In this document: piece by piece, positions 1-64,000 of the stretch
Layout: each line of letters starts with the position of its first letter
Position numbering within the stretch: the first letter of the stretch is position 1
DNA from: an uncultured Rickettsiales bacterium
GTDB taxonomy: Bacteria > Pseudomonadota > Alphaproteobacteria > Micavibrionales > GCA-2720935
Assembly: GCA_950054255.1 (NCBI GenBank)
Contig: CATLOR010000002.1
Coordinates: 143,106-207,105, forward strand
Length of the DNA: 64,000 nucleotides
Direction: 5' to 3'
Notes under the pieces: generated by a model
Database searches by the model: none
The model's input: only the letters and a program-made list of their open reading frames with translations
Told to the model about the DNA's origin: nothing
Position numbers and translations under genes: made by a program

Positions 1-6
1 GAAAGA

Positions 7-276
7 TTACTTTCTTAAGCCTAAAGACTTAATGAGAGCCTCATAACGATTGATATCAATCTTTTTAAGGTAATCAAGAAGCTTACGGCGTTGGCTAACA
101 AGTTTCAAAAGACCGCGACGGCTGTGGAAGTCGTGTTTGTGATCTTTCATATGTTCTGTTAGGTTACGGATACGCTCAGTTAGAATTGCGATTTGCACTT
201 CTGGTGAACCTGTATCATTTGCTTCGCGCTGATAATCTTTAATAAGTTCAGCTTTTCTTTCTGCAGTAATCGACAT
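7..276 (-). CDS. rpsO: 30S ribosomal protein S15
   Basis: 89-aa ORF with a typical S15 sequence ([23 protein letters not shown]). Conserved position next to truB. Confidence 0.95.
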
Positions 277-296
277 CGTGTACTCCTTTGTTAAGG

Positions 297-1244
297 TTAT
301 ATATTAAAAATACGCACAGGTCGTATTTCGGGTCCAATAACTTTGATCATCGCAACAGGTCTGTTCGCACAAAAAGCATAGCCAATAATTTCGTTTGAAG
401 GAGAAGGGGCTATGCCTGCCTTATCTAATCGATCGAAATCTTGTTTGCTTACGAATTTTAAGAACCCGCCTTGCGTCAAAGTAGAAGCTTCTGTGACACT
501 TATAGGCAGAGCCGGGATGTCGTCCAGCGCTGTCTCAAGAGGCAGAAGATACTCTTCTAAGTGTGGTGTTTTAGCATATTTCTCCAATTTTTCAAGAGAA
601 ATCGCATTTTCTAGTAAAAAAGGCCCGACAGAAAGGCGTTTTAATCGACTAATATAGCCAAAACACCCTAGTTTTAGGCCTAAATCACGGGCTATAGAGC
701 GAATATAAGTGCCTTTGCCACATTCTATGCGAAGATCAACCCAATCAGTGTCATGGGCTAGAATCTCGATATCATCAATACGAATGATACGTGATTTTAT
801 TTTGATGTCCTTTTGTCCTTTGCGAGCAAGATCATAAGCGCGTTTTCCATCAATTTTTATTGCAGAAAATTGGGGCGGTATTTGTTCAATTTCTCCGACA
901 AAGTCTGAAAGGACTTCTTTGATATCATCAAGGAGAGGGCGCTTATCACTTTGTTCTATGATATCGCCTTCTAGGTCATCTGTATCGCGTTGTTCACCCC
1001 ATGCTATGCGGCATTCATAGACTTTTTCAAAATCTTGTGCGTAAGCAACTGTTTTGGTGGCCTCGCCAATAGCGATTGGAACAACACCTGTTGCTAAAGG
1101 GTCTAATGTGCCTGCGTGACCAACTTTTTTGATGCCATAGGCACGCCTAACGGCGCCGACCATTTGTGTTGATGTTTTTTCAAGGGGTTTGTCAACAACA
1201 ACCCAGCCGCCGGAAAAAGAAGGTGTGTGGTTTTGTTGTGCCAT
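297..1244 (-). CDS. truB: tRNA pseudouridine(55) synthase TruB
   Basis: 315 aa. Catalytic motif [12 protein letters not shown]. Synteny rbfA-truB-rpsO. Confidence 0.9.
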
Positions 1245-1247
1245 TTG

Positions 1248-1607
1248 TTAATCGAGCAAGGTGTTAATTTTATCAAAAAGAGCCGCTGTGTGATCTTTAT
1301 CAAAGGCAATTTTAGGTGTGTTTTTTGTTTCTAAGTTTTTAGCTACATAATGAGAAAAACTTGGAGCTACTTTATTAAGTGCCTCAATAATCTCATCAAT
1401 ATCATCTGTTTCATTTAAAGAAGAAACAAAGGCTGTTGCATGACGCAGGTCAGGACTGATCATAACATCACCGATAGTAATGGCACCTGCGTCTTTTAAA
1501 ACAGGGTCTGCAAAATACTCTCTGTGTAAATATTCTGATAAGACGCGTTTAATATTTTGAGAAACACGCAACTGGCGTTGAGAACGCTCTTTACCGGATC
1601 GTTTCAT
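1248..1607 (-). CDS. rbfA: ribosome-binding factor A
   Basis: 119 aa, with the size and position (infB-rbfA-truB) typical of RbfA. KH-like core (ITIGDVMISPDLRHATAFV). Confidence 0.85.
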   Translation of the reverse strand: MKRSGKERSQRQLRVSQNIKRVLSEYLHREYFADPVLKDAGAITIGDVMISPDLRHATAFVSSLNETDDIDEIIEALNKVAPSFSHYVAKNLETKNTPKIAFDKDHTAALFDKINTLLD

Positions 1608-1630
1608 TTTCTATTACCTTTTATATGATT

Positions 1631-4153
1631 TTAAATTTCGCGTGCAACTTCTTCAACTTCGAAACATTCGATCATATCATTGTCCTTAATATCATCGTAA
1701 TTTTCAAACGCCATACCACATTCCATACCTTCACGTACTTCTTTGACTTCGTCTTTCATACGTTTCAGAGTTTTAAGCGTTCCTTCATGAATAACAACGT
1801 TATCACGAAGAAGACGGACTTTTGCACCACGCTTAACAATACCATCTGTAACCATACAACCAGCAACCTTACCAACTTTAGTAATGTTGAAAACTTGGCG
1901 AATTTGAGCGTAACCAATAAAGTTTTCTTTTAACGTTGGTGATAGTAGACCAGAGAGAAGGGCTTTAATATCATCAATGATATTATAGATGATTGAGTAA
2001 TAACGGATCTCACGTCCTTCTTGTTTTGCTTTATCACGAGCTTGTGCGTTAGCACGAACGTTAAAGGCAATGATGACAGCATTTGATGCATTTGCTAATG
2101 TCACATCGGCTTCGGTAATTTCACCAACAGCAGAGTGTAGAATTTTAACATCTAACTCATCTTCGTGTTCTTCAACTAATTTTTTCAATGAGCCAGCAAT
2201 CGCTTCAACAGATCCTTGTACATCGGCTTTTAAAACAATTGGAAGTGTTTTGACATCTGTTCTTTTTGCTTGAGCAAACAACTGATCCATTGTGCTCGCA
2301 TTTGCAGCCACCTCAAGTTCTTTTGTTTTGCGTTGACGGTATTCAGAAATCTCGCGTGCCTCTGTTTCGTGTTTTACAACAACAAAGTCATCACCAGCAT
2401 TAGGTGTAGAATTTAATCCTAAAACTTCTACAGGTACAGAAGGGCCTGCACTCTCAACCGTTTCACCTTGGTCATTAACAAGCGCGCGAACACGCCCCCA
2501 TTCATCACCAGAGATAAAGATATCACCCACTTTAACAGTTCCGTTTTGAACGAGAATTGTTGCAACTGGACCGCGACCTTTATCAAGCTTAGCTTCAACA
2601 ACGCTACCACGTCCTTCACGCTCAGGGTTTGCTTTAAGTTCAAGCATTTCAGATTGTAATAAAATGGCATCGATTAATTTATCTAAACCGAGGCGCGCTT
2701 TTGCAGAAACTTCAACACATTGAACATCACCACTGTAATCTTCGACAATAACCTCATGCTGTAAAAGTTCTTCTTTAACACGTTGTGGGTTAGCAGCTTC
2801 CAGATCACATTTATTGATTGCAACAATAATAGGCACTTCAGCGGCTTTTGCGTGACGGATAGCTTCAATCGTTTGAGGCATTACGGAGTCATCAGCAGCG
2901 ACAACGAGGACAACGATATCTGTTACATTCGCGCCACGAGCACGCATCTCTGTAAAAGCTGCGTGACCAGGTGTGTCAAGGAATGAGATCTTTTGTCCAT
3001 CATTACGTGTGATTTGATACGCACCAATATGCTGTGTGATACCACCAGCTTCACCAGAAACAACATTTTCTTCACGAAGCGCGTCCAGAATAGATGTTTT
3101 ACCATGATCAACATGCCCCATGATCGTAATAACCGGCGCTCTTGAAACAAGTTCTTTTGCTGTATCTTCACGATCTTCGATTACATTTTCAACGTCGGCT
3201 TCTGTGACACGGCTAAATTTGTGACCAAATTCTGTAACAATAAGTTCAGCTGTATCGGCATCGATAGATTGATTGAGTGTCGCCATGATCCCCATAGTCA
3301 TTAAATATTTAACGACATCAGCGGTTTTTTCACTCATACGTTTAGAAAGCTCTTGTACTGTGATTGTTTCTGGGATAACGACATCACGAATTTGCTTTTC
3401 ACGTGGTTCATCCTCTTGTTTATTTTTATTTTTGCTTTTTGAACGACGGCTAGCCATAGAACGTTGGCGTTGTTCTACTTCATACTCATAGTTTAGCGCT
3501 TGTCCAATTGTTAAGCGTCCATTGTGCCATGAATCATCATTCCCGCCACCTGGGCCACGTTTTTTGCGTGTTTTGTCTTCATCTTCAGTCGTTGTTTTCT
3601 TTGGGGAAGAGGGTGTGAATTTAGGGCGTGCGGCAAGTTCAGCTTCACGTTTTTTACGAGCAGCTTCTTCTTCTGCTTTTTTCTGGTCCTCAACTTCTTT
3701 AATTTTACGAAGCTCTTCAAGCTCTTTCTCACGTTGAGATAGTTTAGGTTGTTCAGGAGTATCGCCTGTTGTTGTTTCTGTAACAACTTCTTCAGGTTGC
3801 TCAGCAGCACGTTTAGCACGCTCAGCTTCTTCAATTTCGCGTTTTTTCGCTTCTTCTTCTTCACGTTCTTTTGCGGCTTTTAAAGCGGCTTCACGCGCTT
3901 GTTGTTCTTGCTTTGTTAAGCCACTAATTTTTTCATCTTTAAATTCGCTGTCACTTTTCTTTGATCCTAATCCTTGCAGAGTAGGGGCAGAGCGTTTGCG
4001 CTTTACTTCAACAGTTACAGATCCACCTGAGCGTGATTTTACCGCAGGAGCGCCACCTTTAAGGCCTAGTGTACCCCCAAGACTCAATGTTTTTTTCTTT
4101 GAGTCGGTTGAGCTTTCTGTTTTGTCTGAGTTGTTTTTTTTATCTGTAGCCAT
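1631..4153 (-). CDS. infB: translation initiation factor IF-2
   Basis: G-domain motifs [18 protein letters not shown], with a long charged N-terminus. The ORF track starts at a TTG (4171). The ATG at 4153 is preceded by AAGAGGAAA and is the likelier start. Confidence 0.95.
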
Positions 4154-4167
4154 TTTTATTTTCCTCT

Positions 4168-4848
4168 TCAATCTTGTGGTATAGCATGGTTAGAGGGAAT
4201 TCTCAAATGTTCCATGCGATTTATTAAATTTTTTATGTCTTTTATAAAATGCTGTTTAATGAAGGTGATGTAGACAACGCGCTCCCGAGCAAATATCTGT
4301 CCATAGCGCTCGGCATCTCCAAATAATTTGAAATTATCTGTTGAAAGTGAGCTTGGAATATTTTTTGAAGTCTTGCGATCTGTTGTTAAAACAAAAAGAG
4401 CTTTATTTTTTTTGACGAGTTCTTGCATTTTTTCATATCCAAAAACGACGTCACCGCTACGTCTAGACAGCGAGATATGTTGATAAAAGAGGGTTTCTAA
4501 CAAACTAACAAGATGCTCACATAACTCTTGTGCCGAACTGTATGCGCAGTGTTTGAACAACCCTTCATCAAAAGCGCGTTCAATTGTTGCTACATCTGCT
4601 TTGAGGTGGATTTCTTCCTGAGCCGGAAGCTTTTGTTTTAAATCAGGAATAAAAAGTCCATCAGGAGCTTTTACAAAACGAATGAGGTTATCTTTTGCTT
4701 CGTTGAGAGGTGTTTGCGTTAAAAAACAAGACACAGATGGGCGACGCCCCAGTCTTTTCTTAGAAGGACTGGGGGGATTTAATACCGCCTCATTGGGGGT
4801 ATGATGAGGGTGACCCTCATCTGGTGTACCGCCTTTTATATGTGTCAT
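4168..4848 (-). CDS. YlxR/DUF448-like RNA-binding protein with C-terminal L7Ae-like region
   Basis: Conserved slot between nusA and infB. DUF448-like segment ([35 protein letters not shown]). The motif is degenerate, so the call rests mostly on synteny. Confidence 0.6.
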
Positions 4849-4865
4849 TTCTTCCTAACATTGTT

Positions 4866-6386
4866 TTATGCAACGTCTTCTTGAGCAGGCTCTTCTGCTA
4901 CTGTTTCTTCAATTAAGCCAGCATTTACACGCTCAGCCATGATAATTTCATTGGCTTGTTCAACGCTAACTGTTTTCTTCCCTAAGATTTCAACGAGCTC
5001 ATCACCAGATAAGTAAGCTAAATCTTTACGGCTTTTAACATCTTCTTTTGCAAGTGTTACAAGCATTTCAGGTGTAAACATGCCAAGATCAATAAGATCT
5101 TGTTCTGTACCAAGATCTTTATATTGTTGTTCCATCTCAGCATCACGTTTTTCAATGTAATTTGTTGCACGATTTTGAAGTTCAACAGCAAGTTCTTCTT
5201 CAAAACCTTCGATTTTAACAAGCTCATTAACGTCTTCGTCACGAATTTCTTCTGCCATTGAGAAGCCTTCAGCAACAAGGAGTTGAGCAATTACTTCATC
5301 AACATCAAGGGCTTCAATAAAGAATTGAGAACGCTCAGCAAATTCAGCTGTGCGACGTTCAGATTCTTGTGTTTCAGTCATGATATCAATATCCCAACCA
5401 AGAAGAGATGCCGCTAAACGTACGTTTTGACCACGACGACCAATGGCTAAGCTTAATTGATCATCAGGTACAATAACTTCAATTTTGTTGCGATCTTCGT
5501 CAAATACTACTTTTGCCACTTCAGCAGGAGCAATTGCATTAATCACGAAGGGTGCCATTTCACCAGTCCAAGGAATAATATCGATTTTCTCGCCTTGAAG
5601 TTCATTCACAATGGCTTGAACGCGGCTACCACGCATACCTACGCAAGCGCCGACAGGATCAATACCTGAGTCATGTGAGAAAACAGCAATTTTCGCACGA
5701 CTTCCTGGGTCACGTGCAACTGATTTAATTTCGATGATTCCATCATAAATCTCAGGCACTTCTTGTGTGAAAAGTTTTGCTAAGAATTGTGGGTGTGAAC
5801 GTGATAAGAAAATTTGAGGACCACGTGTTTCTTGGCGCACATCATAAATATAAGCACGTACACGCTCACCATTTTTCAAATGCTCACGTGGTAATGTTTC
5901 ATCACGACGTAAAACAGCTTCTGCTTTACCTAGGTCAACAGTTACATTTCCATACTCAACACGCTTTACAACACCATTGATGATCTCGCCAACGCGGTCT
6001 TTAAACTCGTTATATTGTTTGTTTCTTTCAGCTTCACGCACTTTTTGTGTAATAACTTGTTTTGCAGTCATTGCAGCAATACGACCAAAATCTAAAGGAG
6101 GAAGTTGATCTTTAATAAAGCCGCCAATTTCAATGTCGGCTTCAATAGCTTGTGCTTCAGGAAGAGTTAATTGTGTTGCGTGATCTTCTACAGTTTCAAC
6201 AACTTCACGGTAACGATAAAGATCAATCTCGCCTGTTTTGTGGTTCATGAAAGCACGAATATCATGTTCAAAACCGTATTTTGAGCGACCTGCTTTTTGT
6301 ACAGCTTCTTCCATTGCTGTAATAACAACGTCTTTTTCAATACCTTTTTCACGAGCAAGTGTGTCTACTACATGTAAAATTTCCAT
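4866..6386 (-). CDS. nusA: transcription termination/antitermination factor NusA
   Basis: 506 aa. S1 and KH regions (GACVGMRGSRVQAIVNELQGEKIDII, AIGRRGQNVRLASLLLGWDIDI). rimP-nusA-infB operon. Confidence 0.95.
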   Translation of the reverse strand: MEILHVVDTLAREKGIEKDVVITAMEEAVQKAGRSKYGFEHDIRAFMNHKTGEIDLYRYREVVETVEDHATQLTLPEAQAIEADIEIGGFIKDQLPPLDFGRIAAMTAKQVITQKVREAERNKQYNEFKDRVGEIINGVVKRVEYGNVTVDLGKAEAVLRRDETLPREHLKNGERVRAYIYDVRQETRGPQIFLSRSHPQFLAKLFTQEVPEIYDGIIEIKSVARDPGSRAKIAVFSHDSGIDPVGACVGMRGSRVQAIVNELQGEKIDIIPWTGEMAPFVINAIAPAEVAKVVFDEDRNKIEVIVPDDQLSLAIGRRGQNVRLAASLLGWDIDIMTETQESERRTAEFAERSQFFIEALDVDEVIAQLLVAEGFSMAEEIRDEDVNELVKIEGFEEELAVELQNRATNYIEKRDAEMEQQYKDLGTEQDLIDLGMFTPEMLVTLAKEDVKSRKDLAYLSGDELVEILGKKTVSVEQANEIIMAERVNAGLIEETVAEEPAQEDVA

Positions 6387-6389
6387 TTC

Positions 6390-6911
6390 TTATATCTCCT
6401 TATTTTGAAATGCTTTTAATAATTTATCAGTGATAACCAATTTCGATTTAATAATGGCTTCGAAAGGAAGCTCAAAAATTTCATTTGTTTCAGATGTGAT
6501 AACGATTATGTCATCTTCTTTAATCTCAGTAATAATACCGTTGTAACGTTTTCTGTCATCATGAATATTAGGGGCTTCAATCTTAACTTCGTGCCCTTTA
6601 AAACGAACATAATCAGAAATCTTTACAAGTGGACGGTCAATACCTGGGCTACTTACTTCGAGGTTATAAGCGCCTTCTAAAGGATCTTCGACGTCAAGAA
6701 GTGCTGAAACCGTTTTACTGATATCTTGGCAATCGCCAACGGTAATACATGTGAATTTTTCACCTTCAGCCTTAGGCATGCATTCTGAGAAAATTTGTAA
6801 AGTAGGGCGCTTTTCTGTGCCAACTAAACGCACAAGCACAAGATCATACCCCATGCTCTCTAAGCTTGGGCGAATAATCGAGTCAATTTTTTTCTCTTGC
6901 GGTGTCATCAT
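6390..6911 (-). CDS. rimP: ribosome maturation factor RimP
   Basis: 173 aa, immediately upstream of nusA. LEVSSPGIDRPL motif. Confidence 0.85.
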   Translation of the reverse strand: MMTPQEKKIDSIIRPSLESMGYDLVLVRLVGTEKRPTLQIFSECMPKAEGEKFTCITVGDCQDISKTVSALLDVEDPLEGAYNLEVSSPGIDRPLVKISDYVRFKGHEVKIEAPNIHDDRKRYNGIITEIKEDDIIVITSETNEIFELPFEAIIKSKLVITDKLLKAFQNKEI

Positions 6912-6936
6912 TTTTTAATTCCTATAGTCCTTATAA

Positions 6937-6970
6937 CAAAAAAGTCGGCTTTGGTTTCCCAAGCCAACCT
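6937..6970 (-). terminator. putative rho-independent terminator downstream of the CYTH gene
   Basis: Minus strand reads GGTTGGCTTGG-GAAA-CCAAAGCCGAC followed by TTTTTT. The stem is about 10 bp with one bulge. Confidence 0.45.
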
Positions 6971-7038
6971 TATTAATAAGGTAACAATGTTGACCCTAAG
7001 GTAGGCTAATTTCTTTAAGAAAGCAAGTATATTTTATA

Positions 7039-7728
7039 TTATTTGATTTTGAATTGTTCTGGAGCGGCTGTATGAATTAAGTTTCTGTTACGCAATGACG
7101 GTTCTTTGCTGACAACATATGCTGCACCAGGAAGCTTTTTGAGTGTATCAAAATCCGATTCATGAGCTACCTCAACATCCGCTGTAACAAGCCCTTGGTT
7201 CTTGTCTAAATAGGAATCTACTTCCCACATAAATCCGTGATAATCAATTGCTGTACGCTCTTTCTTTACTGTGTCGATGATGATTGTTTTGAAGACATGT
7301 TCAGCAAAGCTATAAGGGACACTGATTTCAAACTCATCTGAAGAATCACCTAAGCCTCTTTGTTTGATTGTAAATTTAGCAGTGATTTCATCTGTATCTA
7401 AATTTTCAGATGTTCTTATACGAGCTTCAGATGAAGCAATATCGCCTAATGTTAATTCACCAGTTCTTTTATTGTAGCATGGAAGATTAATAATTGAGGC
7501 AAAGTCATTGTCTTTATCAATCGTAACTTCAATGGTGCAATGTTGGTCGGCTCCATCGATGGTAATATGAGCCTTATCACTATCTGGGCTAATGATAATA
7601 TAAAGGCGACACTGTCCTAGAAGCGAGGCTGGAAAATAGCCTTGCTCGAGAAGTGTTCTTTTTTGAGCAGGAAGAGCTTTCCAACTATAGTCCGTGACTA
7701 AAAATTTGCGTTCAATTTCTTTTGCCAT
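7039..7728 (-). CDS. CYTH-domain protein (triphosphate tunnel metalloenzyme family)
   Basis: N-terminal EIERKFLV (the ExExK signature of CYTH). At 229 aa it is longer than the usual ~150-180 aa. Confidence 0.7.
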   Translation of the reverse strand: MAKEIERKFLVTDYSWKALPAQKRTLLEQGYFPASLLGQCRLYIIISPDSDKAHITIDGADQHCTIEVTIDKDNDFASIINLPCYNKRTGELTLGDIASSEARIRTSENLDTDEITAKFTIKQRGLGDSSDEFEISVPYSFAEHVFKTIIIDTVKKERTAIDYHGFMWEVDSYLDKNQGLVTADVEVAHESDFDTLKKLPGAAYVVSKEPSLRNRNLIHTAAPEQFKIK

Positions 7729-7742
7729 TTTAAATATCCAAT

Positions 7743-8543
7743 CTATTTTTTAATGCATGTAAATTCTATAAATCTTGGTTCTCGACCAGCATCCAGTCCT
7801 TTTTGCTCATAACGCGTTTGAGGCCAATCATTAGGGCGCATAGACCAGTCTTTAGCATTGTTAGGGCATTGTTCAAAGTTTGGGTGCTCTAGTGCTTTGT
7901 CGCGCATCCATTCGGCTACACCGTGATGGTCTGATGCCATTCTTAATATGCCTCCATTCTTCATAATCTTTGAGAATTGGTCAAGCATTTCTTTTTGAAT
8001 GAAGCGACGCTTATGATGGCGTTTTTTATGCCATGGGTCGGGATGTAGAACGAATAAGCGTGATATACTATTTTCAGGGAGCTGGTTAAGTACCTTGCGT
8101 GCATCATCAGGCCATATATGAGCGTTTTTAATATCTTTTTCTATCAGGCCTAACATGCAGACGGAAACACCATTTAAAAAAGGTTCACAGCCGATGATTT
8201 CTACCGATGGATTGTTTTCAGCCTGCCAAATAAGATGTTCTCCATATCCAAAACCAATTTCCAACCATGTTTCTTGGTTGAAATCATGCGCTTTGATTTG
8301 TTTTGGCGTGATTTGATAGGTTTCAAGCCCTTTATCTAAGGCGTTTTGTCTTTTTACACGAAGAGGGCGTGCAATACGGCGCCCATAAACCTTATCGCGT
8401 AAACGTTGTTTATGAGTGATGGCTTTTTTACGTGTTGGATCAGTTAAAGAGCCAGTCGTTTTATGAGCCAGTTTTTTGTATATTGTTGAAATGCGCTTGA
8501 AGAGCTTCGACAAGATCTGTTTTCTCCCATGAAAAACCACCAT
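7743..8543 (-). CDS. trmB: tRNA (guanine-N7)-methyltransferase
   Basis: [13 protein letters not shown]-binding motif and [14 protein letters not shown]. Start is uncertain: every ATG lies inside the metK 3' end, and no ATG exists downstream of the metK stop (8461), so a non-ATG start near 8470-8515 is possible. Confidence 0.8.
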
Positions 8544-9660
8544 CAGATTCTGCATCACGGCCAAAATGACCATAAGCAGCTGTGCGGGCATAGATTGGTT
8601 TGTTTAATTGTAAATGTTCGCGGATACCGCGCGGGCTTAAATCCATTAATTCAGGTAAAATACGCGCGATTTCTTCTTCTGATACTTTGCCTGTTCCATG
8701 TGTAAAGACATAGAGTGATAAAGGTTTAGAAATACCAATTGCATAAGATATTTGGATGGTGCAACGATCAGCCAACCCCGCTGCAACAACATTTTTAGCA
8801 AGATAGCGTGTCGCATAAGCTGCTGAACGATCTACTTTTGTGGGGTCTTTACCAGAGAATGCGCCTCCACCGTGAGGTGCAGCGCCACCATAGGTATCAA
8901 CAATGATTTTACGACCAGTCAATCCAGCATCACCGTCAGGGCCTCCAATGACAAAACGTCCCGTTGGATTAACATAGAGTTCTGTATCTTCTCTAAACCA
9001 TCCCTCAGGTAAGGCTTTCTTAATATAAGGGGTTACCATCGCTTTGACATCTTCTTGTGACAGGCTTTCATTATGCTGAGTTGATAAAACAGCTGCTGTA
9101 ACATGAGAGGGTTTTCCGTCTGTATAAGCAACAGAAAATTGTGTTTTGGCATCAGGACCTAGTTTATTAAGGATACCAGCATGACGATCTTTCGCTAGAT
9201 CTCTTAAGACTTTATGAGAGTAATAGATCGGGGCGGGCATAAGGGCTGAAGTTTCGTTGCATGCATAACCAAACATAATGCCTTGGTCGCCTGCGCCTTC
9301 TTCTTTTTCATTAGCGGCATCAACGCCTTGTGCTATTTCACTTGATTGTGCATGAACTTTGACAATGCATTCTAAGTTATTCCAATGGAAGCCATCTTGT
9401 TCGTACCCTATAGTACGGACTGTATCTCGAGCTATTTGCTCCATCATTGCATGATTAATACTATCAGGGCCTCTTACTTCTCCGGCAATGGCTATGAAAT
9501 TAGTTGTCGCCATTGTTTCAACAGCAACGCGTGAGTAGGGATCTTCTTTTAAAAAAGCATCTAAGATTGAATCAGAGATAGCATCACAAATTTTGTCAGG
9601 GTGACCTTCTGAAACAGACTCACTTGTGTATACGAAATCTTTTTTATAATCCATCAACAA
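8461..9660 (-). CDS. metK: S-adenosylmethionine synthetase
   Basis: 399 aa. [20 protein letters not shown] and [16 protein letters not shown] motifs. Confidence 0.95.
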
Positions 9661-9740
9661 TTACTCCTCACATGGTAATAACCTTAATTAATTGAGTAGC
9701 TTTTTTGTTATCAGATGCAGTTTGTTATTACAAGTTTATT

Positions 9741-10187
9741 CTAGCTGTTCTCATCAGCGAGTGAGCGCACAAGCTCATAGATTCTTTTGCGCTGTTTCTC
9801 GTCTTTGATATTGTAATAAGCGCGAATAAGATTCATGGTTTCACGGCGTAACATTGGGTCATCACCTTCAAAAGGGGCTTGTTTGTCTTCTGCAAAACCA
9901 GCAGCTTCGGTTGCAATTATTGAATCTTCATAGTCATCAAAGAAAAAAGTAACCGGAATTTGTAATATTTTACTTAAATGATAGAGAGTGCTTGCCGCAA
10001 CACGGTTTTGCCCGCGCTCGTATTTTTGTACTTGTTGATAGCGGATGTTCAACTTCTCAGCAATATCTCCTTGTGTTAAACCAAGAAGATTGCGACGTTG
10101 TCTTATGCGCATACCAACATGTGCATCGATAGAGTCTAATCTTGATTCATCATCTTTTTCATTTATTACCATTGAAAATCTCCTCAT
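9741..10187 (-). CDS. XRE-family helix-turn-helix transcriptional regulator
   Basis: 148 aa. HTH_3-like segment (IRQRRNLLGLTQGDIAEKLNIRYQQVQKYERGQNRV). Confidence 0.75.
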   Translation of the reverse strand: MRRFSMVINEKDDESRLDSIDAHVGMRIRQRRNLLGLTQGDIAEKLNIRYQQVQKYERGQNRVAASTLYHLSKILQIPVTFFFDDYEDSIIATEAAGFAEDKQAPFEGDDPMLRRETMNLIRAYYNIKDEKQRKRIYELVRSLADENS

Positions 10188-10244
10188 AACAATTGACGTT
10201 TTTGTATCTAAAATTACGTAAAAGGCAAAGAATGTGCCAAAACG

Positions 10245-11810
10245 TCAATGTTTGTTTTCCTTACTCATCCAACATGCGTAAAACAAGGGTATTATTAAAC
10301 TAAACACACCAAGTAACCATAGTATTGTATGTTTATATTTGGCATATACGGTTGCATTTTGCAAAGGTTTTGGTATTTTGCCATGAATAATAGCTCTTTT
10401 CCCGTATTTTTCTTTGTATACTGTGTTTCCAAGCGGTGTTGTAATGGATGAAATCCCTGTGTTTGCCACACGGATAAGGGGTATCCCTTCTTCAATTGCA
10501 CGAGATTTTACAATGTCATGGTGTTGATAAGGGCCTATGGAATGATTATACCATGCGTCATTTGTGACATTCAAGAGAACATCGCTTCTTGTTTTTTGTG
10601 CAGTTACATGACCAGAAAAGATAGCTTCATAACAAATAAGTGGTGAAAAAGAGATGCTACTATTTGTAAAAGTAATATCCTCTCTTTTTTTACCAGCTGT
10701 AAATCCTTGTTGTGTGATGGGCATGAATTTTAGATAGCTGTTAAAGGGCACATATTCTCCAAAAGGAACAAGATGCTTTTTATCATAGCGCCTCCAGGCG
10801 TGCTGATTGACAAAAAACACGCTATTAAACATAGAAATTTTTGCACCATTTTTTTCAAAATCAAGTCCGCCTGTAATGAGGTGTGTACCTTCGTTACTGC
10901 GTATGAAGTTGTTAATTTCATTCACAATAGCGTGGCTTTTCTTTGGGATATAGGTAAGTGCTGTTTCTGGCCAAATAATAAGGAGTTCATTATTTTTTTT
11001 ATCTGTAATGCGATGTTTTATTAATGCATCATGAGATAGGCTCATTAATGTTTTGAAGTTATCAACCTCTTTTTCTTGGGCCCATTTATCTTCTTGTTTT
11101 ATATTTGGTTGGATAAGGGCAACATCAATATTTTCTTGGAAAGATGTTTGGGTTGTTTCCATCCTTATATATCCAAATACGCTTAAAATAAAAATTAAGG
11201 ACAGTGTTATCGTTAAACCTCGTTTGCTTGCTAGTGCTATTGAGCATATGATCCAAGTTATAAAAGTTAACCCCCATATCCCAAAGATAGAAACAGATTG
11301 CATGATTGTATCAGAAAAGCCCCAACCATAGCCGATCATATTCCAAGGAAGTCCTGTAAATGCATAGCCTCTCATTAAATCAAAAAGGAAAAATGAAGAA
11401 GCAAAGAAAAAAGCTTTTATAGTATCTGAGTGTTGCGATTTACTTATTTGATCTGAAAATTTATAAAGAACCCCAGCGCAACCATAAAAAAGGCTTAGGA
11501 TAAAAGGAATCCCTATAATGGCAAAAGGCATTAGCCACCAATATGTCCCAATATGAACAAGAAGTGCAAAGCTTATCCAGTAGAGGCTTAAAATAAAATA
11601 CCCCAATGCCCAAGATAAAGAGATCAAAAAAGAATCTTTTAGGGTTGATACGGAATTGAGTAATTGCTGCAGAATTGGAAGCGTTATAAAAAGCAAAAAA
11701 ACAAGATAGGTCGGCGCCATAGCAAGCGCAGAAACAGCACCAACAGCAAAAGAGAAGAAGAACTTTTGTTTGTAGGTAAGGTTTTCTATAAAGTTTTTAA
11801 ATAAAGCCAT
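10245..11810 (-). CDS. lnt: apolipoprotein N-acyltransferase
   Basis: 521 aa. Multi-TM N-terminus plus a CN-hydrolase domain (WPE..., LICYEAIF with the catalytic Cys). Confidence 0.85.
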   Translation of the reverse strand: MALFKNFIENLTYKQKFFFSFAVGAVSALAMAPTYLVFLLFITLPILQQLLNSVSTLKDSFLISLSWALGYFILSLYWISFALLVHIGTYWWLMPFAIIGIPFILSLFYGCAGVLYKFSDQISKSQHSDTIKAFFFASSFFLFDLMRGYAFTGLPWNMIGYGWGFSDTIMQSVSIFGIWGLTFITWIICSIALASKRGLTITLSLIFILSVFGYIRMETTQTSFQENIDVALIQPNIKQEDKWAQEKEVDNFKTLMSLSHDALIKHRITDKKNNELLIIWPETALTYIPKKSHAIVNEINNFIRSNEGTHLITGGLDFEKNGAKISMFNSVFFVNQHAWRRYDKKHLVPFGEYVPFNSYLKFMPITQQGFTAGKKREDITFTNSSISFSPLICYEAIFSGHVTAQKTRSDVLLNVTNDAWYNHSIGPYQHHDIVKSRAIEEGIPLIRVANTGISSITTPLGNTVYKEKYGKRAIIHGKIPKPLQNATVYAKYKHTILWLLGVFSLIIPLFYACWMSKENKH

Positions 11811-11815
11811 GTTCT

Positions 11816-12712
11816 TTATGACGCTTTGGCTTCGTTTTCTGTGTGAATCTTGATTGTGTGAATCCTTCTGCCATCACCGTCAATGATTTCAAATGAAAAT
11901 CCTTGTGAATGTTCAATGATTTCACCTTTTGCAGGAACGCGCCCAGCATGCGAGAATACAAAACCCGCAAGTGTATCGATTTCTTCGCGATCTTCTTCAT
12001 CTAAAATCTCACAGTCAAATGTTTGTTCAAATTCTTCGATCGGTAAACGACCATCTGCAAGATATAGATCTTTTCCAATCTCTTTCAATTGGGGGGTGGT
12101 TTCATCATCATAAATATCATCTATTTCACCTGTGATAAGCTCTAAGACATCACCAAGCGTTACAAGACCGTCAATCCCCCCATATTCATCAATAACAAGA
12201 GACATATGATTTTTTGTTTCTCTCATTTGAATCAAGAGATCCATAACAGGCATTGAAGGTGAAATAATAGGTACTTCTCGTGTTATTTTGGATAAATTGT
12301 AACTTTGTTTTTTTGCAATTTGACCCAAGAAATCTTTAATGTGAACTGTACCATTAATGTTATCCAATGTTTCTTTGAAAACAGGGACACGACTACGTGG
12401 CGTCTCTGCATAAATATTCATTAAATCTTCTTTTGAAATGGAGGCTTCAACAGCAATGATATCGACACGCGGAACCATAACATCATATGCGGTCAAATCA
12501 CGTAATTTGAAAATATTAGAAAGCAAAAGTCTTTCGTGTTTTTCTGGGGTATCTTCACCATTCTCATCACTACTATCGTCAACGATTAATTCTTCGATTG
12601 TTTCACGAAGGTCATTATCATTAGAATTAGAGAAAAGTCTTTTAAACCAGCCATTCTTCCTCGAGGAAGAACCATCGTTATTTGCGTTAGAATAAGAAGA
12701 ATCGTCAGCCAT
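11816..12712 (-). CDS. CBS-pair / CorC_HlyC domain protein (CorC/TlyC-like)
   Basis: 298 aa. Tandem CBS region and C-terminal transporter-associated domain. Conserved ybeY-corC-lnt order. Confidence 0.8.
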   Translation of the reverse strand: MADDSSYSNANNDGSSSRKNGWFKRLFSNSNDNDLRETIEELIVDDSSDENGEDTPEKHERLLLSNIFKLRDLTAYDVMVPRVDIIAVEASISKEDLMNIYAETPRSRVPVFKETLDNINGTVHIKDFLGQIAKKQSYNLSKITREVPIISPSMPVMDLLIQMRETKNHMSLVIDEYGGIDGLVTLGDVLELITGEIDDIYDDETTPQLKEIGKDLYLADGRLPIEEFEQTFDCEILDEEDREEIDTLAGFVFSHAGRVPAKGEIIEHSQGFSFEIIDGDGRRIHTIKIHTENEAKAS

Positions 12713-12721
12713 AATTGTTGG

Positions 12722-13276
12722 TTACTCCGTAATGTTTTGATAAGGGTCATGGACGCCGAAAACGCGTAAAAGAGCGACTTCTAGCTGTTCCATTTTTTGT
12801 GCATCTTGGTCTTCTATATGGTCATATCCCAGAAGGTGTAGCAAGCCATGTATAAGGAGATGCCTTAAGTGGTTTTCAAACGATTTTTTTTGTTCTTGAG
12901 CTTCAATACGAATGGTTTCATAACCTAAAATAATATCACCAATCATCAAAGATCCTTCAAGCTCAAAGACTTTTGTTTTTAGATCGCAACTTGCAAAAGA
13001 TAAAACATTTGTGGGTTTGTTCTTGCCTCTAAAATGATTGTTAAGTTCTTGTATTTTGTCATCATGACTTAGAAGACAGGATACTTCGACACACTCAAAC
13101 CCTTGTAAGAGCTCTTCTGTTTTTAAATGATGCAAACAAAGAGAAAGTGTTCCACGAACAAAAAGTTCAATATTATCGTGATTGTCGTGCCATAGGGGCG
13201 TGTCAACAAGGACATCAATATCAAAGCTTGAAGGGATTATTGTTTCATCTGGTGATGTGTCTTGTGATGTGTTCAT
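12722..13276 (-). CDS. ybeY: rRNA maturation endoribonuclease YbeY
   Basis: Zinc motif HGLLHLLGYDH. Located between phoH-like and corC-like genes. Confidence 0.85.
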   Translation of the reverse strand: MNTSQDTSPDETIIPSSFDIDVLVDTPLWHDNHDNIELFVRGTLSLCLHHLKTEELLQGFECVEVSCLLSHDDKIQELNNHFRGKNKPTNVLSFASCDLKTKVFELEGSLMIGDIILGYETIRIEAQEQKKSFENHLRHLLIHGLLHLLGYDHIEDQDAQKMEQLEVALLRVFGVHDPYQNITE

Positions 13277-13291
13277 GTGCGCCTAATAAAC

Positions 13292-14242
13292 TTACTTTTC
13301 ATGCTTATTATACGCATCAATAATCTTTGTGACAAGCCCATGTCTTACAACATCTTTACCAGTGAAGCGTAAGAACTCAACGCCCTCTGTGTTTTTAAGG
13401 ACTTCTTCAGCTTCTACAAGCCCTGACTTTGTTCCTTTTGGGAGATCTATCTGGCTTGAGTCACCTGTAATAATCATACGACTATTAGGGCCTAGACGTG
13501 TTAAAAACATTTTCATTTGCATTGCTGTTGTGTTTTGAGCTTCGTCTAAGATAACAAAGGCATTTGAAAGCGTGCGACCACGCATAAAAGCAAGGGGAGC
13601 AATTTCAATGTCACCACATTCTATTTTTTTATTCATAGTTTCAAACCCCATTAAATCATGAAGTGCATCATAGATGGGGCGAAAATAAGGATCGAGTTTT
13701 TCTTTCATATCACCAGGCAAAAACCCTAAGTTTTCACCAGCTTCAACAGCTGGGCGACAGAGGATAATACGTTTAACTTCTGCTTTTGTATATAATTCAA
13801 CAGCTTTTGCAACAGCAATATAAGTTTTCCCAGTACCCGCAGGCCCTAAGCCGAAAACGAGGCTGTTTTTGTTGATGAGATCAATATATTTAGATTGGTT
13901 TTCAGAACGCGGTGTAACCGTTCTTTTCGGTGCTTTGATAATACGCCCCTCATCATGAAGGTCTTTCAATACTGTTTCTTTAAGATTTTCTTGATTGCCA
14001 TTTTTAGCAATATTGATCGCAGCATTAATTTCACCATAGCCAACAGGTAAGGATTTTTTTGCGCGAGCCCATAAGGATAGAAGGGCCTTTTCTGCGTATA
14101 AAATCATTTGCTCATCGCCTTTAAGGGTTAAGATATTGCCCTTGGCTATAATCGAAATCTCGAGCTCGTCTTCTAACTTTTTAAGATGACCGTTATGTTC
14201 GCCATAAAGCGTACTTAATAAACTGTTCTCATCAAATTCCAT
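13292..14242 (-). CDS. PhoH-like ATPase (YbeZ)
   Basis: Walker A GPAGTGKT and Walker B ILDEAQN. The ORF track start (14266) overlaps the miaB stop and has poor SD spacing, so the internal Met at 14242 (MEFDEN...) is preferred. Confidence 0.85.
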   Translation of the reverse strand: MEFDENSLLSTLYGEHNGHLKKLEDELEISIIAKGNILTLKGDEQMILYAEKALLSLWARAKKSLPVGYGEINAAINIAKNGNQENLKETVLKDLHDEGRIIKAPKRTVTPRSENQSKYIDLINKNSLVFGLGPAGTGKTYIAVAKAVELYTKAEVKRIILCRPAVEAGENLGFLPGDMKEKLDPYFRPIYDALHDLMGFETMNKKIECGDIEIAPLAFMRGRTLSNAFVILDEAQNTTAMQMKMFLTRLGPNSRMIITGDSSQIDLPKGTKSGLVEAEEVLKNTEGVEFLRFTGKDVVRHGLVTKIIDAYNKHEK

Positions 14243-14256
14243 CGTTACTGTAAAAC

Positions 14257-15666
14257 TCAAGCACATATCCTTTCTTCTGTGACAATTTCGCCGCTGATGC
14301 TATTAGGAGCAGCGGTTGTGATTTTGACATTAATAATCTCGCCAATCAAGCGTTCGTTTCCAGTTGCGAAAACAGATTGCATATGAGGACTACGCCCTAA
14401 TAATTGATTGTCTTTTTTACCCTTTCCATCAAAGAGGACAGGGACAACTTGGCCAATAAAACTTTTGTTAAAGGCGATTTGTTGTTCGTTTAAGAGCTCT
14501 TGCAAACGTGCAAGGCGTTCTGTTTTAATTTTTTCGGATACTAGATTCTGCATAACAGAAGCAGGTGTGCCTGGTCTAGGGCTGTATTTGAAAGAATAAG
14601 CTTGGGCATAATTTACATCACGTACAAGTTGAAGTGTATCTTCAAAATCTTGGTCAGTTTCACCAGGAAAGCCAACAATGAAATCACAGCTAAAGACAAG
14701 GTCTGGACGTGCTTCACGAAAACGGTCAATTAGACGACGATAATCATCTGCTGTGTGCTTTCGGTTCATGGCTTTAAGGATATTGTCTGATCCACTCTGT
14801 ACAGGGAGATGTAGATAAGGCATTAGTTTTTCAATGTCGCGGTGTGCTTCGATTAGTTCATCATCAACATCACGAGGATGTGATGTTGTATAGCGGATAC
14901 GTTCAACGCCATCAATTTCAGCAATTTCTCTAATTAAGCGACCAAGTCCCCATGTTTTCCCATCAGGTCCTTCACCATGGAAGGCATTTACATTTTGACC
15001 TAGTAGGTTAATGTCTTTTGTACCGCCTCGCGCCATTTTAATGGCTTCGTCAAGAATAGGTTGAACAGGGCGTGAGAATTCTGCGCCTCTTGTATAAGGA
15101 ACAACACAGAAAGTACAAAACTTGTCACAGCCTTCTTGGATAGATAAAAAGGCAGCAGGGCCTGCGTTCGTATTTTCTTCTGGTAAGAAATCAAACTTTG
15201 ATTCAACGGGAAAATCTGTCTGAACGAGGCGCTTTTTACCGTAAGAGCCAGTAAGCTTTGCAATCATTTCAGGGAGCTCATGATAGGTTTGCGGGCCAAA
15301 AACAAGATCAACCGTAGGAGCACGATCTGTTATTTCTTTTCCCTCAGCTTGTGCAACACAGCCAGCAACAGCAAGAAGGGCTTGTTCGCCTTTTTCTTTT
15401 TTAGCGTCTTTAAATTCTTTTAAACGACCAATTTCAGAAAATACTTTTTCGGTTGCTTTTTCACGAATGTGACAAGTGTTCAAGATAATCATGTCAGCAT
15501 CTTCAGGCGTATCTGAAGGAGCGTAGCCAAGACCTTTTAAAATATCAATCATGCGATTGCTGTCATACACATTCATTTGACAGCCCCACGTTTTGATAAA
15601 GAGTTTTTTCTGGTTTGTTATCTGTTGTCCTTCGTTCATGCTTTTAATACCCTTATATTCTATCAC
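14257..15666 (-). CDS. miaB: tRNA-2-methylthio-N6-dimethylallyladenosine synthase
   Basis: UPF0004 N-domain (TWGCQMN), radical-SAM [16 protein letters not shown]-terminus. The start may instead be the Met at 15639. Confidence 0.9.
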
Positions 15667-15859
15667 TCTAATACTTGATAAAGATTTAACGTTGCTTATT
15701 CCATAGATGGATAAAAAAGTCCAGTTTTTCTATTCGTTTTCATGCACGAATCGGTTAGTTTTTACGTACTTAAATAAATTTTATGTACCCAGAAGGGCCC
15801 TTTCTTTCAAGTAAAGAGGGGCTTTGGCTGATTTTTTAGCAAGGAAAGGCTGGCGCTAA

Positions 15860-18800
15860 ATGTCTTCAGATATGTCAATTGAGAAAAGAAACGAGCTTAT
15901 CGAATCTGCAGGAAAAGATAAGGAAAAAGAACTTTTCAAAACTGAAAATGACAATGTTTCTCTTGAGAAAGAAGAGAAGAGTGAGCAGGAAAGTGTTTCC
16001 AAAGAAAAAGAAACTGATATCAATACAATCGTTGAAAATGTTCGCGAATTAGCAAAATCTTTTGAAAAACCTGAAAATGATGAACAAGAAGAAACCACTC
16101 TTGTCGCGCAAAAGAAAGAAAATAAGAAAGATATTTCAGTAGAAGCAGAGCATGATTTTGAAGAACCTGTTTCGTCTACTAGCTTTTATGAAGAGGAAGA
16201 GGAAACAAATGCGGATTTCACTTCAAGTCTTTTATATGTAGTGGCAATGGCTGTTAGCTTCGGTTGGATGTATTATGCCCATAAGGTTGGTATTTTATCA
16301 TTAATCGGTGGGAACGCAGATATTGCAATGGTTGCAAATGGCTTAACGGCACTTTGCTCTCCGCTCGTTTTGATTTGGTTGATTGTTTTGGGGTGTCAAA
16401 AGCGTGTTGACAATAAGATGGTTGTTGAATTGCTTAGAAAAGAAATGGCTGATTTTGCAAATCCAATGGCTAAAATGAGCAAAGGATATGAGCGTGATAT
16501 GGTGGCTCTTTCTGATCAGGCGCTTAAACTTAAAGAAACAACAGATCTTTCGCTGGCATCAATTAATAATGCGCGTCAAGGTCTTCGTGAAGAGATGGAG
16601 GCATTTTCAACGATGTCGCGTCAATCTGAGGCGAATGTAGTTCGATTGACAAATATAATGAAAGAACGCATGGGTAAGCTTGATACTTTAAGTAAAGCTT
16701 TATATGGGCGCACAATTAAAATTGGTGAAAAAGCAGAAGAGAGTGGTGATGCACTTGAAAAAGCGGCGTCCGGTTTATTGAAAAAAGTAGGGTTCATTGA
16801 AACGGATATGAATTCTAGTGTCGATAAAGTCGTCAAAGCCTCTGATACCGTTCAAGGTAAAATTGATCAAATTAAAATTATTTTGGGGCAGTCTGTGGAT
16901 GGTTTACGCGAAGGCGCGGATGATGTTTGTGAGCGCTTGATTGAAACAAGTCAGAAATTCACAAAGCATGAAGACCGCTTGGATGAAAAATCAAAAGATC
17001 TTGTGGCGAAAAGCGAAAGCTTTGATACGTTGCTTTCAGATCGCTTGTCTTCTCTTGAAGATCTGTATGAAAAATTAGAGGCACAACTAGCGTCTAGTCG
17101 TGTATCTCTTGACGAGGATAGAGGTGATGTAGAACGTATTGCGGATCTATTAAAAGTCAGTGTTTCTGAGTTAAAAGAAGGCTTAAATGATCGTGTTGAT
17201 GATGTGAATACAGTTATTGATACGTTAGAAGAAACATCAAGCGCTATTGATGTGCGTATGAATTCACGTTCAGAAGAAGTACAGCGTTTGATTGATAACC
17301 TTGAAAAGCAAGGTGAAACATTCTCAGATATTGGTAAGACAACCTCAAGACGTTTGGGTGAAGCAATGTCTGCGGCGCTTTCTAGTGCGGATGTCATTAA
17401 TAACGCTGTTCGTAAAGGCGCTGAAACATTAAAGAATACTGCTGATAATGCTGTTTCTCAATCGCACAAAAGCTCAGAACTTGTATTAGAGCAGTTAGGG
17501 CAGTTAAATAAAGCGAATATGGCTGTTGAAGAGCGTATTAAAGCATGTACAGAATTCTTTGAAAATAGTAAGGAGTTACTTGATAGCGCAACAGAGAGCA
17601 GTAGCTCCAATACAGACAAAGTCAAAGAGATCTTGGATGATCATGTTGATGCACTGACCGTGTCTTATAGTGATCTACAGGAAAAAATTGCAAAACTACG
17701 CAAGTCTTTTGATGAGCCAGTTACTTCTTTGGAGGAATGCATTGACCGTGCAGATAATTCAGCAGAAAAAATTCAAGAAGTCTTGGATCAGCGTATTATT
17801 GAGTTAGGTAGTACGAGTGAACGCGCTGTTGAGCAAGCAGGAGCTATTCGTCAGATGTTGCGCGGTCAATCTCAAGAATTATCTAATCTTTCTGGGCAAC
17901 TGTCAGGAAATGTTAAAGTTATAAATGAGCAATTGTCAACGCAACGAGATGGTCTTATTGAAAGCGTTGAAGATTCCTTGCTATCTATCGAGAAAGTATC
18001 AACTTCTCTGCAAGATCAGGTTGGGCAGGTGTCGCGTGTATCAGGTGTTGTTGGTGAAAAAATTGACGCTTTGGAAACAAAAATTTCGGCTCGTTATGAT
18101 GAGATCCAGAACGGAGCGCACAGAACCTTTGATGTTCTAGAGGAGGTTGAGCGTTCATTCCATGATCGTAAAGTTTCATTTGAGGATATTGTTGATTATA
18201 TTAAAACAAATGTTGGGCGTGTTGTTGATGATTTGGACGGCGTTGTTATTGATATCTCTGATAAGTCCGATCATGCTGTTTTAAAATCAGAGCATTTATT
18301 TGACATGCTTTCTAAGCTCTCAAAAGATGTTGATGAGGTTGCTACGAATAGTACGGATAAGATCTCTCTTGCGATTGCTGGATTTGATGAAAAACTTCTT
18401 AAGATAGAGGGTGTTACATCTGTGGCAACACAGCAAGTAAAAGATGCTTCAAATGATCTTATGGTTTCGGTTGACAAGATTTCAATTGCAGCTAATGATG
18501 CCTCGGTTCAAGTGGACCGCGTCGGTAAGAGTATTGAGAAGCAAGCGCAAGATGTTCACTTGTTAACAGATCAAGCAGCTCTAAAGGTTGAGAATGTACA
18601 ACGCGCAATTACGGAACGTTTCCACGAATTATCAACTTCAATTGGTCAATCTGTTTCCCAGCTTGATGATGTAGGAGATAAATTCTCTAAGTGCGCCGTT
18701 TTGATTGATGAAACATCAGATCAAATCGAAAGTCGTTTTGTGGTCATTGGTAAAGAAGCAAGAAAAGAGATTAAAAATCTCTCAGAAGTTGCTGAGAATA

Positions 18801-19699
18801 CAGTTCTTATTGCATCTAAAGCAATTGGGCGCATTCAAGAAGAGACAGGTGATATGGTGATTGCCGCTAATAAGTCACTCTCATCATTGACAGATATTAG
18901 TGACGATTATGCAGGGCGCTCAAAATCACTTAATGATCAAATGGAGCGTTCGATAGAACTATCACATGAATACGGCAATAAAGTGCGTGAACAAATTTCT
19001 GAGATTGCCACAGCGTCCAATGAAACAGCTGACCGCATTGTGAGCCAAGTGAGTGTTATGTCTGATAAAATGATGGATGTTTCTAAAATTTCAGATGGTG
19101 TTACTAAGAAGATTAAAGAAAATGGCGGAGATCTAGCGATTGAAGCTGGTAAGCTTCTCTCTGTTTCTAATAAGATTGAACAAATCTTAGAAGGAACAAG
19201 TGATATTTTTGTGAAACAATCTTCTTTGTTAGCAAAAGCATCAGAAGAAGCTGCGAAACAGGCAAAAACTGTTGTAGAGTCCGATTTCCACTTGAAGCGT
19301 GAAGCTTTCTTCTCGTCCGCACGCTTTATTGTTGAATCTTTACATTCTTTATCGGTTGACCTAACACGCTTATTGAGTGGTGGTGAAATTCCGGAAAAAA
19401 TGTGGAAGACGTATCAAAAGGGCGATAAAGGGATCTTTACAAAACATTTATTACAATTAAATGATGAAAATGCGTTTGAAAAAATCCGTAAGAAATATGC
19501 AGATGATCATGAGTTTAGAAACTATGTTCAGCGTTATTTCCGTCAATATGAGGATGTCTTTAGTCAAGCCCTTAAAAATGATCATGGTGAATTGTTATCT
19601 TTGACATTTGCTTCATCAGATATTGGTAAATTGTATCATGTTCTATGTACATTAATGAATCATGATGCGGTTGGTGCTGATAAGAAAATTATTCACTAA
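15860..19699 (+). CDS. 1279-aa membrane-anchored coiled-coil protein, function unknown
   Basis: Long uninterrupted ORF. Acidic N-terminus, hydrophobic segments (LLYVVAMAVSFGWMYY, LTALCSPLVLIWLIVLG), about 1000 aa of helical low-complexity sequence, and a distinct aromatic-rich C-terminal ~150 aa. Confidence 0.7.
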   Translation: MSSDMSIEKRNELIESAGKDKEKELFKTENDNVSLEKEEKSEQESVSKEKETDINTIVENVRELAKSFEKPENDEQEETTLVAQKKENKKDISVEAEHDFEEPVSSTSFYEEEEETNADFTSSLLYVVAMAVSFGWMYYAHKVGILSLIGGNADIAMVANGLTALCSPLVLIWLIVLGCQKRVDNKMVVELLRKEMADFANPMAKMSKGYERDMVALSDQALKLKETTDLSLASINNARQGLREEMEAFSTMSRQSEANVVRLTNIMKERMGKLDTLSKALYGRTIKIGEKAEESGDALEKAASGLLKKVGFIETDMNSSVDKVVKASDTVQGKIDQIKIILGQSVDGLREGADDVCERLIETSQKFTKHEDRLDEKSKDLVAKSESFDTLLSDRLSSLEDLYEKLEAQLASSRVSLDEDRGDVERIADLLKVSVSELKEGLNDRVDDVNTVIDTLEETSSAIDVRMNSRSEEVQRLIDNLEKQGETFSDIGKTTSRRLGEAMSAALSSADVINNAVRKGAETLKNTADNAVSQSHKSSELVLEQLGQLNKANMAVEERIKACTEFFENSKELLDSATESSSSNTDKVKEILDDHVDALTVSYSDLQEKIAKLRKSFDEPVTSLEECIDRADNSAEKIQEVLDQRIIELGSTSERAVEQAGAIRQMLRGQSQELSNLSGQLSGNVKVINEQLSTQRDGLIESVEDSLLSIEKVSTSLQDQVGQVSRVSGVVGEKIDALETKISARYDEIQNGAHRTFDVLEEVERSFHDRKVSFEDIVDYIKTNVGRVVDDLDGVVIDISDKSDHAVLKSEHLFDMLSKLSKDVDEVATNSTDKISLAIAGFDEKLLKIEGVTSVATQQVKDASNDLMVSVDKISIAANDASVQVDRVGKSIEKQAQDVHLLTDQAALKVENVQRAITERFHELSTSIGQSVSQLDDVGDKFSKCAVLIDETSDQIESRFVVIGKEARKEIKNLSEVAENTVLIASKAIGRIQEETGDMVIAANKSLSSLTDISDDYAGRSKSLNDQMERSIELSHEYGNKVREQISEIATASNETADRIVSQVSVMSDKMMDVSKISDGVTKKIKENGGDLAIEAGKLLSVSNKIEQILEGTSDIFVKQSSLLAKASEEAAKQAKTVVESDFHLKREAFFSSARFIVESLHSLSVDLTRLLSGGEIPEKMWKTYQKGDKGIFTKHLLQLNDENAFEKIRKKYADDHEFRNYVQRYFRQYEDVFSQALKNDHGELLSLTFASSDIGKLYHVLCTLMNHDAVGADKKIIH

Positions 19700-19722
19700 C
19701 GTGTAAAAGGATAAAAGAAGGA

Positions 19723-19932
19723 ATGCTCAAACGCCAAACAGGTTTTGCTATTGGACAGCGTGTTCGTAAAAAGGCACGTGGTGGCGGAGTTTGGGAAATT
19801 ATGGCGATTAGAAAAGATAAAAACGGTGCTATTAATATAGAGATGTTCAAAATTGATGAACCGACAACAAGACGAACACTCTCCGCTTATGTTTTATCTG
19901 ACACAGAACAATTTGAGATCGTTTCCTCTTAA
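19723..19932 (+). CDS. hypothetical small protein (69 aa)
   Basis: ORF only. Co-directional with and tightly spaced between flanking genes. No recognisable motif. Confidence 0.35.
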   Translation: MLKRQTGFAIGQRVRKKARGGGVWEIMAIRKDKNGAINIEMFKIDEPTTRRTLSAYVLSDTEQFEIVSS

Positions 19933-19941
19933 AAAAAAATC

Positions 19942-20820
19942 ATGGCAAATTTCATTTCATTAAAAGAGCTATTTAATGCTTTTGATGCATTTATAATCGA
20001 CCAATGGGGTGTGCTTCATAATGGTAAAGTTCTGTATGACGGTGTTAAGGAGTTTTTTGAGTTGGCTCGAGATATGGGCAAGCCAATTGTTATTTTATCC
20101 AATTCTGGTAAGCCATCACAAATAAATGCAGAAAGAATAGCAAAATTAGGCATTGATCAAACGATGTATTCATTTTTTATGACCTCAGGGGAGGCTGTTT
20201 CTGAATATTTATCAAAAGAGTCTGCTTATAAGTCATGTTATTTAATGTCACGTGGTGGAGATAAGTCGATTTTGGCTAAGAATCCTTCTATTTCATGCGT
20301 TGATACTGTTGAGAAGGCTGACTTTGTCTTGCTCTCTGGATTAGATATGCATGATAATAATTTGGAATCGTTTAGACCTTTCTTAGAAAAACTTTTAGAG
20401 CATAATATTCCTATGGTTTGCGCTAATCCTGATAAGGTTGCTATTGCTGAAGAGGGGGAGTTTTATGTTGCAGCAGGAGCCGTTGCGGAAATGTATCGGG
20501 ATATGGGAGGGCGAGTAACATTTTTTGGTAAACCTTATGCCGAAATCTATGATTATTGTTTTCCTTATTTTGATAATATAGACCGTGAGAAGATTTTAAT
20601 GATTGGTGACTCTTTGCACCATGATATTTTGGGAGGTCAAAGGGCTGGAGTGCAAACGCTTTTAATAGGAGAAGGTCTTTTATCGAAAGAATTAGATATC
20701 AAAAAAGGGAATGTTTCTTTATCAATTGAATCACAGCTTGAACGCGTCCATGAAATTTCTACGCAAGAAGGTATCTCACCTGATTATTATCGCCCTTTTT
20801 TAGGTAAGGATATGGGGTAG
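19942..20820 (+). CDS. HAD-superfamily hydrolase, subfamily IIA-like
   Basis: FIIDQWGVLHNG (HAD motif I variant), ILSNS, GDSLHHDI. Confidence 0.7.
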   Translation: MANFISLKELFNAFDAFIIDQWGVLHNGKVLYDGVKEFFELARDMGKPIVILSNSGKPSQINAERIAKLGIDQTMYSFFMTSGEAVSEYLSKESAYKSCYLMSRGGDKSILAKNPSISCVDTVEKADFVLLSGLDMHDNNLESFRPFLEKLLEHNIPMVCANPDKVAIAEEGEFYVAAGAVAEMYRDMGGRVTFFGKPYAEIYDYCFPYFDNIDREKILMIGDSLHHDILGGQRAGVQTLLIGEGLLSKELDIKKGNVSLSIESQLERVHEISTQEGISPDYYRPFLGKDMG

Positions 20821-21351
20821 GCGGCCATAGCTTTCGCATAGACCTATATGTATTTCCATTTCTATTTTTGGTAAAAGCGGATCTAAAAGAGCAGGGTGTA
20901 AAAAAGTGTTTTTATCAAGAGGTGTTTCTTTTAATCCTAATGTAAAATGAGGGGCGTATGTTTCCCCATAACGGCGTAAGGTTGTTTCTATTTTAAAAGG
21001 TGCAAGAATCTCAGATAAAACAAACTCATGAAGGGATTCAAGCGTCGTTGTTTTTTCAACATGTAACCCATAGTAATATTTTTCATGTACAGGATGGAAA
21101 TCCTCATAATACATTCCAGCTATACTTACATAGATAGTAGAATTTTTGTGTTGTGACTTTTCGATCGCAGAAACAATGTCGGTGATCTGTTTTTCATGTG
21201 CGTCAAATTGAGCAAGTGTAATATGGGGGAGTGAATTTTGTCCTAAGGTGTATACAGAGGTATTATTTGGGTCAAGTGTTTGGGAAAGTTGCTCTAAACA
21301 GGTATTTTGAGTTTCGTGTTTGCATGTTAGAGCTATGTTATAGCGTTTCAT
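20800..21351 (-). CDS. 2H phosphoesterase superfamily protein (LigT-like)
   Basis: Two HxT motifs at the expected spacing (PHITLAQF and PHFTLGL). 183 aa. Confidence 0.55.
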   Translation of the reverse strand: MKRYNIALTCKHETQNTCLEQLSQTLDPNNTSVYTLGQNSLPHITLAQFDAHEKQITDIVSAIEKSQHKNSTIYVSIAGMYYEDFHPVHEKYYYGLHVEKTTTLESLHEFVLSEILAPFKIETTLRRYGETYAPHFTLGLKETPLDKNTFLHPALLDPLLPKIEMEIHIGLCESYGRLPHILT

Positions 21352-21353
21352 TT

Positions 21354-22343
21354 TTACTGTTCCATATCTGGACGTTCATGGAATGCAAAGCGGTCAGCAA
21401 CAAGAACTTGGTAGGCATCCATAATAAAGGGAAGTGCTTGCTCTACGGCTTCTTCACCAGCATCTATACATTCTTGTGCACGGTCGAACTCCATTAAGCC
21501 TATATGCCCGACACGAGGGCTAATCATAACATCTGGAGGGTCGCCAGCCATACGAGAGCGCGCTAGGCGGTCTTGAGAAATATTCATGGTTGCCATCATG
21601 ACACCAAATAAGCTCGGCGCATCAGGTTCTCTTTCAAAAAAACGTTTCGTTGTTCTTGTTTTTAGAAGTTTTTTACGAGCGCTTTCATTTATATTTTCAT
21701 CACTTAAGACATCAAAACCAGCAACGGTTGGGTATGATGTTTCTGGTTTTTTTGATTTTCCAATGAAATCACCTCCCAAGTTAACGGCAATCACCATTTG
21801 GGCACCTAAAGCTCTACAAGGAGAAATAGGCACAGGATTGACTAAGGCTCCGTCAAGTAGCCAGCGATTGTCTGTAAAAACAGGGGGGAATACAGCAGGG
21901 AGCGAGAAAGATGCACGTAAAGCATTCACGAGACTTCCTTTTCTAAGCCAAACTTCGTGACCTGTAACCATATCTGTTGCAATTGAAACAAAGGGGCTTT
22001 TTAAATCCTCGATCAATAAATCACCAAAGTTTTTTTCCAAAAGTTTCATAAGGCGTTTTCCGCCAATCAATCCACCTGTTTTTATCTTGAAATCTAATAA
22101 TGACATTAATCTAAAGCGACTAAGAGATTTCCCCCAGTCTTCGAAGGCATCAAGCTTTCCGGCGAGGTAAGCCGCACCAGCAACAGCGCCAATGGATGTG
22201 CCAGAAACAATAGTAGGCTCTATTCCATGACGTAAAAGAGCTCGAATAACGCCGATATGAGCAAAGCCCTTGGCAACACCGCTACTTAAGGCGATTCCAA
22301 TTTTGGGGCGTGGAAGTTGTGTTAAAGATGCATCATCTGTCAT
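21354..22343 (-). CDS. patatin-like phospholipase (RssA-like)
   Basis: Oxyanion-hole SSGVAKG, nucleophile elbow GTSIG, catalytic DGA (LLDGALVN). Confidence 0.85.
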   Translation of the reverse strand: MTDDASLTQLPRPKIGIALSSGVAKGFAHIGVIRALLRHGIEPTIVSGTSIGAVAGAAYLAGKLDAFEDWGKSLSRFRLMSLLDFKIKTGGLIGGKRLMKLLEKNFGDLLIEDLKSPFVSIATDMVTGHEVWLRKGSLVNALRASFSLPAVFPPVFTDNRWLLDGALVNPVPISPCRALGAQMVIAVNLGGDFIGKSKKPETSYPTVAGFDVLSDENINESARKKLLKTRTTKRFFEREPDAPSLFGVMMATMNISQDRLARSRMAGDPPDVMISPRVGHIGLMEFDRAQECIDAGEEAVEQALPFIMDAYQVLVADRFAFHERPDMEQ

Positions 22344-22439
22344 ATTTTAAAAAGTTTTTGTTTGTTATACTGCTAAATAAATATTATATAAGTTTTTGTA
22401 ACTTTTAGTTAATATTAAGGATAAGGGTTTCTCAAAGTT

Positions 22440-24215
22440 GTGTCAAACGCGTTGAATAAAGAAGGTTTTGAATCAAAAAAAACCTCCCTATTAGTGGGGC
22501 GTATTATAAGAGATTATTTATCTTCTTATAAAGGAATGCTTTTGTTGGCATTTTTTATGATGGGTGTTGCTGCAGCAATGACTGGCGCGCTTGCATCGCT
22601 CATGGAGCCTATGATTGATGATGTATTCCAATCAAAAGATGAAACTATGCTTTATCCTGTGGCGCTTGGCATCTTTGGTGCTTTTATGTTGCGTGGTTTT
22701 TCAACTTATGGGCATACGGTTGTTTTAAATAAAATTGGCCAAGGAATTGTTGCGCGTGTTCAAAGTGACTTGCTTGGGCATTTACTTCATTTAGATTTAA
22801 ACTTCTTTCACGCAAACCATAGTGGGCATTTGTTATCACGCGTTATTAATGATGTTGCCTTAATGAGGCAGGCTGTGGCCGAATGTTTTACAGGCATGGG
22901 AAAGAGTGTGCTTACTCTTATTTTCTTAACAGGCGTTATGTTTTACCAAGATTGGCGCATGGCGTTGGCCGCGTTTTTTGTGTTTCCTGCATCTGCATTT
23001 TTAGTGGCCAAAGTAGGTAAAAGATTGCGCAAAGTTTCTGTTTCAACACAGAGTAATATTGCTTATTTTTCAGGAATGCTTTCGCAGGTTTTTCAAGCGA
23101 TCAGGCAGGTCAAAGCTTATGGGATGGAGTCATATGAGCAGGCACGTGCAGAAGGGTATATTACATCTCTATTTAAGTTGGTGCATAAGGCGGTTAAGGT
23201 TTCAACTTTGACAACACCAATGACAGAAGTGTTGACAGGCTTGGCTATGGTTACTGTCGTTTTGTATGGAGGTGGTCAGGTGATCTCTGGGGCAAATACA
23301 ACAGGTAGTTTATTCTCTTTTATAACGGCATTTATGTTGGCTTACGAGCCAATGAAACGCTTAGCGAAATTAAATAATGTACTGCAAATAGGGTTAGCTG
23401 CGGCAGATCGTGTTTTTGAGGTGATGGATACTGTCCCTGTTATTCAAGATAAAGAAAATGCTGTAGATCTGGTATTGAATAAAGCCGATATATCTTTTGA
23501 AAATGTGGGCTTTTCTTATCCTGATGGTACTGTTGCGTTGAAAGAATTGACTTTAAGTATTCCTGCGGGGAAAACAGTCGCCCTTGTTGGGTCTTCTGGC
23601 GCTGGGAAGTCTACGGTTTTGAATCTCATTCCACGTTTTTATGACGTCACAAAAGGATGTGTTAAAGTTGATGGTCATGATGTGCGTGATGTCACGCAAA
23701 GTTCACTTCGTGAGAATATGGCGCTTGTTTCTCAAGAGATTTCTATTTTTGATGAAACAGTTTTTCACAATATTGCTTATGGGCTAAAGGAAGCGACAAA
23801 AGAACAGGTTATTGAAGCGGCAAAAAAGGCTGCAGCACATGATTTTATCGAAAAACTTCCTCATGGCTATGATACGGTTGTTGGTGAACAGGGTGTAAAA
23901 ATATCTGGTGGGCAAAGACAGCGTATTTCTATTGCGCGTGCAATGTTACGTAATGCGCCGATTTTATTACTTGATGAAGCAACCTCAGCTTTAGATAATG
24001 AATCTGAGCGTTTAGTGCAAGATGCTTTAGGTGTTTTACAACAAGGGAAAACAACACTCGTTGTTGCGCATAGACTATCAACAATTGTAGGTGCAGATAT
24101 TATTTGTGTCATGGAAGATGGGCACATTGTTGAGCAAGGCACTCATGAAGAGCTTATTTCAAATAAGAGTGGTGCATATTCTCGTTTCTACGAGCTTCAC
24201 AAAATCGCAAGCTAA
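22440..24215 (+). CDS. ABC transporter permease/ATPase, MsbA-like exporter
   Basis: Six-TM N-domain plus NBD with GSSGAGKST, ISGGQRQR, LLLDEATSALD. GTG start. Confidence 0.85.
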   Translation: MSNALNKEGFESKKTSLLVGRIIRDYLSSYKGMLLLAFFMMGVAAAMTGALASLMEPMIDDVFQSKDETMLYPVALGIFGAFMLRGFSTYGHTVVLNKIGQGIVARVQSDLLGHLLHLDLNFFHANHSGHLLSRVINDVALMRQAVAECFTGMGKSVLTLIFLTGVMFYQDWRMALAAFFVFPASAFLVAKVGKRLRKVSVSTQSNIAYFSGMLSQVFQAIRQVKAYGMESYEQARAEGYITSLFKLVHKAVKVSTLTTPMTEVLTGLAMVTVVLYGGGQVISGANTTGSLFSFITAFMLAYEPMKRLAKLNNVLQIGLAAADRVFEVMDTVPVIQDKENAVDLVLNKADISFENVGFSYPDGTVALKELTLSIPAGKTVALVGSSGAGKSTVLNLIPRFYDVTKGCVKVDGHDVRDVTQSSLRENMALVSQEISIFDETVFHNIAYGLKEATKEQVIEAAKKAAAHDFIEKLPHGYDTVVGEQGVKISGGQRQRISIARAMLRNAPILLLDEATSALDNESERLVQDALGVLQQGKTTLVVAHRLSTIVGADIICVMEDGHIVEQGTHEELISNKSGAYSRFYELHKIAS

Positions 24216-24219
24216 AGAT

Positions 24220-25317
24220 TTAAAAAGGCACAGGAGAAGGTCTAGGAGCTGGCGCTTCGTAATCTTTTGAGCCGTGTAAAGAGAATGTTTTTTGTCGAGG
24301 AGCTTTTATACCCGCTTCCTCACAAAGAATATCAAACGCAGACTTATCGGGATTCTCTGATAGTGCATCTATAAGGTTTGGGTATGATTTATTTAAAAAT
24401 ACGTTTCCTAATTCTGTATTTGCTAAAGATTCCACTTGTTGATTGATGGTTGAATTATATTTGCCGTGTTTTCTGATATTATATTGTAATTCTAGATATC
24501 TAAATGCGTCTTTTAGGACGGAGAATGGTTTTGGAAATAAAATCGTATCCTCTGTTCCTAATTCTAAATCAGGTGCGTCACCTATTAAGCTTGTGAGGGA
24601 TGGAAGCGTGGCGGCAATCATTAGATCATTTGTTGTTAAATCGTTGGTTTCTGGAGGTTGTGGTAATTTTTTTAATGTTGCTGCAACATGATAGTGTAGA
24701 AGCATAGAAAAATAGGCTGTATTATAGCAGCTGATAGCTTGAGAATATAAATATTGGTTAAATACATGATTGCTAGCAAGGTCTAAAGACTCTTTTTTTG
24801 TGGCGTTAGGCTGTTCTGTTTGATGTTGGGTAAAGGCTTTTTCAAAATGTTCTAATAGAGGGGTGAAATGTTCAGAATTTATATGATTAAGCGCATGCTC
24901 CCACGGATCGGAATAAGCATTTAGCTTCATTTCAAATAGGCATCGAATATGGCATGTGACTGCTCCACGTTCTTGTGCATGAAGATAAGCTAGGTGATTA
25001 TTAAAAGGGGCGTGCAAGGCATTTAAGTTAAAATGACTAGGGTGATAATCTTGTACGGCATGCATCATCTCATGTGCTGTAATACAAATATTATGAAGAA
25101 CGGAATTTTCTTCATTTGTTATAACTGTCTTGTGTCTATAGAGGCCGTCTTGGTCTTGTAGTTTATCTTCAACAAACTGGACACCTTGCGTTATACACCA
25201 TTCGTAAAGTTCTTTACCTGTTTCACTATAGGCGGCTAAAAGTTCTAAAGCATGGCGTATTTTAGGAGGAATACGTCTTTTTTCGTCATTAATATAATCG
25301 CTATAAGTCTGTGTCAT
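24220..25317 (-). CDS. hypothetical protein with HExxH zinc-metallopeptidase-like motif
   Basis: 365 aa. TAHEMMHAVQ motif. No signal peptide seen. Proline-rich C-terminal tail (APAPRPSPVPF). Confidence 0.45.
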   Translation of the reverse strand: MTQTYSDYINDEKRRIPPKIRHALELLAAYSETGKELYEWCITQGVQFVEDKLQDQDGLYRHKTVITNEENSVLHNICITAHEMMHAVQDYHPSHFNLNALHAPFNNHLAYLHAQERGAVTCHIRCLFEMKLNAYSDPWEHALNHINSEHFTPLLEHFEKAFTQHQTEQPNATKKESLDLASNHVFNQYLYSQAISCYNTAYFSMLLHYHVAATLKKLPQPPETNDLTTNDLMIAATLPSLTSLIGDAPDLELGTEDTILFPKPFSVLKDAFRYLELQYNIRKHGKYNSTINQQVESLANTELGNVFLNKSYPNLIDALSENPDKSAFDILCEEAGIKAPRQKTFSLHGSKDYEAPAPRPSPVPF

Positions 25318-25369
25318 TTTTCCATCACCAATCTATAGGGGGCGAGGTTATCATAATATGTAAAATATG

Positions 25370-26128
25370 TCAAGCTTTACAGGCTAAGGTTTGGAAAAAA
25401 TGATGAGGTGCTTTTGTGATCTTTTTTGCTTTGAGCTGCTGTTCACTTGTGAGAGGGAATTCGAATGTTAGTTTTAAATCATTAATGTTATGACCGTATT
25501 CAAGATATAAAGCCTCAAAATGTGCAATGTTTTTACTAATATGATCTAAGTTTTCTTCAAAATCTTTTGCGAGTTCAAAGTCAATTTTTATATCGTGAAG
25601 TGGACATACAGAGAGTAATTCCGTCATGTAGGCGAGATTGTCAGCTTGTGTTAAATCGTGATAGCCACTTCCTAGATCATCAATTACAAACTGATATCCT
25701 AGATCTTTAAGTTCATTGAAAATAGGTTTTAGCTTTTGAAGGTTTTGTGCTTTGCTGTTTTCCGTTATTTCAAGGCACAATTTCTCAGCGTTAGGAACAC
25801 TTCTAAGGATCGATAAAATATCATCTTTATATTCTGATTCAAAGACAGCAAGAGGGATATTGATATTTACTTTCGGGCAATTTGTTTGTTTTGAGAATGA
25901 TAGGGCTGCTTGTATCTGTCTTTCTATGAAGTCAGCAAATAAAGGAAACAAGCTTTGATCTTCAATAGTTTCATTAAATAAGTGGCCAATTTTTTCTGAA
26001 GGGATTTGATGCGGAAAAAATAAAATTTCAGCTTTGTGGAGATTGTTGTTAGCAGTGTGTATACGCGCAAACGCAAAGATCTTTGTGCTTTGTATTTCTG
26101 CTAAGAAAGTATCTTTAAGAGATGTCAT
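25370..26128 (-). CDS. stand-alone EAL-like domain protein (probably degenerate)
   Basis: EAL-domain landmarks LCLEITEN, FVIDDLGSGY, IKID. EIL replaces EAL, and the EGVE and QG motifs are not recognisable. Confidence 0.55.
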   Translation of the reverse strand: MTSLKDTFLAEIQSTKIFAFARIHTANNNLHKAEILFFPHQIPSEKIGHLFNETIEDQSLFPLFADFIERQIQAALSFSKQTNCPKVNINIPLAVFESEYKDDILSILRSVPNAEKLCLEITENSKAQNLQKLKPIFNELKDLGYQFVIDDLGSGYHDLTQADNLAYMTELLSVCPLHDIKIDFELAKDFEENLDHISKNIAHFEALYLEYGHNINDLKLTFEFPLTSEQQLKAKKITKAPHHFFQTLACKA

Positions 26129-26209
26129 GAAAAGAGTTCTTTGAATCTAGTTTTTCTTAAGTATAATCCAATACACAAATGTTAAAAACAAAAAAAATAG
26201 GTAAATTTC

Positions 26210-26818
26210 ATGATGCGTTCGATGTTTAATATAGTTTTGGTAAGTATTACATGCCTCTTTCTGGCTTCTTGCTATGAAGGCGGCCAACCAAAGCTGAATA
26301 CAGATGAATTTATTATTAAAACACAGTCAGGAGAAGAATTTACTTTTGATCTTGAGGTTGCTGATACGCTTGATGAGCAAATGAATGGTTTAATGAATAG
26401 AACGTCATTAGACGATGATGAGGGGATGGCATTTCCTGTTGGGATACCACGTATTTTTAATATGTGGATGCGTGATACGCAAATAGCACTTGATATGGTT
26501 TTTGTGGATGAATTTGGTGAAATTACTCATATTCATTGGGAGGCTCAACCATTTTCAGACGAAGTTATAACGCATGCTATTCCTGCAAAAGCTGTCTTGG
26601 AGCTTAAGGGAGGGGTTGCTTTGGACAAAGATATTAATCCAGGCGATTTCGTATTCCACCCAGTCTTTAAAAATATGCATTTAGTGGATAATCAAGAATT
26701 GCCAGAAACACGTATACAGCGCCTAGAGCGAGAAGTGCGTGAATTTGAAGCTTACAGGAAAAAAGCACAAGAAGAAGCAGAGATGCGCGCAAAAGACACT
26801 AAGGAAGATAAAAAATAA
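26210..26818 (+). CDS. DUF192-family lipoprotein with charged C-terminal extension
   Basis: Lipobox LFLASC. DUF192-like core (GLMNRTSL...GMAF...MWMRDTQIALDMVFVD). Confidence 0.6.
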   Translation: MMRSMFNIVLVSITCLFLASCYEGGQPKLNTDEFIIKTQSGEEFTFDLEVADTLDEQMNGLMNRTSLDDDEGMAFPVGIPRIFNMWMRDTQIALDMVFVDEFGEITHIHWEAQPFSDEVITHAIPAKAVLELKGGVALDKDINPGDFVFHPVFKNMHLVDNQELPETRIQRLEREVREFEAYRKKAQEEAEMRAKDTKEDKK

Positions 26819-26908
26819 AAACTTTTTTAAAAAGAAGCTTGCACAAAATTTCTTTCTTGTGTAGATATAGCATCACTTCATTGAGTTGAAGTCTTTATAT
26901 TAAGAATA

Positions 26909-26985
<77 letters not shown>

Positions 26986-27007
26986 TCTTTTTTAAATCCT
27001 TTTATAT

Positions 27008-28312
27008 TTATCCTTTATATGCTTTTAGAGCCTGATCTAAATCAGCGATAATATCATCAATATGCTCGATACCAACAGAGATACGGATAATATCTGGTCC
27101 TGCATTGGCCTCGATTTGATGCTCTTCGCTAAGTTGTGCATGTGTTGTAGAGCTTGGGTGAATAACAAGTGTTCTTGTGTCACCAAGATTTGCTAAATGG
27201 CTTGCCATTTTAACGGTTTCAACAAATTTAATACCAGCTTCTTTTCCACCTTTTAATCCGAATGAGAAAAGAGATCCAGCGCCTTTTGGCATATATTTTT
27301 CTTGTAGCTTTTTATAAGGGCTATCAGGAAGCCCTGCATAATTAACCCATGAAACAGCATCATGTGTTTGTAAGAACTCAGCAACACGTTTGGCGTTATA
27401 ACAATGGCGTTCCATACGCAAGGGAAGGGTTTCTAATCCAACAAGTGTTAACCAAGCATTCATAGGTTGTTGGCAAAGACCAAGATCTCTCAAACCAACG
27501 CCATGATTATGAACAGTCATAGCCATATCACCAAAGCTTTCAAGAAAGTTTTTGCCATGATATACAGGTTCAGAAATGGCAATATTAGGGTATTTGTCTT
27601 TGTGTTTAGCCCAGTCAAATTTTCCGCTATCAATAACAGCGCCACCCATAGCGTGACCATGGCCTGAAATAAATTTCGTTGTTGAATAAATAACGATATC
27701 TGCGCCAAATTCAAAAGGTTTGCACAGATAAGGTGTAGCAAGGGTGTTGTCAACTACCATAGGAATGCCAGCCTCTTCTGCGATACGAGCAATCGCTTCT
27801 ATATCTGTTACAACGCCGCCAGGGTTGGCTAGGCTTTCCACAAACAAGAATTTGGTTTTTTCTGTAAGGGCGCGTTTGAAATTTTCAGGATCATCTGGGT
27901 TAACTAAAATACCATTCCAACCAAAAGCACGTGGGAAGGTGTTTTTAAGTTGACTGATCGAGCCTCCATAAAGTTTGTTCGAAGAAACAACATCTTCGCC
28001 ATGTGACATGAGGGTGAAATAGGTTAAGAGTTGTGCCGCATGTCCTGATGCAGTGCATGTCGCTCCTGCGCCACCTTCTAACTGAGCAAGGCGTTGCTCT
28101 AAAATACCAACAGTTGGATTTGTAAGGCGTGAATAGACATAGCCTGCATCATCGAGGGCAAATAGATCTGCTGCATGCTGGGCATCTTTAAAAACATAGG
28201 CGGTTGATTGATGGATGGGGGGAATAACAGCGCCAGTTGTTTCGCATGGCTGAGTTCCTGCATGGATTGCTAATGTTTCAATGTTTGTGCTATTGATTTC
28301 TTTTTTTCGCAT
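27008..28312 (-). CDS. metY: O-acetylhomoserine sulfhydrylase (PLP-dependent)
   Basis: 434 aa. Cys/Met-metabolism PLP family (YSRLTNPT..., STTKFISGHG containing the PLP lysine). Confidence 0.85.
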   Translation of the reverse strand: MRKKEINSTNIETLAIHAGTQPCETTGAVIPPIHQSTAYVFKDAQHAADLFALDDAGYVYSRLTNPTVGILEQRLAQLEGGAGATCTASGHAAQLLTYFTLMSHGEDVVSSNKLYGGSISQLKNTFPRAFGWNGILVNPDDPENFKRALTEKTKFLFVESLANPGGVVTDIEAIARIAEEAGIPMVVDNTLATPYLCKPFEFGADIVIYSTTKFISGHGHAMGGAVIDSGKFDWAKHKDKYPNIAISEPVYHGKNFLESFGDMAMTVHNHGVGLRDLGLCQQPMNAWLTLVGLETLPLRMERHCYNAKRVAEFLQTHDAVSWVNYAGLPDSPYKKLQEKYMPKGAGSLFSFGLKGGKEAGIKFVETVKMASHLANLGDTRTLVIHPSSTTHAQLSEEHQIEANAGPDIIRISVGIEHIDDIIADLDQALKAYKG

Positions 28313-28460
28313 TTTGTATACTCCCTAATAAATACTATTCTAGGCTATCAAACCAGATTCACGACGTTTAACCAAATAATTTCTTTTATGTTAGAGGGTT
28401 AATTAAATGGTATTATAATACCTTATTTGTAACTACTCTGTTTTTTAAGTATTTTTTATG

Positions 28461-28490
28461 TTGACAAAGTAGGGGTAAACCTCTTATAAC
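28461..28490 (+). promoter_or_regulatory. candidate sigma70-type promoter for rplM-rpsI
   Basis: TTGACA (28461-28466), 18 nt spacer, TATAAC (28485-28490), about 50 nt upstream of the rplM ATG. Confidence 0.4.
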
Positions 28491-28542
28491 CCAGATCGTA
28501 ATTAAAAATTTAACTTAGAATAATAATAGGACTGTTACAGAT

Positions 28543-29028
28543 ATGAGTTCAAAATCTCTTCGCACAACACAGACGACTTCTGCTAAGTCATCTGATGTTG
28601 AAAAAAAATGGTTTGTTGTTGACGCTGAAGGTGTGATCCTTGGTCGTTTGGCAACAGTTGTCGCTTCACGCTTACGTGGTAAGCACACACCGTCTTTCAC
28701 ACCTCATGTTGATACAGGTGATAACATTATTGTTATCAATGCTGATAAAATTGTTCTTACGGGTAGAAAACGTGATCATGATGTCTTCTTCTGGCACACA
28801 GGTCACCCAGGTGGGATCAAACAACGCACTAAGGGTCAAATCTTAGATGGTAAGCACCCAGAGCGTGTTGTTGAAAAAGCAATCGAACGTATGCTTCCTA
28901 AAACAAAATTAGGTCGTGCTGTTTTGAAAAACCTACGTGTATATGCAGGTGCAACACATGAGCATGAAGCACAAAATCCAACTGTATTGGATGTTGCTTC
29001 TATGAATGAAAAGAACAAAAGAGCATAA
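28543..29028 (+). CDS. rplM: 50S ribosomal protein L13
   Basis: [17 protein letters not shown]... is a canonical L13 N-terminus. rplM-rpsI pair. Confidence 0.95.
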
Positions 29029-29046
29029 GGATAAGGATTTAAAACA

Positions 29047-29490
29047 ATGACAGAAACAGCAACACAAGAAACAACAGTTGTAGTAGAGCCTGTACGTGAT
29101 GAGCATGGTCGTTCTTATGCAACAGGAAAAAGAAAAAACTCAATCGCACGTGTTTGGATTAAGCCAGGTAATGGTAAGATCGTTGTAAACGGAAAAGAAG
29201 ATAGTACTTATTTCCCAAGAGCAACACACGTCATGATGATCAACCAACCATTTGGTGTATGTGGACGTGAAGGTCAATTTGACGTTATGTGTACAGTGAC
29301 TGGTGGTGGTTTATCAGGTCAAGCGGGTGCGGTTCGTCACGGTATTTCAAAAGCATTGACACTTTATGAGCCTGAACTTCGTCCAGCTCTTAAATCAGAA
29401 GGCTTCTTGACTCGTGACTCTCGTACAGTTGAGCGTAAGAAATATGGTCTTAGAAAAGCTCGCCGTAAGAAGCAATTCTCAAAACGTTAA
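29047..29490 (+). CDS. rpsI: 30S ribosomal protein S9
   Basis: [19 protein letters not shown] and the C-terminal RKKQFSKR are typical of S9. Confidence 0.95.
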
Positions 29491-29513
29491 TATCGTTTTG
29501 TACACAAAGAAAA

Positions 29514-29537
29514 GGCGCCCAAGAGGGCGCCTTTTTT
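29514..29537. terminator. rho-independent terminator between convergent rpsI and phaC
   Basis: GGCGCCC-AAGA-GGGCGCC perfect 7-bp GC stem, flanked by A-run and T-run, so it could work in both directions. Confidence 0.7.
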
Positions 29538-29558
29538 GTATGCTGGTTTGTTGATAAA

Positions 29559-31361
29559 TTAAGATTGCTCTAAGATATAAGTACCAGGAGCGGGGCATAG
29601 AGATTTAAGAACGGGCTTTTTGTAATTTCTTGTTACTTTCTTACCTGATTTCTTAGTAATCCATTTTTGCCAATGAAGCCACCAAGATTCTTTTTTGTAT
29701 TTGGCATCATTTAGCCATTCTTCAGAAAGTTCTGGCCATGTTTTTTGTGTCCAATAGCCGTATTTGTTTTTACTGGGTGGATTGATGATGCCCGCGATGT
29801 GTCCAGCTTCTGTTAAAATAAACTGTTTCTCACCTTTGAAATGTTTTGGGCCTTCATAAGTTGTTTTCCATGGAGCAATATGATCTTCTCGCGCAGAGAC
29901 AAAGTAAGAAGGGGTGTCTATTATAGAGATATCAATTTTAGTACCTAAAAGCTCAATTGCATTTTTCTCAACTAAGTTATTTTTTAAGTACATTTCTCTT
30001 AAATAGAACATATGCATTTCATAAGGCATTCTTGTTGCATCATCATTCCAATAGAGAAGATCAAAAGGAAGGGGTTCTTTACCCATAAGATAATTATTTA
30101 CAAAGAAAGACCAAATAAGATCATTGGCACGCATTAAGCTAAATACTTGCTTCAGATCTTCGCTTGGTAAATAACCAATTTGTTTGATTTTATCTTCTAA
30201 GGTTTTTAATTGTTTTTCATCGATGAAGACTTGCATATCTCCTGCTCCTGAAAAATCAATCATGGTGGTTAAGAAAGTGGCGCTTTTAATATCATTTCTT
30301 TTCTTTTGTTTAAGATAGGAAAGACCACAACTTAAAAGCGTGCCGCCTAAGCAGTAACCTGCACAGTTGATTTGTTCTTCACCTGTTTGTTTTTTGACTT
30401 GGTCTAAGGCGGCGAGTAATCCTTCATCTAGGTAACTCTCAAACTTTTTTTGGGCAAGTTCCTTATCGGGGTTAACCCATGAAATACAAAAAACATCCAA
30501 TCCTTGTTCTATGCCCCATTTGATAAATGAATTATTCTCTTGTAGGTCTAGAATATAATATTTATTGATCCATGGCGGAATAATTAAAAGAGGCGTTTTG
30601 TAAACAGTATCAGATGTAGGCGTATAATGAATGAGCTCAATAAGGTCATTGCGATAAATAACATTTCCGCTCGTTGTGGCAAGATTTTCACCAACTTTAA
30701 AGGCTTCTTTATCGACGATGCTTAAGGAAAAACTATCTGATTTATTTTGTAAATCTTTAATAAAGTTTTTATAGCCTTCAAGTAAATTTTCACCCTTGCG
30801 ATCAATCGTTTCTTTTAAAACCGTTGGGTTGGTCAAAAAGAAGTTACTAGGCGCGAGAGCATTTACAAATTGTTTTGTAAAGAAATCAATACGCTTTGCT
30901 GTTTTATCATCTAAACCCTCTAATTTAGAGACACCTTGTAAAAGGTTCTTGCTGAAAATCAAATAAGATTGCTTAACGAAATCAAAGAAGGGGTGTGAAT
31001 TCCATGTTTCATCTTTAAAACGACGGTCGCCTATTTCAGGGGCAATGGTTTTTGTATATTCTTCACCATTTAAGCCTTTATATGTTTCTTGTAAAAGATG
31101 CATGTAATCATCAATAAAGGCGATTTGTGCTTTCATAACAGCCTCAGGATTATTTGCTACATGTTGCCAGAAATCTTGGACGAGGTCAGTTAGCCCAAAA
31201 GGGTCTGATTTCTTAAAATCATCCGGTGAAAAATTTTGAATTTTTTCAAGCCATGTTTTTTGACTTTGAATTATGAGTTCTTGCCATCTGTTTGAGAACA
31301 TAATAGGGTCGAATTCATTTTGATTTTCAGTGGAATTTTCTTTTTTTTGTGACATTTGCAT
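29559..31361 (-). CDS. phaC: class I poly(3-hydroxyalkanoate) synthase
   Basis: 600 aa. Lipase-box variant GYCLGG, and conserved PhaC N-terminal region (RRFKDETWNSHPFFDFVKQSYL). Confidence 0.85.
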   Translation of the reverse strand: MQMSQKKENSTENQNEFDPIMFSNRWQELIIQSQKTWLEKIQNFSPDDFKKSDPFGLTDLVQDFWQHVANNPEAVMKAQIAFIDDYMHLLQETYKGLNGEEYTKTIAPEIGDRRFKDETWNSHPFFDFVKQSYLIFSKNLLQGVSKLEGLDDKTAKRIDFFTKQFVNALAPSNFFLTNPTVLKETIDRKGENLLEGYKNFIKDLQNKSDSFSLSIVDKEAFKVGENLATTSGNVIYRNDLIELIHYTPTSDTVYKTPLLIIPPWINKYYILDLQENNSFIKWGIEQGLDVFCISWVNPDKELAQKKFESYLDEGLLAALDQVKKQTGEEQINCAGYCLGGTLLSCGLSYLKQKKRNDIKSATFLTTMIDFSGAGDMQVFIDEKQLKTLEDKIKQIGYLPSEDLKQVFSLMRANDLIWSFFVNNYLMGKEPLPFDLLYWNDDATRMPYEMHMFYLREMYLKNNLVEKNAIELLGTKIDISIIDTPSYFVSAREDHIAPWKTTYEGPKHFKGEKQFILTEAGHIAGIINPPSKNKYGYWTQKTWPELSEEWLNDAKYKKESWWLHWQKWITKKSGKKVTRNYKKPVLKSLCPAPGTYILEQS

Positions 31362-31457
31362 AGATCCCCCAATCTTTTTAACAATATCCCTTTACTCTTA
31401 TACGCTTTAACGATATTTTTGTCATGTTATTAAATACAAAAAGATTCGTTTGGGATT

Positions 31458-33959
31458 ATGAAGAATTACAAATCATCAGTTTCTGTGATTGCTATTTGTG
31501 CATTGTTATCTGTTCCAGCTCAGGCTGGTCTGTTTGATAGTGGTGACGAAGTATATGCAGAAGATATACAGCCATCATCAAAAGTTAGAATTATCGACGA
31601 AACCAAAGATGCCGTTCAGGCTGAATCGGATTCGGTTGTTTATATTCCACCTGAAAAAGGGATTGAAGTACCAGCTAAGACAAAAGCAACACAAGATCAA
31701 ATGTTGTTTAATCGTGTAGACAAAGTGGTTTCTGATACGGCGGATCTTGTTGATTCAAGTGAGAAAAAAGTTGATCTGATGGCGAAAGAGGCTGATAAAA
31801 AAGCTTCTGAAATAGAAACGCTTATGAAGCAAAAATCTCAAGAAGAACTTGATATGGCTGCGGAAGTCATTGAGCAAGCAGCAAGTGAAATGGAAGAAAG
31901 CACGACTTTCTTAACGCCGTCTAGTCAAGTCTCTCTAGGAAATGATATTAAAGAAGCGATTGCTGTTGATGAGATTGAGACAAAAGAGGCTGTTTTTAAA
32001 ACACCTAGAGATCGAGCAGAAGAGCTTAAGCAAGAATTATTACAAGATTTAAACCAAGCAAAAGAAACAAGAAAAGAATTGCTTGGTACAACTGTTGTTG
32101 AAAGAGAAATTCCAGAAGCGAAAATCGTGAAACCAGAAATGGAAGATGAAGAGGCTTCTGAATTAGCGAAAAATAAAGTCACTCCAGCTGTAAAAGCAAC
32201 AGAGCAAGCAAGTTCAATGGAAGAAAGTGCTGAAAAGCCGTTAACAGCGGAAGAACGCCACTCTCTTGAAGAGGCGGATAAAAGTCGCGCTTTAATTGCA
32301 CGTATTATTGCTGAGGGTAAGGCTCGTAAAGCTAAAAAGAGAGAAATAGAAATCGCAGAAAGAGAGCGTGAAGCGAAGAAAGCGATTGTTCAGGAGAATA
32401 AAACTACATTATTGCGTGCACCTCGCTGGAGTAAAACGCCTTCTGAAGAAAAAGCAGAGAGTCTATTTTCTCGTTTAGAAGAGCTGAAGCATAAGCCAAT
32501 TGAGGTAAAATCTCCTGATGTTGAGCGCGTTGATAAAGTTATGGCTGAATCAGAAAAGGCCATAGAGGATGTTGAAAAAGATATTCAGCTAACAGAGCCA
32601 GCAAAGTCTGTGAATGTTCGTGACCTTTATAAGGTAACAAAAGTTCAAGACAGAGATATGTCTTTGCCAGATGTTTCAAGTGATATTGCTGTTTCAAAAT
32701 CAGAAAAAAAAGCCGAGCTTAATGAACGCCATATGCAGGCTGACGATGTTCAAGGACAACATGATTTGGCTGATGATTCTATGATATTGAATACAGAGTC
32801 ATTTTTACTGTTGCCTGAATTAGCTGAAAATGTACGCCAACAACCTAACAAAGTCGTTGAAGCTAGGCATGAGAAAACACAGGCAAGTCAATCTTCTGAT
32901 GTAATGCAGAAGAAAAAACCTGTAGGTGGAATTTCCGGAGCGATTGCTTCTATGCCGGAAAATATGACAGTTAATCCAGATCGCACAGCTTCTTTAACGC
33001 CTGAATATAGATATAATCAGCCAAAAGTAGCTGCAGAGCCAAGAGAACCAATGTTTTCTGTTGGTGAAACAACTGTTGCACCCGAAGAAATCTCAGCTAT
33101 TCCAGTTGTGAGGGAAGGGGTGCAAGTAACAACAGGAGCGCCTTTATCAATTACAGATAAAAATACATCGGCTCCGACACCTGTTTATACAGAATTGCCG
33201 AAGATGAGCGATAATTTACCTTTGGAGCCAGTTTATGAGGCGCCAAGTAAGCCTGTTGTTTCTTCTAAGGTGTTAATGCAACAAGATAATCCAGCACAAA
33301 GCGCTGTGGAATCTCGTTTGAATACAATTGCAAATGAAAGACGTGTACAAGAGGCTGCACGTCAATATCAGCAAGCTCAAGCTTATGCGCAGCCACAGCC
33401 TCAAATGCAGCAGATACAACAACAGCCTGTTTATATGCAACAACCAGCTCCGAATGTAAATCGCCCTCGTTATTACTATATACCGACGATACAGCCGCAG
33501 CAGCAGCCAACTATGACGCAGGCTCAATATTATCAGATGCCACCTGTGCCAATGCAGCCACGTTTCTCACAAGCGGTAGCGCAGCAGCAAGCGGCTCAAT
33601 TAGCCGCATTAGCGCAACAACAAAGGCAAGCATCAAGATTGAGTAGTTTTTCACAAAATACGAATGCGACGAGAGCGTCTATCAATGTTGGATCACAGCT
33701 TGCGCCAACACAAGCGGTAACAGCAACATCGGCACGTGCATCGTCTTTTAATTCTATGCCAGATTATAGACGCCCAGTTAGAAAAAGAATGAGTTCTGAT
33801 TTTGTGACACGTTCTAGCTTATCTCAATTAGAGAAGCGTAAAAAGAAAACAGCAGCGGATCTTTCTGCTATTGATTTCAATGCAAGCCGGTATCCTGAAT
33901 ATACATCTGCAGTAGATGATGTATCTAATTCTGGTGTTCAACCTTTCTCTTCGCAATAG
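31458..33959 (+). CDS. secreted 833-aa low-complexity protein (E/K-rich, then Q/P-rich), function unknown
   Basis: Signal peptide (SVIAICALLSVPAQA). Acidic and lysine-rich helical middle. C-terminal third is rich in Q, P, M and Y (QPQPQMQQIQQQPVYMQQPAP...). Confidence 0.55.
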   Translation: MKNYKSSVSVIAICALLSVPAQAGLFDSGDEVYAEDIQPSSKVRIIDETKDAVQAESDSVVYIPPEKGIEVPAKTKATQDQMLFNRVDKVVSDTADLVDSSEKKVDLMAKEADKKASEIETLMKQKSQEELDMAAEVIEQAASEMEESTTFLTPSSQVSLGNDIKEAIAVDEIETKEAVFKTPRDRAEELKQELLQDLNQAKETRKELLGTTVVEREIPEAKIVKPEMEDEEASELAKNKVTPAVKATEQASSMEESAEKPLTAEERHSLEEADKSRALIARIIAEGKARKAKKREIEIAEREREAKKAIVQENKTTLLRAPRWSKTPSEEKAESLFSRLEELKHKPIEVKSPDVERVDKVMAESEKAIEDVEKDIQLTEPAKSVNVRDLYKVTKVQDRDMSLPDVSSDIAVSKSEKKAELNERHMQADDVQGQHDLADDSMILNTESFLLLPELAENVRQQPNKVVEARHEKTQASQSSDVMQKKKPVGGISGAIASMPENMTVNPDRTASLTPEYRYNQPKVAAEPREPMFSVGETTVAPEEISAIPVVREGVQVTTGAPLSITDKNTSAPTPVYTELPKMSDNLPLEPVYEAPSKPVVSSKVLMQQDNPAQSAVESRLNTIANERRVQEAARQYQQAQAYAQPQPQMQQIQQQPVYMQQPAPNVNRPRYYYIPTIQPQQQPTMTQAQYYQMPPVPMQPRFSQAVAQQQAAQLAALAQQQRQASRLSSFSQNTNATRASINVGSQLAPTQAVTATSARASSFNSMPDYRRPVRKRMSSDFVTRSSLSQLEKRKKKTAADLSAIDFNASRYPEYTSAVDDVSNSGVQPFSSQ

Positions 33960-34019
33960 CAGCAACTTTTTTATAGATTGATGCTTGACGTAATCCTGTT
34001 TGGACGTCATACTTTTTCT

Positions 34020-35918
34020 ATGTCAAATTTTGTTGCTGTAGAAGAATCGTCTGAAGGGCGTTTATGGACTGTTAGAGAAATTGATCAGCCATTAGCGGAT
34101 CGTATTTCAAGGCTTTTTGATATTCCTCCTGTCTTGGCGGAAGTTCTTGTTTCTCGTGGTTTCGATCTTGAAACTGTTGATAATTATCTTGATCCAAAAA
34201 TTAAAAACTTAATGCCAGACCCTTCAATCATAAAGGATTTGGACAAGGCTGTTGATCGTTTAATTGAAGCGATTGAAAAAAATGAAAAAATAACAGTCTT
34301 TGGTGATTATGATGTTGATGGAGCAACTTCGAGTGCTTTATTAAGGAATTACTTTAGAGAAATTGGTCATGATATTGATATTTATATCCCGCATCGTATT
34401 AATGAGGGGTATGGCCCACAGATTGACGCTTTTAAAAAATTAAAAAAAGAAAAGAATACAGATCTTATTATTACGGTTGATTGTGGAGCGAGTGCGCATA
34501 GCGTTATTCAAGAAGCAAATGGCTTAGGTTTGAGTACGATTGTTTTTGATCATCACCAAGGCTTTGGTGAATTACCACCAGCAGACGCTGTGGTTAACCC
34601 TAATCACGAAAGTGATAATAGTGGGCTAAACTATTTGGCGGGCTGCGGTGTTACCTTTATGGTATTGGTTGCTTTGAACCGAAAGTTAAAAAAGAAAGGC
34701 TTTTTCAAGCAAGAAAATATAAAAGAGCCTAATTTGATGATGTATTTGGACTTGGTTGCTCTTGGTACTGTTGCTGATGTTATGCCCTTGGAAAAATTGA
34801 ATAGAGCCTTTGTAAAACAAGGTCTTATCGTTATGAATCAACGCGAAAATAAGGGACTAAAATTTTTGATGAATGCAGCAGGTCTTGTTGAGAAAATAAC
34901 GTCTTACTCGATTGGCTTTGTTTTAGGGCCACGCATTAATGCGGGGGGGCGCTTAGGAGATCAACCACATTTGGGAGCATCTTTGCTTTCAACTACATCT
35001 GACAATGAGGCCTCGTATATAGCAAATGAATTAGACGGCCTTAATATTCAGCGTCGCCAAGAGCAAGAAGATGCTTTAAAAGTTATTTATAAAAATGATC
35101 TACATATAACGGATGATCCTTTTGTCATGCTTGCAGACGAGGAATGGCACCAGGGAATTATCGGTATTATGGCAGGACGTATTAAAGAAGAGTGTTTTAA
35201 GCCTAGTGCTATCATGACTTACGATGAAAAAACAGGCCTTTGGAAGGGCTCAGCTCGTTCAGTTGAGGGAATTGATTTGGGTAAAATAATTCATGCCGCT
35301 AAAGAGGAAGGATTATTGGAAAAAGCTGGTGGGCACAAGATGGCAGCTGGCTTTTCTATAAAAGAAGAAAAAATAGAAGAGTTTAGAGCTTTTATGAACA
35401 AATCGATTATCGATCAGTTAAATGGAGAAAAACTCGTTGAACAAATTGATATTACGTCGGTTGTTTCTTTATCATCGGTTAATTTGAATTTTGCAGAAAA
35501 ATTAAAAATCATGGAACCTTGTGGTCAAGGAAATCCAAGACCTTCATTCCTTTTGACTTCTGTACGTGTGAAGCAAATAAAAATTCAAAAGGACAAAGGG
35601 GATTCAGACTTTTTGATTGTTGTCTTGTCAGATGATACAGGGCAAGGTCATGTTGAGGCGAAAGTGTTTGTAAAAAAAGATTCACCGCTTCATAAAGACT
35701 TGCTAGACCCATCACGTCCAGTTTTACATTTAGCTGGAGAAATCTCTGTTAATGAATTTCAAGGACGCAAAAAGGTACAGTTTGATATAAAAGACTGTGT
35801 CCGTGATTATGTTGATCTTCCGTTCAAAAAAAAACGCAGCATGACGAAACAAAAGAAGAATTCGTCGCGTAAACGCGCAACAAAAACACCCGTTAAGCGT
35901 GGACCAAAGCCTAGATAA
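34020..35918 (+). CDS. recJ: single-stranded-DNA-specific exonuclease RecJ
   Basis: DHH motifs (VFGDYDVDGATS, VDCG, FDHHQ) and DHHA1 (GGHKMAAG). Start placed at MSNFVAVEE (34020). The track ORF begins at an upstream TTG (33978). Confidence 0.9.
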   Translation: MSNFVAVEESSEGRLWTVREIDQPLADRISRLFDIPPVLAEVLVSRGFDLETVDNYLDPKIKNLMPDPSIIKDLDKAVDRLIEAIEKNEKITVFGDYDVDGATSSALLRNYFREIGHDIDIYIPHRINEGYGPQIDAFKKLKKEKNTDLIITVDCGASAHSVIQEANGLGLSTIVFDHHQGFGELPPADAVVNPNHESDNSGLNYLAGCGVTFMVLVALNRKLKKKGFFKQENIKEPNLMMYLDLVALGTVADVMPLEKLNRAFVKQGLIVMNQRENKGLKFLMNAAGLVEKITSYSIGFVLGPRINAGGRLGDQPHLGASLLSTTSDNEASYIANELDGLNIQRRQEQEDALKVIYKNDLHITDDPFVMLADEEWHQGIIGIMAGRIKEECFKPSAIMTYDEKTGLWKGSARSVEGIDLGKIIHAAKEEGLLEKAGGHKMAAGFSIKEEKIEEFRAFMNKSIIDQLNGEKLVEQIDITSVVSLSSVNLNFAEKLKIMEPCGQGNPRPSFLLTSVRVKQIKIQKDKGDSDFLIVVLSDDTGQGHVEAKVFVKKDSPLHKDLLDPSRPVLHLAGEISVNEFQGRKKVQFDIKDCVRDYVDLPFKKKRSMTKQKKNSSRKRATKTPVKRGPKPR

Positions 35919-36030
35919 TGAAAAAAGTCATACTTATCTAAAAAAAGTAGTTGATTTTATTGGTAGGAATAGATATTAATAAGCTCGCTTTTAGCAAAGA
36001 ACACAAAGCTTTAAGAATTTTCTTTTTTGC

Positions 36031-36106
36031 GTCCCGTTCGTCTAGAGGCCTAGGACACCGCCCTTTCACGGCGGCAACACGGGTTCGAATCCCGTACGGG
36101 ATGCCA
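36031..36106 (+). tRNA. tRNA-Glu (anticodon TTC)
   Basis: Acceptor GTCCCGT/ACGGGAT, anticodon loop CTTTCAC, T-arm ACGGGTTCGAATCCCGT, 3' GCCA. Confidence 0.9.
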
Positions 36107-36184
36107 TTTATACTTTCTCTTTTTATTGTTATAGATATAATAGATATCGTTTTTAATTATATCTAATAAGTGTAAAGGAAAAAA

Positions 36185-36427
36185 ATGGCTATTAACCCTA
36201 AGAATATACATCCTCACTATCATCAAAATATAAAAGGCTTGCAAAGCCAAGGGTATGACTTCCCAAAATCTGGGCAGATTCCACATCATCTTGAAAGGCT
36301 GTTTGGATCTTTAACATTCCTTATTAATGAAGAGGGAGATATAAAGTCAGTTAATCAGGCGACAGGAGAGGTTAAGGATGTGGTGCACACGCTCTATAAG
36401 CCCTTAAAGAGGCCATCAATAAAATAG
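36185..36427 (+). CDS. hypothetical 80-aa protein
   Basis: ORF only. AAAGGAAAAAAATG upstream context. No recognisable motif. Confidence 0.3.
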   Translation: MAINPKNIHPHYHQNIKGLQSQGYDFPKSGQIPHHLERLFGSLTFLINEEGDIKSVNQATGEVKDVVHTLYKPLKRPSIK

Positions 36428-36431
36428 AGTG

Positions 36432-36812
36432 TTAATTTTGGGAAAGTGTTACAAGTATTACACCTATAAAAATTAAAGCTTGCCCGATAATCAATTTTGC
36501 TGAATAAGTTTCTCCTAGAAATAAAAAACTTCCTAAAATGACAAGAATGAATGTGGTTGATAGGAATGGATAAGCATAGCTTAAATTAAATTTTGAAAGA
36601 CATATCAACCAAAGGGGTAAAACGAGTCCTGCGGCCACTAATCCTGAGAAAAGCCAAGGGTCTGTGATCATGCGCCAGATGAAAGGGATTACTTCTTTTA
36701 AAGAATTAACATGCGTGTCTAAATGCGTAATACGCCATTTTAAGATAAGCTGTGAATAGCTTAATAAGCATATGATAAGACCTAAAAGCCCGTGAGCTAG
36801 AACATGTGACAT
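36432..36812 (-). CDS. small 4-TM membrane protein, EamA/SMR-like (candidate undecaprenyl-phosphate-sugar flippase subunit)
   Basis: 126 aa with four hydrophobic helices. The C-terminal GE...GQALIFIGVILV pattern resembles DMT/SMR half-transporters such as ArnE/ArnF. Last gene of the GT2 cluster. Confidence 0.5.
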   Translation of the reverse strand: MSHVLAHGLLGLIICLLSYSQLILKWRITHLDTHVNSLKEVIPFIWRMITDPWLFSGLVAAGLVLPLWLICLSKFNLSYAYPFLSTTFILVILGSFLFLGETYSAKLIIGQALIFIGVILVTLSQN

Positions 36813-36833
36813 GTTTATAATGTTCCTTTTTTC

Positions 36834-37811
36834 TTATGTATTAATTTCGTCAAACTCATCATGGCCTTCAATCATTTGTTGTAAACGCATTTGACTGATT
36901 TGATCAGCAACTAGTCCCATCAACATGAATAAGACACCTAAGATGATTGTCATAGAGCCGGCTGTTGGAATGCCTGTTCCTTTAAACAGAACAAAAAATA
37001 AGCTGTATAAGAAACCTACAACCCCTAAAGCGAATCCAGCGGGAAGGAAAATACGCATTGGCGCAAAAAGCATTACAATTCTAAAGATAAGTAAAATCGT
37101 GTTGAAACCGTCTTTGAGCTTAACTTTACTTGTTCCAATCCGATCGTTGAGATCAATATCATGGAACGCAATGGGGTATTCACGCTCAAGCATAACCATT
37201 GTGCTTGTTGTGCTTGCAGAAAATTTGTCGGGTAAAATATTGTAATATTTTTCAATGATAGAACGTCTAAAGACCCGTAGTCCACAATTCAAATCCATAT
37301 TTGATTTAGAGTTAAATAAACGCGCAATCTGGCGTAAAACCCATTTACCAATGATGCGTGTGTTGTTGATCCCAGGGCTGTTACGTCTTGTTAGGACAGC
37401 GGCAAGGTTTTGATCTTGGATCATTTGAATGATTTTTACTAAATCATCACTTTTATGTTCGTTATCCGCATCAAACCAAGCAATATATTCTCGTGTAGCA
37501 ACACGCATACCTGTTTTTAAAGCAGAGCCGTAACCGCCATTGAATTTTCTTTTTATTAAGCGAATGCCTTTTACGGATTTAACACGTTCAACAGTGTTGT
37601 CTTTACTGCCATCATCAATAACAATGATTTCTGCATTCGGAACGGCTTTTTTTAAGCCTTTTAATGTAGGGGCAATACCATTTTCTTCGTTGTAAGCAGG
37701 AATAACAATACTAACATTTTTGCTGTAATCAAAGGGGGCTGTTTTTGCTTTTTTTGTAGTGGTTGTTTTAGAAGTTTTTTTCGTCGTTTTTGTCACAGTG
37801 TTTCTCTCCAA
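36834..37811 (-). CDS. family-2 glycosyltransferase with C-terminal TM helices (ArnC/GtrB/DPM1-like polyprenyl-phosphate glycosyltransferase)
   Basis: IVIPAYNEE, VIDDGSKD, FDADNEH (DxD), and two C-terminal TM segments. Confidence 0.8.
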   Translation of the reverse strand: MERNTVTKTTKKTSKTTTTKKAKTAPFDYSKNVSIVIPAYNEENGIAPTLKGLKKAVPNAEIIVIDDGSKDNTVERVKSVKGIRLIKRKFNGGYGSALKTGMRVATREYIAWFDADNEHKSDDLVKIIQMIQDQNLAAVLTRRNSPGINNTRIIGKWVLRQIARLFNSKSNMDLNCGLRVFRRSIIEKYYNILPDKFSASTTSTMVMLEREYPIAFHDIDLNDRIGTSKVKLKDGFNTILLIFRIVMLFAPMRIFLPAGFALGVVGFLYSLFFVLFKGTGIPTAGSMTIILGVLFMLMGLVADQISQMRLQQMIEGHDEFDEINT

Positions 37812-39673
37812 ATCGCGAAGTTAAGTAAAGTCCATAATAGGTATCCATGATTAGCTTTTTGAGCACAATGGTCAAGCCATATTTGTTCGATTTTATTTTC
37901 TTTAAGCCAAGGAGAAAACAGCTCTTTTTTCTCAAGAAAATATTCGTGTCCAAGAGGCTTTAGCTGATCTGAAAATAAAGAAACCAAAGGCACATTAAAT
38001 CCCTTTTTGGGAGCATTGATAATGGCATTACCAACTTGATGTTGTTTTAAGGCATGCCTTAAAAACCGTTTTTTCTCACCAAAAAAAGGTGTTAAAAGGT
38101 CGCTGGATAATTGGCCTGCAAATGTCATGATACGTTTGTCTAAAAAAGGAACTCTAATCTCTAAAGAATGTGCCATACTCATGGCATCACTTTTCATTAA
38201 CAGATCCCCAGGCAAGTAATGTGTTTGATCAGAAAGTAGATATTCGTCTATCCCTGATTGAGATGTTAAATCGTGATTGTAGTGTGAAAGTGGAGAGAAT
38301 AGGGCTGATGTTTTCATGCTGTCATCATATAAATGTGCCTGCATATTATGGCTCATAATACGACGCCATTGTGTATGAGGATGAATATGTGATTCTGCAA
38401 CGCCTGCCATAAACCTAGAAAGAATTTCACCGAAAGGAAGCCTTGATGCTTTTCCTCGATTAAGAAAATGTCCGAGTTTCTCTCCTTGTTTTGCAAAGAA
38501 AGAAGGCATGAAAGGAGAAATATGTTTTGCTACCTTTGATGCTTTGTATGTTGAATAGCCACCAAAAAACTCATCGCCTCCATCACCTGTTAGAGCAACA
38601 GTTACGTGTTTTCTTACTTCAGCACATAAATTATAAAAAGCAAGGCCACTTGAATCTGTTACTTGTCCATCATAATGATGGATCACTTTTCTAACGCTTG
38701 CTTCCAAATTATCATGATCATCAATTGTAAGAAGCGTTAAGGGATGACCTGTGTTGCTCGCAATTAGTTGCGCGAGATGTGATTCATCATGGCTTTTTTC
38801 TTTGAATGCGGCTGTAAAAAGAGGCACATTTTTGTCACGAGGGAGCGAGGTGCTAATAAGACTAGAGTCAATGCCACCGCTTTGTAAAACACCAATTGGG
38901 ACATCACTTATAAGCATATCATCTAGGACTTTAGGCCATAATTTTGCGAATTCTTCATGTGCTTCATGAATATTTTTAATGGTATTGGTACGTTTGGGTG
39001 TCCAGAATTTGTGTTCTTCTATTGCGCCCGTTTTAACATTTATTTTTATAAAAGAACCTGGTGCAACTTGGTGAATATTTTTAATTAAGCTTGAATTAGG
39101 ATCAACATAACCTTGAGCAAAGTAGCTGTGTAGGCTATCTGGATTAATTTCTTTTTCACATTCGCTATGCGCTAATAAGGCTTTTAATTCACTTCCAAAA
39201 AGAAGTGTGGATTCATTTTTAAAATAATAGAGAGGTTTAATACCTATAGGATCTCTTACGAGGTAAACGGTGTCGGAGCTTTGATCGTGAAGTGCAATTG
39301 AAAACATGCCTTCAAGCTCTTTAACGATATCTATGCCATGGGCTCGGTAAGCAGGGCAAATCATTTCACTATCACAGGCAGATTTGAACTGAATACCATG
39401 TTCATTTTCTAATTTTTGTTTGATAAAGGAGTCATTATAAATTTCACCATTAAAAACCATCGCAATCGTTTTATCATTTGAAAACATTGGTTGTTGTCCC
39501 AATGGAGATAAATCTCGAATAGCTAATCTTCTATGACCAAAAGCAACATTTTTATTAAGATAAAACCCCTCAGCATCGGGGCCTCTATGTGCAATCGCAT
39601 CACACATCTTCTTTAATTCTTTTTTATCTGCTTTTTGCGATGAAAAATGAATGATTCCAGCAATACCGCACAT
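37793..39673 (-). CDS. asparagine synthase (glutamine-hydrolysing) family amidotransferase
   Basis: N-terminal MCGIAG nucleophile and PP-loop SGGIDSS. 626 aa. Confidence 0.85.
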   Translation of the reverse strand: MCGIAGIIHFSSQKADKKELKKMCDAIAHRGPDAEGFYLNKNVAFGHRRLAIRDLSPLGQQPMFSNDKTIAMVFNGEIYNDSFIKQKLENEHGIQFKSACDSEMICPAYRAHGIDIVKELEGMFSIALHDQSSDTVYLVRDPIGIKPLYYFKNESTLLFGSELKALLAHSECEKEINPDSLHSYFAQGYVDPNSSLIKNIHQVAPGSFIKINVKTGAIEEHKFWTPKRTNTIKNIHEAHEEFAKLWPKVLDDMLISDVPIGVLQSGGIDSSLISTSLPRDKNVPLFTAAFKEKSHDESHLAQLIASNTGHPLTLLTIDDHDNLEASVRKVIHHYDGQVTDSSGLAFYNLCAEVRKHVTVALTGDGGDEFFGGYSTYKASKVAKHISPFMPSFFAKQGEKLGHFLNRGKASRLPFGEILSRFMAGVAESHIHPHTQWRRIMSHNMQAHLYDDSMKTSALFSPLSHYNHDLTSQSGIDEYLLSDQTHYLPGDLLMKSDAMSMAHSLEIRVPFLDKRIMTFAGQLSSDLLTPFFGEKKRFLRHALKQHQVGNAIINAPKKGFNVPLVSLFSDQLKPLGHEYFLEKKELFSPWLKENKIEQIWLDHCAQKANHGYLLWTLLNFAIWRETL

Positions 39674-39691
39674 GAAAATAATAATCCTTTT

Positions 39692-40474
39692 TTAAGATGC
39701 CTTTTTGCTTGCTTTAGGCGTGCTTATTGCTATTGGGGTGTAACTCTTTAAATATTCAAGAGCGCGAGATTTATTTGGGTTTTTTGCGGCGATATAAGCA
39801 TAAAGACTCAAATGTTTCCCAGGAATTGGAAAGTAGTGAATGGTAACGTCACTGAAGAAATAGCGTGTCAAGTTAAGCATTTCATCTATATCGTTAATAT
39901 GCTCATGTTCCATAAGGGTTTTATACGATATTTTGTTTCTTAAATAGTAACCAAGCCCTGTTGTTAGACGCCATCCTAATCCCCATAAAAAACCACCTTC
40001 ACTAGGGATTCCTGCTTGAAAAGAGCCGTCTTTCTTTAGGAGAAGGCAAGAACGTGCTAAATTATAAGGTAGTTCTTCTAGGTGTTCTAAAACAGCTACA
40101 GAAATGATGCGGTCATAGACGTGTGTTTCATCAGGTAGAAGCCCCATATCGTCATATACATGTCTTATTTGGTCTAGCTTAGGGTTATTCGTATATAAAT
40201 GTTTAAAAGGTTCTATAATGTCGTAAGCGCCGTTATTTTTTTCGTGTTTGAGCTGGTTTAGGGTTCCTGCTCCAATTTCTAATGTCGTGGGTGCGTTATA
40301 TGAATGGGATGCAACCTGTTTATGCATCCAGCTTTCTGCGCGTTGTGCTAATCCTCTAATAAAGCCTTCACCATCTCTATTCTCTTTATATTCTTTTGCA
40401 AAAATATCTTTGTGTTTTTGTGTCAGAGGAGGGCGTTTTTTGGGGTATTTGTTTAATAAGGATTCTATATTCAT
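39692..40474 (-). CDS. class I SAM-dependent methyltransferase
   Basis: Motif I-like LEIGAGTLN. 260 aa. 4-nt overlap with the upstream gene. Confidence 0.6.
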   Translation of the reverse strand: MNIESLLNKYPKKRPPLTQKHKDIFAKEYKENRDGEGFIRGLAQRAESWMHKQVASHSYNAPTTLEIGAGTLNQLKHEKNNGAYDIIEPFKHLYTNNPKLDQIRHVYDDMGLLPDETHVYDRIISVAVLEHLEELPYNLARSCLLLKKDGSFQAGIPSEGGFLWGLGWRLTTGLGYYLRNKISYKTLMEHEHINDIDEMLNLTRYFFSDVTIHYFPIPGKHLSLYAYIAAKNPNKSRALEYLKSYTPIAISTPKASKKAS

Positions 40475-42093
40475 TTTTTAACCTTAAATAATATTCTATT
40501 GTCTGTTTTAAATATCGGCTCAGCATACGCATTTAGAAGCGGGATGAGAAGCTCTTTTTTCTTAACTGTTGTATCAAAATAAATAAACTGCGCATTGGTT
40601 TCTTTTAGTAGTTCTTGTATTTTCTCCTCGGCACTTTCTCTGTCTGGTGATTTCAATAACTCGATTTTAGTTGTTTGGATTACCTCCCATTTTGAGTATG
40701 TTGAACTGTTTGTATAAATGAGAAAGTTTCTATCTTTTCGTGTGTAAGCAATTGGCTGATAAGCTTGGTATCGGAATGCAAGAGATTCGATGTCCATAAA
40801 TTTATCATTTCCAATAGGAAGAACTGGTTCTTTTAGGTTAAGGTTTTTTATAAAATTTATATGCTTTTGATTTTCTGCGCTATATGTCATTAAGGCATTA
40901 AGTTCAACAGCGCGATGCTCTTTTAATGTGGGTCTAATGAAGTAATGTAGGGGGTTTTTGTAAGCAACCAAAATCATGAATGCAGCAAATAAATAAACCC
41001 CAACCTTTTTGAAATCAGAGCATAAATAAATAATCCCAATAAGTGAGAGTGGGTAAATAAAACGCATATTGCGAATGAGATCAAATTGTAAAGGTGCTCT
41101 ATCAAACTGTTCAGCAATAAATTGATCAAATGTAGCAAGTCCAAGAGAGCCCAATATGATACCTGTTAAATATAGGCAAAGGAGATTTGCTTCATCGGAT
41201 TTACTTTTATAAAATCCTATATATCCTAAGATAATAACGGCCCAATCGAGTTTAGAGTTGAAAATAAGAGAAAGCGCATAATGACTATCTTGAAAATATT
41301 TTCCCACATGCGTATTAAGCATGCCCTCATTCATTGTATTGTCGTGTACAAAGGCGCTAAAATAGAGGTATATAAAAGGGGTTAAGAGGGCTATAAAAAA
41401 CAAAGAATTAAGAGTAAGATATTTTATGCGTTCCATCCATTTTTCATGGATATCAAAGGGCTTAAATAAAAGAGTGAAACCCAAGGAAAAGGCGAGTGTT
41501 GGAATGCTTACTGTGTGAAAATAAAAAGCAATTGAGAGCATTAAGAAAAGGAGCCACCAACGCGCTTTTTGATTTTCAAATTTTAAGAGAAAAATTAAGA
41601 AAAAAGGCAAGAAAGCGTTTACAAAAACGCGTGATATTGCCTCATAACTATATATGCCCCAATATTCTCCACCGCCAATATTAATATAAACAAGATTAGA
41701 GAGCGCTAAAATCAAAGCATAAGTTTGTTTTTGTGGAAATAAATAAAGGCCTAACCGATAAAAGCCACTCATCTGAAAATATAACAAAGGTATTATCAAT
41801 AAGTGAAATGAAAGCCCAATGTCTTGAGTGAAATGTGTGAGTATATAACCTATAGGAAGAAGAGCACTGATATAGAATTCATAGTTTTTAGGGTTTGAAT
41901 ATAGTAGGTCTTTTGCAAAAGATTCTTGATCAAACCATGTGGCAAGTATAGAAGCCACATTTCCCGCATCACTGCTTAAGAGTATATAGGGAGATGTGGT
42001 TTGAAATAGGAATGGGTAAGCAAAAAATGAAATTGCTATAATAAGAAATAGAAACGCTATTAAAAAAGGTTTTATGTGTGTGGTTTTTGTCAT
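40471..42093 (-). CDS. polytopic membrane protein (candidate GT-C-type glycosyltransferase or polymerase)
   Basis: About 540 aa with at least 10 predicted TM helices followed by a soluble C-terminal ~130 aa. First gene of the cluster. ATG at 42093 is preferred over the TTG at 42132. Confidence 0.5.
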   Translation of the reverse strand: MTKTTHIKPFLIAFLFLIIAISFFAYPFLFQTTSPYILLSSDAGNVASILATWFDQESFAKDLLYSNPKNYEFYISALLPIGYILTHFTQDIGLSFHLLIIPLLYFQMSGFYRLGLYLFPQKQTYALILALSNLVYINIGGGEYWGIYSYEAISRVFVNAFLPFFLIFLLKFENQKARWWLLFLMLSIAFYFHTVSIPTLAFSLGFTLLFKPFDIHEKWMERIKYLTLNSLFFIALLTPFIYLYFSAFVHDNTMNEGMLNTHVGKYFQDSHYALSLIFNSKLDWAVIILGYIGFYKSKSDEANLLCLYLTGIILGSLGLATFDQFIAEQFDRAPLQFDLIRNMRFIYPLSLIGIIYLCSDFKKVGVYLFAAFMILVAYKNPLHYFIRPTLKEHRAVELNALMTYSAENQKHINFIKNLNLKEPVLPIGNDKFMDIESLAFRYQAYQPIAYTRKDRNFLIYTNSSTYSKWEVIQTTKIELLKSPDRESAEEKIQELLKETNAQFIYFDTTVKKKELLIPLLNAYAEPIFKTDNRILFKVKK

Positions 42094-42200
42094 GTTTTTA
42101 AAGCTTCTTTTTATTTTCTCTTGAAGAATCAAAATTATCGTAAAAGAATAGAGTAACTATACACAGAGTTCTTTAATTCAAATAAGGGTTTTTTATCATT

Positions 42201-42983
42201 ATGATCTCAGGATTGAAAAAATATTGTTTATTGGCGGCTTTGTCAGCCTCAATTTGTTTACCAACTTATACTGCACAGGCTGAGGATCTTGATTACCATC
42301 AAGGCGGATATACATTCCCTGGAGAGTTCACGCTTTCACTCGCTTTGGCAAGTGAATATTCTTTTAGGGGGCTTTCTTATACAAATGAAGAACCAGCTTA
42401 TCAAGGATCTTTAGACTATAAGCATGAAACAGGCTTTTATTTAGGTGTGTGGGCAAGCTCTGTGGATTTAGGGACAACTCGTGATGAGGTATCTAGCGAA
42501 GTTGATTTCTATACAGGGATGTTATTTGATTTAGGCGCAGGTGTTACTTGGGATCTTGGTGCAACATATTACATGTATCCTGGTTCAAGTGATATTAGAA
42601 ACAGTTATAATTTCTATGAATATCGTACATCTCTTCAAAGAGATTTTGGTGTTTTTGATGCTAAAGCCGGTGTGCATTATGCACCCAACTTTTTTGGTGA
42701 CTCAGGAAACGCGGTTTATTCATATATAGATGCAAATGTGCCTATTTATGATGATTTCTATGGTACATTACATTACGGCTATCAAACGATTGCAAGAGAA
42801 CAGGCAAATTTCGGCTATCCTAACTATGGAGAATGGTCTGCTGGGGTTGGTTATGATGTGTATGGATTCTCGTTCAACGCTTTTTATCATGATACAGATC
42901 TTGATGAAAACACATGTAATGATCGTTGTAATGGATCAGTTACATTTAGCGTTGGCCGTACATTCACATTGTGGAGTAAGTAA
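42201..42983 (+). CDS. TorF-family putative outer-membrane porin (TIGR02001-like)
   Basis: Signal peptide ending AQA. Beta-strand-rich, aromatic-rich, terminal W-S-K. GEFTLSLALASEYSFRGLSYTNEEPAYQGSLDY resembles that family as I remember it. Confidence 0.6.
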   Translation: MISGLKKYCLLAALSASICLPTYTAQAEDLDYHQGGYTFPGEFTLSLALASEYSFRGLSYTNEEPAYQGSLDYKHETGFYLGVWASSVDLGTTRDEVSSEVDFYTGMLFDLGAGVTWDLGATYYMYPGSSDIRNSYNFYEYRTSLQRDFGVFDAKAGVHYAPNFFGDSGNAVYSYIDANVPIYDDFYGTLHYGYQTIAREQANFGYPNYGEWSAGVGYDVYGFSFNAFYHDTDLDENTCNDRCNGSVTFSVGRTFTLWSK

Positions 42984-43005
42984 AATTTTATAATTGTCAT
43001 GTGTT

Positions 43006-43044
43006 AAAGTGGTTTTGAGAAGGTCAGAACCACTTTAATTTTTT
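43006..43044 (+). terminator. putative rho-independent terminator of the porin gene, overlapping the zntB 3' end
   Basis: AAAGTGGTT-13 nt loop-AACCACTTT perfect 9-bp stem, followed by AATTTTTT. Confidence 0.5.
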
Positions 43045-44010
43045 GAAGATAAAGACTTGTACAACAATAAGCGTACCCATCAAGATACATGTGACTGTGA
43101 AAGCGTTTTCGTCTTCTGTACCAGGGATTCCTCCAACGTTAATTCCTAATAGGCCTGTTAAAAACCCGAGTGGAAGAAAGATAGCGGCAATTACAGACAA
43201 GATATACATATTTTTATTAAGGCGGTCTGCTAACATGTTTGCAAGTTCGTCTTTTACAATTTGCGCACGCTCTCTAATAGAGTCGAGGTCTTCAACATAA
43301 CGTGTCACATGGTTATAGCTTTCTTGAAGATGGCGTTTATGTGCTTCGTTAATCCAGCTAATATTAGACATTCGTAATTGGTCAATCGCATCACGTTGAG
43401 GCATCATGTAACGTCTAAACATGATGGCTTTTTTACGTGTTTCAATAATGGACTGACGCAAAGAGGTATCGACATCGTCTTCTAAGATAAGTTCTTCAAT
43501 TTCATCGGTTGTGTCATCTAATCCACTTAAAATAGGCTCCATTCTCTCAAATAAACGTGCACAGATGAGGGATAGGAATTCACCAGAGTCTTTAGGGCCT
43601 TTTCCTTCTTCTAAGAGTGTCGCGATGTCTTTAATTGCTTTCACATTTCTACGTGTTATAGAAATAATTCTATGATTATCAATCCATAAACGGATAGAAA
43701 CCATATCTTCGGGAGCAGCATTCTCATTCAGATTCACGCCTCTTAAAATAAGAAGTACACCATCTTTAATAGCTGTCATACGCGGGCGTGTTTCTTCTGC
43801 GAGAAGTGCTTTTACAATAAAAGGATCTAGGTATGATAATTCTTCTTCTAACCACTCCGAAGTTTCTGGATGGTTGCCATCAAAATGCACCCATGCTAAT
43901 TGATCATCTTTGATTGTGTGGGCAACGGCGCTACCTTCTAAGGGGGCTCCAAATCCGTTGTAGTCAAAGTCATAAGCAAATAGAATAGATTTAGTCATAG
44001 CTCTCTCCAT
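43024..44010 (-). CDS. zntB: CorA-superfamily zinc transporter ZntB-like
   Basis: 328 aa. Two C-terminal TM helices with LTGLLGINVGGIPG (the ZntB-type GxN loop). Confidence 0.75.
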   Translation of the reverse strand: MERAMTKSILFAYDFDYNGFGAPLEGSAVAHTIKDDQLAWVHFDGNHPETSEWLEEELSYLDPFIVKALLAEETRPRMTAIKDGVLLILRGVNLNENAAPEDMVSIRLWIDNHRIISITRRNVKAIKDIATLLEEGKGPKDSGEFLSLICARLFERMEPILSGLDDTTDEIEELILEDDVDTSLRQSIIETRKKAIMFRRYMMPQRDAIDQLRMSNISWINEAHKRHLQESYNHVTRYVEDLDSIRERAQIVKDELANMLADRLNKNMYILSVIAAIFLPLGFLTGLLGINVGGIPGTEDENAFTVTCILMGTLIVVQVFIFKKLKWF

Positions 44011-44067
44011 GTTTAATAATCTTGTAAATCACTATATTAAGAAAAAATTCAAATTCATAGAACCTAT

Positions 44068-45363
44068 TTATTCTTTGTTTTTGAATAAAATTGTGCGCAA
44101 AAGCCAAAAGAAGAAGAGGTTAAATAAGGCGATTGACCCTAAAATATCAGTTACATGCATATCGTAATAATACATGATTAAAATTATAAGGCTTGAAATA
44201 ACCATATAAAGAGCATTTAAGATATTATTAGACGCGATAATACGTGCCATATATTTTTCATCTGCATAATGCTGCATTAATGTATATAGTGGCACAACAT
44301 AAATACCGGCAAAAAACGCAAGAAAAAATAAACTCAGTAAAATAGAATAACTGATAAAGCTATAGTCTATAAAAGAGAATAAGTTGACGGGCGGTGCTGA
44401 AAATACAGGTGTATAAAAAGAAGATGAAATCCAGAAGATAAAAATAGAAAGGCTCATACCGCTAAGCCCCCAAGGAATTAAATCGCCATTTATCTGACCC
44501 TTTGAAAAGCGAGCACAAATCAAAGACCCTATTGCAATGCCAATTGTAAATAATGCTAGAAAACTGGTCACCACGGTTTCATTACCGTTTAACACTGTTT
44601 TGGTGTACAAGGGGAGTTGCGTTAGAAAAGTTGCTCCTAAAAGCCAAAACCATGATATACCAATAATAGATGTCCAAACTTTTGTATTACTCTTTGCAAT
44701 TAGAAGGACATTTTTTGTTTCACGTATAATATTAAGATGAGGTTTTGATTTTTTGTCACCGATAATTGTTTCTGGAATAAATAAACTAGAAACCCAACCA
44801 CTAATAGAGAATAAAATCACAGAAAATGAAAAGATAGCAATACCATTTTCCACTCTTATTATTAATCCTCCATAAATCGTTCCTATTAAAATAGATAAAA
44901 AAGTGCCAGCTTCTATTAAAGAATTCCCAGCCAAAAGTTCTTGTTTCTTTAAATGTTCTGGCAGAAGACTGAATTTGATAGGACCAAAAAAAGTTGATTG
45001 AACACCCATTAGGAAGAGAAGGGCAAGAAGGGCATATATGCTTCCTGTCATAAAGGCAATTGAACAGCAAATCATGAGCAGGATTTCTATTTTTTTAATT
45101 GTTTTTGTAAGAATGTGTTTTTGATTGTTGTCAGCAAGTTGTCCTGCGGTTGCTGAAAAAAATAAATAAGGAAGAATAAAAACAGCACCAGCAATTGTGA
45201 TCATAGCTGGCGTACTTATCCCTGTTGTGTTAATGGCGTCATAGGTGAACCAAATTAAAAAGGCATTTTTAAATGCATTATCATTAAATGCGCCTAAAAA
45301 TTGCGTTATAAAAAGAGGGAAAAATCTTTTTGTTTTTAAAAGTTTGATAAGCGTATTGTTCAA
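44068..45363 (-). CDS. MFS transporter, lysophospholipid transporter LplT-like
   Basis: 431 aa, 12 TM. N-terminal FFPLFITQFLGAFNDNAFKNA resembles LplT. TTG start. Confidence 0.65.
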   Translation of the reverse strand: MNNTLIKLLKTKRFFPLFITQFLGAFNDNAFKNAFLIWFTYDAINTTGISTPAMITIAGAVFILPYLFFSATAGQLADNNQKHILTKTIKKIEILLMICCSIAFMTGSIYALLALLFLMGVQSTFFGPIKFSLLPEHLKKQELLAGNSLIEAGTFLSILIGTIYGGLIIRVENGIAIFSFSVILFSISGWVSSLFIPETIIGDKKSKPHLNIIRETKNVLLIAKSNTKVWTSIIGISWFWLLGATFLTQLPLYTKTVLNGNETVVTSFLALFTIGIAIGSLICARFSKGQINGDLIPWGLSGMSLSIFIFWISSSFYTPVFSAPPVNLFSFIDYSFISYSILLSLFFLAFFAGIYVVPLYTLMQHYADEKYMARIIASNNILNALYMVISSLIILIMYYYDMHVTDILGSIALFNLFFFWLLRTILFKNKE

Positions 45364-45447
45364 TAGGAGCTCCCACTTTGTATTTCGTACTTAATAAATA
45401 TAGGATTCATTTTAGAATATGAACTCATTAAGTTAAAGGAGAATGCA

Positions 45448-45492
45448 ATGAAACCACGAATTAATATGATTGCGTTAGGTGTAGAGACTTAA
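45448..45492 (+). pseudogene. 14-codon remnant resembling the N-terminus of a VOC/glyoxalase-family protein
   Basis: AAAGGAG SD followed by ATG, encoding MKPRINMIALGVET then a stop. The gene ends abruptly about 30 nt from the IS boundary. Confidence 0.3.
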
Positions 45493-45520
45493 TGATTTTA
45501 TTGAATAAGAAAGTAGTGGC

Positions 45521-46326
45521 GGTGATGTCAGACTAAATCGAACTATTCTCCAAAAGCATACTACGTCAAGTTTTAGGCTACAAGAATTTCATTCCACGCA
45601 TCAAGCGAGGATTGTCTTAAATCTTTAAATGTGTCTCTTTTTTCGTTGTGTCTTTCGTGATTAAAATAGTTTTGGAATTGCGATTGTATCGCGGTGAATT
45701 TTTGAAGGGATCCCATTGATCGGAACCTGTTCATGATTTTTTCTCGCCGTCGAAAATGGAGGTGAGAGTTTTCAACTAAGTTGTTTTTATAGCGTGTCGT
45801 ATTTTGTGAAAATTTCATATTCATGCGCTGTAAAGCAGCACCATAAGAGCCCAATTTATCTGTAATAATTTCTCTTGGTTTCCCGTGTTGTGAGACTAGT
45901 TTCTTAAGCACCTTAAGGGCGGCACGCCGATCCCGCTTTTTCGTTACGTAACAATCTAAAACCGTTCCTTCATGGTCAATCGCTCGCCATAAGTAATGTA
46001 ACTCACCATTAATTTTGACGAATACCTCGTCGATGTGCCATCGCCATTTCGATGGGGCATGGCTACGTTTTTTCTTTAGCTCTTTGGCAATAATGGGACC
46101 CAGATGGTTCCACCAATATCGAACCGTTTCATGACAAATATCAATACCACGTTCATACAAAATATCTTCAACATTTCGTAAGCTGAGTGGATAACGAACG
46201 TAATATTGCACAGCTAATTTGATGATTTCAGGGCTGGTTTTATAGTATTTAAAGGGATCTATTTTACTCATATCAGATTTTATCATGTTATATTTTTCAA
46301 AAACATCGTTTTAATCTGACAAGACC
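45521..46326 (-). mobile_element. IS6-family insertion sequence, copy 1 (806 bp)
   Basis: Terminal inverted repeats GGTGATGTCAGACTAAATCGA (45521...) and GGTCTTGTCAGATTAAAACGA (reverse complement ending at 46326). Single transposase ORF. Confidence 0.9.
45573..46286 (-). CDS. IS6-family transposase (DDE)
   Basis: 237 aa, the size and sequence style of IS26/IS6 Tnp (WRWHIDEVFVKINGELHYLWRAIDHEG..., ITDKLGSYGAA...NNLVENSH). Confidence 0.9.
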   Translation of the reverse strand: MIKSDMSKIDPFKYYKTSPEIIKLAVQYYVRYPLSLRNVEDILYERGIDICHETVRYWWNHLGPIIAKELKKKRSHAPSKWRWHIDEVFVKINGELHYLWRAIDHEGTVLDCYVTKKRDRRAALKVLKKLVSQHGKPREIITDKLGSYGAALQRMNMKFSQNTTRYKNNLVENSHLHFRRREKIMNRFRSMGSLQKFTAIQSQFQNYFNHERHNEKRDTFKDLRQSSLDAWNEILVA

Positions 46327-46641
46327 ATTTTGACAAATATCTCGTCGATGTGCCATCGCCATTTCGAAGGTGCATGGTTACGTTTTTTCTTTAGCTCTTT
46401 TGCAATAATAGGACCTAAATGATTCCACCAATAACGAACCGTCTCATGACAAATATCAATGCCACGCTCATGCAAAATGTCTTCAACATTTCGCAGACTA
46501 AGCGGATAACGAACGTAATATTGTACCGCTAGTTTGATAATTTCAGGACTGGTTTTATAGTATTTGAAAGGATCTATTTTGCTCATAAGTAAGTCTATCA
46601 TGAACAGAATTAGGAAAACGTTATTTTAGTCTGACAAGACC
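46327..46641 (-). mobile_element. truncated older IS6-family copy (upstream IR plus 5' ~270 nt of tnp), interrupted by copy 1
   Basis: Own IR GGTCTTGTCAGACTAAAATAACG (reverse complement ending at 46641). The 96-aa ORF 46311-46601 matches Tnp residues 1 to ~90, then reads into the IR of copy 1 (...FVKMVLSD stop). Its nucleotide sequence is diverged from copy 1. Confidence 0.85.
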
Positions 46642-46654
46642 CTCATGGTTAGCC

Positions 46655-48835
46655 TCATATTTTTGTTAAATTTAAACGCAGCGCATTGCCGACTACGCTG
46701 ACGGAACTCAGCGACATGGCGGCAGCGGCGAAAATGGGTGAGAGTAAAATCCCGAAGACCGGATACAAAACACCTGCGGCAATCGGCACGCCCGCAGCGT
46801 TATAGATAAACGCGAAAAACAGGTTCTGCCGGATATTGCGCATGGTGGCGCGGGAGAGATTGATCGCCTCGGCAATACCGTTTAAATCACCGCGCAGCAG
46901 CGTTACGCCCGCGCTTTCCATGGCAACATCGGTTCCGGTTCCCATGGCAATACCGACATGCGCAGCCGCCAGTGCGGGCGCATCATTCACACCGTCTCCG
47001 GCCATGGCCACGACTGCGCCTTTATCACGCAGCTCTCCGACAATGCGGCTTTTATCCTCCGGCATTACATCGGCATGCACTTCATCAATGCCGAGCTTTT
47101 CTGCCACCGCGCGGGCGGTCGTTTCGTTATCTCCGGTCAGCATCACGATCTTTAAACCCGCTTTATGAAGGTTTTGAATAGCCTCCGGCGTGGTATCTTT
47201 GATCGGGTCGGAGACGGCAATAACGCCCGCCGCCTTGCCGTTCACGGCCACAAACATGGCTGTCGCGCCTTGCGCCCGTAAATTATCCGCTCCTTCCGTA
47301 AGGGGCGTTATATCCGCGCCTATGGCTTCCATCATTTTACTGTTACCAAGCGCGACCTTGGCACCGCTGACCTGACCTTTCACGCCTTTGCCTGTTATGG
47401 CCTCAAAATCCAGCGCTTTGGGCAATTCCAGATCCTGATCATGGGCGGCGCGGACAATCGCCTCGGCCAGCGGGTGTTCACTGCCTTGTTCCAACGCCGC
47501 AGAAATGGTGAGCAACTCGCTCTCCTCAAAGCCGTCTGCAGTGATAATATCGGTCAGGGCCGGTCGGCCTTGTGTGAGCGTTCCTGTTTTATCGACAATC
47601 AGCGTGTCCACCTTTTCCATGGTTTCCAGCGCTTCGGCGTCTTTGATCAAAACACCAGCCTTTGCGCCGCGACCGACGCCCACCATAATCGACATGGGCG
47701 TGGCCAGTCCCAAAGCGCACGGACAGGCGATAATCAAAACGCTGACGGCGGCAATCAAGGCGTAGCTAAAGGCCGGAGCTGGGCCAACCAGCGACCAGAC
47801 AATAAAGGCGATGATGGCGATCACAATGACAATCGGCACAAACCAGCCCGCGACGAGGTCGGCCATGCGCTGAATAGGAGCGCGGCTCCGCTGCGCGTCC
47901 GCCACCATTTTAACGATCTGCGCCAGCATCGTATCGCGCCCGACTTTTTCAGCGCGGATAATGATCGAGCCGTTGGCGTTGACCGTGGCTCCTATAACCT
48001 TGGATCCGGCCTGTTTTTCGACAGGCATCGGTTCGCCTGTGACCATGGATTCATCAATATGGCTGCTGCCTTCACTCACAACGCCGTCCACTGGCACTTT
48101 TTCGCCTGGACGGATCCGCAAATGGTCACCGACCTGAATATCTTCGATGGCAATTTCCTGCGCATCGCCGTTGTCATCAATCCGGTGTGCGGTTTTGGGG
48201 GCCAGCCCCAGCAAGGCTTTAATCGCACCGCCTGTGCGTTCCCGCGCTTTAAGCTCCAGTATTTGCCCCAGCAAGACCAAAGTCACGATCACCGCCGCCG
48301 CTTCAAAATATACTGGCACTGCGCCGCTTTCGCCCCTGAAGGAATCGGGGAAGATATCCGGCGTGACAGTTGCCGCAACGCTGTAAATCCACGCTACGCC
48401 CGTTCCCATAGCGATCAGTGTGAACATATTGAGGTTGCGGCTTTTGACCGATGCCCAGCCGCGTTCAAAGAACGGCCAGCCCGCCCATAAAACAACAGGC
48501 GTGGCGAGGACAAGCTGGATCCAGTTGGAAGTCGTGCCGTCCATAAACTCATGAAAGCCCAGCAAGTGAGATCCCATCTCCAGAATAAAGACCGGAATGG
48601 TGAGGATCAGACCGACCCAGAACCGTCGCCTGAAATCCGTCAGATCTGGGTTTTCGCCTTCATCGCCCGTCATCGTTTCCGGCTCAAGCGCCATGCCGCA
48701 TATGGGGCAAGTCCCAGGGCCTTTTTGAATGACCTCTGGGTGCATCGGGCAGATATAGGTGATCTCGTTCGGATCCACGCCCTCTGGCAGCGGAGCTGGC
48801 TCTTTATGCTCGTGGCTGTGGCAACAATCGCTCAT
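46655..48835 (-). CDS. copA: copper/silver-translocating P1B-type ATPase
   Basis: CPC ([13 protein letters not shown]), [21 protein letters not shown]. The N-terminus has CCHSHEH and a CPMHPEV...CPICGM zinc-ribbon-like metal-binding motif instead of a classical GMTCxxC HMA domain. Confidence 0.9.
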
Positions 48836-48838
48836 GGT

Positions 48839-50164
48839 TTATTCCTTTTCTTCTTTGTAATGTTTGAGGAAGATACGCTCTCCGGCGAAAATGAAGATCA
48901 TCGCCGCAATAGAGACATAAATAACCAGCATGTCGCTTTGCGCTTTCATCCATAAAAACGCGCCCAGCACCACCACATCCATGACGATGGCGGTGATTAG
49001 CACAAAGGCGTTGGCATTGATCTTGTGGCGCAAATACCGAAACACGCCCCAATGGACGGCTATATCCATGACGAGGTAGAAAATAGCGCCCAGCGATGCG
49101 ATCCGGCTGAGATCAAAAAATATGGTCAGGAACATGGCCAGTGCAATCGTGTACACCAGCGTATGTTTTTGAATGTCACCAGGCATCCCGAAATGGCTGT
49201 GCGGCACCAGCTTCATATCGGTGAGCATCGCCAGCATGCGTGAGACGGCAAAAGCACTGGCAATCACGCCGGAGACGGTGGCTATAATCGCCAGCACGAC
49301 CGTAAACCACAGGCCGAAATCACCAAAGGCCGGACGCGCTGCTTCCGCCAGGGCGAAGTTTTTCGCCGCGATAATTTCCGGCAGCGATAAATTCATCGAC
49401 ACCGCCATAGCGACCAGAAAGTAAACAACCACGCAAATTACAATGGAGAGAATAATCGCCCGCCCAACATTGCGGTGCGGATCCACAATCTCCGAGCCGC
49501 TATTGGTGATGGTGGTAAAGCCTTTATAGGCAAGAATGGCCAGAGCTACTGCCGCCAAAAACCCGACAGCGCTGCCGCTGTCTGCGGGCGCAGCGGTCAT
49601 GTTTTCAAAAGAAATGCCGGAAATCCATAGCCCCGCAATCCCGAATGCGGCAATCCCGCCGATCTTTAAGAGCGACATGACAAAGGAAAACGTCCCGATC
49701 ATGCGGTTGCCGGAAATGTTGATGATGAAGGCGAAGATTAATAATCCCACGCCAAGCGCCGGAACGAGCCAGCTATTCTGGTCGATATCAAAGAGCTGTA
49801 GGGTATAGGTGCCAAAGGTGCGGGCCACTAGGCTCTCATTGATGACCATGGAGAAATACATCAATAGCCCGCAAGCGGCTGTAATGGTGCCTTTGCCATA
49901 GGCTTTTTCTAAAAACATGGCGATCCCGCCCGCAGATGGGAACGCATTGGACATTTTCACATAGGAATAAGCGCTAAACGCGGTAATGACCGCTGCCACC
50001 AAAAATGCGAGAGGAAAGTGCGGGCCGGCCAGCTCCGCAATTTGTCCGGTCAGGGCGAAAATTCCTGCGCCAATAATCACGGCTGTCCCCATAGAGACAG
50101 CCCCGATCAGGCTTAAGCTGTTTTCTTTATACTGCGCGGCTTTGCCGTGTTGTGAATGATCCAT
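48839..50164 (-). CDS. APC-superfamily permease (amino acid/polyamine type)
   Basis: 441 aa, about 12 TM, glycine-rich helices typical of the APC fold. Sits 3 nt upstream of copA. Confidence 0.7.
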   Translation of the reverse strand: MDHSQHGKAAQYKENSLSLIGAVSMGTAVIIGAGIFALTGQIAELAGPHFPLAFLVAAVITAFSAYSYVKMSNAFPSAGGIAMFLEKAYGKGTITAACGLLMYFSMVINESLVARTFGTYTLQLFDIDQNSWLVPALGVGLLIFAFIINISGNRMIGTFSFVMSLLKIGGIAAFGIAGLWISGISFENMTAAPADSGSAVGFLAAVALAILAYKGFTTITNSGSEIVDPHRNVGRAIILSIVICVVVYFLVAMAVSMNLSLPEIIAAKNFALAEAARPAFGDFGLWFTVVLAIIATVSGVIASAFAVSRMLAMLTDMKLVPHSHFGMPGDIQKHTLVYTIALAMFLTIFFDLSRIASLGAIFYLVMDIAVHWGVFRYLRHKINANAFVLITAIVMDVVVLGAFLWMKAQSDMLVIYVSIAAMIFIFAGERIFLKHYKEEKE

Positions 50165-50329
50165 TTAGTTTTTACTGCCGCAGCAACCTCCTTGTTTTTC
50201 AGCCTTGTCTGTGTCCGGCTTTTTGGCTTCGCCGTCACAGCAACCGTCTTTTTCTTTTTCCGGCTGGCTGTGATCGTGATGTTTATCGCCGCCGCAACAG
50301 CCGCCGTCTTTGTGATCGTGATGGGTCAT
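50165..50329 (-). CDS. 54-aa Cys-Cys/His-rich putative metal-binding peptide (not in the ORF track)
   Basis: Hand translation: MTHHDHKDGGCCGGDKHHDHSQPEKEKDGCCDGEAKKPDTDKAEKQGGCCGSKN. The ATG overlaps the ICMT stop (ATGA). AAGGAG lies ~9 nt upstream. The stop abuts the APC start codon. Confidence 0.55.
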   Translation of the reverse strand: MTHHDHKDGGCCGGDKHHDHSQPEKEKDGCCDGEAKKPDTDKAEKQGGCCGSKN

Positions 50330-50988
50330 GATGATGCTCCTTTAGTGGTTGGGGTTGATGAAAACTTGGGAATAAAGGCCGGAACATGGGCGGCGTAATC
50401 GTCCCATGCCTTGCCGAAACGCTCCCTTGAATCCTGCTCTTCTTTTTTGGCCAGCCGGATATACATGAAAGTCAAAATCGGGAACAGCACCACGGTCGGG
50501 ATGGTCGGCCATTGCAGCAAAAACCCGAACATAATGGCGATAAAGCCGATATATTGCGGGTGCCGGACTTTTTGATATAAGCCCGCGACCGCCATTTTTC
50601 CGGCGCGTTGAGCTTTGAATAAAACAGGCCATGCCGCCGAGAGAACCCAGAAACCGCCGCCAATAAAGACAAAGCTGGCGAGATGCATCGGATCAAAGTG
50701 CGGGTTGCCTTCAAAGCCCAGGATTGTGTTCCAGAGATGCCCGTTTTCGTGCGTTGTAAAATCAACGCCTGGGTATTTCTCTGCCAGCCAGCCGGACATG
50801 AGATAGATGGTCAGCGGGAAGCCGTACATTTCCGTGAACAGCGCCACCAGAAAACCGGAGAACGCGCCGAAGCTGCGCCAGTCGGCCTTGGTCTGCGGTT
50901 TGGCAAAGCTGAAAGCAAAGATAATGAAAATCAGCGAGTTTAAAATAACCAGGCTCCAGAGGCCGTATGATTGCATTGCATGTTCCAT
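50326..50988 (-). CDS. isoprenylcysteine carboxyl methyltransferase (ICMT)/PEMT-family membrane methyltransferase (CzcN/NccN-like)
   Basis: 220 aa, multi-TM. GLYQKVRHPQYIGFIAIMFGFLLQWPT is the family signature. Confidence 0.75.
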   Translation of the reverse strand: MEHAMQSYGLWSLVILNSLIFIIFAFSFAKPQTKADWRSFGAFSGFLVALFTEMYGFPLTIYLMSGWLAEKYPGVDFTTHENGHLWNTILGFEGNPHFDPMHLASFVFIGGGFWVLSAAWPVLFKAQRAGKMAVAGLYQKVRHPQYIGFIAIMFGFLLQWPTIPTVVLFPILTFMYIRLAKKEEQDSRERFGKAWDDYAAHVPAFIPKFSSTPTTKGASS

Positions 50989-50991
50989 GAT

Positions 50992-51237
50992 TTAGTCCTC
51001 TTTATCCTTGTCTTTATGATCGCCATGCCCGCCGTGACTGCCATGCATAAACACATGGATCAAAGGGCAAGCCAGCAGGATCAGCCATATCCAGTTATTG
51101 CCGATATGCGCGGCATGTTCCTGAATGAGAAGATACGCGGCCACCGCGAAAAAGAAGATGCACGCCATGCCGAACGGTGTTTTCCACCATGGCTTGGTCT
51201 TCTCCGGTTTGTGGTAATGCTCGTGCTCGTGATCCAT
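50992..51237 (-). CDS. DUF2933-family small membrane protein, His-rich
   Basis: 81 aa, two TM. LLACPLIHVFMHGSHGGHGDH matches the DUF2933 pattern as I remember it. Confidence 0.65.
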   Translation of the reverse strand: MDHEHEHYHKPEKTKPWWKTPFGMACIFFFAVAAYLLIQEHAAHIGNNWIWLILLACPLIHVFMHGSHGGHGDHKDKDKED

Positions 51238-51240
51238 TGT

Positions 51241-51663
51241 TTAATCTCCTTTGTGCTTATGATTTGAATGTAAAAACGTAACTATCGGGCAATCGCTCAA
51301 AGGCAGATCGCCGCCTGGACACTCCGCCGCCAGATCTTCGAGGCTTCTTTTCATCGCCATAAGATCCTCGATATCTTTTTGGGCTTCGGTAATTTTGGTT
51401 TCTGTAAGATCCAGCATGTCCTGCGCAGTACCGCCGTCTGATGCGTGTAATTCAAGAAGGGATTGGATTTCCGAGAGCTTAAAGCCCAAAGACTTAGCGC
51501 GTTTGATGAAGGCTACCCGCGCGACAGACGCAGCATCATAAAGTCTGTAGCCAGAACTTGTCCGACCAACAGGCTCGATGAGCTTCAGCGTTTCATAATA
51601 ACGGATCGTATCCGTTCTCACGCCGCTTTCTCTTGCTAATTGTCCAATCGTCATATCTGCCAT
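51241..51663 (-). CDS. MerR-family heavy-metal-responsive regulator (CueR/HmrR-like)
   Basis: N-terminal wHTH (MTIGQLARESGVRTDTIRYYE), dimerisation helix, C-terminal metal loop CPGGDLPLSDCP. No Cys at the position that typifies divalent-metal sensors. Confidence 0.85.
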   Translation of the reverse strand: MADMTIGQLARESGVRTDTIRYYETLKLIEPVGRTSSGYRLYDAASVARVAFIKRAKSLGFKLSEIQSLLELHASDGGTAQDMLDLTETKITEAQKDIEDLMAMKRSLEDLAAECPGGDLPLSDCPIVTFLHSNHKHKGD

Positions 51664-51686
51664 TATTCAATCCTTATATTTGGGAG

Positions 51687-51716
51687 CGTATACCTTGGAG
51701 TATGCTCCAAGGTCAA
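51687..51716 (-). promoter_or_regulatory. MerR-type operator/promoter
   Basis: Minus strand reads TTGACC-TTGGAGCATACTCCAAGG-TATACG. There is a perfect 9-bp dyad ACCTTGGAG-N4-CTCCAAGGT (51692-51713) overlapping the -35, with an 18-19 nt spacer. The layout parallels the E. coli PcopA CueR site (TTGACCTTCC...GGAAGGT). Confidence 0.65.
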
Positions 51717-51720
51717 GCCC

Positions 51721-52296
51721 TTAATGCGGATGCCCGCTGTGATCATCGTGATCACCTTGATCACCGTGCGGGTCTGCTTCTGCCGCGCCGTGGTGTCCTG
51801 CGCCAGCATCCTCACCATGCGCGTGGCTTCCATGACCGCCATCGCCAGAGATTTCCGGCATACGCATCACGCCCATGCCGTGGCGGTAAACGACTTCGCC
51901 GCCCTTATATCCGGTCACGGCCAACAAGCCGGAGGCCAGCAAGATCAAAACAACAAAGCCGGAGCTGACGGATTTTGCGCCGCGATGTTTGGCCAGCGAC
52001 CATATCGCCAGAACGCCGAATATGGACGCTGTTACCAGCGCCCAATTCTTATGGTCAGTCATGGCCGCGTGGGATGGGCCGTCATGCGCCACGGTGTTAT
52101 AGGCATAGAAACCAGCCAAAACCGTACCGACTGTGATGCCAGCACCAATCCAGAGATTCCACCGCGCGACAATCAGAAGGTTCGGCCTCCTTAAAACCAG
52201 TCCGGCCAGATAAAGCAGCGATGACAGGCTTAAGAGTGCCACCGTGAAATGCACAAAGATTGGGTGCCAATTTGGTATGATTTCTATGTCCATCAT
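51721..52296 (-). CDS. DUF2231-family membrane protein with His-rich C-terminal tail
   Basis: N-terminal NWHPIFVHFTVAL motif, 4 TM, tail GGHGSHAHGEDAGAGHHGAAEADPHGDQGDHDDHSGHPH. Confidence 0.6.
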   Translation of the reverse strand: MMDIEIIPNWHPIFVHFTVALLSLSSLLYLAGLVLRRPNLLIVARWNLWIGAGITVGTVLAGFYAYNTVAHDGPSHAAMTDHKNWALVTASIFGVLAIWSLAKHRGAKSVSSGFVVLILLASGLLAVTGYKGGEVVYRHGMGVMRMPEISGDGGHGSHAHGEDAGAGHHGAAEADPHGDQGDHDDHSGHPH

Positions 52297-52311
52297 TGTT
52301 TTAGTCCTCTC

Positions 52312-53013
52312 TTAGTGTTGGTGATCGCCATGACCAGCTTCCGGCGTCATAATTTTTGTGATCCGGTAAACCTTGTCTTCGCCAAGCTCTACATGAAAAT
52401 GAATGTCCTGTTCTGGCTTCAAAGTGCTCAAATCAACACCCTCTGCCACTGCTAAATCCATAGTCATTTCAGGCCATTTCAAAGCTGGTATAGGTTCATG
52501 CGTAAGGTTGAGTTTATTATTCTCAGCATCAATGCTGTGAACCACACCCTTACCCATGACCGCTACGCTATCTTCTGACATATCATGGCCAGAATGATCC
52601 ATTTTCCCATGGCTTGAATGATCCATAGGCATTTGCTTAATTTTTTGTTCTTGGGTGTTATTAAAAACGTAGTTTTTCATCGTTTCCTCGCTCTCGAAAT
52701 AATAAACATTGTTACTTGAATCTACGGCAATAACAGCTTCGGCTTTATCAACTGAATTACCACTTACAGGGTCAATAGCTGAGCGTATTGCTTCATCATT
52801 TTTCAGTCTTTCCTCGCACATTGAGCAACATCCGTAATAAGTCTTATCTCCTACTGGAACGGAAATTTGCTCTTTATCAAAAACGCTGTCATTCACCATG
52901 CAAATGTATTTTGATTCAACGATCTTGAGCTGGTTTTTACTCATTGAAGTGTCTTCTGCCGCTATAGCGGGAAAAGCTATAAATGCCATTAGTAATGTTA
53001 ATATTATTTTCAT
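52312..53013 (-). CDS. periplasmic YHS/TRASH-like plus CusF-like Cu(I)/Ag(I)-binding fusion protein
   Basis: Signal peptide MKIILTLLMAFIAFPAIA. YYGCCSMCEERL (YHS-like). C-terminal GVVHSID...ALKWPEMTMDL reproduces the CusF His/Trp/Met-x-Met site. Start set at 53013 (ATGA overlap with the upstream gene). Confidence 0.7.
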   Translation of the reverse strand: MKIILTLLMAFIAFPAIAAEDTSMSKNQLKIVESKYICMVNDSVFDKEQISVPVGDKTYYGCCSMCEERLKNDEAIRSAIDPVSGNSVDKAEAVIAVDSSNNVYYFESEETMKNYVFNNTQEQKIKQMPMDHSSHGKMDHSGHDMSEDSVAVMGKGVVHSIDAENNKLNLTHEPIPALKWPEMTMDLAVAEGVDLSTLKPEQDIHFHVELGEDKVYRITKIMTPEAGHGDHQH

Positions 53014-53480
53014 TGGTTTTTCTCCTTTAAGGTTATGGTTGGTAAATGAACATCCCACAGCTTTTGCACTGCAAAATATGTCACCATGACAGACCATCCA
53101 ATCAGAACCAGGCCGTTTAAAACCTGAACTCCAGTGATGAACTGCATAGCTCCATGTGGAAAAACATCGCCTATACCAAGCGATGAATAAGTGGCGGCTG
53201 AAAAATATATGTAGCCAAAAAAATTATCGTGGGCGATACCGCTTAATGGCTCTGCTCCAAAAGTGTGCACCATTACCCAATAGACTGTGCCGTAAATCCA
53301 AACAGCTACCGTATGGGCAGAAAAAATCGCAACAACTAGGAAGAACATTAAAGGACGATTTCGCAAATTGCGTTTTGCAATAATCCGCAACACAACCCCT
53401 AATATTTCATAAAAAATAGAAGTCGTTAAAAGCACTAAAGCAATACTAATGAAGATAGCTACAGACATATTCTCATACAT
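53010..53480 (-). CDS. two-TM ion-channel (Ion_trans_2-like) protein
   Basis: 156 aa. Pore-loop-like YFSAATYSSLGIGDVFP (a variant of the TxGYGD filter) between TM helices. Confidence 0.5.
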   Translation of the reverse strand: MYENMSVAIFISIALVLLTTSIFYEILGVVLRIIAKRNLRNRPLMFFLVVAIFSAHTVAVWIYGTVYWVMVHTFGAEPLSGIAHDNFFGYIYFSAATYSSLGIGDVFPHGAMQFITGVQVLNGLVLIGWSVMVTYFAVQKLWDVHLPTITLKEKNQ

Positions 53481-56400
53481 TAGGCACTCTCCATTTTTGA
53501 ATTACTAAAGCGCCGGCCTTCCCAGAGATAATAGATAACGGGAATAACGATCAGGGTGAGCAGCGTGGTGGTGATCATGCCGCCGACCATCGGCAGAGCG
53601 ATGCGGCGCATCACATCCGCGCCAAGTCCGGCGAAAATGAAGATCGGCAGCAATCCGGCGAATTCGGTAATCACCGTCATCAATACAGGCCGGATGCGCA
53701 TCAACGCGCCTTCAAAGACCGCTTCGCTGAGTTGCTCTTTAGTGGCGGGGCTGGTTTCGCGCACACGCAGATCGATATAAACCATCATGATCGTGGCGGT
53801 TTCGACCGCCAGCCCGCCGAGCGCGATAAAGCCCACTCCGGCGGCAACGGAGAGATTATAATCCGCCAGATAAATCGCCCACATCCCGCCGACCATGGCC
53901 ACAGGCAGCGAGAGCATCACCATCAGCGTCCGGTCGGTGCGTCCGAAATAAATCATCAGCAAAACAAAGATGGCAAAGCCAGCGGCGGGGATGGCGATAG
54001 AGAGCTGTTTTTTCGCCTCCAGCATCTGTTCAAACTGGCCTGACCATTCCACGGCATAGCCCGCAGGAAGATCGACATTATCGCGCACGGCGATTTGCGC
54101 GTCTTTCACATAGGAGCCGATATCGCGGTCCTCAATATCGACAAAGACCCAGCCTGTCAGCCGTGCATTTTCCGACTTGATCATTGGCGGGCCTTCGACG
54201 AATTCGATCTTCGCCAGCTCACCCAGCGGGATATGCTGGCCTTGGGGTGTGGGGACTAAAATATCAGATAGATCCTCTGGGTCTTCGCGAAACGGGCGGT
54301 CATAGCGCAGCATGATGTTATAGCGCTCACGCCCCTGAATGGATTCGGACATTTTCATTCCACCGAGCGCGGTGCCGATAATATTCTGGAATACGCCCAG
54401 ATCAATATTGCGCCGCGCCAGTTCGTCTCTGTCTGGGGTCACTTCCAGATATTTCCCGCCTGTAACGCGGTCGGCAAAAGCGGAGCGTGTGCCATCAACG
54501 TCTTTGATCGCAGCCTCAATATCCAAAGCCACGCGGCCTATGGTGTCGAGATGATCGCCGGAAATTTTAATGCCGATGGGCGTGCGGATTCCCGTCGAGA
54601 TCATATCCATACGGATTTTGATCGGATAGCCCCATGAATTGACTACCCCAGGCAATTTGACGCGGGCATTCATATCCTTGATCAAATCCTCCGGCGTCAT
54701 GCCTTTACGCCAGTCCTCGCGCGGTTTGAGTTTGATCCATGTCTCGATCATCGAAATCGGTGCCGGATCCGTGGCGGTATCAGCGCGGCCAACCTTGCCG
54801 AATACGTGATGGACTTCCGGCACATCCTTGATCATGCGGTTGGTCTGCTGCAGGATTTCCTTGGCCTTGGTGATCGACACCCCAGGCAAAGTGGTCGGCA
54901 TATAAAGCAATTCGCCCTCATACAGCGCGGGCATGAATTCCGAGCCTGTGCGCATAATCGGCACGGCCATGCTTGCGATCAAGGCAATGGTGACAATAAT
55001 TGTCAGCGCGGGTTTGGCCAGCACATGGCGCAGGAGCGGACGGTAGAGCTTTAATAGCCCCGCATTGACCGGATTGACTTCGGCCTTTTTGATTTTACCG
55101 CGCAGCATCCATAGCATAAGGATCGGAATGACCGTCACCGATAAAATGGCGGCAAAGCCCAGCACATAGGTCTTGGTGAAGGCCAGCGGTGAAAACAGGC
55201 GGTAGGATTGCCCTGTGAGCGCCAGTACAGGAAGGAAGGAGATCGTGATAATCAGCAGCGAGAAAAACAGCCCAGGGCCGACTTCCTTGGCGGCATCCAG
55301 TATGGCTTTGTGCCTTTGGTCTTTTGGCGCATCCTCCGATAGCTCCGCCAGCTTCCTGTGCGCGTTTTCGACCATGACAATCGAGGCATCCACCATTGTC
55401 CCAATCGCAATCGCAATCCCGCCCAGCGAGACGATATTGGCGGTGATGCCTTGCGCCGACATAATGATAAATGCGCCCAAGACGCCAAGCGGCAGCACAA
55501 TCAGCGCGACAAAGGCCGAGCGGACATGCAGCAAAAAGATAAACACGACCAGCGAGACAATAATCGCCTGTTTGATCAGCGTGTCGGTGAGATAATTCAC
55601 AGCGCCTTCAATCAGCGGGGCGCGGTCATAAACAGGGACGATCTCCACGCCTTCGGGCAGGCCTTGCTGCAGCTCGGCCAGTTTTTCTTTTACGCCCTCA
55701 ATCACATGCAAAGCGTTCTCGCCGGCCCGCATCACAACAACGCCAGCCACGACTTCACCTTCGCCGTTTAGCTCGGTCACGCCGCGCCGCAGCTCCGGCC
55801 CCTCAATCACGCGGGCAACATCCTCCAGCTTCACAGGGGTGCCGTCTCTGGCATAGAGAACAATCTTTTTAAGCTGGCTGATATCGGTGACATAGCCTTT
55901 GGAGCGGATCATCAGCTCCATCTCAGCTTTTTCAATGACGCGGCCTCCGGCATCCATACTGGCGCTTTTAACCGCTTCCATTAGGCGCTTTAAGGGAATA
56001 TCAAAGGCACGGAGACGGTTGGGATCAATGAGGATCTGGTATTCTTTGACAAACCCGCCGACCGAGGCCACCTCCGATACGCCGTCCACGGTCGCCAGCT
56101 CGAATTTTAAAAACCAGTCCTGCAAACTGCGCAGATCAGAGAGATCATGATCGCCGCTTTTATCAATCAGCGCATATTGATAGACCCAGCCCACACCTGT
56201 GGCATCGGGGCCGATCTGCGGCACGACATTGGGCGGCAGATCGCCCTGAATTTTGGACAGCGCCTCGATCACGCGGCTCCGCGCCCAATACTGGTCGATT
56301 TTGTCTTCAAAAATGATATAGACAAAGGATGTGCCGAACATCGAAAACCCGCGCACATTTTTGGTTTCCGGTAGCCCTAACATCGTGGTCGAGAGCGGAT

Positions 56401-56644
56401 ATGTGACCAGATCCTCAACAATCTGCGGTGACTGCCCGACAAAATCGGTGCGGATAATCACCTGCGTATCCGACATATCGGGGATGGCATCCAGCGGGGT
56501 TTTCTGCACCGCCAGAATGCCCGCCACCAATAATGCGATCATCATCACAATAATCAGCAACTGGTTATTGACCGAATACTCAATGACTTTCGCCACAAAG
56601 GATTGCGAGGGGTCGCGCGTCTGGTTTGGATCAGTGGTTGGCAT
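53480..56644 (-). CDS. cusA: heavy-metal efflux RND pump CusA (Cu+/Ag+)
   Basis: 1054 aa. The N-terminus aligns closely with E. coli CusA from memory (DAIPDMSDTQVIIRT...PQIVEDLVTYPL...VRGFSMFG...YWARSRV...GPDATGVGW). All three CusA Met-triad contexts are conserved (LLYMPTT, ISMIETW, RMDMISTG). Confidence 0.9.
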   Translation of the reverse strand: MPTTDPNQTRDPSQSFVAKVIEYSVNNQLLIIVMMIALLVAGILAVQKTPLDAIPDMSDTQVIIRTDFVGQSPQIVEDLVTYPLSTTMLGLPETKNVRGFSMFGTSFVYIIFEDKIDQYWARSRVIEALSKIQGDLPPNVVPQIGPDATGVGWVYQYALIDKSGDHDLSDLRSLQDWFLKFELATVDGVSEVASVGGFVKEYQILIDPNRLRAFDIPLKRLMEAVKSASMDAGGRVIEKAEMELMIRSKGYVTDISQLKKIVLYARDGTPVKLEDVARVIEGPELRRGVTELNGEGEVVAGVVVMRAGENALHVIEGVKEKLAELQQGLPEGVEIVPVYDRAPLIEGAVNYLTDTLIKQAIIVSLVVFIFLLHVRSAFVALIVLPLGVLGAFIIMSAQGITANIVSLGGIAIAIGTMVDASIVMVENAHRKLAELSEDAPKDQRHKAILDAAKEVGPGLFFSLLIITISFLPVLALTGQSYRLFSPLAFTKTYVLGFAAILSVTVIPILMLWMLRGKIKKAEVNPVNAGLLKLYRPLLRHVLAKPALTIIVTIALIASMAVPIMRTGSEFMPALYEGELLYMPTTLPGVSITKAKEILQQTNRMIKDVPEVHHVFGKVGRADTATDPAPISMIETWIKLKPREDWRKGMTPEDLIKDMNARVKLPGVVNSWGYPIKIRMDMISTGIRTPIGIKISGDHLDTIGRVALDIEAAIKDVDGTRSAFADRVTGGKYLEVTPDRDELARRNIDLGVFQNIIGTALGGMKMSESIQGRERYNIMLRYDRPFREDPEDLSDILVPTPQGQHIPLGELAKIEFVEGPPMIKSENARLTGWVFVDIEDRDIGSYVKDAQIAVRDNVDLPAGYAVEWSGQFEQMLEAKKQLSIAIPAAGFAIFVLLMIYFGRTDRTLMVMLSLPVAMVGGMWAIYLADYNLSVAAGVGFIALGGLAVETATIMMVYIDLRVRETSPATKEQLSEAVFEGALMRIRPVLMTVITEFAGLLPIFIFAGLGADVMRRIALPMVGGMITTTLLTLIVIPVIYYLWEGRRFSNSKMESA

Positions 56645-58322
56645 GTGCGCCTCCTGCGGGCATTTCGGTTATTTCAGGGGCTTCGGCCTCTACCTTGTCC
56701 GGCCAGTCGATTTTCATCGGATGACCTTCGCCGTACGGGTTCTCAACCTCATCGCCCAGCTGGAGCCAATAGGTGTCCAGACCGTGCGCCATATAGAATT
56801 GCAGCCCTTTGGATTTATAGTGCTGGGGTTTGCCCTCCAGCAGCCATGGTTTGAGCGCTGTGACCAGATTATTCAGGCTGTTCTGCCATTCCTTATCGGT
56901 CACATTGTCCTGTGCGGCTTTGAGTGCCATTTCCGCATCTTCCAAAACAAACTGCAGCTTGGTGCCACGGAAGACGGGCATCAAATGATCGCCCAGCGTG
57001 ATGGCGGGCATAATCATATTCGGATTGGGTGTGCGTCCGGTCGTCAGCTCTTTTTGGATATAAATGGCGGCATCAATCAGATGGTCGATCATCGCCAGCT
57101 GGTCATCCGTCATGTCTAAAAGAGCAAGCGGCATCTGCATGCGCTGCATTTTGCGGAAGGATTCCCGCAAGGCACTTTCAGAGTCGATCAGGAATTGTCC
57201 GCTGACCACCACCTTGTCTTTTTCAGCCAAGCCGTCCAGCACTTCCGTGCGGCCTTTATATTTCAATCCGGCCAGAATTTTGCGCGGCTGGAAGCGCCCC
57301 TGATCCATGGCCACCACCACAAAGTCGCCGTCCTTGCTTTTAAGAATAGCATCGCCTGGGATGGACAAACGGCGATCAACGCCTGTTTCCAGCTCCACAT
57401 CGGCGTAAGCGCCAGGCTTTAATTTGCCGTCCGCATTATCCAGCACCAGCCGGATCCGGCCTGTGCGCGTGGCGCGGTCAATCGTGGGATAGATATAATC
57501 AATGGCGGCTTCTTTTTCTTTTACCCCAAGGGCTGGGAGAGAGACCATCGCCTTTGTCTCTTTGGTAATATACGGGATATCCTGCTCGGCCACGCTGACA
57601 TCAACCCAGACCGTGTCGTAATTTTGCAGGGTCATCAAATTCATACCTGGCTTGGCATAGGTGCCGTCACGCACATTCATCGCACTGACCAGACCGTCAC
57701 TTTCCGCGTAGTACGGGACGCTTTGAAAGGCTTTGCGGCGGCTCTTGACCTCTTCGATGGCGCGTTTTTGCATGCCTAAAGACACGAGGCGCTTGGCGGC
57801 GGAGTCAATCCGGCCTTTATAGCCTGTGGCAATAGCGCTTATCAAATCCTGCTGCGCAGAAATCAGCGCCGGGCTGTAGAGATTAAAAAGCAGATCGCCT
57901 TTTTTCACTTCATCGCCCATGGCCTGGACTTTCAAATCCTCGACCCAGCCTTCCACGCGGGCGGAGATATCAAATTGCAGCCGGACATTTTCCGTCACAT
58001 CGCCATAGCTGCGCACCAAGGTGCCAAAGCTGGCCATCTGCGCTTCCTCGGTGCGGATGCCTGTATTCTGGATCGTTTCAGGGTCGATGGTGACGGTGGT
58101 GCGTTCCATACCGCCTTTATCACTTTTATCCATGCTTTCCATGGCTGCGCCGTCATCTTCACCTTCCAACTCCACCAGATCCATGCCGCAAATCGGGCAT
58201 GTGCCTGGGCGATCTGCGACATAATGCGGATGCATGGGGCATGTGTATTGTTCGGCTTGCGCTATCGCGGGGACGGCAAATAAAGCCAGTATTAAAAAGA
58301 ATGCGGGGATAAACTGTCTCAT
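56631..58322 (-). CDS. cusB: RND periplasmic adaptor CusB-like, with N-terminal CPMHP...CPICGM metal-binding motif and extended C-terminal domain
   Basis: Signal peptide. [24 protein letters not shown]. HlyD/MFP barrel-sandwich core. About 150 extra C-terminal residues (DUF3347-like helical region). Confidence 0.85.
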   Translation of the reverse strand: MRQFIPAFFLILALFAVPAIAQAEQYTCPMHPHYVADRPGTCPICGMDLVELEGEDDGAAMESMDKSDKGGMERTTVTIDPETIQNTGIRTEEAQMASFGTLVRSYGDVTENVRLQFDISARVEGWVEDLKVQAMGDEVKKGDLLFNLYSPALISAQQDLISAIATGYKGRIDSAAKRLVSLGMQKRAIEEVKSRRKAFQSVPYYAESDGLVSAMNVRDGTYAKPGMNLMTLQNYDTVWVDVSVAEQDIPYITKETKAMVSLPALGVKEKEAAIDYIYPTIDRATRTGRIRLVLDNADGKLKPGAYADVELETGVDRRLSIPGDAILKSKDGDFVVVAMDQGRFQPRKILAGLKYKGRTEVLDGLAEKDKVVVSGQFLIDSESALRESFRKMQRMQMPLALLDMTDDQLAMIDHLIDAAIYIQKELTTGRTPNPNMIMPAITLGDHLMPVFRGTKLQFVLEDAEMALKAAQDNVTDKEWQNSLNNLVTALKPWLLEGKPQHYKSKGLQFYMAHGLDTYWLQLGDEVENPYGEGHPMKIDWPDKVEAEAPEITEMPAGGAHANH

Positions 58323-59572
58323 TCTGACACCTCCTGAAGTGCTGGCTCTTGATAAGCGCCTATGATGTTGGAATTGAATTCGGCGGCGCGGCTGATATGC
58401 ATCTCTTTGACCGCTGCCAGTTGTGCCTGAATGTTCAGGCGGTCGATTTTGGCCAGCAAAACAGAATCCAGATTTTCGGTTCCGGCTTCATAATTACGCT
58501 GCGCGGCATCGATCTTCTTTTTCATCGCCCAGTCTTTATCCTGCAGGACTTTGACGTTCTTGGCGGCGGCATCACGGTTGCTCTGCAGCGCGGTCATCTG
58601 TTTGTCCCAGAGGCGGCGCACATCGTCATAAGCGAATTTGGCGCTGCGCTCACGCTCTCTGGCGGCTTTGAGTTTGGGTTTTTGGTTGCTGTCCGCCCAG
58701 AGCGGTATGCTGACCTGCGCCTGTATTGAAAACCAGTCATCGCCGGAGAAGCTGCCGCGCTCACCATCCTCGCGCTGCTTATAGACAGCGTTGATCCCGA
58801 AATTCGGCAGGAAGGCGGCATCGGCGATTCCCACATCCTTTTTGGCGATATCGATATCCTCGGCGGCAATCATCACCGGATAAAGCGCTGTGGGGTTTTT
58901 GTCCCACGCCATATCAGCAATCTCCGGCATGTCGATATCCGGCACATCATCAATCAGGCGTATAAATTCGGCTTCAATAGAGGCCAGCCGCGCATCCAGA
59001 TCATTGAGCTTGCGTTCGGCCTCGGCGCGTTCTACGTCCACTTCGGAAAATCTTTGATAAACCGCGCGGCCTGATTCAATCTGGCCTTTAAACGTGTTCT
59101 CCAGCTCCTTGTAATGGCCGAGCTGGGTCTTGATCAGTTTTTTCTGGGTTTTAACACTCTCATATTCGGCCAGCTTGGAGATCAGCATAAAGCGCAACCG
59201 TGCATTGGTGTAATCCGCCATGAGCTTTTGCTTTTCCGACATTTGCTCATAGCGCTCAGATTTGGCTTCCCGCGCGGCAGGGTTGGGAATGCTTTGTGAA
59301 AACCCGATCACTTTGGAGGTTGGCAGGAAGCGGTCAAAAGCCGGATCCGATATTGGCATGTTATCAACGCCGATCATGAACATCGGATCGGGCAGGCCCA
59401 GCTCACCTTCAGCTTGTGATTTAAGCGCTTCGCTGCCCGCTAAAATGCTCTCCACTTGCGGGTGTTCACTAAGGCGCTTTACATACGCCTCAAAGGTCTC
59501 GGCATGGGCGGGCATCGATGCCAGCAGAGCAAAAAGCGCGGTGAATATTATTGTATGGTGTTTGTTTCGCAT
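58319..59572 (-). CDS. cusC: TolC-family outer-membrane factor CusC-like
   Basis: 417 aa, signal peptide, two OEP repeats. 4-nt overlap with cusB. Confidence 0.8.
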   Translation of the reverse strand: MRNKHHTIIFTALFALLASMPAHAETFEAYVKRLSEHPQVESILAGSEALKSQAEGELGLPDPMFMIGVDNMPISDPAFDRFLPTSKVIGFSQSIPNPAAREAKSERYEQMSEKQKLMADYTNARLRFMLISKLAEYESVKTQKKLIKTQLGHYKELENTFKGQIESGRAVYQRFSEVDVERAEAERKLNDLDARLASIEAEFIRLIDDVPDIDMPEIADMAWDKNPTALYPVMIAAEDIDIAKKDVGIADAAFLPNFGINAVYKQREDGERGSFSGDDWFSIQAQVSIPLWADSNQKPKLKAARERERSAKFAYDDVRRLWDKQMTALQSNRDAAAKNVKVLQDKDWAMKKKIDAAQRNYEAGTENLDSVLLAKIDRLNIQAQLAAVKEMHISRAAEFNSNIIGAYQEPALQEVSE

Positions 59573-59625
59573 GGTCTGATCTCCTTTTGGTTAAGCGAAA
59601 AGCGCATAACAAAATGCACTTAGCG

Positions 59626-59648
59626 CCCGTCATATTTCCAATGACAGG
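59626..59648. promoter_or_regulatory. candidate operator dyad upstream of cusC
   Basis: CCCGTCAT-ATTTCCA-ATGACAGG (7 of 8 matching arms), 54-76 nt upstream of the cusC ATG. The TGTCAT/ATGAC half-sites recall copper-box elements, but in a different arrangement. Confidence 0.3.
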
Positions 59649-59669
59649 CACACTAAAAGATATCCGTAT

Positions 59670-60077
59670 TTAGATGCGGAAGCGTTGTGTGGTGAGGTAG
59701 AGAGGGCGAGACGGAAGCTTATTCGCGCTCTCAAAAGGTGGGCCACGAATGACATTTGGTCTGTAGAGGAAATCATTATAATCAATAGCTAGATTTGCCC
59801 AAACAAAATCAACATCGGAAGAATCTTGAACCAAATCGTAGCTATTATCTATTTGAGCAAGATCAATCCCGAGACAGTCCATATTCAACATAAAATCACA
59901 ATCTGTTGATTGCTCATTCGATTCGTGACAAGGAGGTAAATCAGATTTTGTTTGTTCAGAAGCCTCTTTTGCATGAGCCTGCATAGGACAAAAAGACACG
60001 CTGCACGCTAAAGATAGCGTGAATATCGCAAAAATCATTAATGTCGAAACAGAAAATCTCATAATTTCATTGTACAC
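59670..60077 (-). CDS. hypothetical secreted protein (135 aa)
   Basis: Hydrophobic N-terminus (STLMIFAIFTLSLACS). Lower G+C than the cus genes. No recognisable motif. Confidence 0.4.
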   Translation of the reverse strand: MYNEIMRFSVSTLMIFAIFTLSLACSVSFCPMQAHAKEASEQTKSDLPPCHESNEQSTDCDFMLNMDCLGIDLAQIDNSYDLVQDSSDVDFVWANLAIDYNDFLYRPNVIRGPPFESANKLPSRPLYLTTQRFRI

Positions 60078-60149
60078 CTAAATAGTTAAATTTCAACTTT
60101 AATTATTTTATTCGTAATCTAAGTCAATTGGTTACTCTTTAGTTTCAAA

Positions 60150-60221
60150 GGTGATGTCAGACTAACTCGAACTATTCTCCAAAAGGGTGATGTCAGACTA
60201 AATCGAACTATTCTCCAAAAG
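60150..60221. repeat. tandem 2 x 36-bp duplication of the IS6 end (solo end remnant plus the end of copy 3)
   Basis: GGTGATGTCAGACTAACTCGAACTATTCTCCAAAAG (60150-60185) is followed directly by GGTGATGTCAGACTAAATCGAACTATTCTCCAAAAG (60186-60221). One mismatch. Confidence 0.9.
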
Positions 60222-60990
60222 CATACTACGTCAAGTTTTAGGCTACAAGAATTTCATTCCACGCATCAAGCGAGGATTGTCTTAAATCTTTAAATGTGTC
60301 TCTTTTTTCGTTGTGTCTTTCGTGATTAAAATAGTTTTGGAATTGCGATTGTATCGCGGTGAATTTTTGAAGGGATCCCATTGATCGGAACCTGTTCATG
60401 ATTTTTTCTCGCCGTCGAAAATGGAGGTGAGAGTTTTCAACTAAGTTGTTTTTATAGCGTGTCGTATTTTGTGAAAATTTCATATTCATGCGCTGTAAAG
60501 CAGCACCATAAGAGCCCAATTTATCTGTAATAATTTCTCTTGGTTTCCCGTGTTGTGAGACTAGTTTCTTAAGCACCTTAAGGGCGGCACGCCGATCCCG
60601 CTTTTTCGTTACGTAACAATCTAAAACCGTTCCTTCATGGTCAATCGCTCGCCATAAGTAATGTAACTCACCATTAATTTTGACGAATACCTCGTCGATG
60701 TGCCATCGCCATTTCGATGGGGCATGGCTACGTTTTTTCTTTAGCTCTTTGGCAATAATGGGACCCAGATGGTTCCACCAATATCGAACCGTTTCATGAC
60801 AAATATCAATGCCACGTTCGTACAAAATGTCTTCAACGTTTCGCAGGCTAAGCGGGTAACGAACATAGTACATGATCGCAAGTTTTATAATTTCAGGGCT
60901 GGTTTTGTAATATTTAAAGTGATTTATTTTTGTCATTATTAAGATTATCACGGCAAAAACCGTATAACATCATTTTAATCTGACAAGACC
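60186..60990 (-). mobile_element. IS6-family insertion sequence, copy 3 (805 bp)
   Basis: Same IRs as copy 1. 60186-60810 is identical by eye to 45521-46145. The last ~180 bp (tnp 5' end) is diverged. Confidence 0.9.
60238..60951 (-). CDS. IS6-family transposase (DDE)
   Basis: 237 aa. Identical to the copy-1 Tnp from about residue 28 onward, with a different N-terminal ~27 aa. Confidence 0.9.
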   Translation of the reverse strand: MIILIMTKINHFKYYKTSPEIIKLAIMYYVRYPLSLRNVEDILYERGIDICHETVRYWWNHLGPIIAKELKKKRSHAPSKWRWHIDEVFVKINGELHYLWRAIDHEGTVLDCYVTKKRDRRAALKVLKKLVSQHGKPREIITDKLGSYGAALQRMNMKFSQNTTRYKNNLVENSHLHFRRREKIMNRFRSMGSLQKFTAIQSQFQNYFNHERHNEKRDTFKDLRQSSLDAWNEILVA

Positions 60991-62105
60991 ATCATCAGTG
61001 TGGGCTTAACGGTGGGGTGCAGCTTAATATCATTACGCCGATGCGATGTTGCATGCACACCAGAATAATCCCAAACGTTAGTGCGGTAGCGTCCATGCTT
61101 GCCAAGTTCCACATTATTGGTATGAGAGTCACCAGCTTTCTTAAATACACATACAAACTCATGTTGTGAGCGGTACAAACTGCCCATACCAGCTGTTTGC
61201 TTGTTCCAAACACATATGTTCTTGAGGTCATCATAAATATCATGCGTTGCATTTAAGAGATCATTCACATGCCGCCAATCCATACATATGTAGTGAAGTG
61301 ATCCACTTTGGGATTGCTCAGCCGCTAAGGACAAAGACGTTTTTAAAAATGTCTGAAACTCTGATGTGCTCATTTCACCTGAGGCAAATGCAAACTCATC
61401 ATGTTGTGTTTTGCCCTTATTGCAAACATGACCCGAGATAGGCACGTTATACGGTGGGTCAATAAAACACATCTTTGCTTTTGCATCATCAAAGAATAAA
61501 ATCTCATAGTTTTCTTTTTGTAAGCTGTCTCCGCAATAAAGATAGTGTTTACCAAGTTGCCACAAATCACCAGACTCAACACGTTTTTCAATATTTAAAG
61601 GTTCTGGTAGAGGTGGTTCATCTTGATCTTGGCTGATTAAATCTTGGTGCACGATAAAATCAATTTCTGGCGTGTCGAACCCTGTAAGACTCAAATCAAA
61701 TTCTGTATCCATCTCAATCAGGTCTTCAAACTCTAATTTTAGAATATTAAAATCCCAGCCGGCTTTCTCTGCGAGTTTATTATCGGCTAAAATATAGGCT
61801 TTGCGCTGTGTACTTGTTAGATGTGAGAGCATAACAACAGGCACAGTATTGAGTTTTAAGAGCAATGCCGCTTTTACACGGCCAGCACCCGCTAATATCT
61901 TGTTAGTTTGATCAATCAGTATCGGATTTGTAAAACCGTATGCCTCAATACTATTTGCAATTTGTCTGATCTGTTTATCAGAATGCGTTCTCGCGCTGCG
62001 CTCGGGCACAACAATCTTAGATGGTGAGATATATGATATCTTTGATTTGTAAGTATGCGTTAAGTCTTTAGTTTTTGTGTTTCTGGTCATTTTTGAGCCC
62101 TCCAT
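60975..62105 (-). pseudogene. ParB-like nuclease domain / N6- or N4-DNA methyltransferase, 3'-truncated by IS copy 3
   Basis: N-terminal ParB/Srx-like region, DPPY motif (FIDPPYN), and HPTVKP. The ORF then runs into the IS inverted repeat (...TLMMVLSD stop). The AdoMet-binding FxGxG motif expected downstream is missing. Confidence 0.7.
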
Positions 62106-62166
62106 AAGCGTTATGCTTTAAGGATGGCAGGCTAGGAATTCTTCGTCACGGACGTTAATTGACCCA

Positions 62167-62766
62167 TTAATGTCCGTAGCCCATAACAGCGCTGTAATCT
62201 TTCTTCATAAGCTCTCTTAAAAGACCTGTTTCTATGTGTTTGGGGATTTTTAAAGCCGAAATCGAGCGATTTATTTCTTTTTCTGTAACACCAAGGTCTT
62301 TCTCAATTTTTCTTTTTGCTGGTGTAGCATCGTCACCTGAGCGTAAATAAAATTCATGTGCGGCAGCGACTTGAAGAATGGATGTGATTTTTGTGCCTTT
62401 TGGCCTACCGGGTGTCGCGTGTTTAAGGCCAAACGCTTCCCTGAAACCTTTACCGTCAAGCACTTGCTTCATGTTTTTTGTAAACCAAGTAGATATATAC
62501 AGATTGGGTTTCTCTTCGCTTTCCATTTTTGCGCACAATGTAGCAAGAAGGCGTTTGGCAATAACAGGCGAGGGGTTTTCTAAATGTTCGTGAAGCAAAA
62601 TTAATACTTGCTTATCATCATCTATGATCGAGCTTTTATTTTTGGATAGCAGTGTTTTTTCTATCCGCTTAAAAATATTATTCCTCATTTCTTCTGAATC
62701 AAAAGAAATATACAACGCATTTAAATCTTCTAAAAATGCGAGAAGCAAGTCAGGGTCATTATTCAT
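62167..62766 (-). CDS. hypothetical protein (199 aa), possible C-terminal HTH
   Basis: ORF only. GVTEKEINRSISAL is weakly HTH-like. Confidence 0.4.
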   Translation of the reverse strand: MNNDPDLLLAFLEDLNALYISFDSEEMRNNIFKRIEKTLLSKNKSSIIDDDKQVLILLHEHLENPSPVIAKRLLATLCAKMESEEKPNLYISTWFTKNMKQVLDGKGFREAFGLKHATPGRPKGTKITSILQVAAAHEFYLRSGDDATPAKRKIEKDLGVTEKEINRSISALKIPKHIETGLLRELMKKDYSAVMGYGH

Positions 62767-62881
62767 TTTAAAATCCTTTTATACTGTCTCTTTATTGTCG
62801 CAGATATTTTAATCTTTAAAAGTATAAATATAAACTGGACTTACCTGCGAAAGGAAGCGTGAATGGCTCTAACCTTAATGA

Positions 62882-63310
62882 ATGGAGCTATCTATGAATC
62901 AAATAAATACAAAGACTTCAAATTTGGAAGATTTGCGCGCACAGTGGCAGCAAGTTTGGGGAATAAAGCCGCATAATCGTATCGGGCGAAAAATGTTAAA
63001 GAGGAGCCTGCACTTTAAGCGCAACGAAAAACAGTTATCTCCAGATACACGAAAACGTCTCAATAAATTGATCCAAAAATATAAACGCAATCCTAATTAC
63101 TTTGAACAAGGGCATATGATCTTAAAACCGGGTGTGCGTATCTTGAGAGATTGGCAAGGTGTCACGCATCGTATAACCGTCACCAAAGAGGGGTTTGAAT
63201 ATCAAGATAAGCTTTATAAAAGCCTGTCCAAGATCGCTTGCAAAATCACAGGATCAAAGTGGAATGGCTGGGTGTTTTTTAATCTAAAGAATAAAAAGGA
63301 TACGCCATGA
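62882..63310 (+). CDS. DUF2924-family protein (recombinase-associated)
   Basis: LKPGVRILRDWQGVTHRITVTKEGFEYQDKLYKSLSKIACKITGSKWNGWVFF matches the DUF2924 pattern. ATGA overlap with the downstream recombinase. Confidence 0.7.
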   Translation: MELSMNQINTKTSNLEDLRAQWQQVWGIKPHNRIGRKMLKRSLHFKRNEKQLSPDTRKRLNKLIQKYKRNPNYFEQGHMILKPGVRILRDWQGVTHRITVTKEGFEYQDKLYKSLSKIACKITGSKWNGWVFFNLKNKKDTP

Positions 63311-64000
63311 ACAAGACCATAAAAAACTGTGCCATCTACACCCGTAAATCAACGGAAGAAGGCTTAGATCAAGAGTTTAATACGCTTGATGCTCAACGTG
63401 AGTCTTGTGAAGCTTATGTGTTAAGTCAGAAAGCAGACGGCTGGAAAACATTAAAGACCAACTATGATGATGGTGGTTACTCGGGCGGAAACATTGAACG
63501 TCCTGGACTTCAGGGGTTGATCGAAGATATTAAGGCCAAGAAAGTTCAAATAGTTGTTGTTTATAAGATTGATCGATTGACGAGGTCACTCGCGGACTTT
63601 TCAAAACTGGTTGAGATCTTTGATGAATATAATGTAACCTTTGTATCTGTCACACAGAGCTTTAATACAACGACAAGCATGGGACGATTAACGCTTAATG
63701 TGCTTTTATCTTTTGCACAATTTGAACGTGAAGTCACAGGTGAGCGTATTCGAGATAAGATCGCCGCCAGTAAGAAAAAAGGCATGTGGATGGGAGGCTT
63801 TCCGCCAATTGGCTATCAACGTATTGATAAAAAGCTTGTCCCCGAAGAGCAAGGTCAAAGAACCGTACAATTAATTTTTGAGCAATTTATTAAGCTTAAA
63901 TCGGTCAAAGCATTATCTGAATTTTTATTGTCGCAGAATATTAAAACACCAATACGTATTTCCAATAAAGGAAATGTCTATGGCGAGAAAAGCTTTAGCA
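63307..64000 (+). CDS. large serine recombinase (partial, continues beyond the window)
   Basis: Hand translation: MNKTIKNCAIYTRKSTEEGLDQEFNTLDAQRE...VVVYKIDRLTRSLADF...SFAQFEREVTGERIRDK...GMWMGGFPPIGY. This is the resolvase catalytic domain (the Ser in YTRKST) followed by the start of the recombinase domain. There is no stop before 64000, so it is absent from the ORF track. Confidence 0.85.
   Translation, partial: MNKTIKNCAIYTRKSTEEGLDQEFNTLDAQRESCEAYVLSQKADGWKTLKTNYDDGGYSGGNIERPGLQGLIEDIKAKKVQIVVVYKIDRLTRSLADFSKLVEIFDEYNVTFVSVTQSFNTTTSMGRLTLNVLLSFAQFEREVTGERIRDKIAASKKKGMWMGGFPPIGYQRIDKKLVPEEQGQRTVQLIFEQFIKLKSVKALSEFLLSQNIKTPIRISNKGNVYGEKSFS

Follow-up and report, generated by a model that had tools for sequence, protein, structure and literature searches.

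An IS6-bounded copper/silver-efflux module in a marine alphaproteobacterial chromosome, probably a pseudo-compound transposon

The window analysed here, a stretch of 64,000 nucleotides, contains two IS6-family insertion sequences in direct orientation with 13,508 bp of unique DNA between them. The left copy (IS_left, 45521-46326, minus strand; PF13610, DDE_Tnp_IS240, E = 2.6e-39) is a complete IS6/IS26-family element of 806 bp, with its IRR tip at 45521, its IRL tip at 46326 and an intact transposase gene (45573-46286, minus strand; 232-237 aa). The right copy (IS_right, 60186-60990, minus strand) is a complete IS6-family element of 805 bp and its transposase gene is also intact (60238-60951, minus strand). 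Both matched NF033587 (NCBIfam transpos_IS6) above the cut-off of 125 bits, with 203 bits for IS_left and 201 bits for the second copy. These scores, the lengths and the inverted repeats uphold the family assignment made in a sequence-only reading of this DNA, and the positions and shared orientation of the copies agree with its claim that two direct IS6 copies bracket the region. The best plasmid-borne relative of the IS_left transposase (PLSDB), annotated as an IS6 family transposase, was 58.7% identical in amino acid sequence.

The two copies form a mosaic pair, 100% identical over IS positions 1-625 (625 bp) and only 74% identical in the last 180 bp, at the transposase-start end. Directly inside each copy lies a piece of another element. 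Next to IS_left is a 315-bp fragment of an older IS6 variant (46327-46641, minus strand; IS positions 492-806; 84% identical to IS_left) that still has its IRL tip, placed against the island, and a 96-aa stub of the transposase N terminus (46311-46601). The related loci L003, L004, L007, L185 and L201 carry this fragment as well. Next to IS_right are 36 nt (60150-60185, minus strand) that match the IRR tip of another IS6 variant; the piece is a proven remnant because, at the same cusC-side junction, L002 and L005 still have that IS variant complete. Six IR tips were located across the copies and remnants. The 8 bp outside the outer IS ends differ, as had been claimed (GTAGTGGC on the left, ATCATCAG on the right), and none of about 10 copies examined carried an 8-bp target-site duplication, so that the transposition chemistry is something we infer rather than show.

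Between the IS copies, all 12 genes named in the sequence-only reading were confirmed; they run in one direction on the minus strand, with spacings of -14 to +57 nt. The genes described below are on that strand. Nearest IS_left is copA (46655-48835; GC3 0.63), which encodes a P1B-type Cu(I)/Ag(I) ATPase with E1-E2_ATPase and Hydrolase domains and an N-terminal HMBD (TIGR01511, 620 bits against a cut-off of 397). It is preceded by a gene for a putative APC-superfamily permease (48839-50164; AA_permease_2, E = 2.7e-30), a gene that the relative L089 also has between its merR and copA. A 54-aa His-rich "CC" peptide (50165-50329) is putatively metal-binding, judging from three GCC(G/D) motifs in its translation; it had no family match in an NCBIfam-type profile search, and the motifs are kept in the diverged relative L090 (81% nucleotide identity at this gene). 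The next two genes encode an ICMT/PEMT-like membrane methyltransferase (50326-50988; PEMT, ICMT and ERG4 matches, E about 1e-5) and a DUF2933 small membrane protein (50992-51237; PF11666, E = 1.7e-21), a pairing also seen in Alteromonas copper clusters (PMC8478169). The MerR-family metal-responsive regulator (51241-51663; MerR_1 and MerR-DNA-bind domains) is below equivalog level, since the CueR, ZntR and MerR models gave 104-113 bits, under their cut-offs. Before its gene lies a candidate MerR-type promoter/operator (51686-51716, minus strand), with a -35 element TTGACC, an 18-19-nt spacer and TATACG. The spacer is filled by the perfect dyad ACCTTGGAG-N4-CTCCAAGGT (51692-51713); the pattern is unique in the window and had 0 matches in 100 shuffles.

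The remaining genes are one for a DUF2231 membrane protein with a His-rich tail (51721-52296; PF09990, E = 1.2e-18) and the cus genes with their companions. A secreted fusion of a YHS/TRASH-like domain to CusF (52312-53013; CusF_Ec E = 1.5e-23, weak TRASH match) is a predicted periplasmic Cu(I)/Ag(I) chaperone encoded in a host-like G+C patch (GC3 0.37). A two-TM ion-channel-like protein (53010-53480; Ion_trans_2, PF07885, E = 8.3e-8; GC3 0.38) has an SLGIGD motif that aligns within the family match; its gene is translationally coupled to cusA and cusF and holds the equivalent position in L090 and L091. The heavy-metal RND pump gene cusA (53480-56644; ACR_tran, E = 4e-233; TIGR00914, 1140 bits against a cut-off of 701) is followed upstream by cusB, a membrane-fusion adaptor with an N-terminal HMBD (56631-58322; HlyD_D23, E = 1.7e-63), and by cusC, an outer-membrane factor (58319-59572; OEP, E = 1.1e-26). 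The best PDB match of CusA was E. coli CusA, and its Met triad (M573/M623/M672) is kept. Together with the CPC, YN and MxxSS motifs read from the CopA translation, this supports by homology the Cu/Ag function proposed earlier. Beyond the 12 genes, upstream of cusC, is a 13th conserved ORF (orf135, 59670-60077; GC3 0.35), Cys/His-rich with a signal or lipoprotein-like N-terminus. It had no Pfam, NCBIfam or PHROG match; ORFs of 125-131 aa occupy its position in L089-L091, although DNA identity to L090/L091 over this stretch is only 54-62%.

The host, an uncultured alphaproteobacterium, is marine and free-living. Genes infB, nusA, recJ, lnt and msbA and two tRNAs lie in the window, in keeping with the low-G+C alphaproteobacterial chromosome proposed in the sequence-only reading. 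NusA was 82% identical to its nearest named relative (a 'Rickettsiales bacterium' MAG) and 65-68% identical to Rhodospirillales and Micavibrio, and the MFS protein had alphaproteobacterial, Rickettsiales and Holosporales MAG relatives. The genome and metagenome collections yielded neither an empty site nor a sister genome; the closest MFS relatives in them were at most 55% identical. G+C in 1-kb windows was 0.52-0.57 across 47-52 and 54-59 kb, compared with 0.32-0.43 outside. The GC3 of copA, the APC permease, ICMT, DUF2933, DUF2231 and cusA/B/C genes was 0.60-0.66 (z = 10-12), compared with 0.290 ± 0.030 in 27 core (host) genes; three island genes (YHS-CusF, the channel gene and orf135) had host-like values of 0.35-0.38. 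The earlier hand counts were exact (37/60 at 47461-47520, 20/60 at 10261-10320), and the foreign composition argued from them is borne out by the profile and the GC3 values. The IS6 copies have a G+C of 0.385-0.39, close to that of the host.

Vertical inheritance of a cluster whose G+C is atypical for functional reasons has nothing in its favour except that genes for membrane proteins can depart from the usual composition, and its likelihood is negligible. The GC3 shift exceeds 10 SD. The array occurs at several unrelated loci, always beside IS elements and bordered by IS tips, and CusA homologues 93% identical in protein are encoded elsewhere at about 41% G+C, so the CusA protein does not require high G+C. 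The GC3 shift and the several IS-bordered loci led us to reject this explanation.

At the outer side of IS_right a gene for a ParB_N + N6_N4 DNA methyltransferase (60991-62105, minus strand; phrog_498, E = 2.5e-85) is truncated at its 3' end. About 75 C-terminal codons were lost at the junction and, as had been noted for the left end, the missing part is nowhere in the window. This is the first gene of a prophage-like remnant that continues with orf199 (62167-62766, minus strand), a DUF2924 gene (62882-63310, plus strand) and a large serine recombinase gene (plus strand) that starts at 63307 and runs off the window at 64000. PHROG matches in 62167-64000 were phrog_95 integrase (E = 1.3e-93) and phrog_11806. 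In L172 the remnant is followed by the core genes DUF218, SLT_2, rlpA-like, PBP5, tmk, holB and metG.

This flank raises the possibility, which we consider rather unlikely, that the primary vehicle was a larger integrative element or prophage with a large serine recombinase. The stretch from IS_left to the recombinase would then be one genomic island, in which the IS6 copies only accreted or rearranged cargo and did not bring the island in. The serine integrase, DUF2924 and ParB-methylase genes with core genes straight after them fit such an element, as does a diverged homologue of the same type (recombinase 64% identical in protein) beside the island in L002. In L192-L196, moreover, related IS6 arrays with CDF and CzcA genes adjoin DUF2924 and recombinase genes, and the recurring neighbourhood suggests that a second vehicle may be involved. 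However, the genes on the recombinase side have a G+C like that of the host (0.37-0.40), and the IS cuts the element short. In L004, L006, L183, L184, L186 and L188, the stretch read past the IS on the visible side contains no recombinase gene, and the invariant junctions are IS tips rather than att sites.

All sequences related to the module come from metagenome assemblies. It was at least 98% identical across contigs of the Tara, SANC23, JGI and Logan collections, and its occurrence at many other ocean-metagenome sites marks it as a genuine resistance module that has moved recently and is of a well-known type. At least six different outer flanks adjoin the copA-side IS, and three adjoin the cusC-side IS (flank G+C 0.34-0.47). 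The cusC-side junction is identical in all loci; the copA-side junction has two forms 14 nt apart and therefore reflects two independent IS arrivals. In L186 and L188 the end points lie 33 nt apart in one resident copA', as expected for nested IS-mediated events. Contig L003 reads, in N-free sequence, island, partial IS_left, remnant, island, with the second island copy 100% identical. This arrangement, whose tandem junction is read from one contig and one short scaffold, is a tandem array of translocatable units (TUs) or a circular-TU junction. No donor was found, the nearest non-IS homologues being 90-93% identical in protein and only 74-77% in DNA.

The same contigs bear on whether the locus is an assembly or binning chimera, in which a G+C-rich module from another replicon or organism was threaded in through the shared IS stretch. 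The 625 identical bases common to both copies could permit this, and short-read contigs of one sample break within the IS on all three pieces (L001, L172 and L178). We nevertheless find a chimera very improbable. The left chromosomal junction was reproduced independently by L185 (a 430-kb contig with 2 mismatches in 6.7 kb) and L201, both of which read through the left IS to the MFS gene, and the right junction by the independent assemblies L003, L172 and L173, of which L003 crosses the IS into the methylase gene. L002 carries the island within a 1.98-Mb scaffold, between IS copies only 87% alike, so there was no long repeat to mislead its assembly. In 12 blocks of the collection, contigs of 0.2-1 Mb carry an exact CopA.

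We conclude, with a probability of about 0.85, that the region is an IS6/IS26-type pseudo-compound transposon (a TU plus a resident IS) carrying a Cu(I)/Ag(I) detoxification module gained by horizontal transfer. Its movement is read from its anatomy. In such transposons the IS copies are always direct and direct repeats are lost through intramolecular events (PMC7986276), and a TU that inserts beside an existing IS generates no duplication (PMC4196232). The sequence-only reading had argued against a single clean transposition, and the missing duplications, nested remnants, mosaic copies and truncated methylase gene bear it out. The first and third of these features, with the sharp switch from 100% to 74% identity between the copies, would also suit purely RecA-dependent homologous recombination among scattered IS copies, such as the integration of a plasmid or circle bearing an IS, with no transposase activity at this locus; its end products are indistinguishable from transposase-made cointegrates (PMC4196232). 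We hold this to be improbable, because several junctions join an exact IR tip to a new target without homology and so require transposase-type strand transfer at some stage. The IR tip of the remnant is joined to internal cusA sequence in L174, three end points fall in copA', and IS tips abut positions 36/37 and 491/492 of older IS copies.

Under the transposon reading, IS6 elements native to marine Alphaproteobacteria of low G+C would first have captured a G+C-rich cus/cop cluster between them. Later IS6 copies may have landed in, or recombined with, the first-generation copies, most of which would then have been deleted, leaving the 315-bp and 36-nt ends. The unit of IS, remnants and island could have spread between sites and species by IS26-type cointegrate formation (copy-in, or targeted-conservative beside an existing IS) or by IS-IS recombination. 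Adjacent deletions by the IS would have erased target-site duplications, trimmed the prophage-like neighbour and truncated the methylase gene. Resistance and its regulation are assigned by homology. CopA would move cytoplasmic Cu(I) to the periplasm, and YHS-CusF would pass periplasmic Cu(I)/Ag(I) to the tripartite CusCBA RND pump for expulsion. The MerR-type activator, acting on the dyad before its own gene, would switch on merR-DUF2933-ICMT-CC peptide-APC-copA. Because orf135-cusCBA-channel-cusF-DUF2231 lies directly downstream of the IS_right transposase gene and is co-directional with it, the cus-side genes can also be read through from IS_right.

The closest known systems are the IS26-type pseudo-compound transposons and TUs (Tn4352, Tn6023; IS26, IS257/431, IS1216). 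They share with this region an IS about 800 bp long that encodes one DDE transposase, direct flanking copies, frequently absent target duplications, arrays or tandem units, IS-in-IS remnants and resistance cargo (PMC7986276, PMC4196232). In contrast to them, the transposase here reaches no more than 59% identity with plasmid-borne IS6 members (PLSDB), the cargo is 13.5 kb of metal-efflux rather than antibiotic-resistance genes, and the element is known from sequence alone, in an uncultured free-living marine host. The mosaic recalls IS1006/IS1008 of Acinetobacter, which are other IS species. There, a stretch of 175 bp at one end is all that separates the natural hybrid IS1006/1008 from IS1008, and the hybrid's targeted-conservative reaction occurred only at the identical end (PMC7885326). 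IS_left and IS_right are related in just this way, their differences being confined to about 175-180 bp at the end where the transposase starts.

The cargo resembles E. coli CusCFBA with CopA/CueR in its three-Met Cu(I)/Ag(I) CusA, CusB adaptor, CusC channel, CusF chaperone, CPC-type P1B ATPase and MerR-family activator, the last with a long-spacer promoter that contains a dyad. It differs in having no CusRS two-component system, a CusF fused to a YHS/TRASH-like domain, HMBD instead of HMA domains in CopA and CusB, a regulator below the CueR equivalog score, and extra genes (the 2-TM channel, DUF2231, DUF2933, ICMT, CC peptide, APC permease and orf135). The best plasmid relative of CusA was only 53% identical. 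In marine Gammaproteobacteria, Alteromonas among them, merR-copA-cupredoxin-DUF2933-ICMT clusters are carried by plasmids and genomic islands (PMC8478169). Like them, the island joins merR, copA, DUF2933 and an ICMT-like gene on mobile marine DNA (PMC8478169); unlike them, it has another gene order, lacks a cupredoxin gene, includes the CC peptide and APC permease, and is linked to cusCBA and IS6-bounded. The conjugative-element contig L089, where the cus/cop cluster adjoins relaxase, T4CP and ArdA genes, shares the core order orf-cusCBA-cusF-DUF2231-merR-APC-copA and a CusA 90% identical in protein, but it is only 64-74% identical in nucleotides and lacks IS6 and the channel, DUF2933, ICMT and CC peptide genes; for these reasons we rejected it as the donor.

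The base composition of the window changes abruptly at the Cu/Ag gene block (the island) that lies between the two IS copies, as the sequence-only reading had claimed from two 60-nt hand counts, which proved exact on recounting (37/60 and 20/60 G+C). On both sides of the block (to 46 kb and beyond 60 kb) 1-kb windows have a G+C content of 0.32-0.43, and there is a sharp step to 0.52-0.57 over 47-52 and 54-59 kb. While the mean GC3 of 27 flanking chromosomal genes is 0.290 ± 0.030, that of copA, the APC permease, the ICMT-like gene, DUF2933, DUF2231 and cusA, cusB and cusC is 0.60-0.66, which is 10-12 SD off the host. YHS-cusF, the channel-like gene and orf135 (a thirteenth island ORF, upstream of cusC) are near the host value (0.35-0.38) and merR is intermediate (0.47), so the island is itself a mosaic. 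A low-G+C patch (0.40) occupies 52312-53480. At about 52.8-53.4 kb the DNA is 85-86% identical to that of L091, a metagenome contig with a low-G+C version of the cluster, compared with about 77% for the rest of the island, and this pattern of similarity suggests recombination between high- and low-G+C versions. With its atypical composition, mobility genes at its borders and variable presence, the block has the features of a horizontally acquired genomic island.

The surroundings of the island are chromosomal, since they carry core genes (infB, nusA, recJ, lnt, msbA and phaC) and two tRNAs, the latter being all that an Rfam scan of the window found. The nearest named relative of NusA (82%) comes from a MAG labelled 'Rickettsiales bacterium', followed by Rhodospirillales and Micavibrio at 65-68%, and the relatives of the MFS protein encoded just outside the left IS copy are alphaproteobacterial MAGs. 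These matches and the core genes bear out the proposed low-G+C alphaproteobacterial chromosome. At the other border the right IS copy does truncate a gene, a ParB-methyltransferase that is about 75 residues short, and the rest of it occurs nowhere in the window. The truncated methylase is part of a prophage-like remnant with orf199, DUF2924 and a large serine integrase, and the far side of this remnant adjoins core genes. Elsewhere on the chromosome, the GC skew changes from about zero or negative to between +0.17 and +0.26 at about 16 kb (region ~15000-27000). The genes switch strand at the same place (15.7-15.9 kb), where a 1279-aa ORF (15860-19699) also lies; its one match, to the MCE family, is weak.

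The bracketing elements are a directly oriented IS6-family pair, as had been read by eye: the two transposases are encoded on the minus strand and the IRR tips are at 45521 and 60186. IS_left (45521-46326, minus strand) is 806 bp long, IS_right (60186-60990, minus strand) is 805 bp long, and each has an intact transposase. We assigned family membership on the basis of a single DDE protein of about 213-254 aa that matches the family profile. The transposase has 232-237 aa, matches PF13610 (E = 2.6e-39) and scores 203 and 201 bits for the two copies against the NCBIfam transpos_IS6 model NF033587 (cut-off 125). A D, a D and an E are visible in HIDEVFV, ITDKLGS and NNLVENSH of the translation; reading by eye and not from an alignment, we take these to be the catalytic residues. 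Both copies are within the family length range of ~700-890 bp, and their inverted repeats (GGTGATGTCAGACTAAATCG versus GGTCTTGTCAGATTAAAACG) start with GG and are identical at 16 of 20 positions counted by hand, the yardstick being terminal repeats of 15-20 bp with a GG start and a TGT core (PMC7986276). The window has six tips of this kind, where 0.23 would be expected. The closest plasmid-borne kin are IS6 transposases of Mesorhizobium, Sulfitobacter and Ruegeria (57-59% aa identity), while metagenomes contain many relatives at 68-99%, of which the few named ones are Alphaproteobacteria, Micavibrio or Rickettsiales. The labels of these relatives and the distance from plasmids indicate that the IS is new and that its lineage is native to these bacteria; the G+C content of the IS, 0.385-0.39, is close to that of the host.

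Immediately inside each bracket lies a piece of an older IS. The fragment inside IS_left (46327-46641, 315 bp) corresponds to IS positions 492-806 and represents a third variant, 84% identical to IS_left. An open 96-aa frame kept in this fragment (46311-46601) would encode the N-terminal (DNA-binding) part of a transposase. Inside IS_right is a 36-nt IRR tip (60150-60185). On L002 and L005, two metagenome sequences that carry the module, the cusC-side junction reads ...TTTCAAA|GGTGATGTCAGACTAACTCG..., and there the 36 nt form the terminus of an IS that is complete and 87% related, of which the window piece is thus a remnant. A duplicated inverted repeat of a single IS, which we also considered as the source of the 36 nt, was rejected because of the complete IS at the same junction. 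The copA side of L002 and L005 is occupied by a complete copy of IS_left type, whose insertion point lies 14 nt outward of that of the window fragment; this offset indicates an independent IS arrival. Together, the remnants and these junctions point to an earlier generation of IS6 brackets that was later invaded, and largely deleted, by newer copies.

Short-read contigs break inside the IS, which is what an assembly chimera would exploit, yet it is very unlikely that a chimera accounts for the arrangement in the window. The left junction (copA-fragment-IS-MFS) is spanned by L185, a contig of 430 kb that shows 2 mismatches over 6.7 kb, and by the JGI contig L201; the right junction is spanned by the contig L003; and in L002, where the island is part of a 1.98-Mb scaffold, the IS copies on its two sides are no more than 87% alike.

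Contigs of the Tara, SANC23, JGI and Logan collections proved, in exact-protein look-ups, to carry the module with a DNA identity of ≥98%, and its outer neighbours varied. The copA-side IS has at least six different outer flanks: the MFS gene, three cut points in copA' genes, a helicase context and a Ymh context. The copA' genes are resident, low-G+C copA genes upstream of MCO-copB, and in one allele the IS tip joins at either of two positions, separated by 33 nt, depending on the sample (3657 of L186 versus 3751 of L188/L189); these are nested IS-mediated end points beside the MCO-copB cluster. The cusC-side IS has three outer flanks, namely the methylase, a further element of the methylase/recombinase kind and a CDF-merR-dsbD-lspA module. 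All the flanks have a G+C content of 0.34-0.47. L003 runs, with no stretches of N, in the order methylase-IS_right-remnant-island-fragment-IS_left-remnant-island. At 20005-23165 of this contig (= L176/L179), copA is followed by the IS fragment, IS_left, the 36-nt remnant and a second orf135-cusC-cusB, this second island copy being 100% identical over 3.8 kb. The junction is either a tandem array of translocatable units (TUs) or that of a circular TU. On L174, a 3.3-kb Tara scaffold that is interrupted by an N gap towards copA, the interior of cusA is joined directly to IS_left plus the 36-nt remnant (2172-3305), a fusion that looks like an IS-mediated deletion derivative. The module thus shows the hallmarks of a TU or pseudo-compound transposon, with cargo between direct IS copies, an IS-plus-cargo unit at different sites and an island-IS-island junction.

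The 8-bp outer flanks of the window copies were said to differ, and they do (GTAGTGGC versus ATCATCAG). An 8-bp target-site duplication was found neither on these two copies nor on the two complete copies of L002 or the 76%-related copies of L192-L199, nor on any other IS copy available; the set offered no simple insertion. Absence of duplications is expected if every copy is the product of a cointegrate or deletion event, and cointegrate formation and intramolecular events are known to remove target duplications or never make them (PMC7986276). The anatomy matches an IS26-type pseudo-compound transposon or TU in its direct copies, arrays, IS-in-IS remnants and lack of target duplications, and TUs incorporate next to an existing IS (PMC4196232). 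Candidate routes to the present structure would be copy-in transposition, the targeted-conservative reaction and RecA-dependent recombination, among which sequence alone cannot choose. Those junctions that fall exactly at IR tips with unrelated targets need transposase action at some stages. The view of the sequence-only reading, that the island did not arise by a single clean transposition, is upheld and can be refined to include nested remnants and mosaic copies beside the missing duplications and the truncated gene.

IS6 arrays with metal modules (the island or CDF/CzcA) are found repeatedly beside prophage-like elements with DUF2924 and a large serine recombinase, as at 60991-64000 of the window, 1-5400 of L002 and on L192-L196, the elements often being truncated by an IS. 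The recurrence of serine-recombinase elements beside the island and related IS6 arrays suggests that such an element may have served as a wider vehicle, an explanation that competes in part with movement driven by the IS.

No donor emerged. Megablast of the island and IS against 72,556 plasmids returned nothing except a 62-bp P-type ATPase motif, and since plasmid-encoded CusA proteins reached at most 53% identity by tblastn, the donor is not among the known plasmids. An NCBI MAG labelled 'Micavibrio sp.' encodes a CusA with 99.4% identity to that of the window. Outside an IS context the closest CusA proteins are those of L089, L090 and L091 (90-93% protein identity, only 74-77% DNA identity and lower G+C). 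The L089 cluster lies on a conjugative element and shares the core gene order of the island. We rejected the three as donors on account of the low DNA identity and lower G+C and regard them as relatives. Over 53480-59572, L090 and L091 (~41% G+C) encode a CusA with 93% protein identity from DNA of only 77% identity; nearly all of this divergence is therefore synonymous and tracks host G+C. A search for an empty site or sister genome with the flanking MFS protein gave best matches of 55% in GTDB species genomes and 54% in JGI metagenomes, with no usable synteny.

All 12 genes named in the sequence-only reading were recovered by profile matches and translations. The alignment of CusA with its E. 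coli counterpart (3k07, 1094 bits) covers the full length; the protein keeps Met573, Met623 and Met672 and scores above the cut-off of TIGR00914. Above-cut-off Pfam matches (HlyD_D23, OEP and CusF_Ec) place an adaptor, an outer-membrane factor and a CusF chaperone beside the pump; scores against the NCBIfam CusB and CusF subfamily models were below cut-off. CusF has a signal peptide and is fused to a YHS/TRASH-like domain. CopA scores 620 bits against TIGR01511 (cut-off 397). Its translation contains ACPCALG (CPC), FIYNAAG (YN) and AAMSLSS (MxxSS), the transmembrane signature that defines P1B-1 Cu(I)/Ag(I) ATPases.

Neither a histidine kinase nor a response regulator (CusRS) is encoded among the 13 island genes, which include a MerR-type regulator instead. 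This protein scores 106 bits against the CueR equivalog TIGR02044, under the cut-off of 147, and similarly against the ZntR and MerR models; by these profile scores it is assigned to the MerR family only, no equivalog cut-off being reached. Directly upstream of merR (51686-51716), TTGACC and TATACG enclose a spacer that is taken up by the perfect dyad ACCTTGGAG-N4-CTCCAAGGT. Such a MerR-type promoter occurs once in the window and predicts a metal-induced operon from merR to copA; a general promoter scan found no enrichment over shuffles. The orf135-cusCBA-channel-cusF-DUF2231 genes follow the IS_right transposase gene in the same direction and might be expressed by read-through from the IS.

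Three accessory genes accompany the Cus and CopA genes. The ion-channel-like gene (53010-53480) encodes a two-TM protein of 156 aa (Ion_trans_2) and is flanked by cusA and cusF, its start and stop codons overlapping with theirs, an arrangement also present in the relatives L090 and L091. Within the Ion_trans_2 match, SLGIGD stands at the position of the GYGD-type filter of K+ channels. Between the ICMT-like gene and the APC permease, 50165-50329 encodes a His-rich 54-aa peptide with three GCC(G/D) motifs, which gave no family match and may be a small metal-binding peptide; it is kept in the diverged L090 (14993-15169) with 81% nucleotide identity in that stretch. The Cys/His-rich product of orf135 (59670-60077) has a signal or lipoprotein-like N-terminus and likewise gave no family match; the gene has host-like G+C, unlike cusCBA. 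ORFs of 125-131 aa precede cusC in L089-L091, where DNA identity to L090/L091 is only 54-62%.

Our broadest reading joins an IS26-like 'resistance-island factory' for metals, run by uncultured low-G+C marine Alphaproteobacteria, with natural TU circles or amplification and uncharacterised copper-handling parts. We hold it tentatively, with a probability of roughly 0.3. A diverse native IS6 lineage may capture, shuffle and tandemly amplify the Cu/Ag module and exchange it across species and ocean basins, in which case the L003 and L174 junctions would be real TU circles or amplification in natural populations. The copper-handling parts may comprise the SLGIGD two-TM channel coupled to cusA/cusF, the GCC-repeat peptide and orf135, conserved accessory genes now linked to Cus and CopA. 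As a 13.5-kb module that is ≥98% identical over several metagenome collections, the island provides a trackable marker with which recent horizontal transfer in the ocean, and selection by metals there, could be studied.

IS_left and IS_right are identical at positions 1-625 and 74% identical over 180 bp at the transposase-start end. This confinement of the difference to one end parallels IS1008 and the hybrid IS1006/1008, a pair in which the difference is likewise limited to one end (175 bp) and only the identical end reacts (PMC7885326). The island reveals neither a new kind of mobile element nor a new resistance mechanism. To our knowledge, nearly all that is known of IS26-type TUs comes from antibiotic resistance in clinical bacteria. 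The same architecture is present here in free-living, uncultured marine Alphaproteobacteria and carries Cu/Ag efflux genes, and it shares with clinical TUs the direct and hybrid IS, IS-in-IS remnants, lack of duplications, many contexts and a tandem or circular junction. The island is an environmental, metal-resistance counterpart of clinical IS26 biology.

Follow-up and report, generated by a model that had tools for sequence, protein, structure and literature searches.

What do four additional genes contribute between the regulator gene merR and the pump gene copA of a metal resistance operon, and do they act as one unit? The question is raised by a stretch of 64,000 nt (hereafter the window) from an uncultured Rickettsiales bacterium (GCA_950054255.1, contig CATLOR010000002.1, positions 143,106-207,105 of the forward strand). 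The ORF translations of the minus strand give the order merR (51663..51241, 140 aa, Pfam MerR_1 / MerR-DNA-bind), a DUF2933 gene (51237..50992, 81 aa, PF11666, E=1.7e-21), a gene for an ICMT/PEMT-like methyltransferase (50988..50326, 220 aa), a short ORF for a 54-aa peptide with paired cysteines that has no assigned family (CC peptide, 50329..50165), an APC permease gene (50164..48839, 441 aa, PF13520, E=2.7e-30) and copA (48835..46655, 726 aa, E1-E2 ATPase plus HMBD, PF19335). The gaps at the five junctions are 3, 3, -4, 0 and 3 nt in gene order. DUF2933, ICMT, CC and copA each have a Shine-Dalgarno sequence in front of them; the permease lacks one, and its start codon abuts the stop codon of the CC peptide (TAAATG). 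These ORF and Pfam data agree with the preliminary description, which had called the same four genes and families, and the narrow gaps behind a single MerR-type promoter confirm the tight coupling claimed there. Our explanation, to which we give an even chance as a whole, is that all six genes most likely form a single Cu(I)/Ag(I)-inducible operon in a mobile, IS6-bounded island, and that the accessory genes represent three independent add-on modules, which would recombine among copper islands.

The operon is part of a copper/silver island of 13.5 kb (46644..60149), which has a GC content of about 53% compared to 37% of the chromosome. According to the repeat analysis, two directly oriented IS6-family copies (45521-46328 and 60186-60992) flank the island, together with a partial IS6-family copy (46327-46643) and an extra 36-nt IS end (60150-60185). 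The surrounding genes belong to the host (IF-2, RecJ, PhaC and two tRNAs). The alignment with locus L015 covers exactly 46642-60149, and the island segment has different flanks elsewhere. This structure resembles the IS26-type (IS6-family) pseudo-compound transposons, in which two directly oriented IS6-family copies likewise enclose a resistance segment, but the cargo is a copper/silver island here and antibiotic resistance in the IS26-type elements. On the minus strand, the island also contains cusC (59572..58319), cusB with an HMBD (58322..56631) and cusA (56644..53480), which were named after the Pfam families of their counterparts in a contig of identical gene order (L098), followed by genes assigned via Pfam to Ion_trans_2 (53480..53010), TRASH+CusF (53097..52312, true start probably at 53013) and DUF2231 (52296..51721).

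Transcription of the operon would start from a MerR-type promoter/operator on the minus strand just 5' of merR (51685..51716). It reads TTGACC TTGGAG-CATA-CTCCAAGG TATACGCT, or TTGACC-TTGGAGCATACTCCAAGG-TATACGCT if written as -35 element, dyad spacer and -10 element, and contains a perfect 8+8 dyad between -35 and -10 in a long spacer of about 18-20 bp. The pattern was found once in the window with 0 matches expected, and the same dyad occurs upstream of merR in two further loci (L007 and L019). We take its layout to be nearest to the zntA and copA promoters. The regulator shows the domains PF13411, PF09278 and PF00376 and a C115-X9-C125 loop after the dimerisation helix, and its translation has no Cys at the position equivalent to Ser77 of CueR. 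With 106 bits it stays below the cut-off of the CueR model TIGR02044 (147 bits), i.e. below an equivalog-level assignment, and the ZntR, MerR and CueR models score it alike, all below cut-off. The pump, as judged from its motifs, is a P1B-1-type Cu(I)/Ag(I) ATPase. It matches TIGR01511 with 620 bits (cut-off 397) as well as the Pfam families E1-E2_ATPase and Hydrolase, and the translation contains all catalytic motifs (DKTGT phosphorylation site, TGE, HP, GDGxND) and the transmembrane metal-site signature (CPC; N-x6-YN-x4-P; M-xx-SS-x5-N, here MSLSS). Its N-terminus bears an HMBD (CPMHP...CPICGM), and no HMA domain was found with Pfam or NCBIfam. The core resembles the CueR-CopA (cue) system of E. 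coli in its MerR-family activator, long-spacer dyad promoter and P1B-1 Cu(I) ATPase. However, the regulator gene is the first in the operon here and divergent in E. coli, the metal loop is C-X9-C instead of C-X7-C, the pump has a CC/His tail plus HMBD in place of the HMA domains, and four additional genes are present.

Among these additional genes, DUF2933 and the ICMT-like methyltransferase form a near-obligate pair beside P1B ATPases. Since islands are transferred horizontally as a whole, the 80 ICMT loci, like the 79 permease loci mentioned below, cannot count as independent samples. With this restriction, about 75 of the 80 metagenome loci have DUF2933 immediately 5' of ICMT, and of the 43 ICMT loci that span at least 5 kb, 41 contain DUF2933, 26 copA and two an orthologue of the permease. 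DUF2933 scores 76.5 bits against a Pfam cut-off of 21 (PF11666) and is a small membrane protein with two predicted helices and His-rich tails, in which the motifs EHxAH and LLACPLxHxFMHG are conserved over the 25 loci compared. The tails, the EHxAH loop and the CPLMH motif suggest a two-helix membrane protein that may bind metal.

The matches of the ICMT-like protein to PF04191 (25.9 bits) and PF04140 (24.1 bits) are barely at the Pfam cut-offs, and all Pfam and NCBIfam matches are confined to its C-terminal, cofactor-binding half. The profile aligns with residues 98-193 of Ma-ICMT (4A2N, E=1e-5), including VRHPQYIG and KKEEQDSRERFGKAWDDYAAHVP, and the cofactor-region signature RHPxY ... EE..L..FG..Y..Y is present, with R142, H143, P144, Y146, E183, E184, F191, G192 and Y198 as invariant columns (alignment A2). 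No characterised member resembles the N-terminal half. Four His residues in the loop between helices 2 and 3 (His80, His84, His97, His102) are invariant and represent a candidate metal site. Across loci the protein is 57-83% identical. It stays far below the cut-offs of the NCBIfam equivalogs LmtA (48.5/325), ICMT (35/160) and MddA (28/270), and the best three Foldseek matches of its structure model (pLDDT 66), all three of them ICMT structures (5V7P, 5VG9 and 4A2N), are weak (TM-scores 0.27-0.35, E at least 0.03). We infer a SAM-dependent methylation of a membrane-embedded acceptor; since LmtA, a lipid A phosphate methyltransferase, is the model with the nearest score, our best guess for this acceptor would be a lipid phosphate or carboxylate. 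Fusion proteins of DUF2933 and ICMT, which would point to a physical complex, were found neither in the top 120 homologues nor in the 80 metagenome loci. Methylation of a conserved C-terminus of DUF2933 by the enzyme was considered as well and rejected, since these C-termini vary (ED, EEK, REA, PSA, HSH).

The preliminary description limited the known ICMT-like enzymes to czc/ncc determinants, which is out of date. Copper-induced clusters of the type merR-copA-cupredoxin-DUF2933-ICMT have been published from genomic islands and plasmids of Alteromonas macleodii and other marine Gammaproteobacteria (PMC8478169). Both systems have in common the MerR regulator, the P1B ATPase and the DUF2933-ICMT pair, but the pair is found between merR and copA here and after copA in Alteromonas; furthermore, the cupredoxin of the Alteromonas clusters is absent here, whereas the operon of the window includes both CC peptide and permease. 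The same Alteromonas/Salinimonas plasmids bear an orthologue of the permease (62-64% identical) within about 3 kb, and the word "permease" is absent from the main text of that paper (PMC8478169). Thus, the DUF2933-ICMT pair next to P1B ATPases is already known, yet its function is left unexplained there, and the view that these genes are under-described in function can be maintained. CzcN and NccN of Cupriavidus, likened here by description, are likewise membrane proteins of the ICMT family encoded next to metal efflux genes. However, the partner of CzcN is an RND Zn/Co/Cd system under CzcRS control instead of a MerR/CopA operon, and the respective paper covers the regulation, with czcN responding only to high zinc, and gives no function (PMC10127602). 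The tblastn matches include Cupriavidus plasmids (6 records).

The permease can be assigned, from its alignments, to the ApcT-like proteins of the APC family with about 12 helices. It matches PF13520 (AA_permease_2) with 106 bits (cut-off 27) and is below every NCBIfam equivalog cut-off. Compared to ApcT of Methanocaldococcus jannaschii (MJ0609, 3GIA), the proteins are of equal length and align over the full length (profile E=7e-46, residues 12-436 of 441). The proton-coupling lysine is kept: K167, invariant in alignment A1, aligns with K158 of ApcT, and the K158A mutant chain 3GI8 shows A in this column. The TM1 motif GAGIF is present as well. The differences are an identity of about 30% or less, the metal-resistance genomic context and four polar positions of the family, namely E110 (nearly invariant), K214, D367 and H371, where ApcT is hydrophobic; these positions were taken from the alignment alone, since the AlphaFold2 model (15 close relatives aligned) has a pLDDT of 39. 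Owing to these polar residues, the substrate could be other than a standard amino acid. ApcT is reportedly a proton-coupled amino-acid transporter of broad specificity. We regard the permease as a probable proton-coupled amino-acid transporter of the ApcT type, which would have been recruited to copper islands and take up amino acids under metal stress. Cysteine or another thiol or metal-ligand amino acid may be its cargo, or alternatively those amino acids whose Fe-S-dependent synthesis would be poisoned by Cu(I) and Ag(I); Cu(I) is said to inactivate Fe-S dehydratases, which leads to branched-chain amino-acid auxotrophy.

Regarding its distribution, the 79 orthologous permease loci belong to at least 8 phyla and encode proteins of 68-97% identity, with copA or cusABC within 10 kb at 57 of them; the remaining 22 show no copA/cus within reach, some of which are short contigs. 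The orthologues adjoin copA, cusA or copB. Relatives of the permease were found on 117 plasmids, 48 of them at 60-80% identity, and a megablast of the region against plasmids matched only a 62-nt stretch of the ATPase. Nothing relevant on this permease in copper contexts was found in the literature searched. A general coupling of the permease to periplasmic thioredoxin-fold proteins, as a cysteine/cystine shuttle, was also considered; it is restricted to one island lineage (L001-6, L009, L010, L012, L014).

Two other readings of the permease go beyond amino-acid uptake. Doubtful in our opinion is the joint proposal that it represents a new copper-defence transporter and that, separately, DUF2933 and ICMT perform a metal-triggered membrane methylation with a new acceptor. 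The permease would then move a metal-ligand species or thiol amino acid together with a small Cys-rich partner (CC peptide of type 1 or 2, or an HMA protein), and E110, K214, D367 and H371 would build a substrate site unlike that of characterised APC carriers. We consider it improbable that the permease is a LeuT-fold carrier of a metal ion or a metal-ligand complex (Cu-histidine, Cu-cysteine) and not of amino acids, comparable to NRAMP from the same superfamily. The polar residues mentioned above and M366 in helices 3, 6 and 10, an invariant Met/His-rich cytoplasmic loop (M310...H334), the embedding of the gene in copper islands of so many phyla and its coupling to small metal-binding proteins (CC type 1, CC type 2, HMA protein) are consistent with such a carrier. 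Nevertheless, the APC amino-acid signatures are kept, i.e. the GAGIF TM1 loop, the TM6 motif YxGF...N...E...P.RN and the lysine equivalent to K158, and the polar residues, placed by alignment and not by a 3D model, need not face the cavity.

Returning to the permease in its operon, the next question is whether the four accessory genes belong together. A permease of identical sequence is present in 85 blocks of the public collection; five contigs from these blocks were inspected (L098-102), and all of them share the gene order of the window. L007 and L011 also have this full order, and L037, L065 and L080 have it with a second CC type. Hence, the co-occurrence is not unique to this island but recurs in other genomes and metagenomes far beyond chance, so that the chance juxtaposition named in the preliminary description as its refutation does not apply. 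Such recurrence and the translational packing of all four genes behind a single promoter would fit the model of the preliminary description, according to which the four proteins form one dedicated pathway for a single small thiol or amino-acid ligand, imported by the permease and modified by the methyltransferase with the assistance of DUF2933 and the CC peptide; the ICMT family also includes the thiol S-methyltransferase MddA, to which the match is weak (9e-7). However, the genes come apart in many loci, so that we regard one common pathway as very unlikely. The ICMT gene is missing from the near-identical islands L015 and L016, in which copA is 100% identical but permease and CC peptide, from about position 48890 on, reach only 63-86% identity, and DUF2933-CC-APC-CopA without ICMT is also found in L017 and L019. 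DUF2933-ICMT-CC-CopA without permease exists in L014 and L105-108. As the above-mentioned rarity of the permease at ICMT loci also indicates, the permease is often independent of the pair: it is found just as often beside cusA or copper oxidase/copB without DUF2933/ICMT, with cusCBA-APC lacking the remaining accessory genes, copper oxidase-copB-APC on Alteromonas and Salinimonas plasmids, and a copZ-like HMA protein-DUF302-APC arrangement divergent from cueR-copA on a Nitratireductor plasmid. The accessory genes are three separable modules: DUF2933+ICMT, the CC peptide and the permease. Import of a thiol or amino-acid ligand is possible for the permease alone.

Such a mosaic could also mean that the accessory genes are hitch-hikers of IS/recombination shuffling and contribute nothing to metal tolerance. 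The IS-bounded, mosaic structure of the island, the greatly varying arrangements, the truncation of DUF2933 to 48 aa in two of the five inspected contigs (L099 and L101) and the restriction of the reported czcN response to high zinc (PMC10127602) point in this direction. But permease and ICMT are strongly conserved across phyla, the permease is placed next to copA, cusA and copB in at least five configurations, the adjacency of DUF2933 and ICMT is near-obligate and the translational coupling has been kept, which leaves mere hitch-hiking with a very low probability.

Within the preferred explanation of one inducible operon with three separable modules, the CC peptide is the remaining one. Its sequence (MTHHDHKDGGCCGG...DGCCDG...GGCCGSKN) contains three vicinal Cys pairs and is rich in His/Lys/Glu without a hydrophobic core; it has no CxxC and no match in Pfam or NCBIfam. 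The family is small and rare, with 16 clusters among 1.84 billion representatives (53-63 aa, one of 97 aa), over which the three Cys pairs are invariant or nearly so (C11 in at least 90%). At other loci the peptide is encoded directly 5' of the permease or copA. The CopA N-terminus of L076 contains a CC-like segment with all three Cys pairs aligned (hhalign 92.5%, E=4.9e-7), CopA of L071 has a similar N-terminal fusion, and partner CopAs bear CC+His N-termini. Because of this fusion in two genomes, we regard the CC peptide as a probable Cu(I)/Ag(I)-binding module encoded on its own, and it may be seen as the detached version of the Cys-pair-rich N-terminal tail of other CopA pumps. By analogy to CopZ, it could buffer Cu(I)/Ag(I) in the cytosol or act as a chaperone for the HMA-less CopA. 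It does not belong to the CopZ/HMA family, as the ferredoxin-like HMA domain with its GMxCxxC motif is absent, although it may act chaperone-like. With CopZ, the Cys/His tails of P1B ATPases and bacterial metallothioneins (MymT, SmtA) it shares that a small Cys-rich protein is encoded beside the pump; as with HMA domains, some genomes have a similar segment joined to the pump, and an HMA protein occupies the equivalent position on the Nitratireductor plasmid. It differs in its three vicinal CC pairs, its Lys/Glu-rich and probably disordered nature and the lack of an HMA fold. Nothing relevant on such Cys-rich tails was found in the literature searched. That the 54-codon ORF is instead a regulatory leader or coupling ORF, which senses cysteinyl-tRNA via its Cys-Cys codons and yields no functional protein, is hardly credible, since the TAAATG junction before a permease without Shine-Dalgarno and the shared position of two unrelated-looking CC types 5' of the permease are outweighed by the 0-nt gap with no space for an attenuator, the conservation of the family beyond the Cys codons, its place directly before copA where the permease is absent, and the CopA fusions.

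Copper and silver resistance islands spread via plasmids and IS-bounded segments, and their usual account consists of pumps, oxidases and chaperones alone. To this account we add a conserved amino-acid-type permease in copper islands of at least 8 phyla and a family of Cys-pair peptides acting like a detachable piece of the pump; both the CC peptide and the link between permease and copper islands appear undescribed in the literature searched. Moreover, the long-unexplained CzcN-like DUF2933-ICMT pair becomes testable through its near-obligate partner, the candidate metal residues and the natural ICMT-less alleles in otherwise identical islands, and cultured hosts with these genes on plasmids exist in Alteromonas, Salinimonas, Roseovarius and Phaeobacter. 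Should the permease deliver amino acids or thiol ligands under metal stress, the toxicity of Cu(I)/Ag(I) towards Fe-S and amino-acid metabolism would be tied to the gene content of these islands.

The six genes from merR to copA, which make up the final third of a copper island, are all encoded on the minus strand: merR (51663..51241; ORF and family match), the gene for the 81-aa DUF2933 protein (51237..50992; PF11666, E=1.7e-21), that for a 220-aa ICMT/PEMT-like membrane methyltransferase (50988..50326; family match), an ORF for a 54-aa peptide with three Cys-Cys pairs (the CC peptide, 50329..50165), the gene of a 441-aa APC permease (50164..48839; PF13520, E=2.7e-30) and the P-type ATPase gene copA (726 aa, 48835..46655; family match). 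The successive junctions measure 3, 3, -4, 0 and 3 nt. Good Shine-Dalgarno sequences precede DUF2933, ICMT, CC peptide and copA, whereas the permease has none and its start abuts the CC peptide stop codon (TAAATG); hence, permease and peptide are probably translationally coupled. Upstream of merR, a gap of 57 nt holds CTTGACCTTGGAGCATACTCCAAGGTATACGCT, in which a perfect 8+8 dyad lies between the -35 element TTGACC and a -10-like element. This layout is shared by MerR-family promoters, among them the E. coli zntA and copA promoters. This pattern occurs once in the 64-kb window, where none is expected by chance, and the dyad is also present upstream of merR in the comparison loci L007 and L019. 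Most simply, the promoter evidence would make the six genes a single operon that is induced by metal and begins with the regulator gene.

Because the CueR, ZntR and MerR models gave similar scores for the regulator, all under cut-off, it was assigned to none of the three. Its C115-X9-C125 loop and the lack of a Cys where CueR has Ser77, taken together with the P1B-1 pump, point to a monovalent metal as the likely signal. The translated CopA displays the complete P1B-1 Cu(I)/Ag(I) signature (CPC, N-x6-YN-x4-P, MSLSS-x5-N, DKTGT, TGE, GDGxND); it has no HMA domain and carries a CPMHP...CPICGM heavy-metal-binding domain (PF19335) near its N-terminus. This domain is common to CusB (56631-58322) and CopA (46655-48835), where it replaces the usual Met-rich/HMA modules, which suggests that the two pumps may share a metal hand-over design.

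The arrangement of the four genes between merR and copA is real and recurrent. The full order was also found in L007 (a Phycisphaerales MAG, permease 97% identical), L011 and L098-L102, and with a different Cys-rich peptide in L037, L065 and L080; the set is thus not confined to this island, the case in which the preliminary description would have seen a chance juxtaposition. Its view of the four genes as one under-described module is contradicted by reciprocal permease and ICMT surveys and by mosaic islands. The set breaks down into three recombining modules, namely DUF2933 plus ICMT, the permease and the CC peptide.

The permease survey comprised 79 loci with 68-97% identical proteins (the best ~80 of roughly 550) from Planctomycetota, Alpha- and Gammaproteobacteria, Campylobacterota, Patescibacteria, Thermodesulfobacteriota, Deinococcota, Lentisphaeria and Sericytochromatia. 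Within 10 kb of the permease, copA or cusABC was present in 57 of the 79 loci (copA in 46, cusA in 32), DUF2933 and ICMT in 28 each, and both together in 22. Further neighbours were multicopper oxidase, CopB, cupredoxin, CusF and cytochrome c, and in one island lineage a redoxin/DsbA pair lies downstream. The permease gene is located directly 3' of cusA, overlapping it, in L001-6, L009-14, L025, L063 and L081, directly 5' of copA in many loci and directly 3' of copA in L076. On Alteromonas/Salinimonas plasmids it follows copper oxidase-copB, and on a Nitratireductor plasmid (L192, NZ_CP139721.1; 6321-8326) a CopZ-like HMA gene, DUF302 and the permease orthologue diverge from cueR-copA. Several plasmids and loci have small DUF302 and DUF5676 proteins close to the permease. 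Cultured hosts with plasmids that carry such genes include Alteromonas macleodii (pBGP9-type), Salinimonas iocasae (plas12), Roseovarius and Phaeobacter. The copper oxidase/copB island of L098 additionally encodes, beside a second ion-channel gene, a 477-aa protein with a Glu_synthase domain (FMN; 17466-18899); Fe-S glutamate synthase is poisoned by copper.

From the ICMT side, 80 metagenome loci with 57-83% identity (the best 80 of roughly 550) were surveyed. DUF2933 stands directly upstream of the ICMT-like gene in ~75 of the 80. Among the 43 loci of at least 5 kb, 41 contain DUF2933 and 26 copA, but only two a permease orthologue. Another widespread element reads MerR-81aa-DUF2933-ICMT-127aa-flavoprotein-ATPase. 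Furthermore, the islands of L015 and L016 are 100% identical to the window over copA, only 63-86% identical from ~48890 through permease and CC peptide, lack the ICMT gene entirely and return to 94-97% from cusA onward, a pattern that we read from the alignment as cassette exchange within one island; more distant ICMT-less DUF2933-CC-APC-CopA orders occur in L017 and L019. An identical 19-nt string (TCCGGCGAAAATGAAGATC), encoding IFIFAG in both copies, is present at 48881-48899 and 53627-53645, the 3' ends of the permease gene and cusA, and the identity between window and L015 falls from 100% to ~75% at the first copy. In other islands the permease lies directly 3' of cusA. The string may mark a past recombination or be coincidental. 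Two marine metagenome copies of the island, identical in other respects, have DUF2933 called as 48 aa only (L099 8928-9074, L101 814-960), probably due to a frameshift or truncation, which suggests that an island can lose DUF2933 and still persist.

The permease family profile gives a full-length match (E=7e-46) to the Methanocaldococcus jannaschii transporter ApcT (3GIA). K167 falls in the column of ApcT K158, which the K158A mutant chain confirms, and the TM1 GAGIF and TM6 YxGF...N..E...P.RN patterns typical of amino-acid-transporting APC proteins are retained. These features most likely indicate a proton-coupled amino-acid transporter. Alternatively, the substrate could be a metal-ligand species rather than a plain amino acid: N109/E110, K214 and M366/D367/H371 are invariant or nearly so in the family while the aligned ApcT residues are hydrophobic, and a Met/His-rich cytoplasmic loop is invariant. 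Given the preserved amino-acid signatures, we regard this as rather improbable. For an amino-acid transporter, two properties of the metals are relevant. Cu(I) and Ag(I) destroy Fe-S dehydratases, which leads to amino-acid auxotrophies, and copper is buffered by thiol and imidazole amino acids. The presence of the permease in copper islands could thus be linked to either of these needs under metal stress, and cysteine is suggested as a possible substrate by the small Cys-rich or HMA proteins repeatedly encoded near the permease.

The CC peptide family is rare, with just 16 clusters in 1.84 billion representatives (HMMER), all of 53-63 aa except one of 97 aa, with little or no variation in its three Cys pairs. 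Where the permease is absent (the DUF2933-ICMT-CC-CopA orders of L014 and L105-108) the peptide lies 15 nt upstream of copA, while in L029, L037, L044, L050, L065 and L080 a second Cys-rich type (SGGCCCSSKK...SSCCMQE) replaces it ahead of the permease. Family searches returned no match to HMA or known metallothionein families. CopA pumps that partner the peptide bear CC+His N-termini; in L076 a segment of the cytosolic CopA N-terminus aligns to the entire peptide profile with 3/3 Cys pairs (hhalign 92.5%, E=4.9e-7), and the L071 N-terminus has 2/3. The peptide hence stands in the same relation to this segment as CopZ to the HMA domains of CopA, and by this analogy it would bind Cu(I)/Ag(I) as a buffer or chaperone separate from the pump. 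That the ORF serves purely as a regulatory leader, as its coupling to the permease start could imply, is unlikely for a peptide with such conserved Cys pairs and a CopA-fused counterpart.

The ICMT-like enzyme retains the cofactor-binding half (RHPQY and EE...FG..W..Y, aligned to Ma-ICMT 4A2N with E=1e-5), and these residues are invariant in our ICMT-like alignment; no match was found for the N-terminal half. The top curated models, LmtA (lipid A phosphate methyltransferase, 48.5 bits), ICMT (35) and MddA (thiol methyltransferase, 28), are all far under cut-off. H80, H84, H97 and H102 are invariant in the helix 2-3 loop, which would face the periplasm if ICMT topology applies. DUF2933, a two-helix protein with His-rich tails in which an EHxAH loop and an LLxCPLMHxFMHGGH motif are both conserved, looks like a small membrane metal-binding protein. 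No DUF2933-ICMT fusions occurred among the top 120 homologues or in the 80 metagenome loci. The DUF2933 C-terminus was considered as methyl acceptor and dropped because it is not conserved. Tentatively, the pair might methylate a lipid-type acceptor at the membrane in response to metal, with DUF2933 binding the metal.

The 13.5-kb island (46644-60149) differs in composition (GC 53% vs 37%) from the surrounding chromosome, which encodes IF-2, RecJ, PhaC, tRNA-Pro and tRNA-Glu. It is bracketed by full IS6-family copies in direct orientation (45521-46328 and 60186-60992), with a partial copy of 315 nt (46327-46643) and an extra IS end of 36 nt (60150-60185) at its edges, and looks like an IS26-style pseudo-compound transposon. 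L015, a contig from another MAG, matches the window over exactly 46642-60149. The identical permease protein was found in 85 blocks of a public collection, and in the five contigs inspected the same island surrounds it while the genes beyond the IS differ; the island is mobile. Its remaining genes are cusC, cusB, cusA and those for a small Ion_trans_2 channel, a TRASH+CusF protein and DUF2231. The K+-channel-like Ion_trans_2 protein (156 aa, 53010-53480) is translationally coupled to cusA and recurs in 9/79 permease loci, in L105-108 and as the 'ion channel' genes of the Alteromonas/Salinimonas plasmids. The periplasmic protein at 52312-53097 combines a CusF domain with a TRASH/YHS-like Cys motif (YYGCCSMCEERL); the start of its longest ORF (261 aa) is probably placed too far upstream, and gene callers elsewhere give 233 aa from MKIILTLL. 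The DUF2231 membrane protein (51721-52296), just upstream of the MerR promoter, has a long His/Asp-rich C-terminal tail and occurs in 18/79 permease loci, mostly adjoining merR. A family-less, secreted-looking 135-aa protein with Cys residues (59670-60077) is the island's first gene, ahead of cusC, and homologues hold this position in 10/79 loci.

MerR/P1B-1 operons, cusCBA and IS6 pseudo-compound transposons are already known, as is the DUF2933-ICMT pair beside merR-copA, which was described from Alteromonas and other marine bacteria with no function given (PMC8478169). The word 'permease' is absent from the main text of that paper, whose Alteromonas plasmids carry the permease, and the literature searched gave nothing on a link between the permease and copper islands and, for Cys-rich tails, nothing relevant to the CC peptide. 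All functions proposed here are read from sequence. The CC peptide family with its CopA fusion is apparently new, and so is the permease as a conserved passenger of copper islands across multiple phyla.

Follow-up and report, generated by a model that had tools for sequence, protein, structure and literature searches.

The copper-export operon and its island

On the (-) strand of the window (the whole stretch of DNA analysed, 64 kb), a copper-export operon opened with a gene for a MerR-family metal-sensing regulator (51241..51663; Pfam MerR, MerR_1 and MerR-DNA-bind), followed by genes encoding a small His-rich DUF2933 membrane protein (50992..51237; Pfam DUF2933, E 1.7e-21) and a membrane methyltransferase of the ICMT/PEMT family (50326..50988; Pfam PEMT and ICMT, just above the cut-offs). 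Downstream of these lay the gene for a 54-aa peptide with Cys pairs (50165..50329, (-); MTHHDHKDGGCCGGDKHHDHSQPEKEKDGCCDGEAKKPDTDKAEKQGGCCGSKN), recognized from its ORF, its homologs and purifying selection, then an APC-family permease of the amino-acid/polyamine type (48839..50164; Pfam AA_permease_2, E 2.7e-30) and CopA, a Cu(I)-exporting P1B-1 ATPase (46655..48835; Pfam HMBD and E1-E2_ATPase, TIGR01511). An earlier reading made from the letters alone (the sequence-only reading) had set the peptide ORF within a copA operon, and this copper-export context was borne out.

A MerR-type promoter was read from the sequence at 51686..51716 (-). Its TTGACC element (51716..51711) was separated by a spacer of 18-20 nt from TATACG/TACGCT, and a perfect 9-bp dyad, ACCTTGGAG-CATA-CTCCAAGGT (51713..51692), was found inside the promoter spacer. 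An over-long spacer carrying an operator dyad is a hallmark of MerR-family promoters; the standard sigma-70 scan, which covered spacers of 16-18 nt only, did not report this one.

The CopA translation carried the CPC, YN and MSLSS motifs, scored 620 bits against the TIGR01511 copper ATPase model (cut-off 397) and found its best PDB match in CopA of Legionella pneumophila (3RFU; 1026 bits, end-to-end). It possessed an HMBD zinc ribbon, no HMA domain, and a 12-residue N-terminal tail with Cys and His (48800..48835, (-); from the translation). The GMxCxxC motif of CopZ/HMA was absent from the 64-kb window. The regulator scored 113, 109.5 and 106 bits against the NCBIfam models of ZntR, MerR and CueR, respectively, all below the cut-offs, and its identification as CueR by HMM was given up on account of these ambiguous scores. 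In a manual alignment with CueR of E. coli, the position at which divalent-ion sensors carry their diagnostic Cys appeared to be occupied by Ala or Thr. Neighbouring genes also included CusA, CusB and a CusF-like protein and, at other loci, a multicopper oxidase and CopB. It was from the pump and the neighbouring genes only that Cu(I)/Ag(I) was assigned as the probable metal.

The peptide gene lay within a segment of about 14 kb at 50-55% GC, while the surrounding genome was at 37-40% GC. Two IS6-family copies in direct repeat (45573..46286 and 60238..60951) bounded the segment in the layout of a composite transposon, and a partial IS6-family copy was found at 46311..46601. A megablast search of the operon against the PLSDB plasmids gave no match.

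The peptide gene and its family

The 54-aa ORF was found with the translation quoted in the sequence-only reading, and both of the gene junctions described there could be read in the sequence: the ATG (50329..50327) overlapped the TGA of the ICMT-like gene as ATGA, and the TAA (50167..50165) directly adjoined the ATG of the permease gene. The ribosome-binding site proposed there, AAGGAG, was present within a Shine-Dalgarno box AAAGGAG (50337..50343, (-)), which lay 7 nt 5' of the ATG instead of the ~9 nt first given. The six Cys of the peptide formed three vicinal pairs (residues 11/12, 30/31 and 49/50) with a period of exactly 19 residues, in the contexts KDGGCC, KDGCC and KQGGCC; every Cys sat in such a pair, and CxC and CxxC were absent. 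Cys accounted for 11% of the residues (6/54) and His also for 11%, with two HHDH runs. The sequence was of low complexity and contained no F, W, Y, L, I or V, hence no signal peptide, as had been proposed. The pattern goes beyond chance: when the residues of the peptide were shuffled 200,000 times, three Cys-Cys pairs arose in just 164 cases, and among the window ORFs (ATG start, ≥40 aa; n = 200) one other had three, a Cys/Phe/Leu-rich sequence unlike the peptide.

The ORF is a genuine protein-coding gene under purifying selection. Its exact protein was a called gene on 153 contigs of public assemblies. A codon alignment was built from 12 distinct nucleotide versions taken from related loci, and the frame was kept in all 12, with indels of whole codons only and no frameshift. 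Variable columns at codon positions 1, 2 and 3 numbered 25, 16 and 47 of 52 ungapped ones, and the pooled pN/pS was 0.26, with synonymous change near saturation in many pairs. Each of the 12 distinct homologous loci had the AAAGGAG box 7 nt 5' of its ATG; at divergent loci it was found at 8 nt (L030) or as AAGGAG at 7 nt (L033). In homologs, the stop codon either abutted the next ATG or preceded by about 15 nt a CopA start with its own GGAG. The contention that the ORF is real was thus upheld by the selection on its frame and by the conservation of its ribosome-binding site and junctions. There is a negligible chance that the ORF is spurious or that the real gene lies antisense to it (80 aa, 50156..50398, or 59 aa, 50152..50331, both (+)): the peptide is low in complexity and both antisense frames were open in nearly all homologs, because Lys/Glu/Asp/Gly codons yield no stops on the opposite strand, but codon phase ruled these two ORFs out, since the most variable sites were third positions of the (-) frame and positions 1 or 2 of the (+) ORFs, and the conserved Shine-Dalgarno box and ATG belonged to the (-) frame alone. 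Over 46000..53500, Rfam returned no RNA family on either strand.

Successive sequence searches for relatives of the peptide returned 11, then 20, then 34 clusters; the 34 make up this small family among 5.8 billion proteins. Members were 52-64 aa long, two longer gene calls excepted. A 97-aa protein (P0025) was discarded as an informative fusion, its extension being without a Pfam domain, and a 111-aa protein (P0036) was read by eye as an over-extended gene call that continues from DUF2933. In an alignment of 28 members, C12, C30, C31, C49 and C50 were invariant, and C11, G13, K16, E26 and G48 were conserved in at least 90%. Each member had 5-7 Cys (almost always 6), 0-3 hydrophobic residues (FWYLIV) and 1-8 His. 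It is therefore by its three Cys-Cys pairs that the family is defined; the His clusters stressed by the sequence-only reading exist in the window peptide as the two HHDH runs, but are no family trait. In the most divergent members (P0040 and P0042), the middle CC was replaced by CH, a swap that keeps a metal ligand and so points to a ligand role of the Cys pair. With the family alignment as input, AlphaFold predicted no secondary structure (pLDDT 56, pTM 0.12), which fits a peptide that may fold only around a ligand.

Every source-given name among the family members was 'hypothetical protein'. Scans of the peptide against Pfam (E ≤0.01) and NCBIfam returned no family, in agreement with the first impression that no named family is involved; Pfam at E up to 10 gave chance-level matches only for the 28 members (best E 0.048-10; CYSTM, NICE-1, LCE and Tetraspanin), and a PDB sequence-profile search with the peptide at E up to 10 gave nothing. 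The literature found on DUF2933, bacterial metallothioneins, Cys-Cys and copper motifs, and Micavibrio did not describe the family. The peptide represents a new sequence family, of a functional kind that is already known. Genome loci were retrieved with a profile from a 12-member alignment, and almost all matches came from metagenome-assembled genomes of Micavibrio-like or unclassified marine alphaproteobacteria, with a single Phycisphaerales bin and a single Pseudobdellovibrionaceae bin as further carriers. Members in protein databases were also labelled Planctomycetaceae, 'hydrothermal vent metagenome' and Paremcibacter congregatus, a cultured member of the Emcibacterales.

Gene neighbourhoods and known counterparts

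A search for homologs beside ICMT, DUF2933 or copA genes, suggested by the sequence-only reading, was rewarded with relatives in operons of the usual order MerR-DUF2933-[ICMT]-peptide-[APC permease]-CopA, where brackets mark variable genes. Operons of type A (the window, L001-5, L012 and L016) had both the ICMT-like and the APC permease gene, those of type B (L006-9, L011, L013-15, L017 and L024) were without ICMT, and those of type C (L010, L018-22 and L026) without APC. Other arrangements were an ICMT remnant followed by the peptide and CopA (L030), CopA-multicopper oxidase-CopB-peptide-APC (L023), DUF2933-ICMT-peptide-DedA-APC (L025), and MerR-YHS-soluble CMAS-type methyltransferase-peptide-FAD oxidoreductase without CopA (L028). 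Mer genes, a CDF transporter and a CsoR-like gene lay beside the operon at L026. At every locus with identifiable neighbours the peptide gene stood in a metal-linked cluster, and an HMBD-type CopA adjoined it, or lay one gene away, in 6 of 9 context types. DUF2933 was located upstream in most contexts, L023, L028 and L030 being the exceptions.

Operons of types A and C had the ICMT-like gene directly 5' of the peptide gene, those of type B had none, and the APC permease followed the peptide in types A and B, L023, L025, L033 and L034 and was absent in type C. Methyltransferase and permease are thus each dispensable. In a reverse test, 67 metagenomic loci were used that carried an ICMT homolog and extended far enough downstream of it; a Cys-Cys mini-ORF was found at only two, L033 and L034, the ones that also kept APC and CopA. 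The peptide there, preceded by an AAGGAG of its own, was divergent in having two clusters (…GGCCCSSKK…SSCCM…), and its relation to the family was only a weak one (hhalign probability 26%). An obligate partnership of the peptide with ICMT or with APC was rejected, since some operon types were without one or the other and 65 of the 67 ICMT loci were without the peptide. The peptide recurrently adjoined methyltransferases of two unrelated folds, ICMT-like and, at L028, CMAS-type.

By motif content, the closest known protein was Hpn of H. pylori, and by function the closest were copper metallothioneins of the MymT type and CopZ. Hpn (60 aa) is of similar size, cytoplasmic and without a hydrophobic core, and has an M-x-H-H start (MAHHEEQHGG…). 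It carries the acidic-Gly-Cys-Cys motif EEGCC twice, where the peptide has D/Q-G-G-C-C three times (PMC5312948, PMC10221980). Hpn thus has two CC pairs and the peptide family three; Hpn has poly-His runs and a His content of 47%, whereas in the family His varies between 1 and 8 residues and is dispensable; and Hpn serves Ni for urease and hydrogenase, while the peptide is encoded in a Cu(I) efflux operon. Homology to Hpn was rejected, as BLASTP returned only a motif match of 9-13 residues (E 0.065).

The likeness to metallothioneins (SmtA/BmtA, MymT) lies in a small, Cys-rich protein without aromatics, presumed to fold around a metal-thiolate cluster. At 54 aa (family 52-64 aa), the peptide falls within the metallothionein size range (<10 kDa), and it resembles them in having few or no aromatics and, as predicted, no independent fold. 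However, its Cys content of 11%, all in CC, compares with 15-30% in CxC, CxxC and CC motifs in metallothioneins, its pairs stand about 19 residues apart where bacterial metallothioneins have CxC/CxxC/CxH clusters, and its gene is embedded in a copA operon, whereas bacterial metallothionein genes are free-standing. The peptide had no match to Pfam Metallothio_Pro (SmtA/BmtA) even at E up to 10. MymT of Mycobacterium tuberculosis is a copper-induced Cu(I) binder of about 5 kDa that was at first unannotated (PMC7558416).

CopZ/Atx1 resembles the peptide in being small and cytoplasmic, in having its gene beside copA and controlled by a copper sensor, and in presumably delivering Cu(I) to the pump. 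Unlike CopZ/Atx1, the peptide had no HMA domain, MxCxxC or predicted ferredoxin-like fold, and the cognate CopA was also unlike a CopZ partner, with its HMBD zinc ribbon and Cys/His tail in place of an HMA domain. Judged by its sequences, the peptide family falls outside both the MymT-type metallothioneins and CopZ. Clusters of marine Gammaproteobacteria (Alteromonas etc.) share MerR, CopA, DUF2933 and ICMT-like genes on islands and plasmids but, as tabulated, contain a cupredoxin gene, no Cys-pair peptide or APC permease, and a different gene order (PMC8478169).

Candidate function of the peptide

The most probable role of the peptide, as we infer it from sequence and gene context, is to buffer Cu(I) by its thiolates in the cytoplasm, or to donate it to CopA, upon induction by copper. 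Small, cytoplasmic and probably disordered by itself, it would be transcribed together with the Cu(I) pump CopA from the MerR-type metal-activated promoter, with its translation coupled to that of the neighbouring genes. The three invariant Cys-Cys pairs, borne on flexible Lys/Glu/Asp/Gly linkers, would close around Cu(I) to form a thiolate cluster, for which six Cys would make a Cu4S6-type core the natural stoichiometry. Under copper stress the peptide would take up cytosolic Cu(I) and probably hand it to CopA. In place of the ferredoxin-like domain on which CopZ docks, the CopA of this operon bears an HMBD and a Cys/His tail; the peptide may thus be metallothionein-like in its chemistry and CopZ-like in its position and role. 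Metal binding, the identity of the metal as Cu(I), the cluster stoichiometry and the hand-off to CopA are all putative steps. The sequence-only reading had likewise proposed a metallothionein-like binder, and the invariance of the three vicinal pairs in a peptide without hydrophobic core is what such a binder would lead one to expect.

The N-terminal tails of cognate CopA proteins displayed ligand motifs like those of the peptide (e.g., …SSCCHTT… and …HSCCETHDHHH…), while type C tails had a single Cys. Known chaperone-pump pairs have matching metal-binding modules in common (PMC7558416). The tail of Legionella CopA is also Cys/His (ACHHEH), so such tails are generic to the CopA subfamily, and their resemblance to the peptide is weak evidence. 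In Hpn and HspA, the anchoring of metal by Cys-Cys is established (PMC10221980, PMC5312948); the ions treated in the published Cys-Cys chemistry that was found were Ni(II), Zn(II) and Fe(II) rather than Cu(I). Counting against a Cu(I) buffer or donor are the Cys content below the typical metallothionein range, the unconserved His, the ambiguity of the regulator scores as to metal, the narrowness of the family, the absence of the peptide from most related CopA and ICMT operons, and the distant member at L028, which had no CopA nearby and stood behind a soluble methyltransferase.

Cys-Cys runs are also known from Zn/Cd P1B-2 ATPases, such as CCCDGAC in ZntA and the C-termini of the plant HMA2 and HMA4. 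These runs, the near-equal scores of the regulator on the ZntR, MerR and CueR models, and the mer, CDF and CsoR-like genes by the operon at L026 would suit an Hpn-like protein that stores or buffers divalent ions (Ni, Zn, Cd, Hg) and, as a mere passenger of a multi-metal island, does not serve copper. Hpn, with its M-x-H-H start and G-C-C motifs, binds Ni, Zn and Bi (PMC5312948, PMC10221980). We nevertheless regard this function as unlikely. The pump beside it, with its CPC, YN and MSLSS motifs and 3RFU-like sequence, belongs to the Cu(I) P1B-1 ATPases, and the neighbours that recur are Cus proteins, CusF, multicopper oxidase and CopB. The peptide family does not conserve His, which in Hpn is the main ligand of Ni, the likeness to Hpn goes no further than the motif level, and the regulator appears, from its manual alignment with CueR, to be without the Cys of divalent sensors.

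The methyltransferase gene, located immediately 5' in most context types and often with overlapping stop and start, raises another function: the peptide could be a substrate of this enzyme, S- or carboxyl-methylated or otherwise matured into a possibly membrane-associated or exported metal binder. ICMT-like genes held this position in types A and C and at L025, L026, L033 and L034, with a remnant at L030 and the unrelated soluble CMAS-type enzyme at L028; a transporter gene often came next, and the C-terminus of the peptide (CC followed by 1-5 residues) loosely recalls the Rab/CaaX ends that eukaryotic ICMT processes. Such maturation is quite unlikely, since no methyltransferase was found nearby in type B operons (L006-9, L011, L013-15 and L017) or at L023, and all but two of the ICMT-homolog loci of the reverse test did without a Cys-Cys peptide. 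DUF2933-ICMT pairs are moreover common in copA clusters without the peptide (PMC8478169). Prenyltransferase, protease, radical-SAM, YcaO and MNIO maturase genes were all absent from the operon, and RiPP maturases (MNIO/DUF692, radical SAM, YcaO) were likewise absent from the related loci, L028 apart, where a radical-SAM gene some 4 kb upstream was part of a cluster for quinohemoprotein amine dehydrogenase. The substrates of APC permeases are amino acids and polyamines rather than peptides of 54 residues, and selection acted on the whole length, not on a core region alone; the conservation along the whole peptide does not follow the leader/core layout of RiPP precursors, among which are copper binders of the methanobactin and bufferin types.

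A narrower form of this idea, founded on the recurrent methyltransferases of two unrelated folds, keeps the copper binder and makes it the natural client of the ICMT-like enzyme (CMAS-type at L028), with methylation of Cys or of the CC end tuning or relocating it. We give this small credence. The bacterial ICMT homologs of metal islands are CzcN/NccN-type genes, and the peptide, if it were such a client, would be the first substrate for them.

The peptide itself might instead be functionless, its ORF serving regulation or coupling, by sensing Cys-tRNA or by carrying ribosomes on to the permease and CopA. Its stop and start codons abut or overlap at both ends, and the three CC pairs and HH runs recall attenuator leader peptides, but this is very improbable. 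A terminator-like site was absent at the junction, and with 0 nt between the peptide gene and the next there is no room for a terminator or antiterminator. Residues other than Cys were conserved too (G13, K16, E26 and G48; the EKEKDG and EKQGG blocks), the low pN/pS extended over the full length, and 52-64 aa is long for a leader peptide. The gene was also kept while the gene downstream varied among APC permease, CopA and oxidoreductase.

With a Cu(I) buffer or donor as the preferred reading, the peptide family would join a short list: known metallothionein-like proteins of bacteria are SmtA/BmtA, MymT and a handful more. The family is taxonomically narrow, its functional kind is already known and its function, as read from sequence, is a putative one. 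Its design is unusually simple, three Cys-Cys beads along a charged string, and Paremcibacter congregatus provides a cultured carrier open to genetics. The peptide gene also shows that strong selection can act on ORFs of fewer than 60 aa in metal islands, which are annotated as no more than 'hypothetical' if a gene call is made for them. To our knowledge, it is not settled how CopA pumps of the Legionella type, which have no classical CopZ-docking domain, acquire Cu(I); the peptide is a conserved, operon-embedded candidate for their Cu(I) supplier.

Borders and gene content of the copper island

The whole cus/copA island (about 46.3-60.2 kb of the window) had a GC content of 50-55%, against 37-40% in the genome. 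It was bracketed by two directly repeated copies of an IS6-family transposase (45573..46286 and 60238..60951), a composite-transposon layout, and a partial third copy lay at 46311..46601. Just outside the island, a 376-aa ORF (60975..62105, minus strand) was read by eye as a fusion of a ParB-like N-terminus with a DNA methyltransferase, which hints that the island lies within a larger mobile or plasmid-like region. Beyond CopA, the related locus L001 differed from the window, displaying one IS copy and a CopA C-terminal remnant, followed by a multicopper oxidase and CopB.

Nearly every protein encoded in the island (46655..58322) carried a His-rich end. His-rich stretches were found at both ends of the DUF2933 protein, at the N-terminus of CopA and of the APC permease (MDHSQHG), at the C-terminus of the DUF2231 protein (…GDHDDHSGHPH), the MerR regulator (HSNHKHKGD) and CusB (GGAHANH), and at one end of the CusF-like protein (…EAGHGDHQH).

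A 156-aa, two-TM Ion_trans_2 (K+-channel-like) protein was encoded between cusA and the cusF-like gene (53010..53480, minus strand), a position conserved in related copper islands (loci L010, L011, L013, L016 and L018-21). A periplasmic protein (52312..53097, minus strand) combined a TRASH/YHS-like Cys motif, matched weakly in Pfam, with a C-terminal CusF domain; its longest ORF encompassed 261 aa, with an 88-nt overlap with the upstream gene; in L001, the start chosen by gene callers gave a protein of 233 aa.

The MerR-family regulator (51241..51663, minus strand) obtained near-equal scores, all below cut-off, with the equivalog models for ZntR, MerR(Hg) and CueR. Its metal loop was C-x9-C, while that of CueR is C-x7-C, and this regulator may belong to a distinct sensor subtype.

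Mosaic structure of related operons

Three related loci (L013, L014 and L015), from Micavibrio sp. SAT33 and a related MAG, were compared with positions 46655..56644 of the window. CopA and CusA were nearly identical to those of the window (99.6% and 99.4% identity, respectively), while the central cassette of DUF2933, peptide and APC permease was divergent (62%, 83% and 77% identity, respectively) and the ICMT gene was missing from it. The three loci are mosaic, and the contrast between near-identical outer genes and a divergent center suggests that the middle of the operon was exchanged by recombination.

Peptide slot and neighboring methyltransferases

A different mini-ORF occupied the peptide slot in the two closest metagenomic ICMT-APC-CopA operons (L033, 4163-4333; L034, about 1290-1450). 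It contained two Cys clusters, MDQGKENQITKPQTSGGCCCSSKKQAKVPVEEVKKETKSSCCMQEKEEYSTSVTAD, and had an AAGGAG of its own. This mini-ORF was only weakly related to the peptide family (hhalign probability of 26%) and may be a fast-evolving positional counterpart of the peptide. Two family members were over-long: P0025 (97 aa; L025:4173-4466) displayed a C-terminal extension with CIGIH…CPFC, in which no Pfam domain was found, and P0036 (111 aa) was read by eye as a gene call running in from the DUF2933 C-terminus.

No CopA was found near the distant family member P0028 in locus L028 (4757-7310). There, MerR and a YHS protein were encoded upstream of a soluble CMAS-type SAM methyltransferase, P0028 and an FAD oxidoreductase with a weak geranylgeranyl-reductase match, in that order. 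The P0028 gene overlapped the stop of the methyltransferase gene. This enzyme is a second methyltransferase adjoining the peptide, unrelated to the first.
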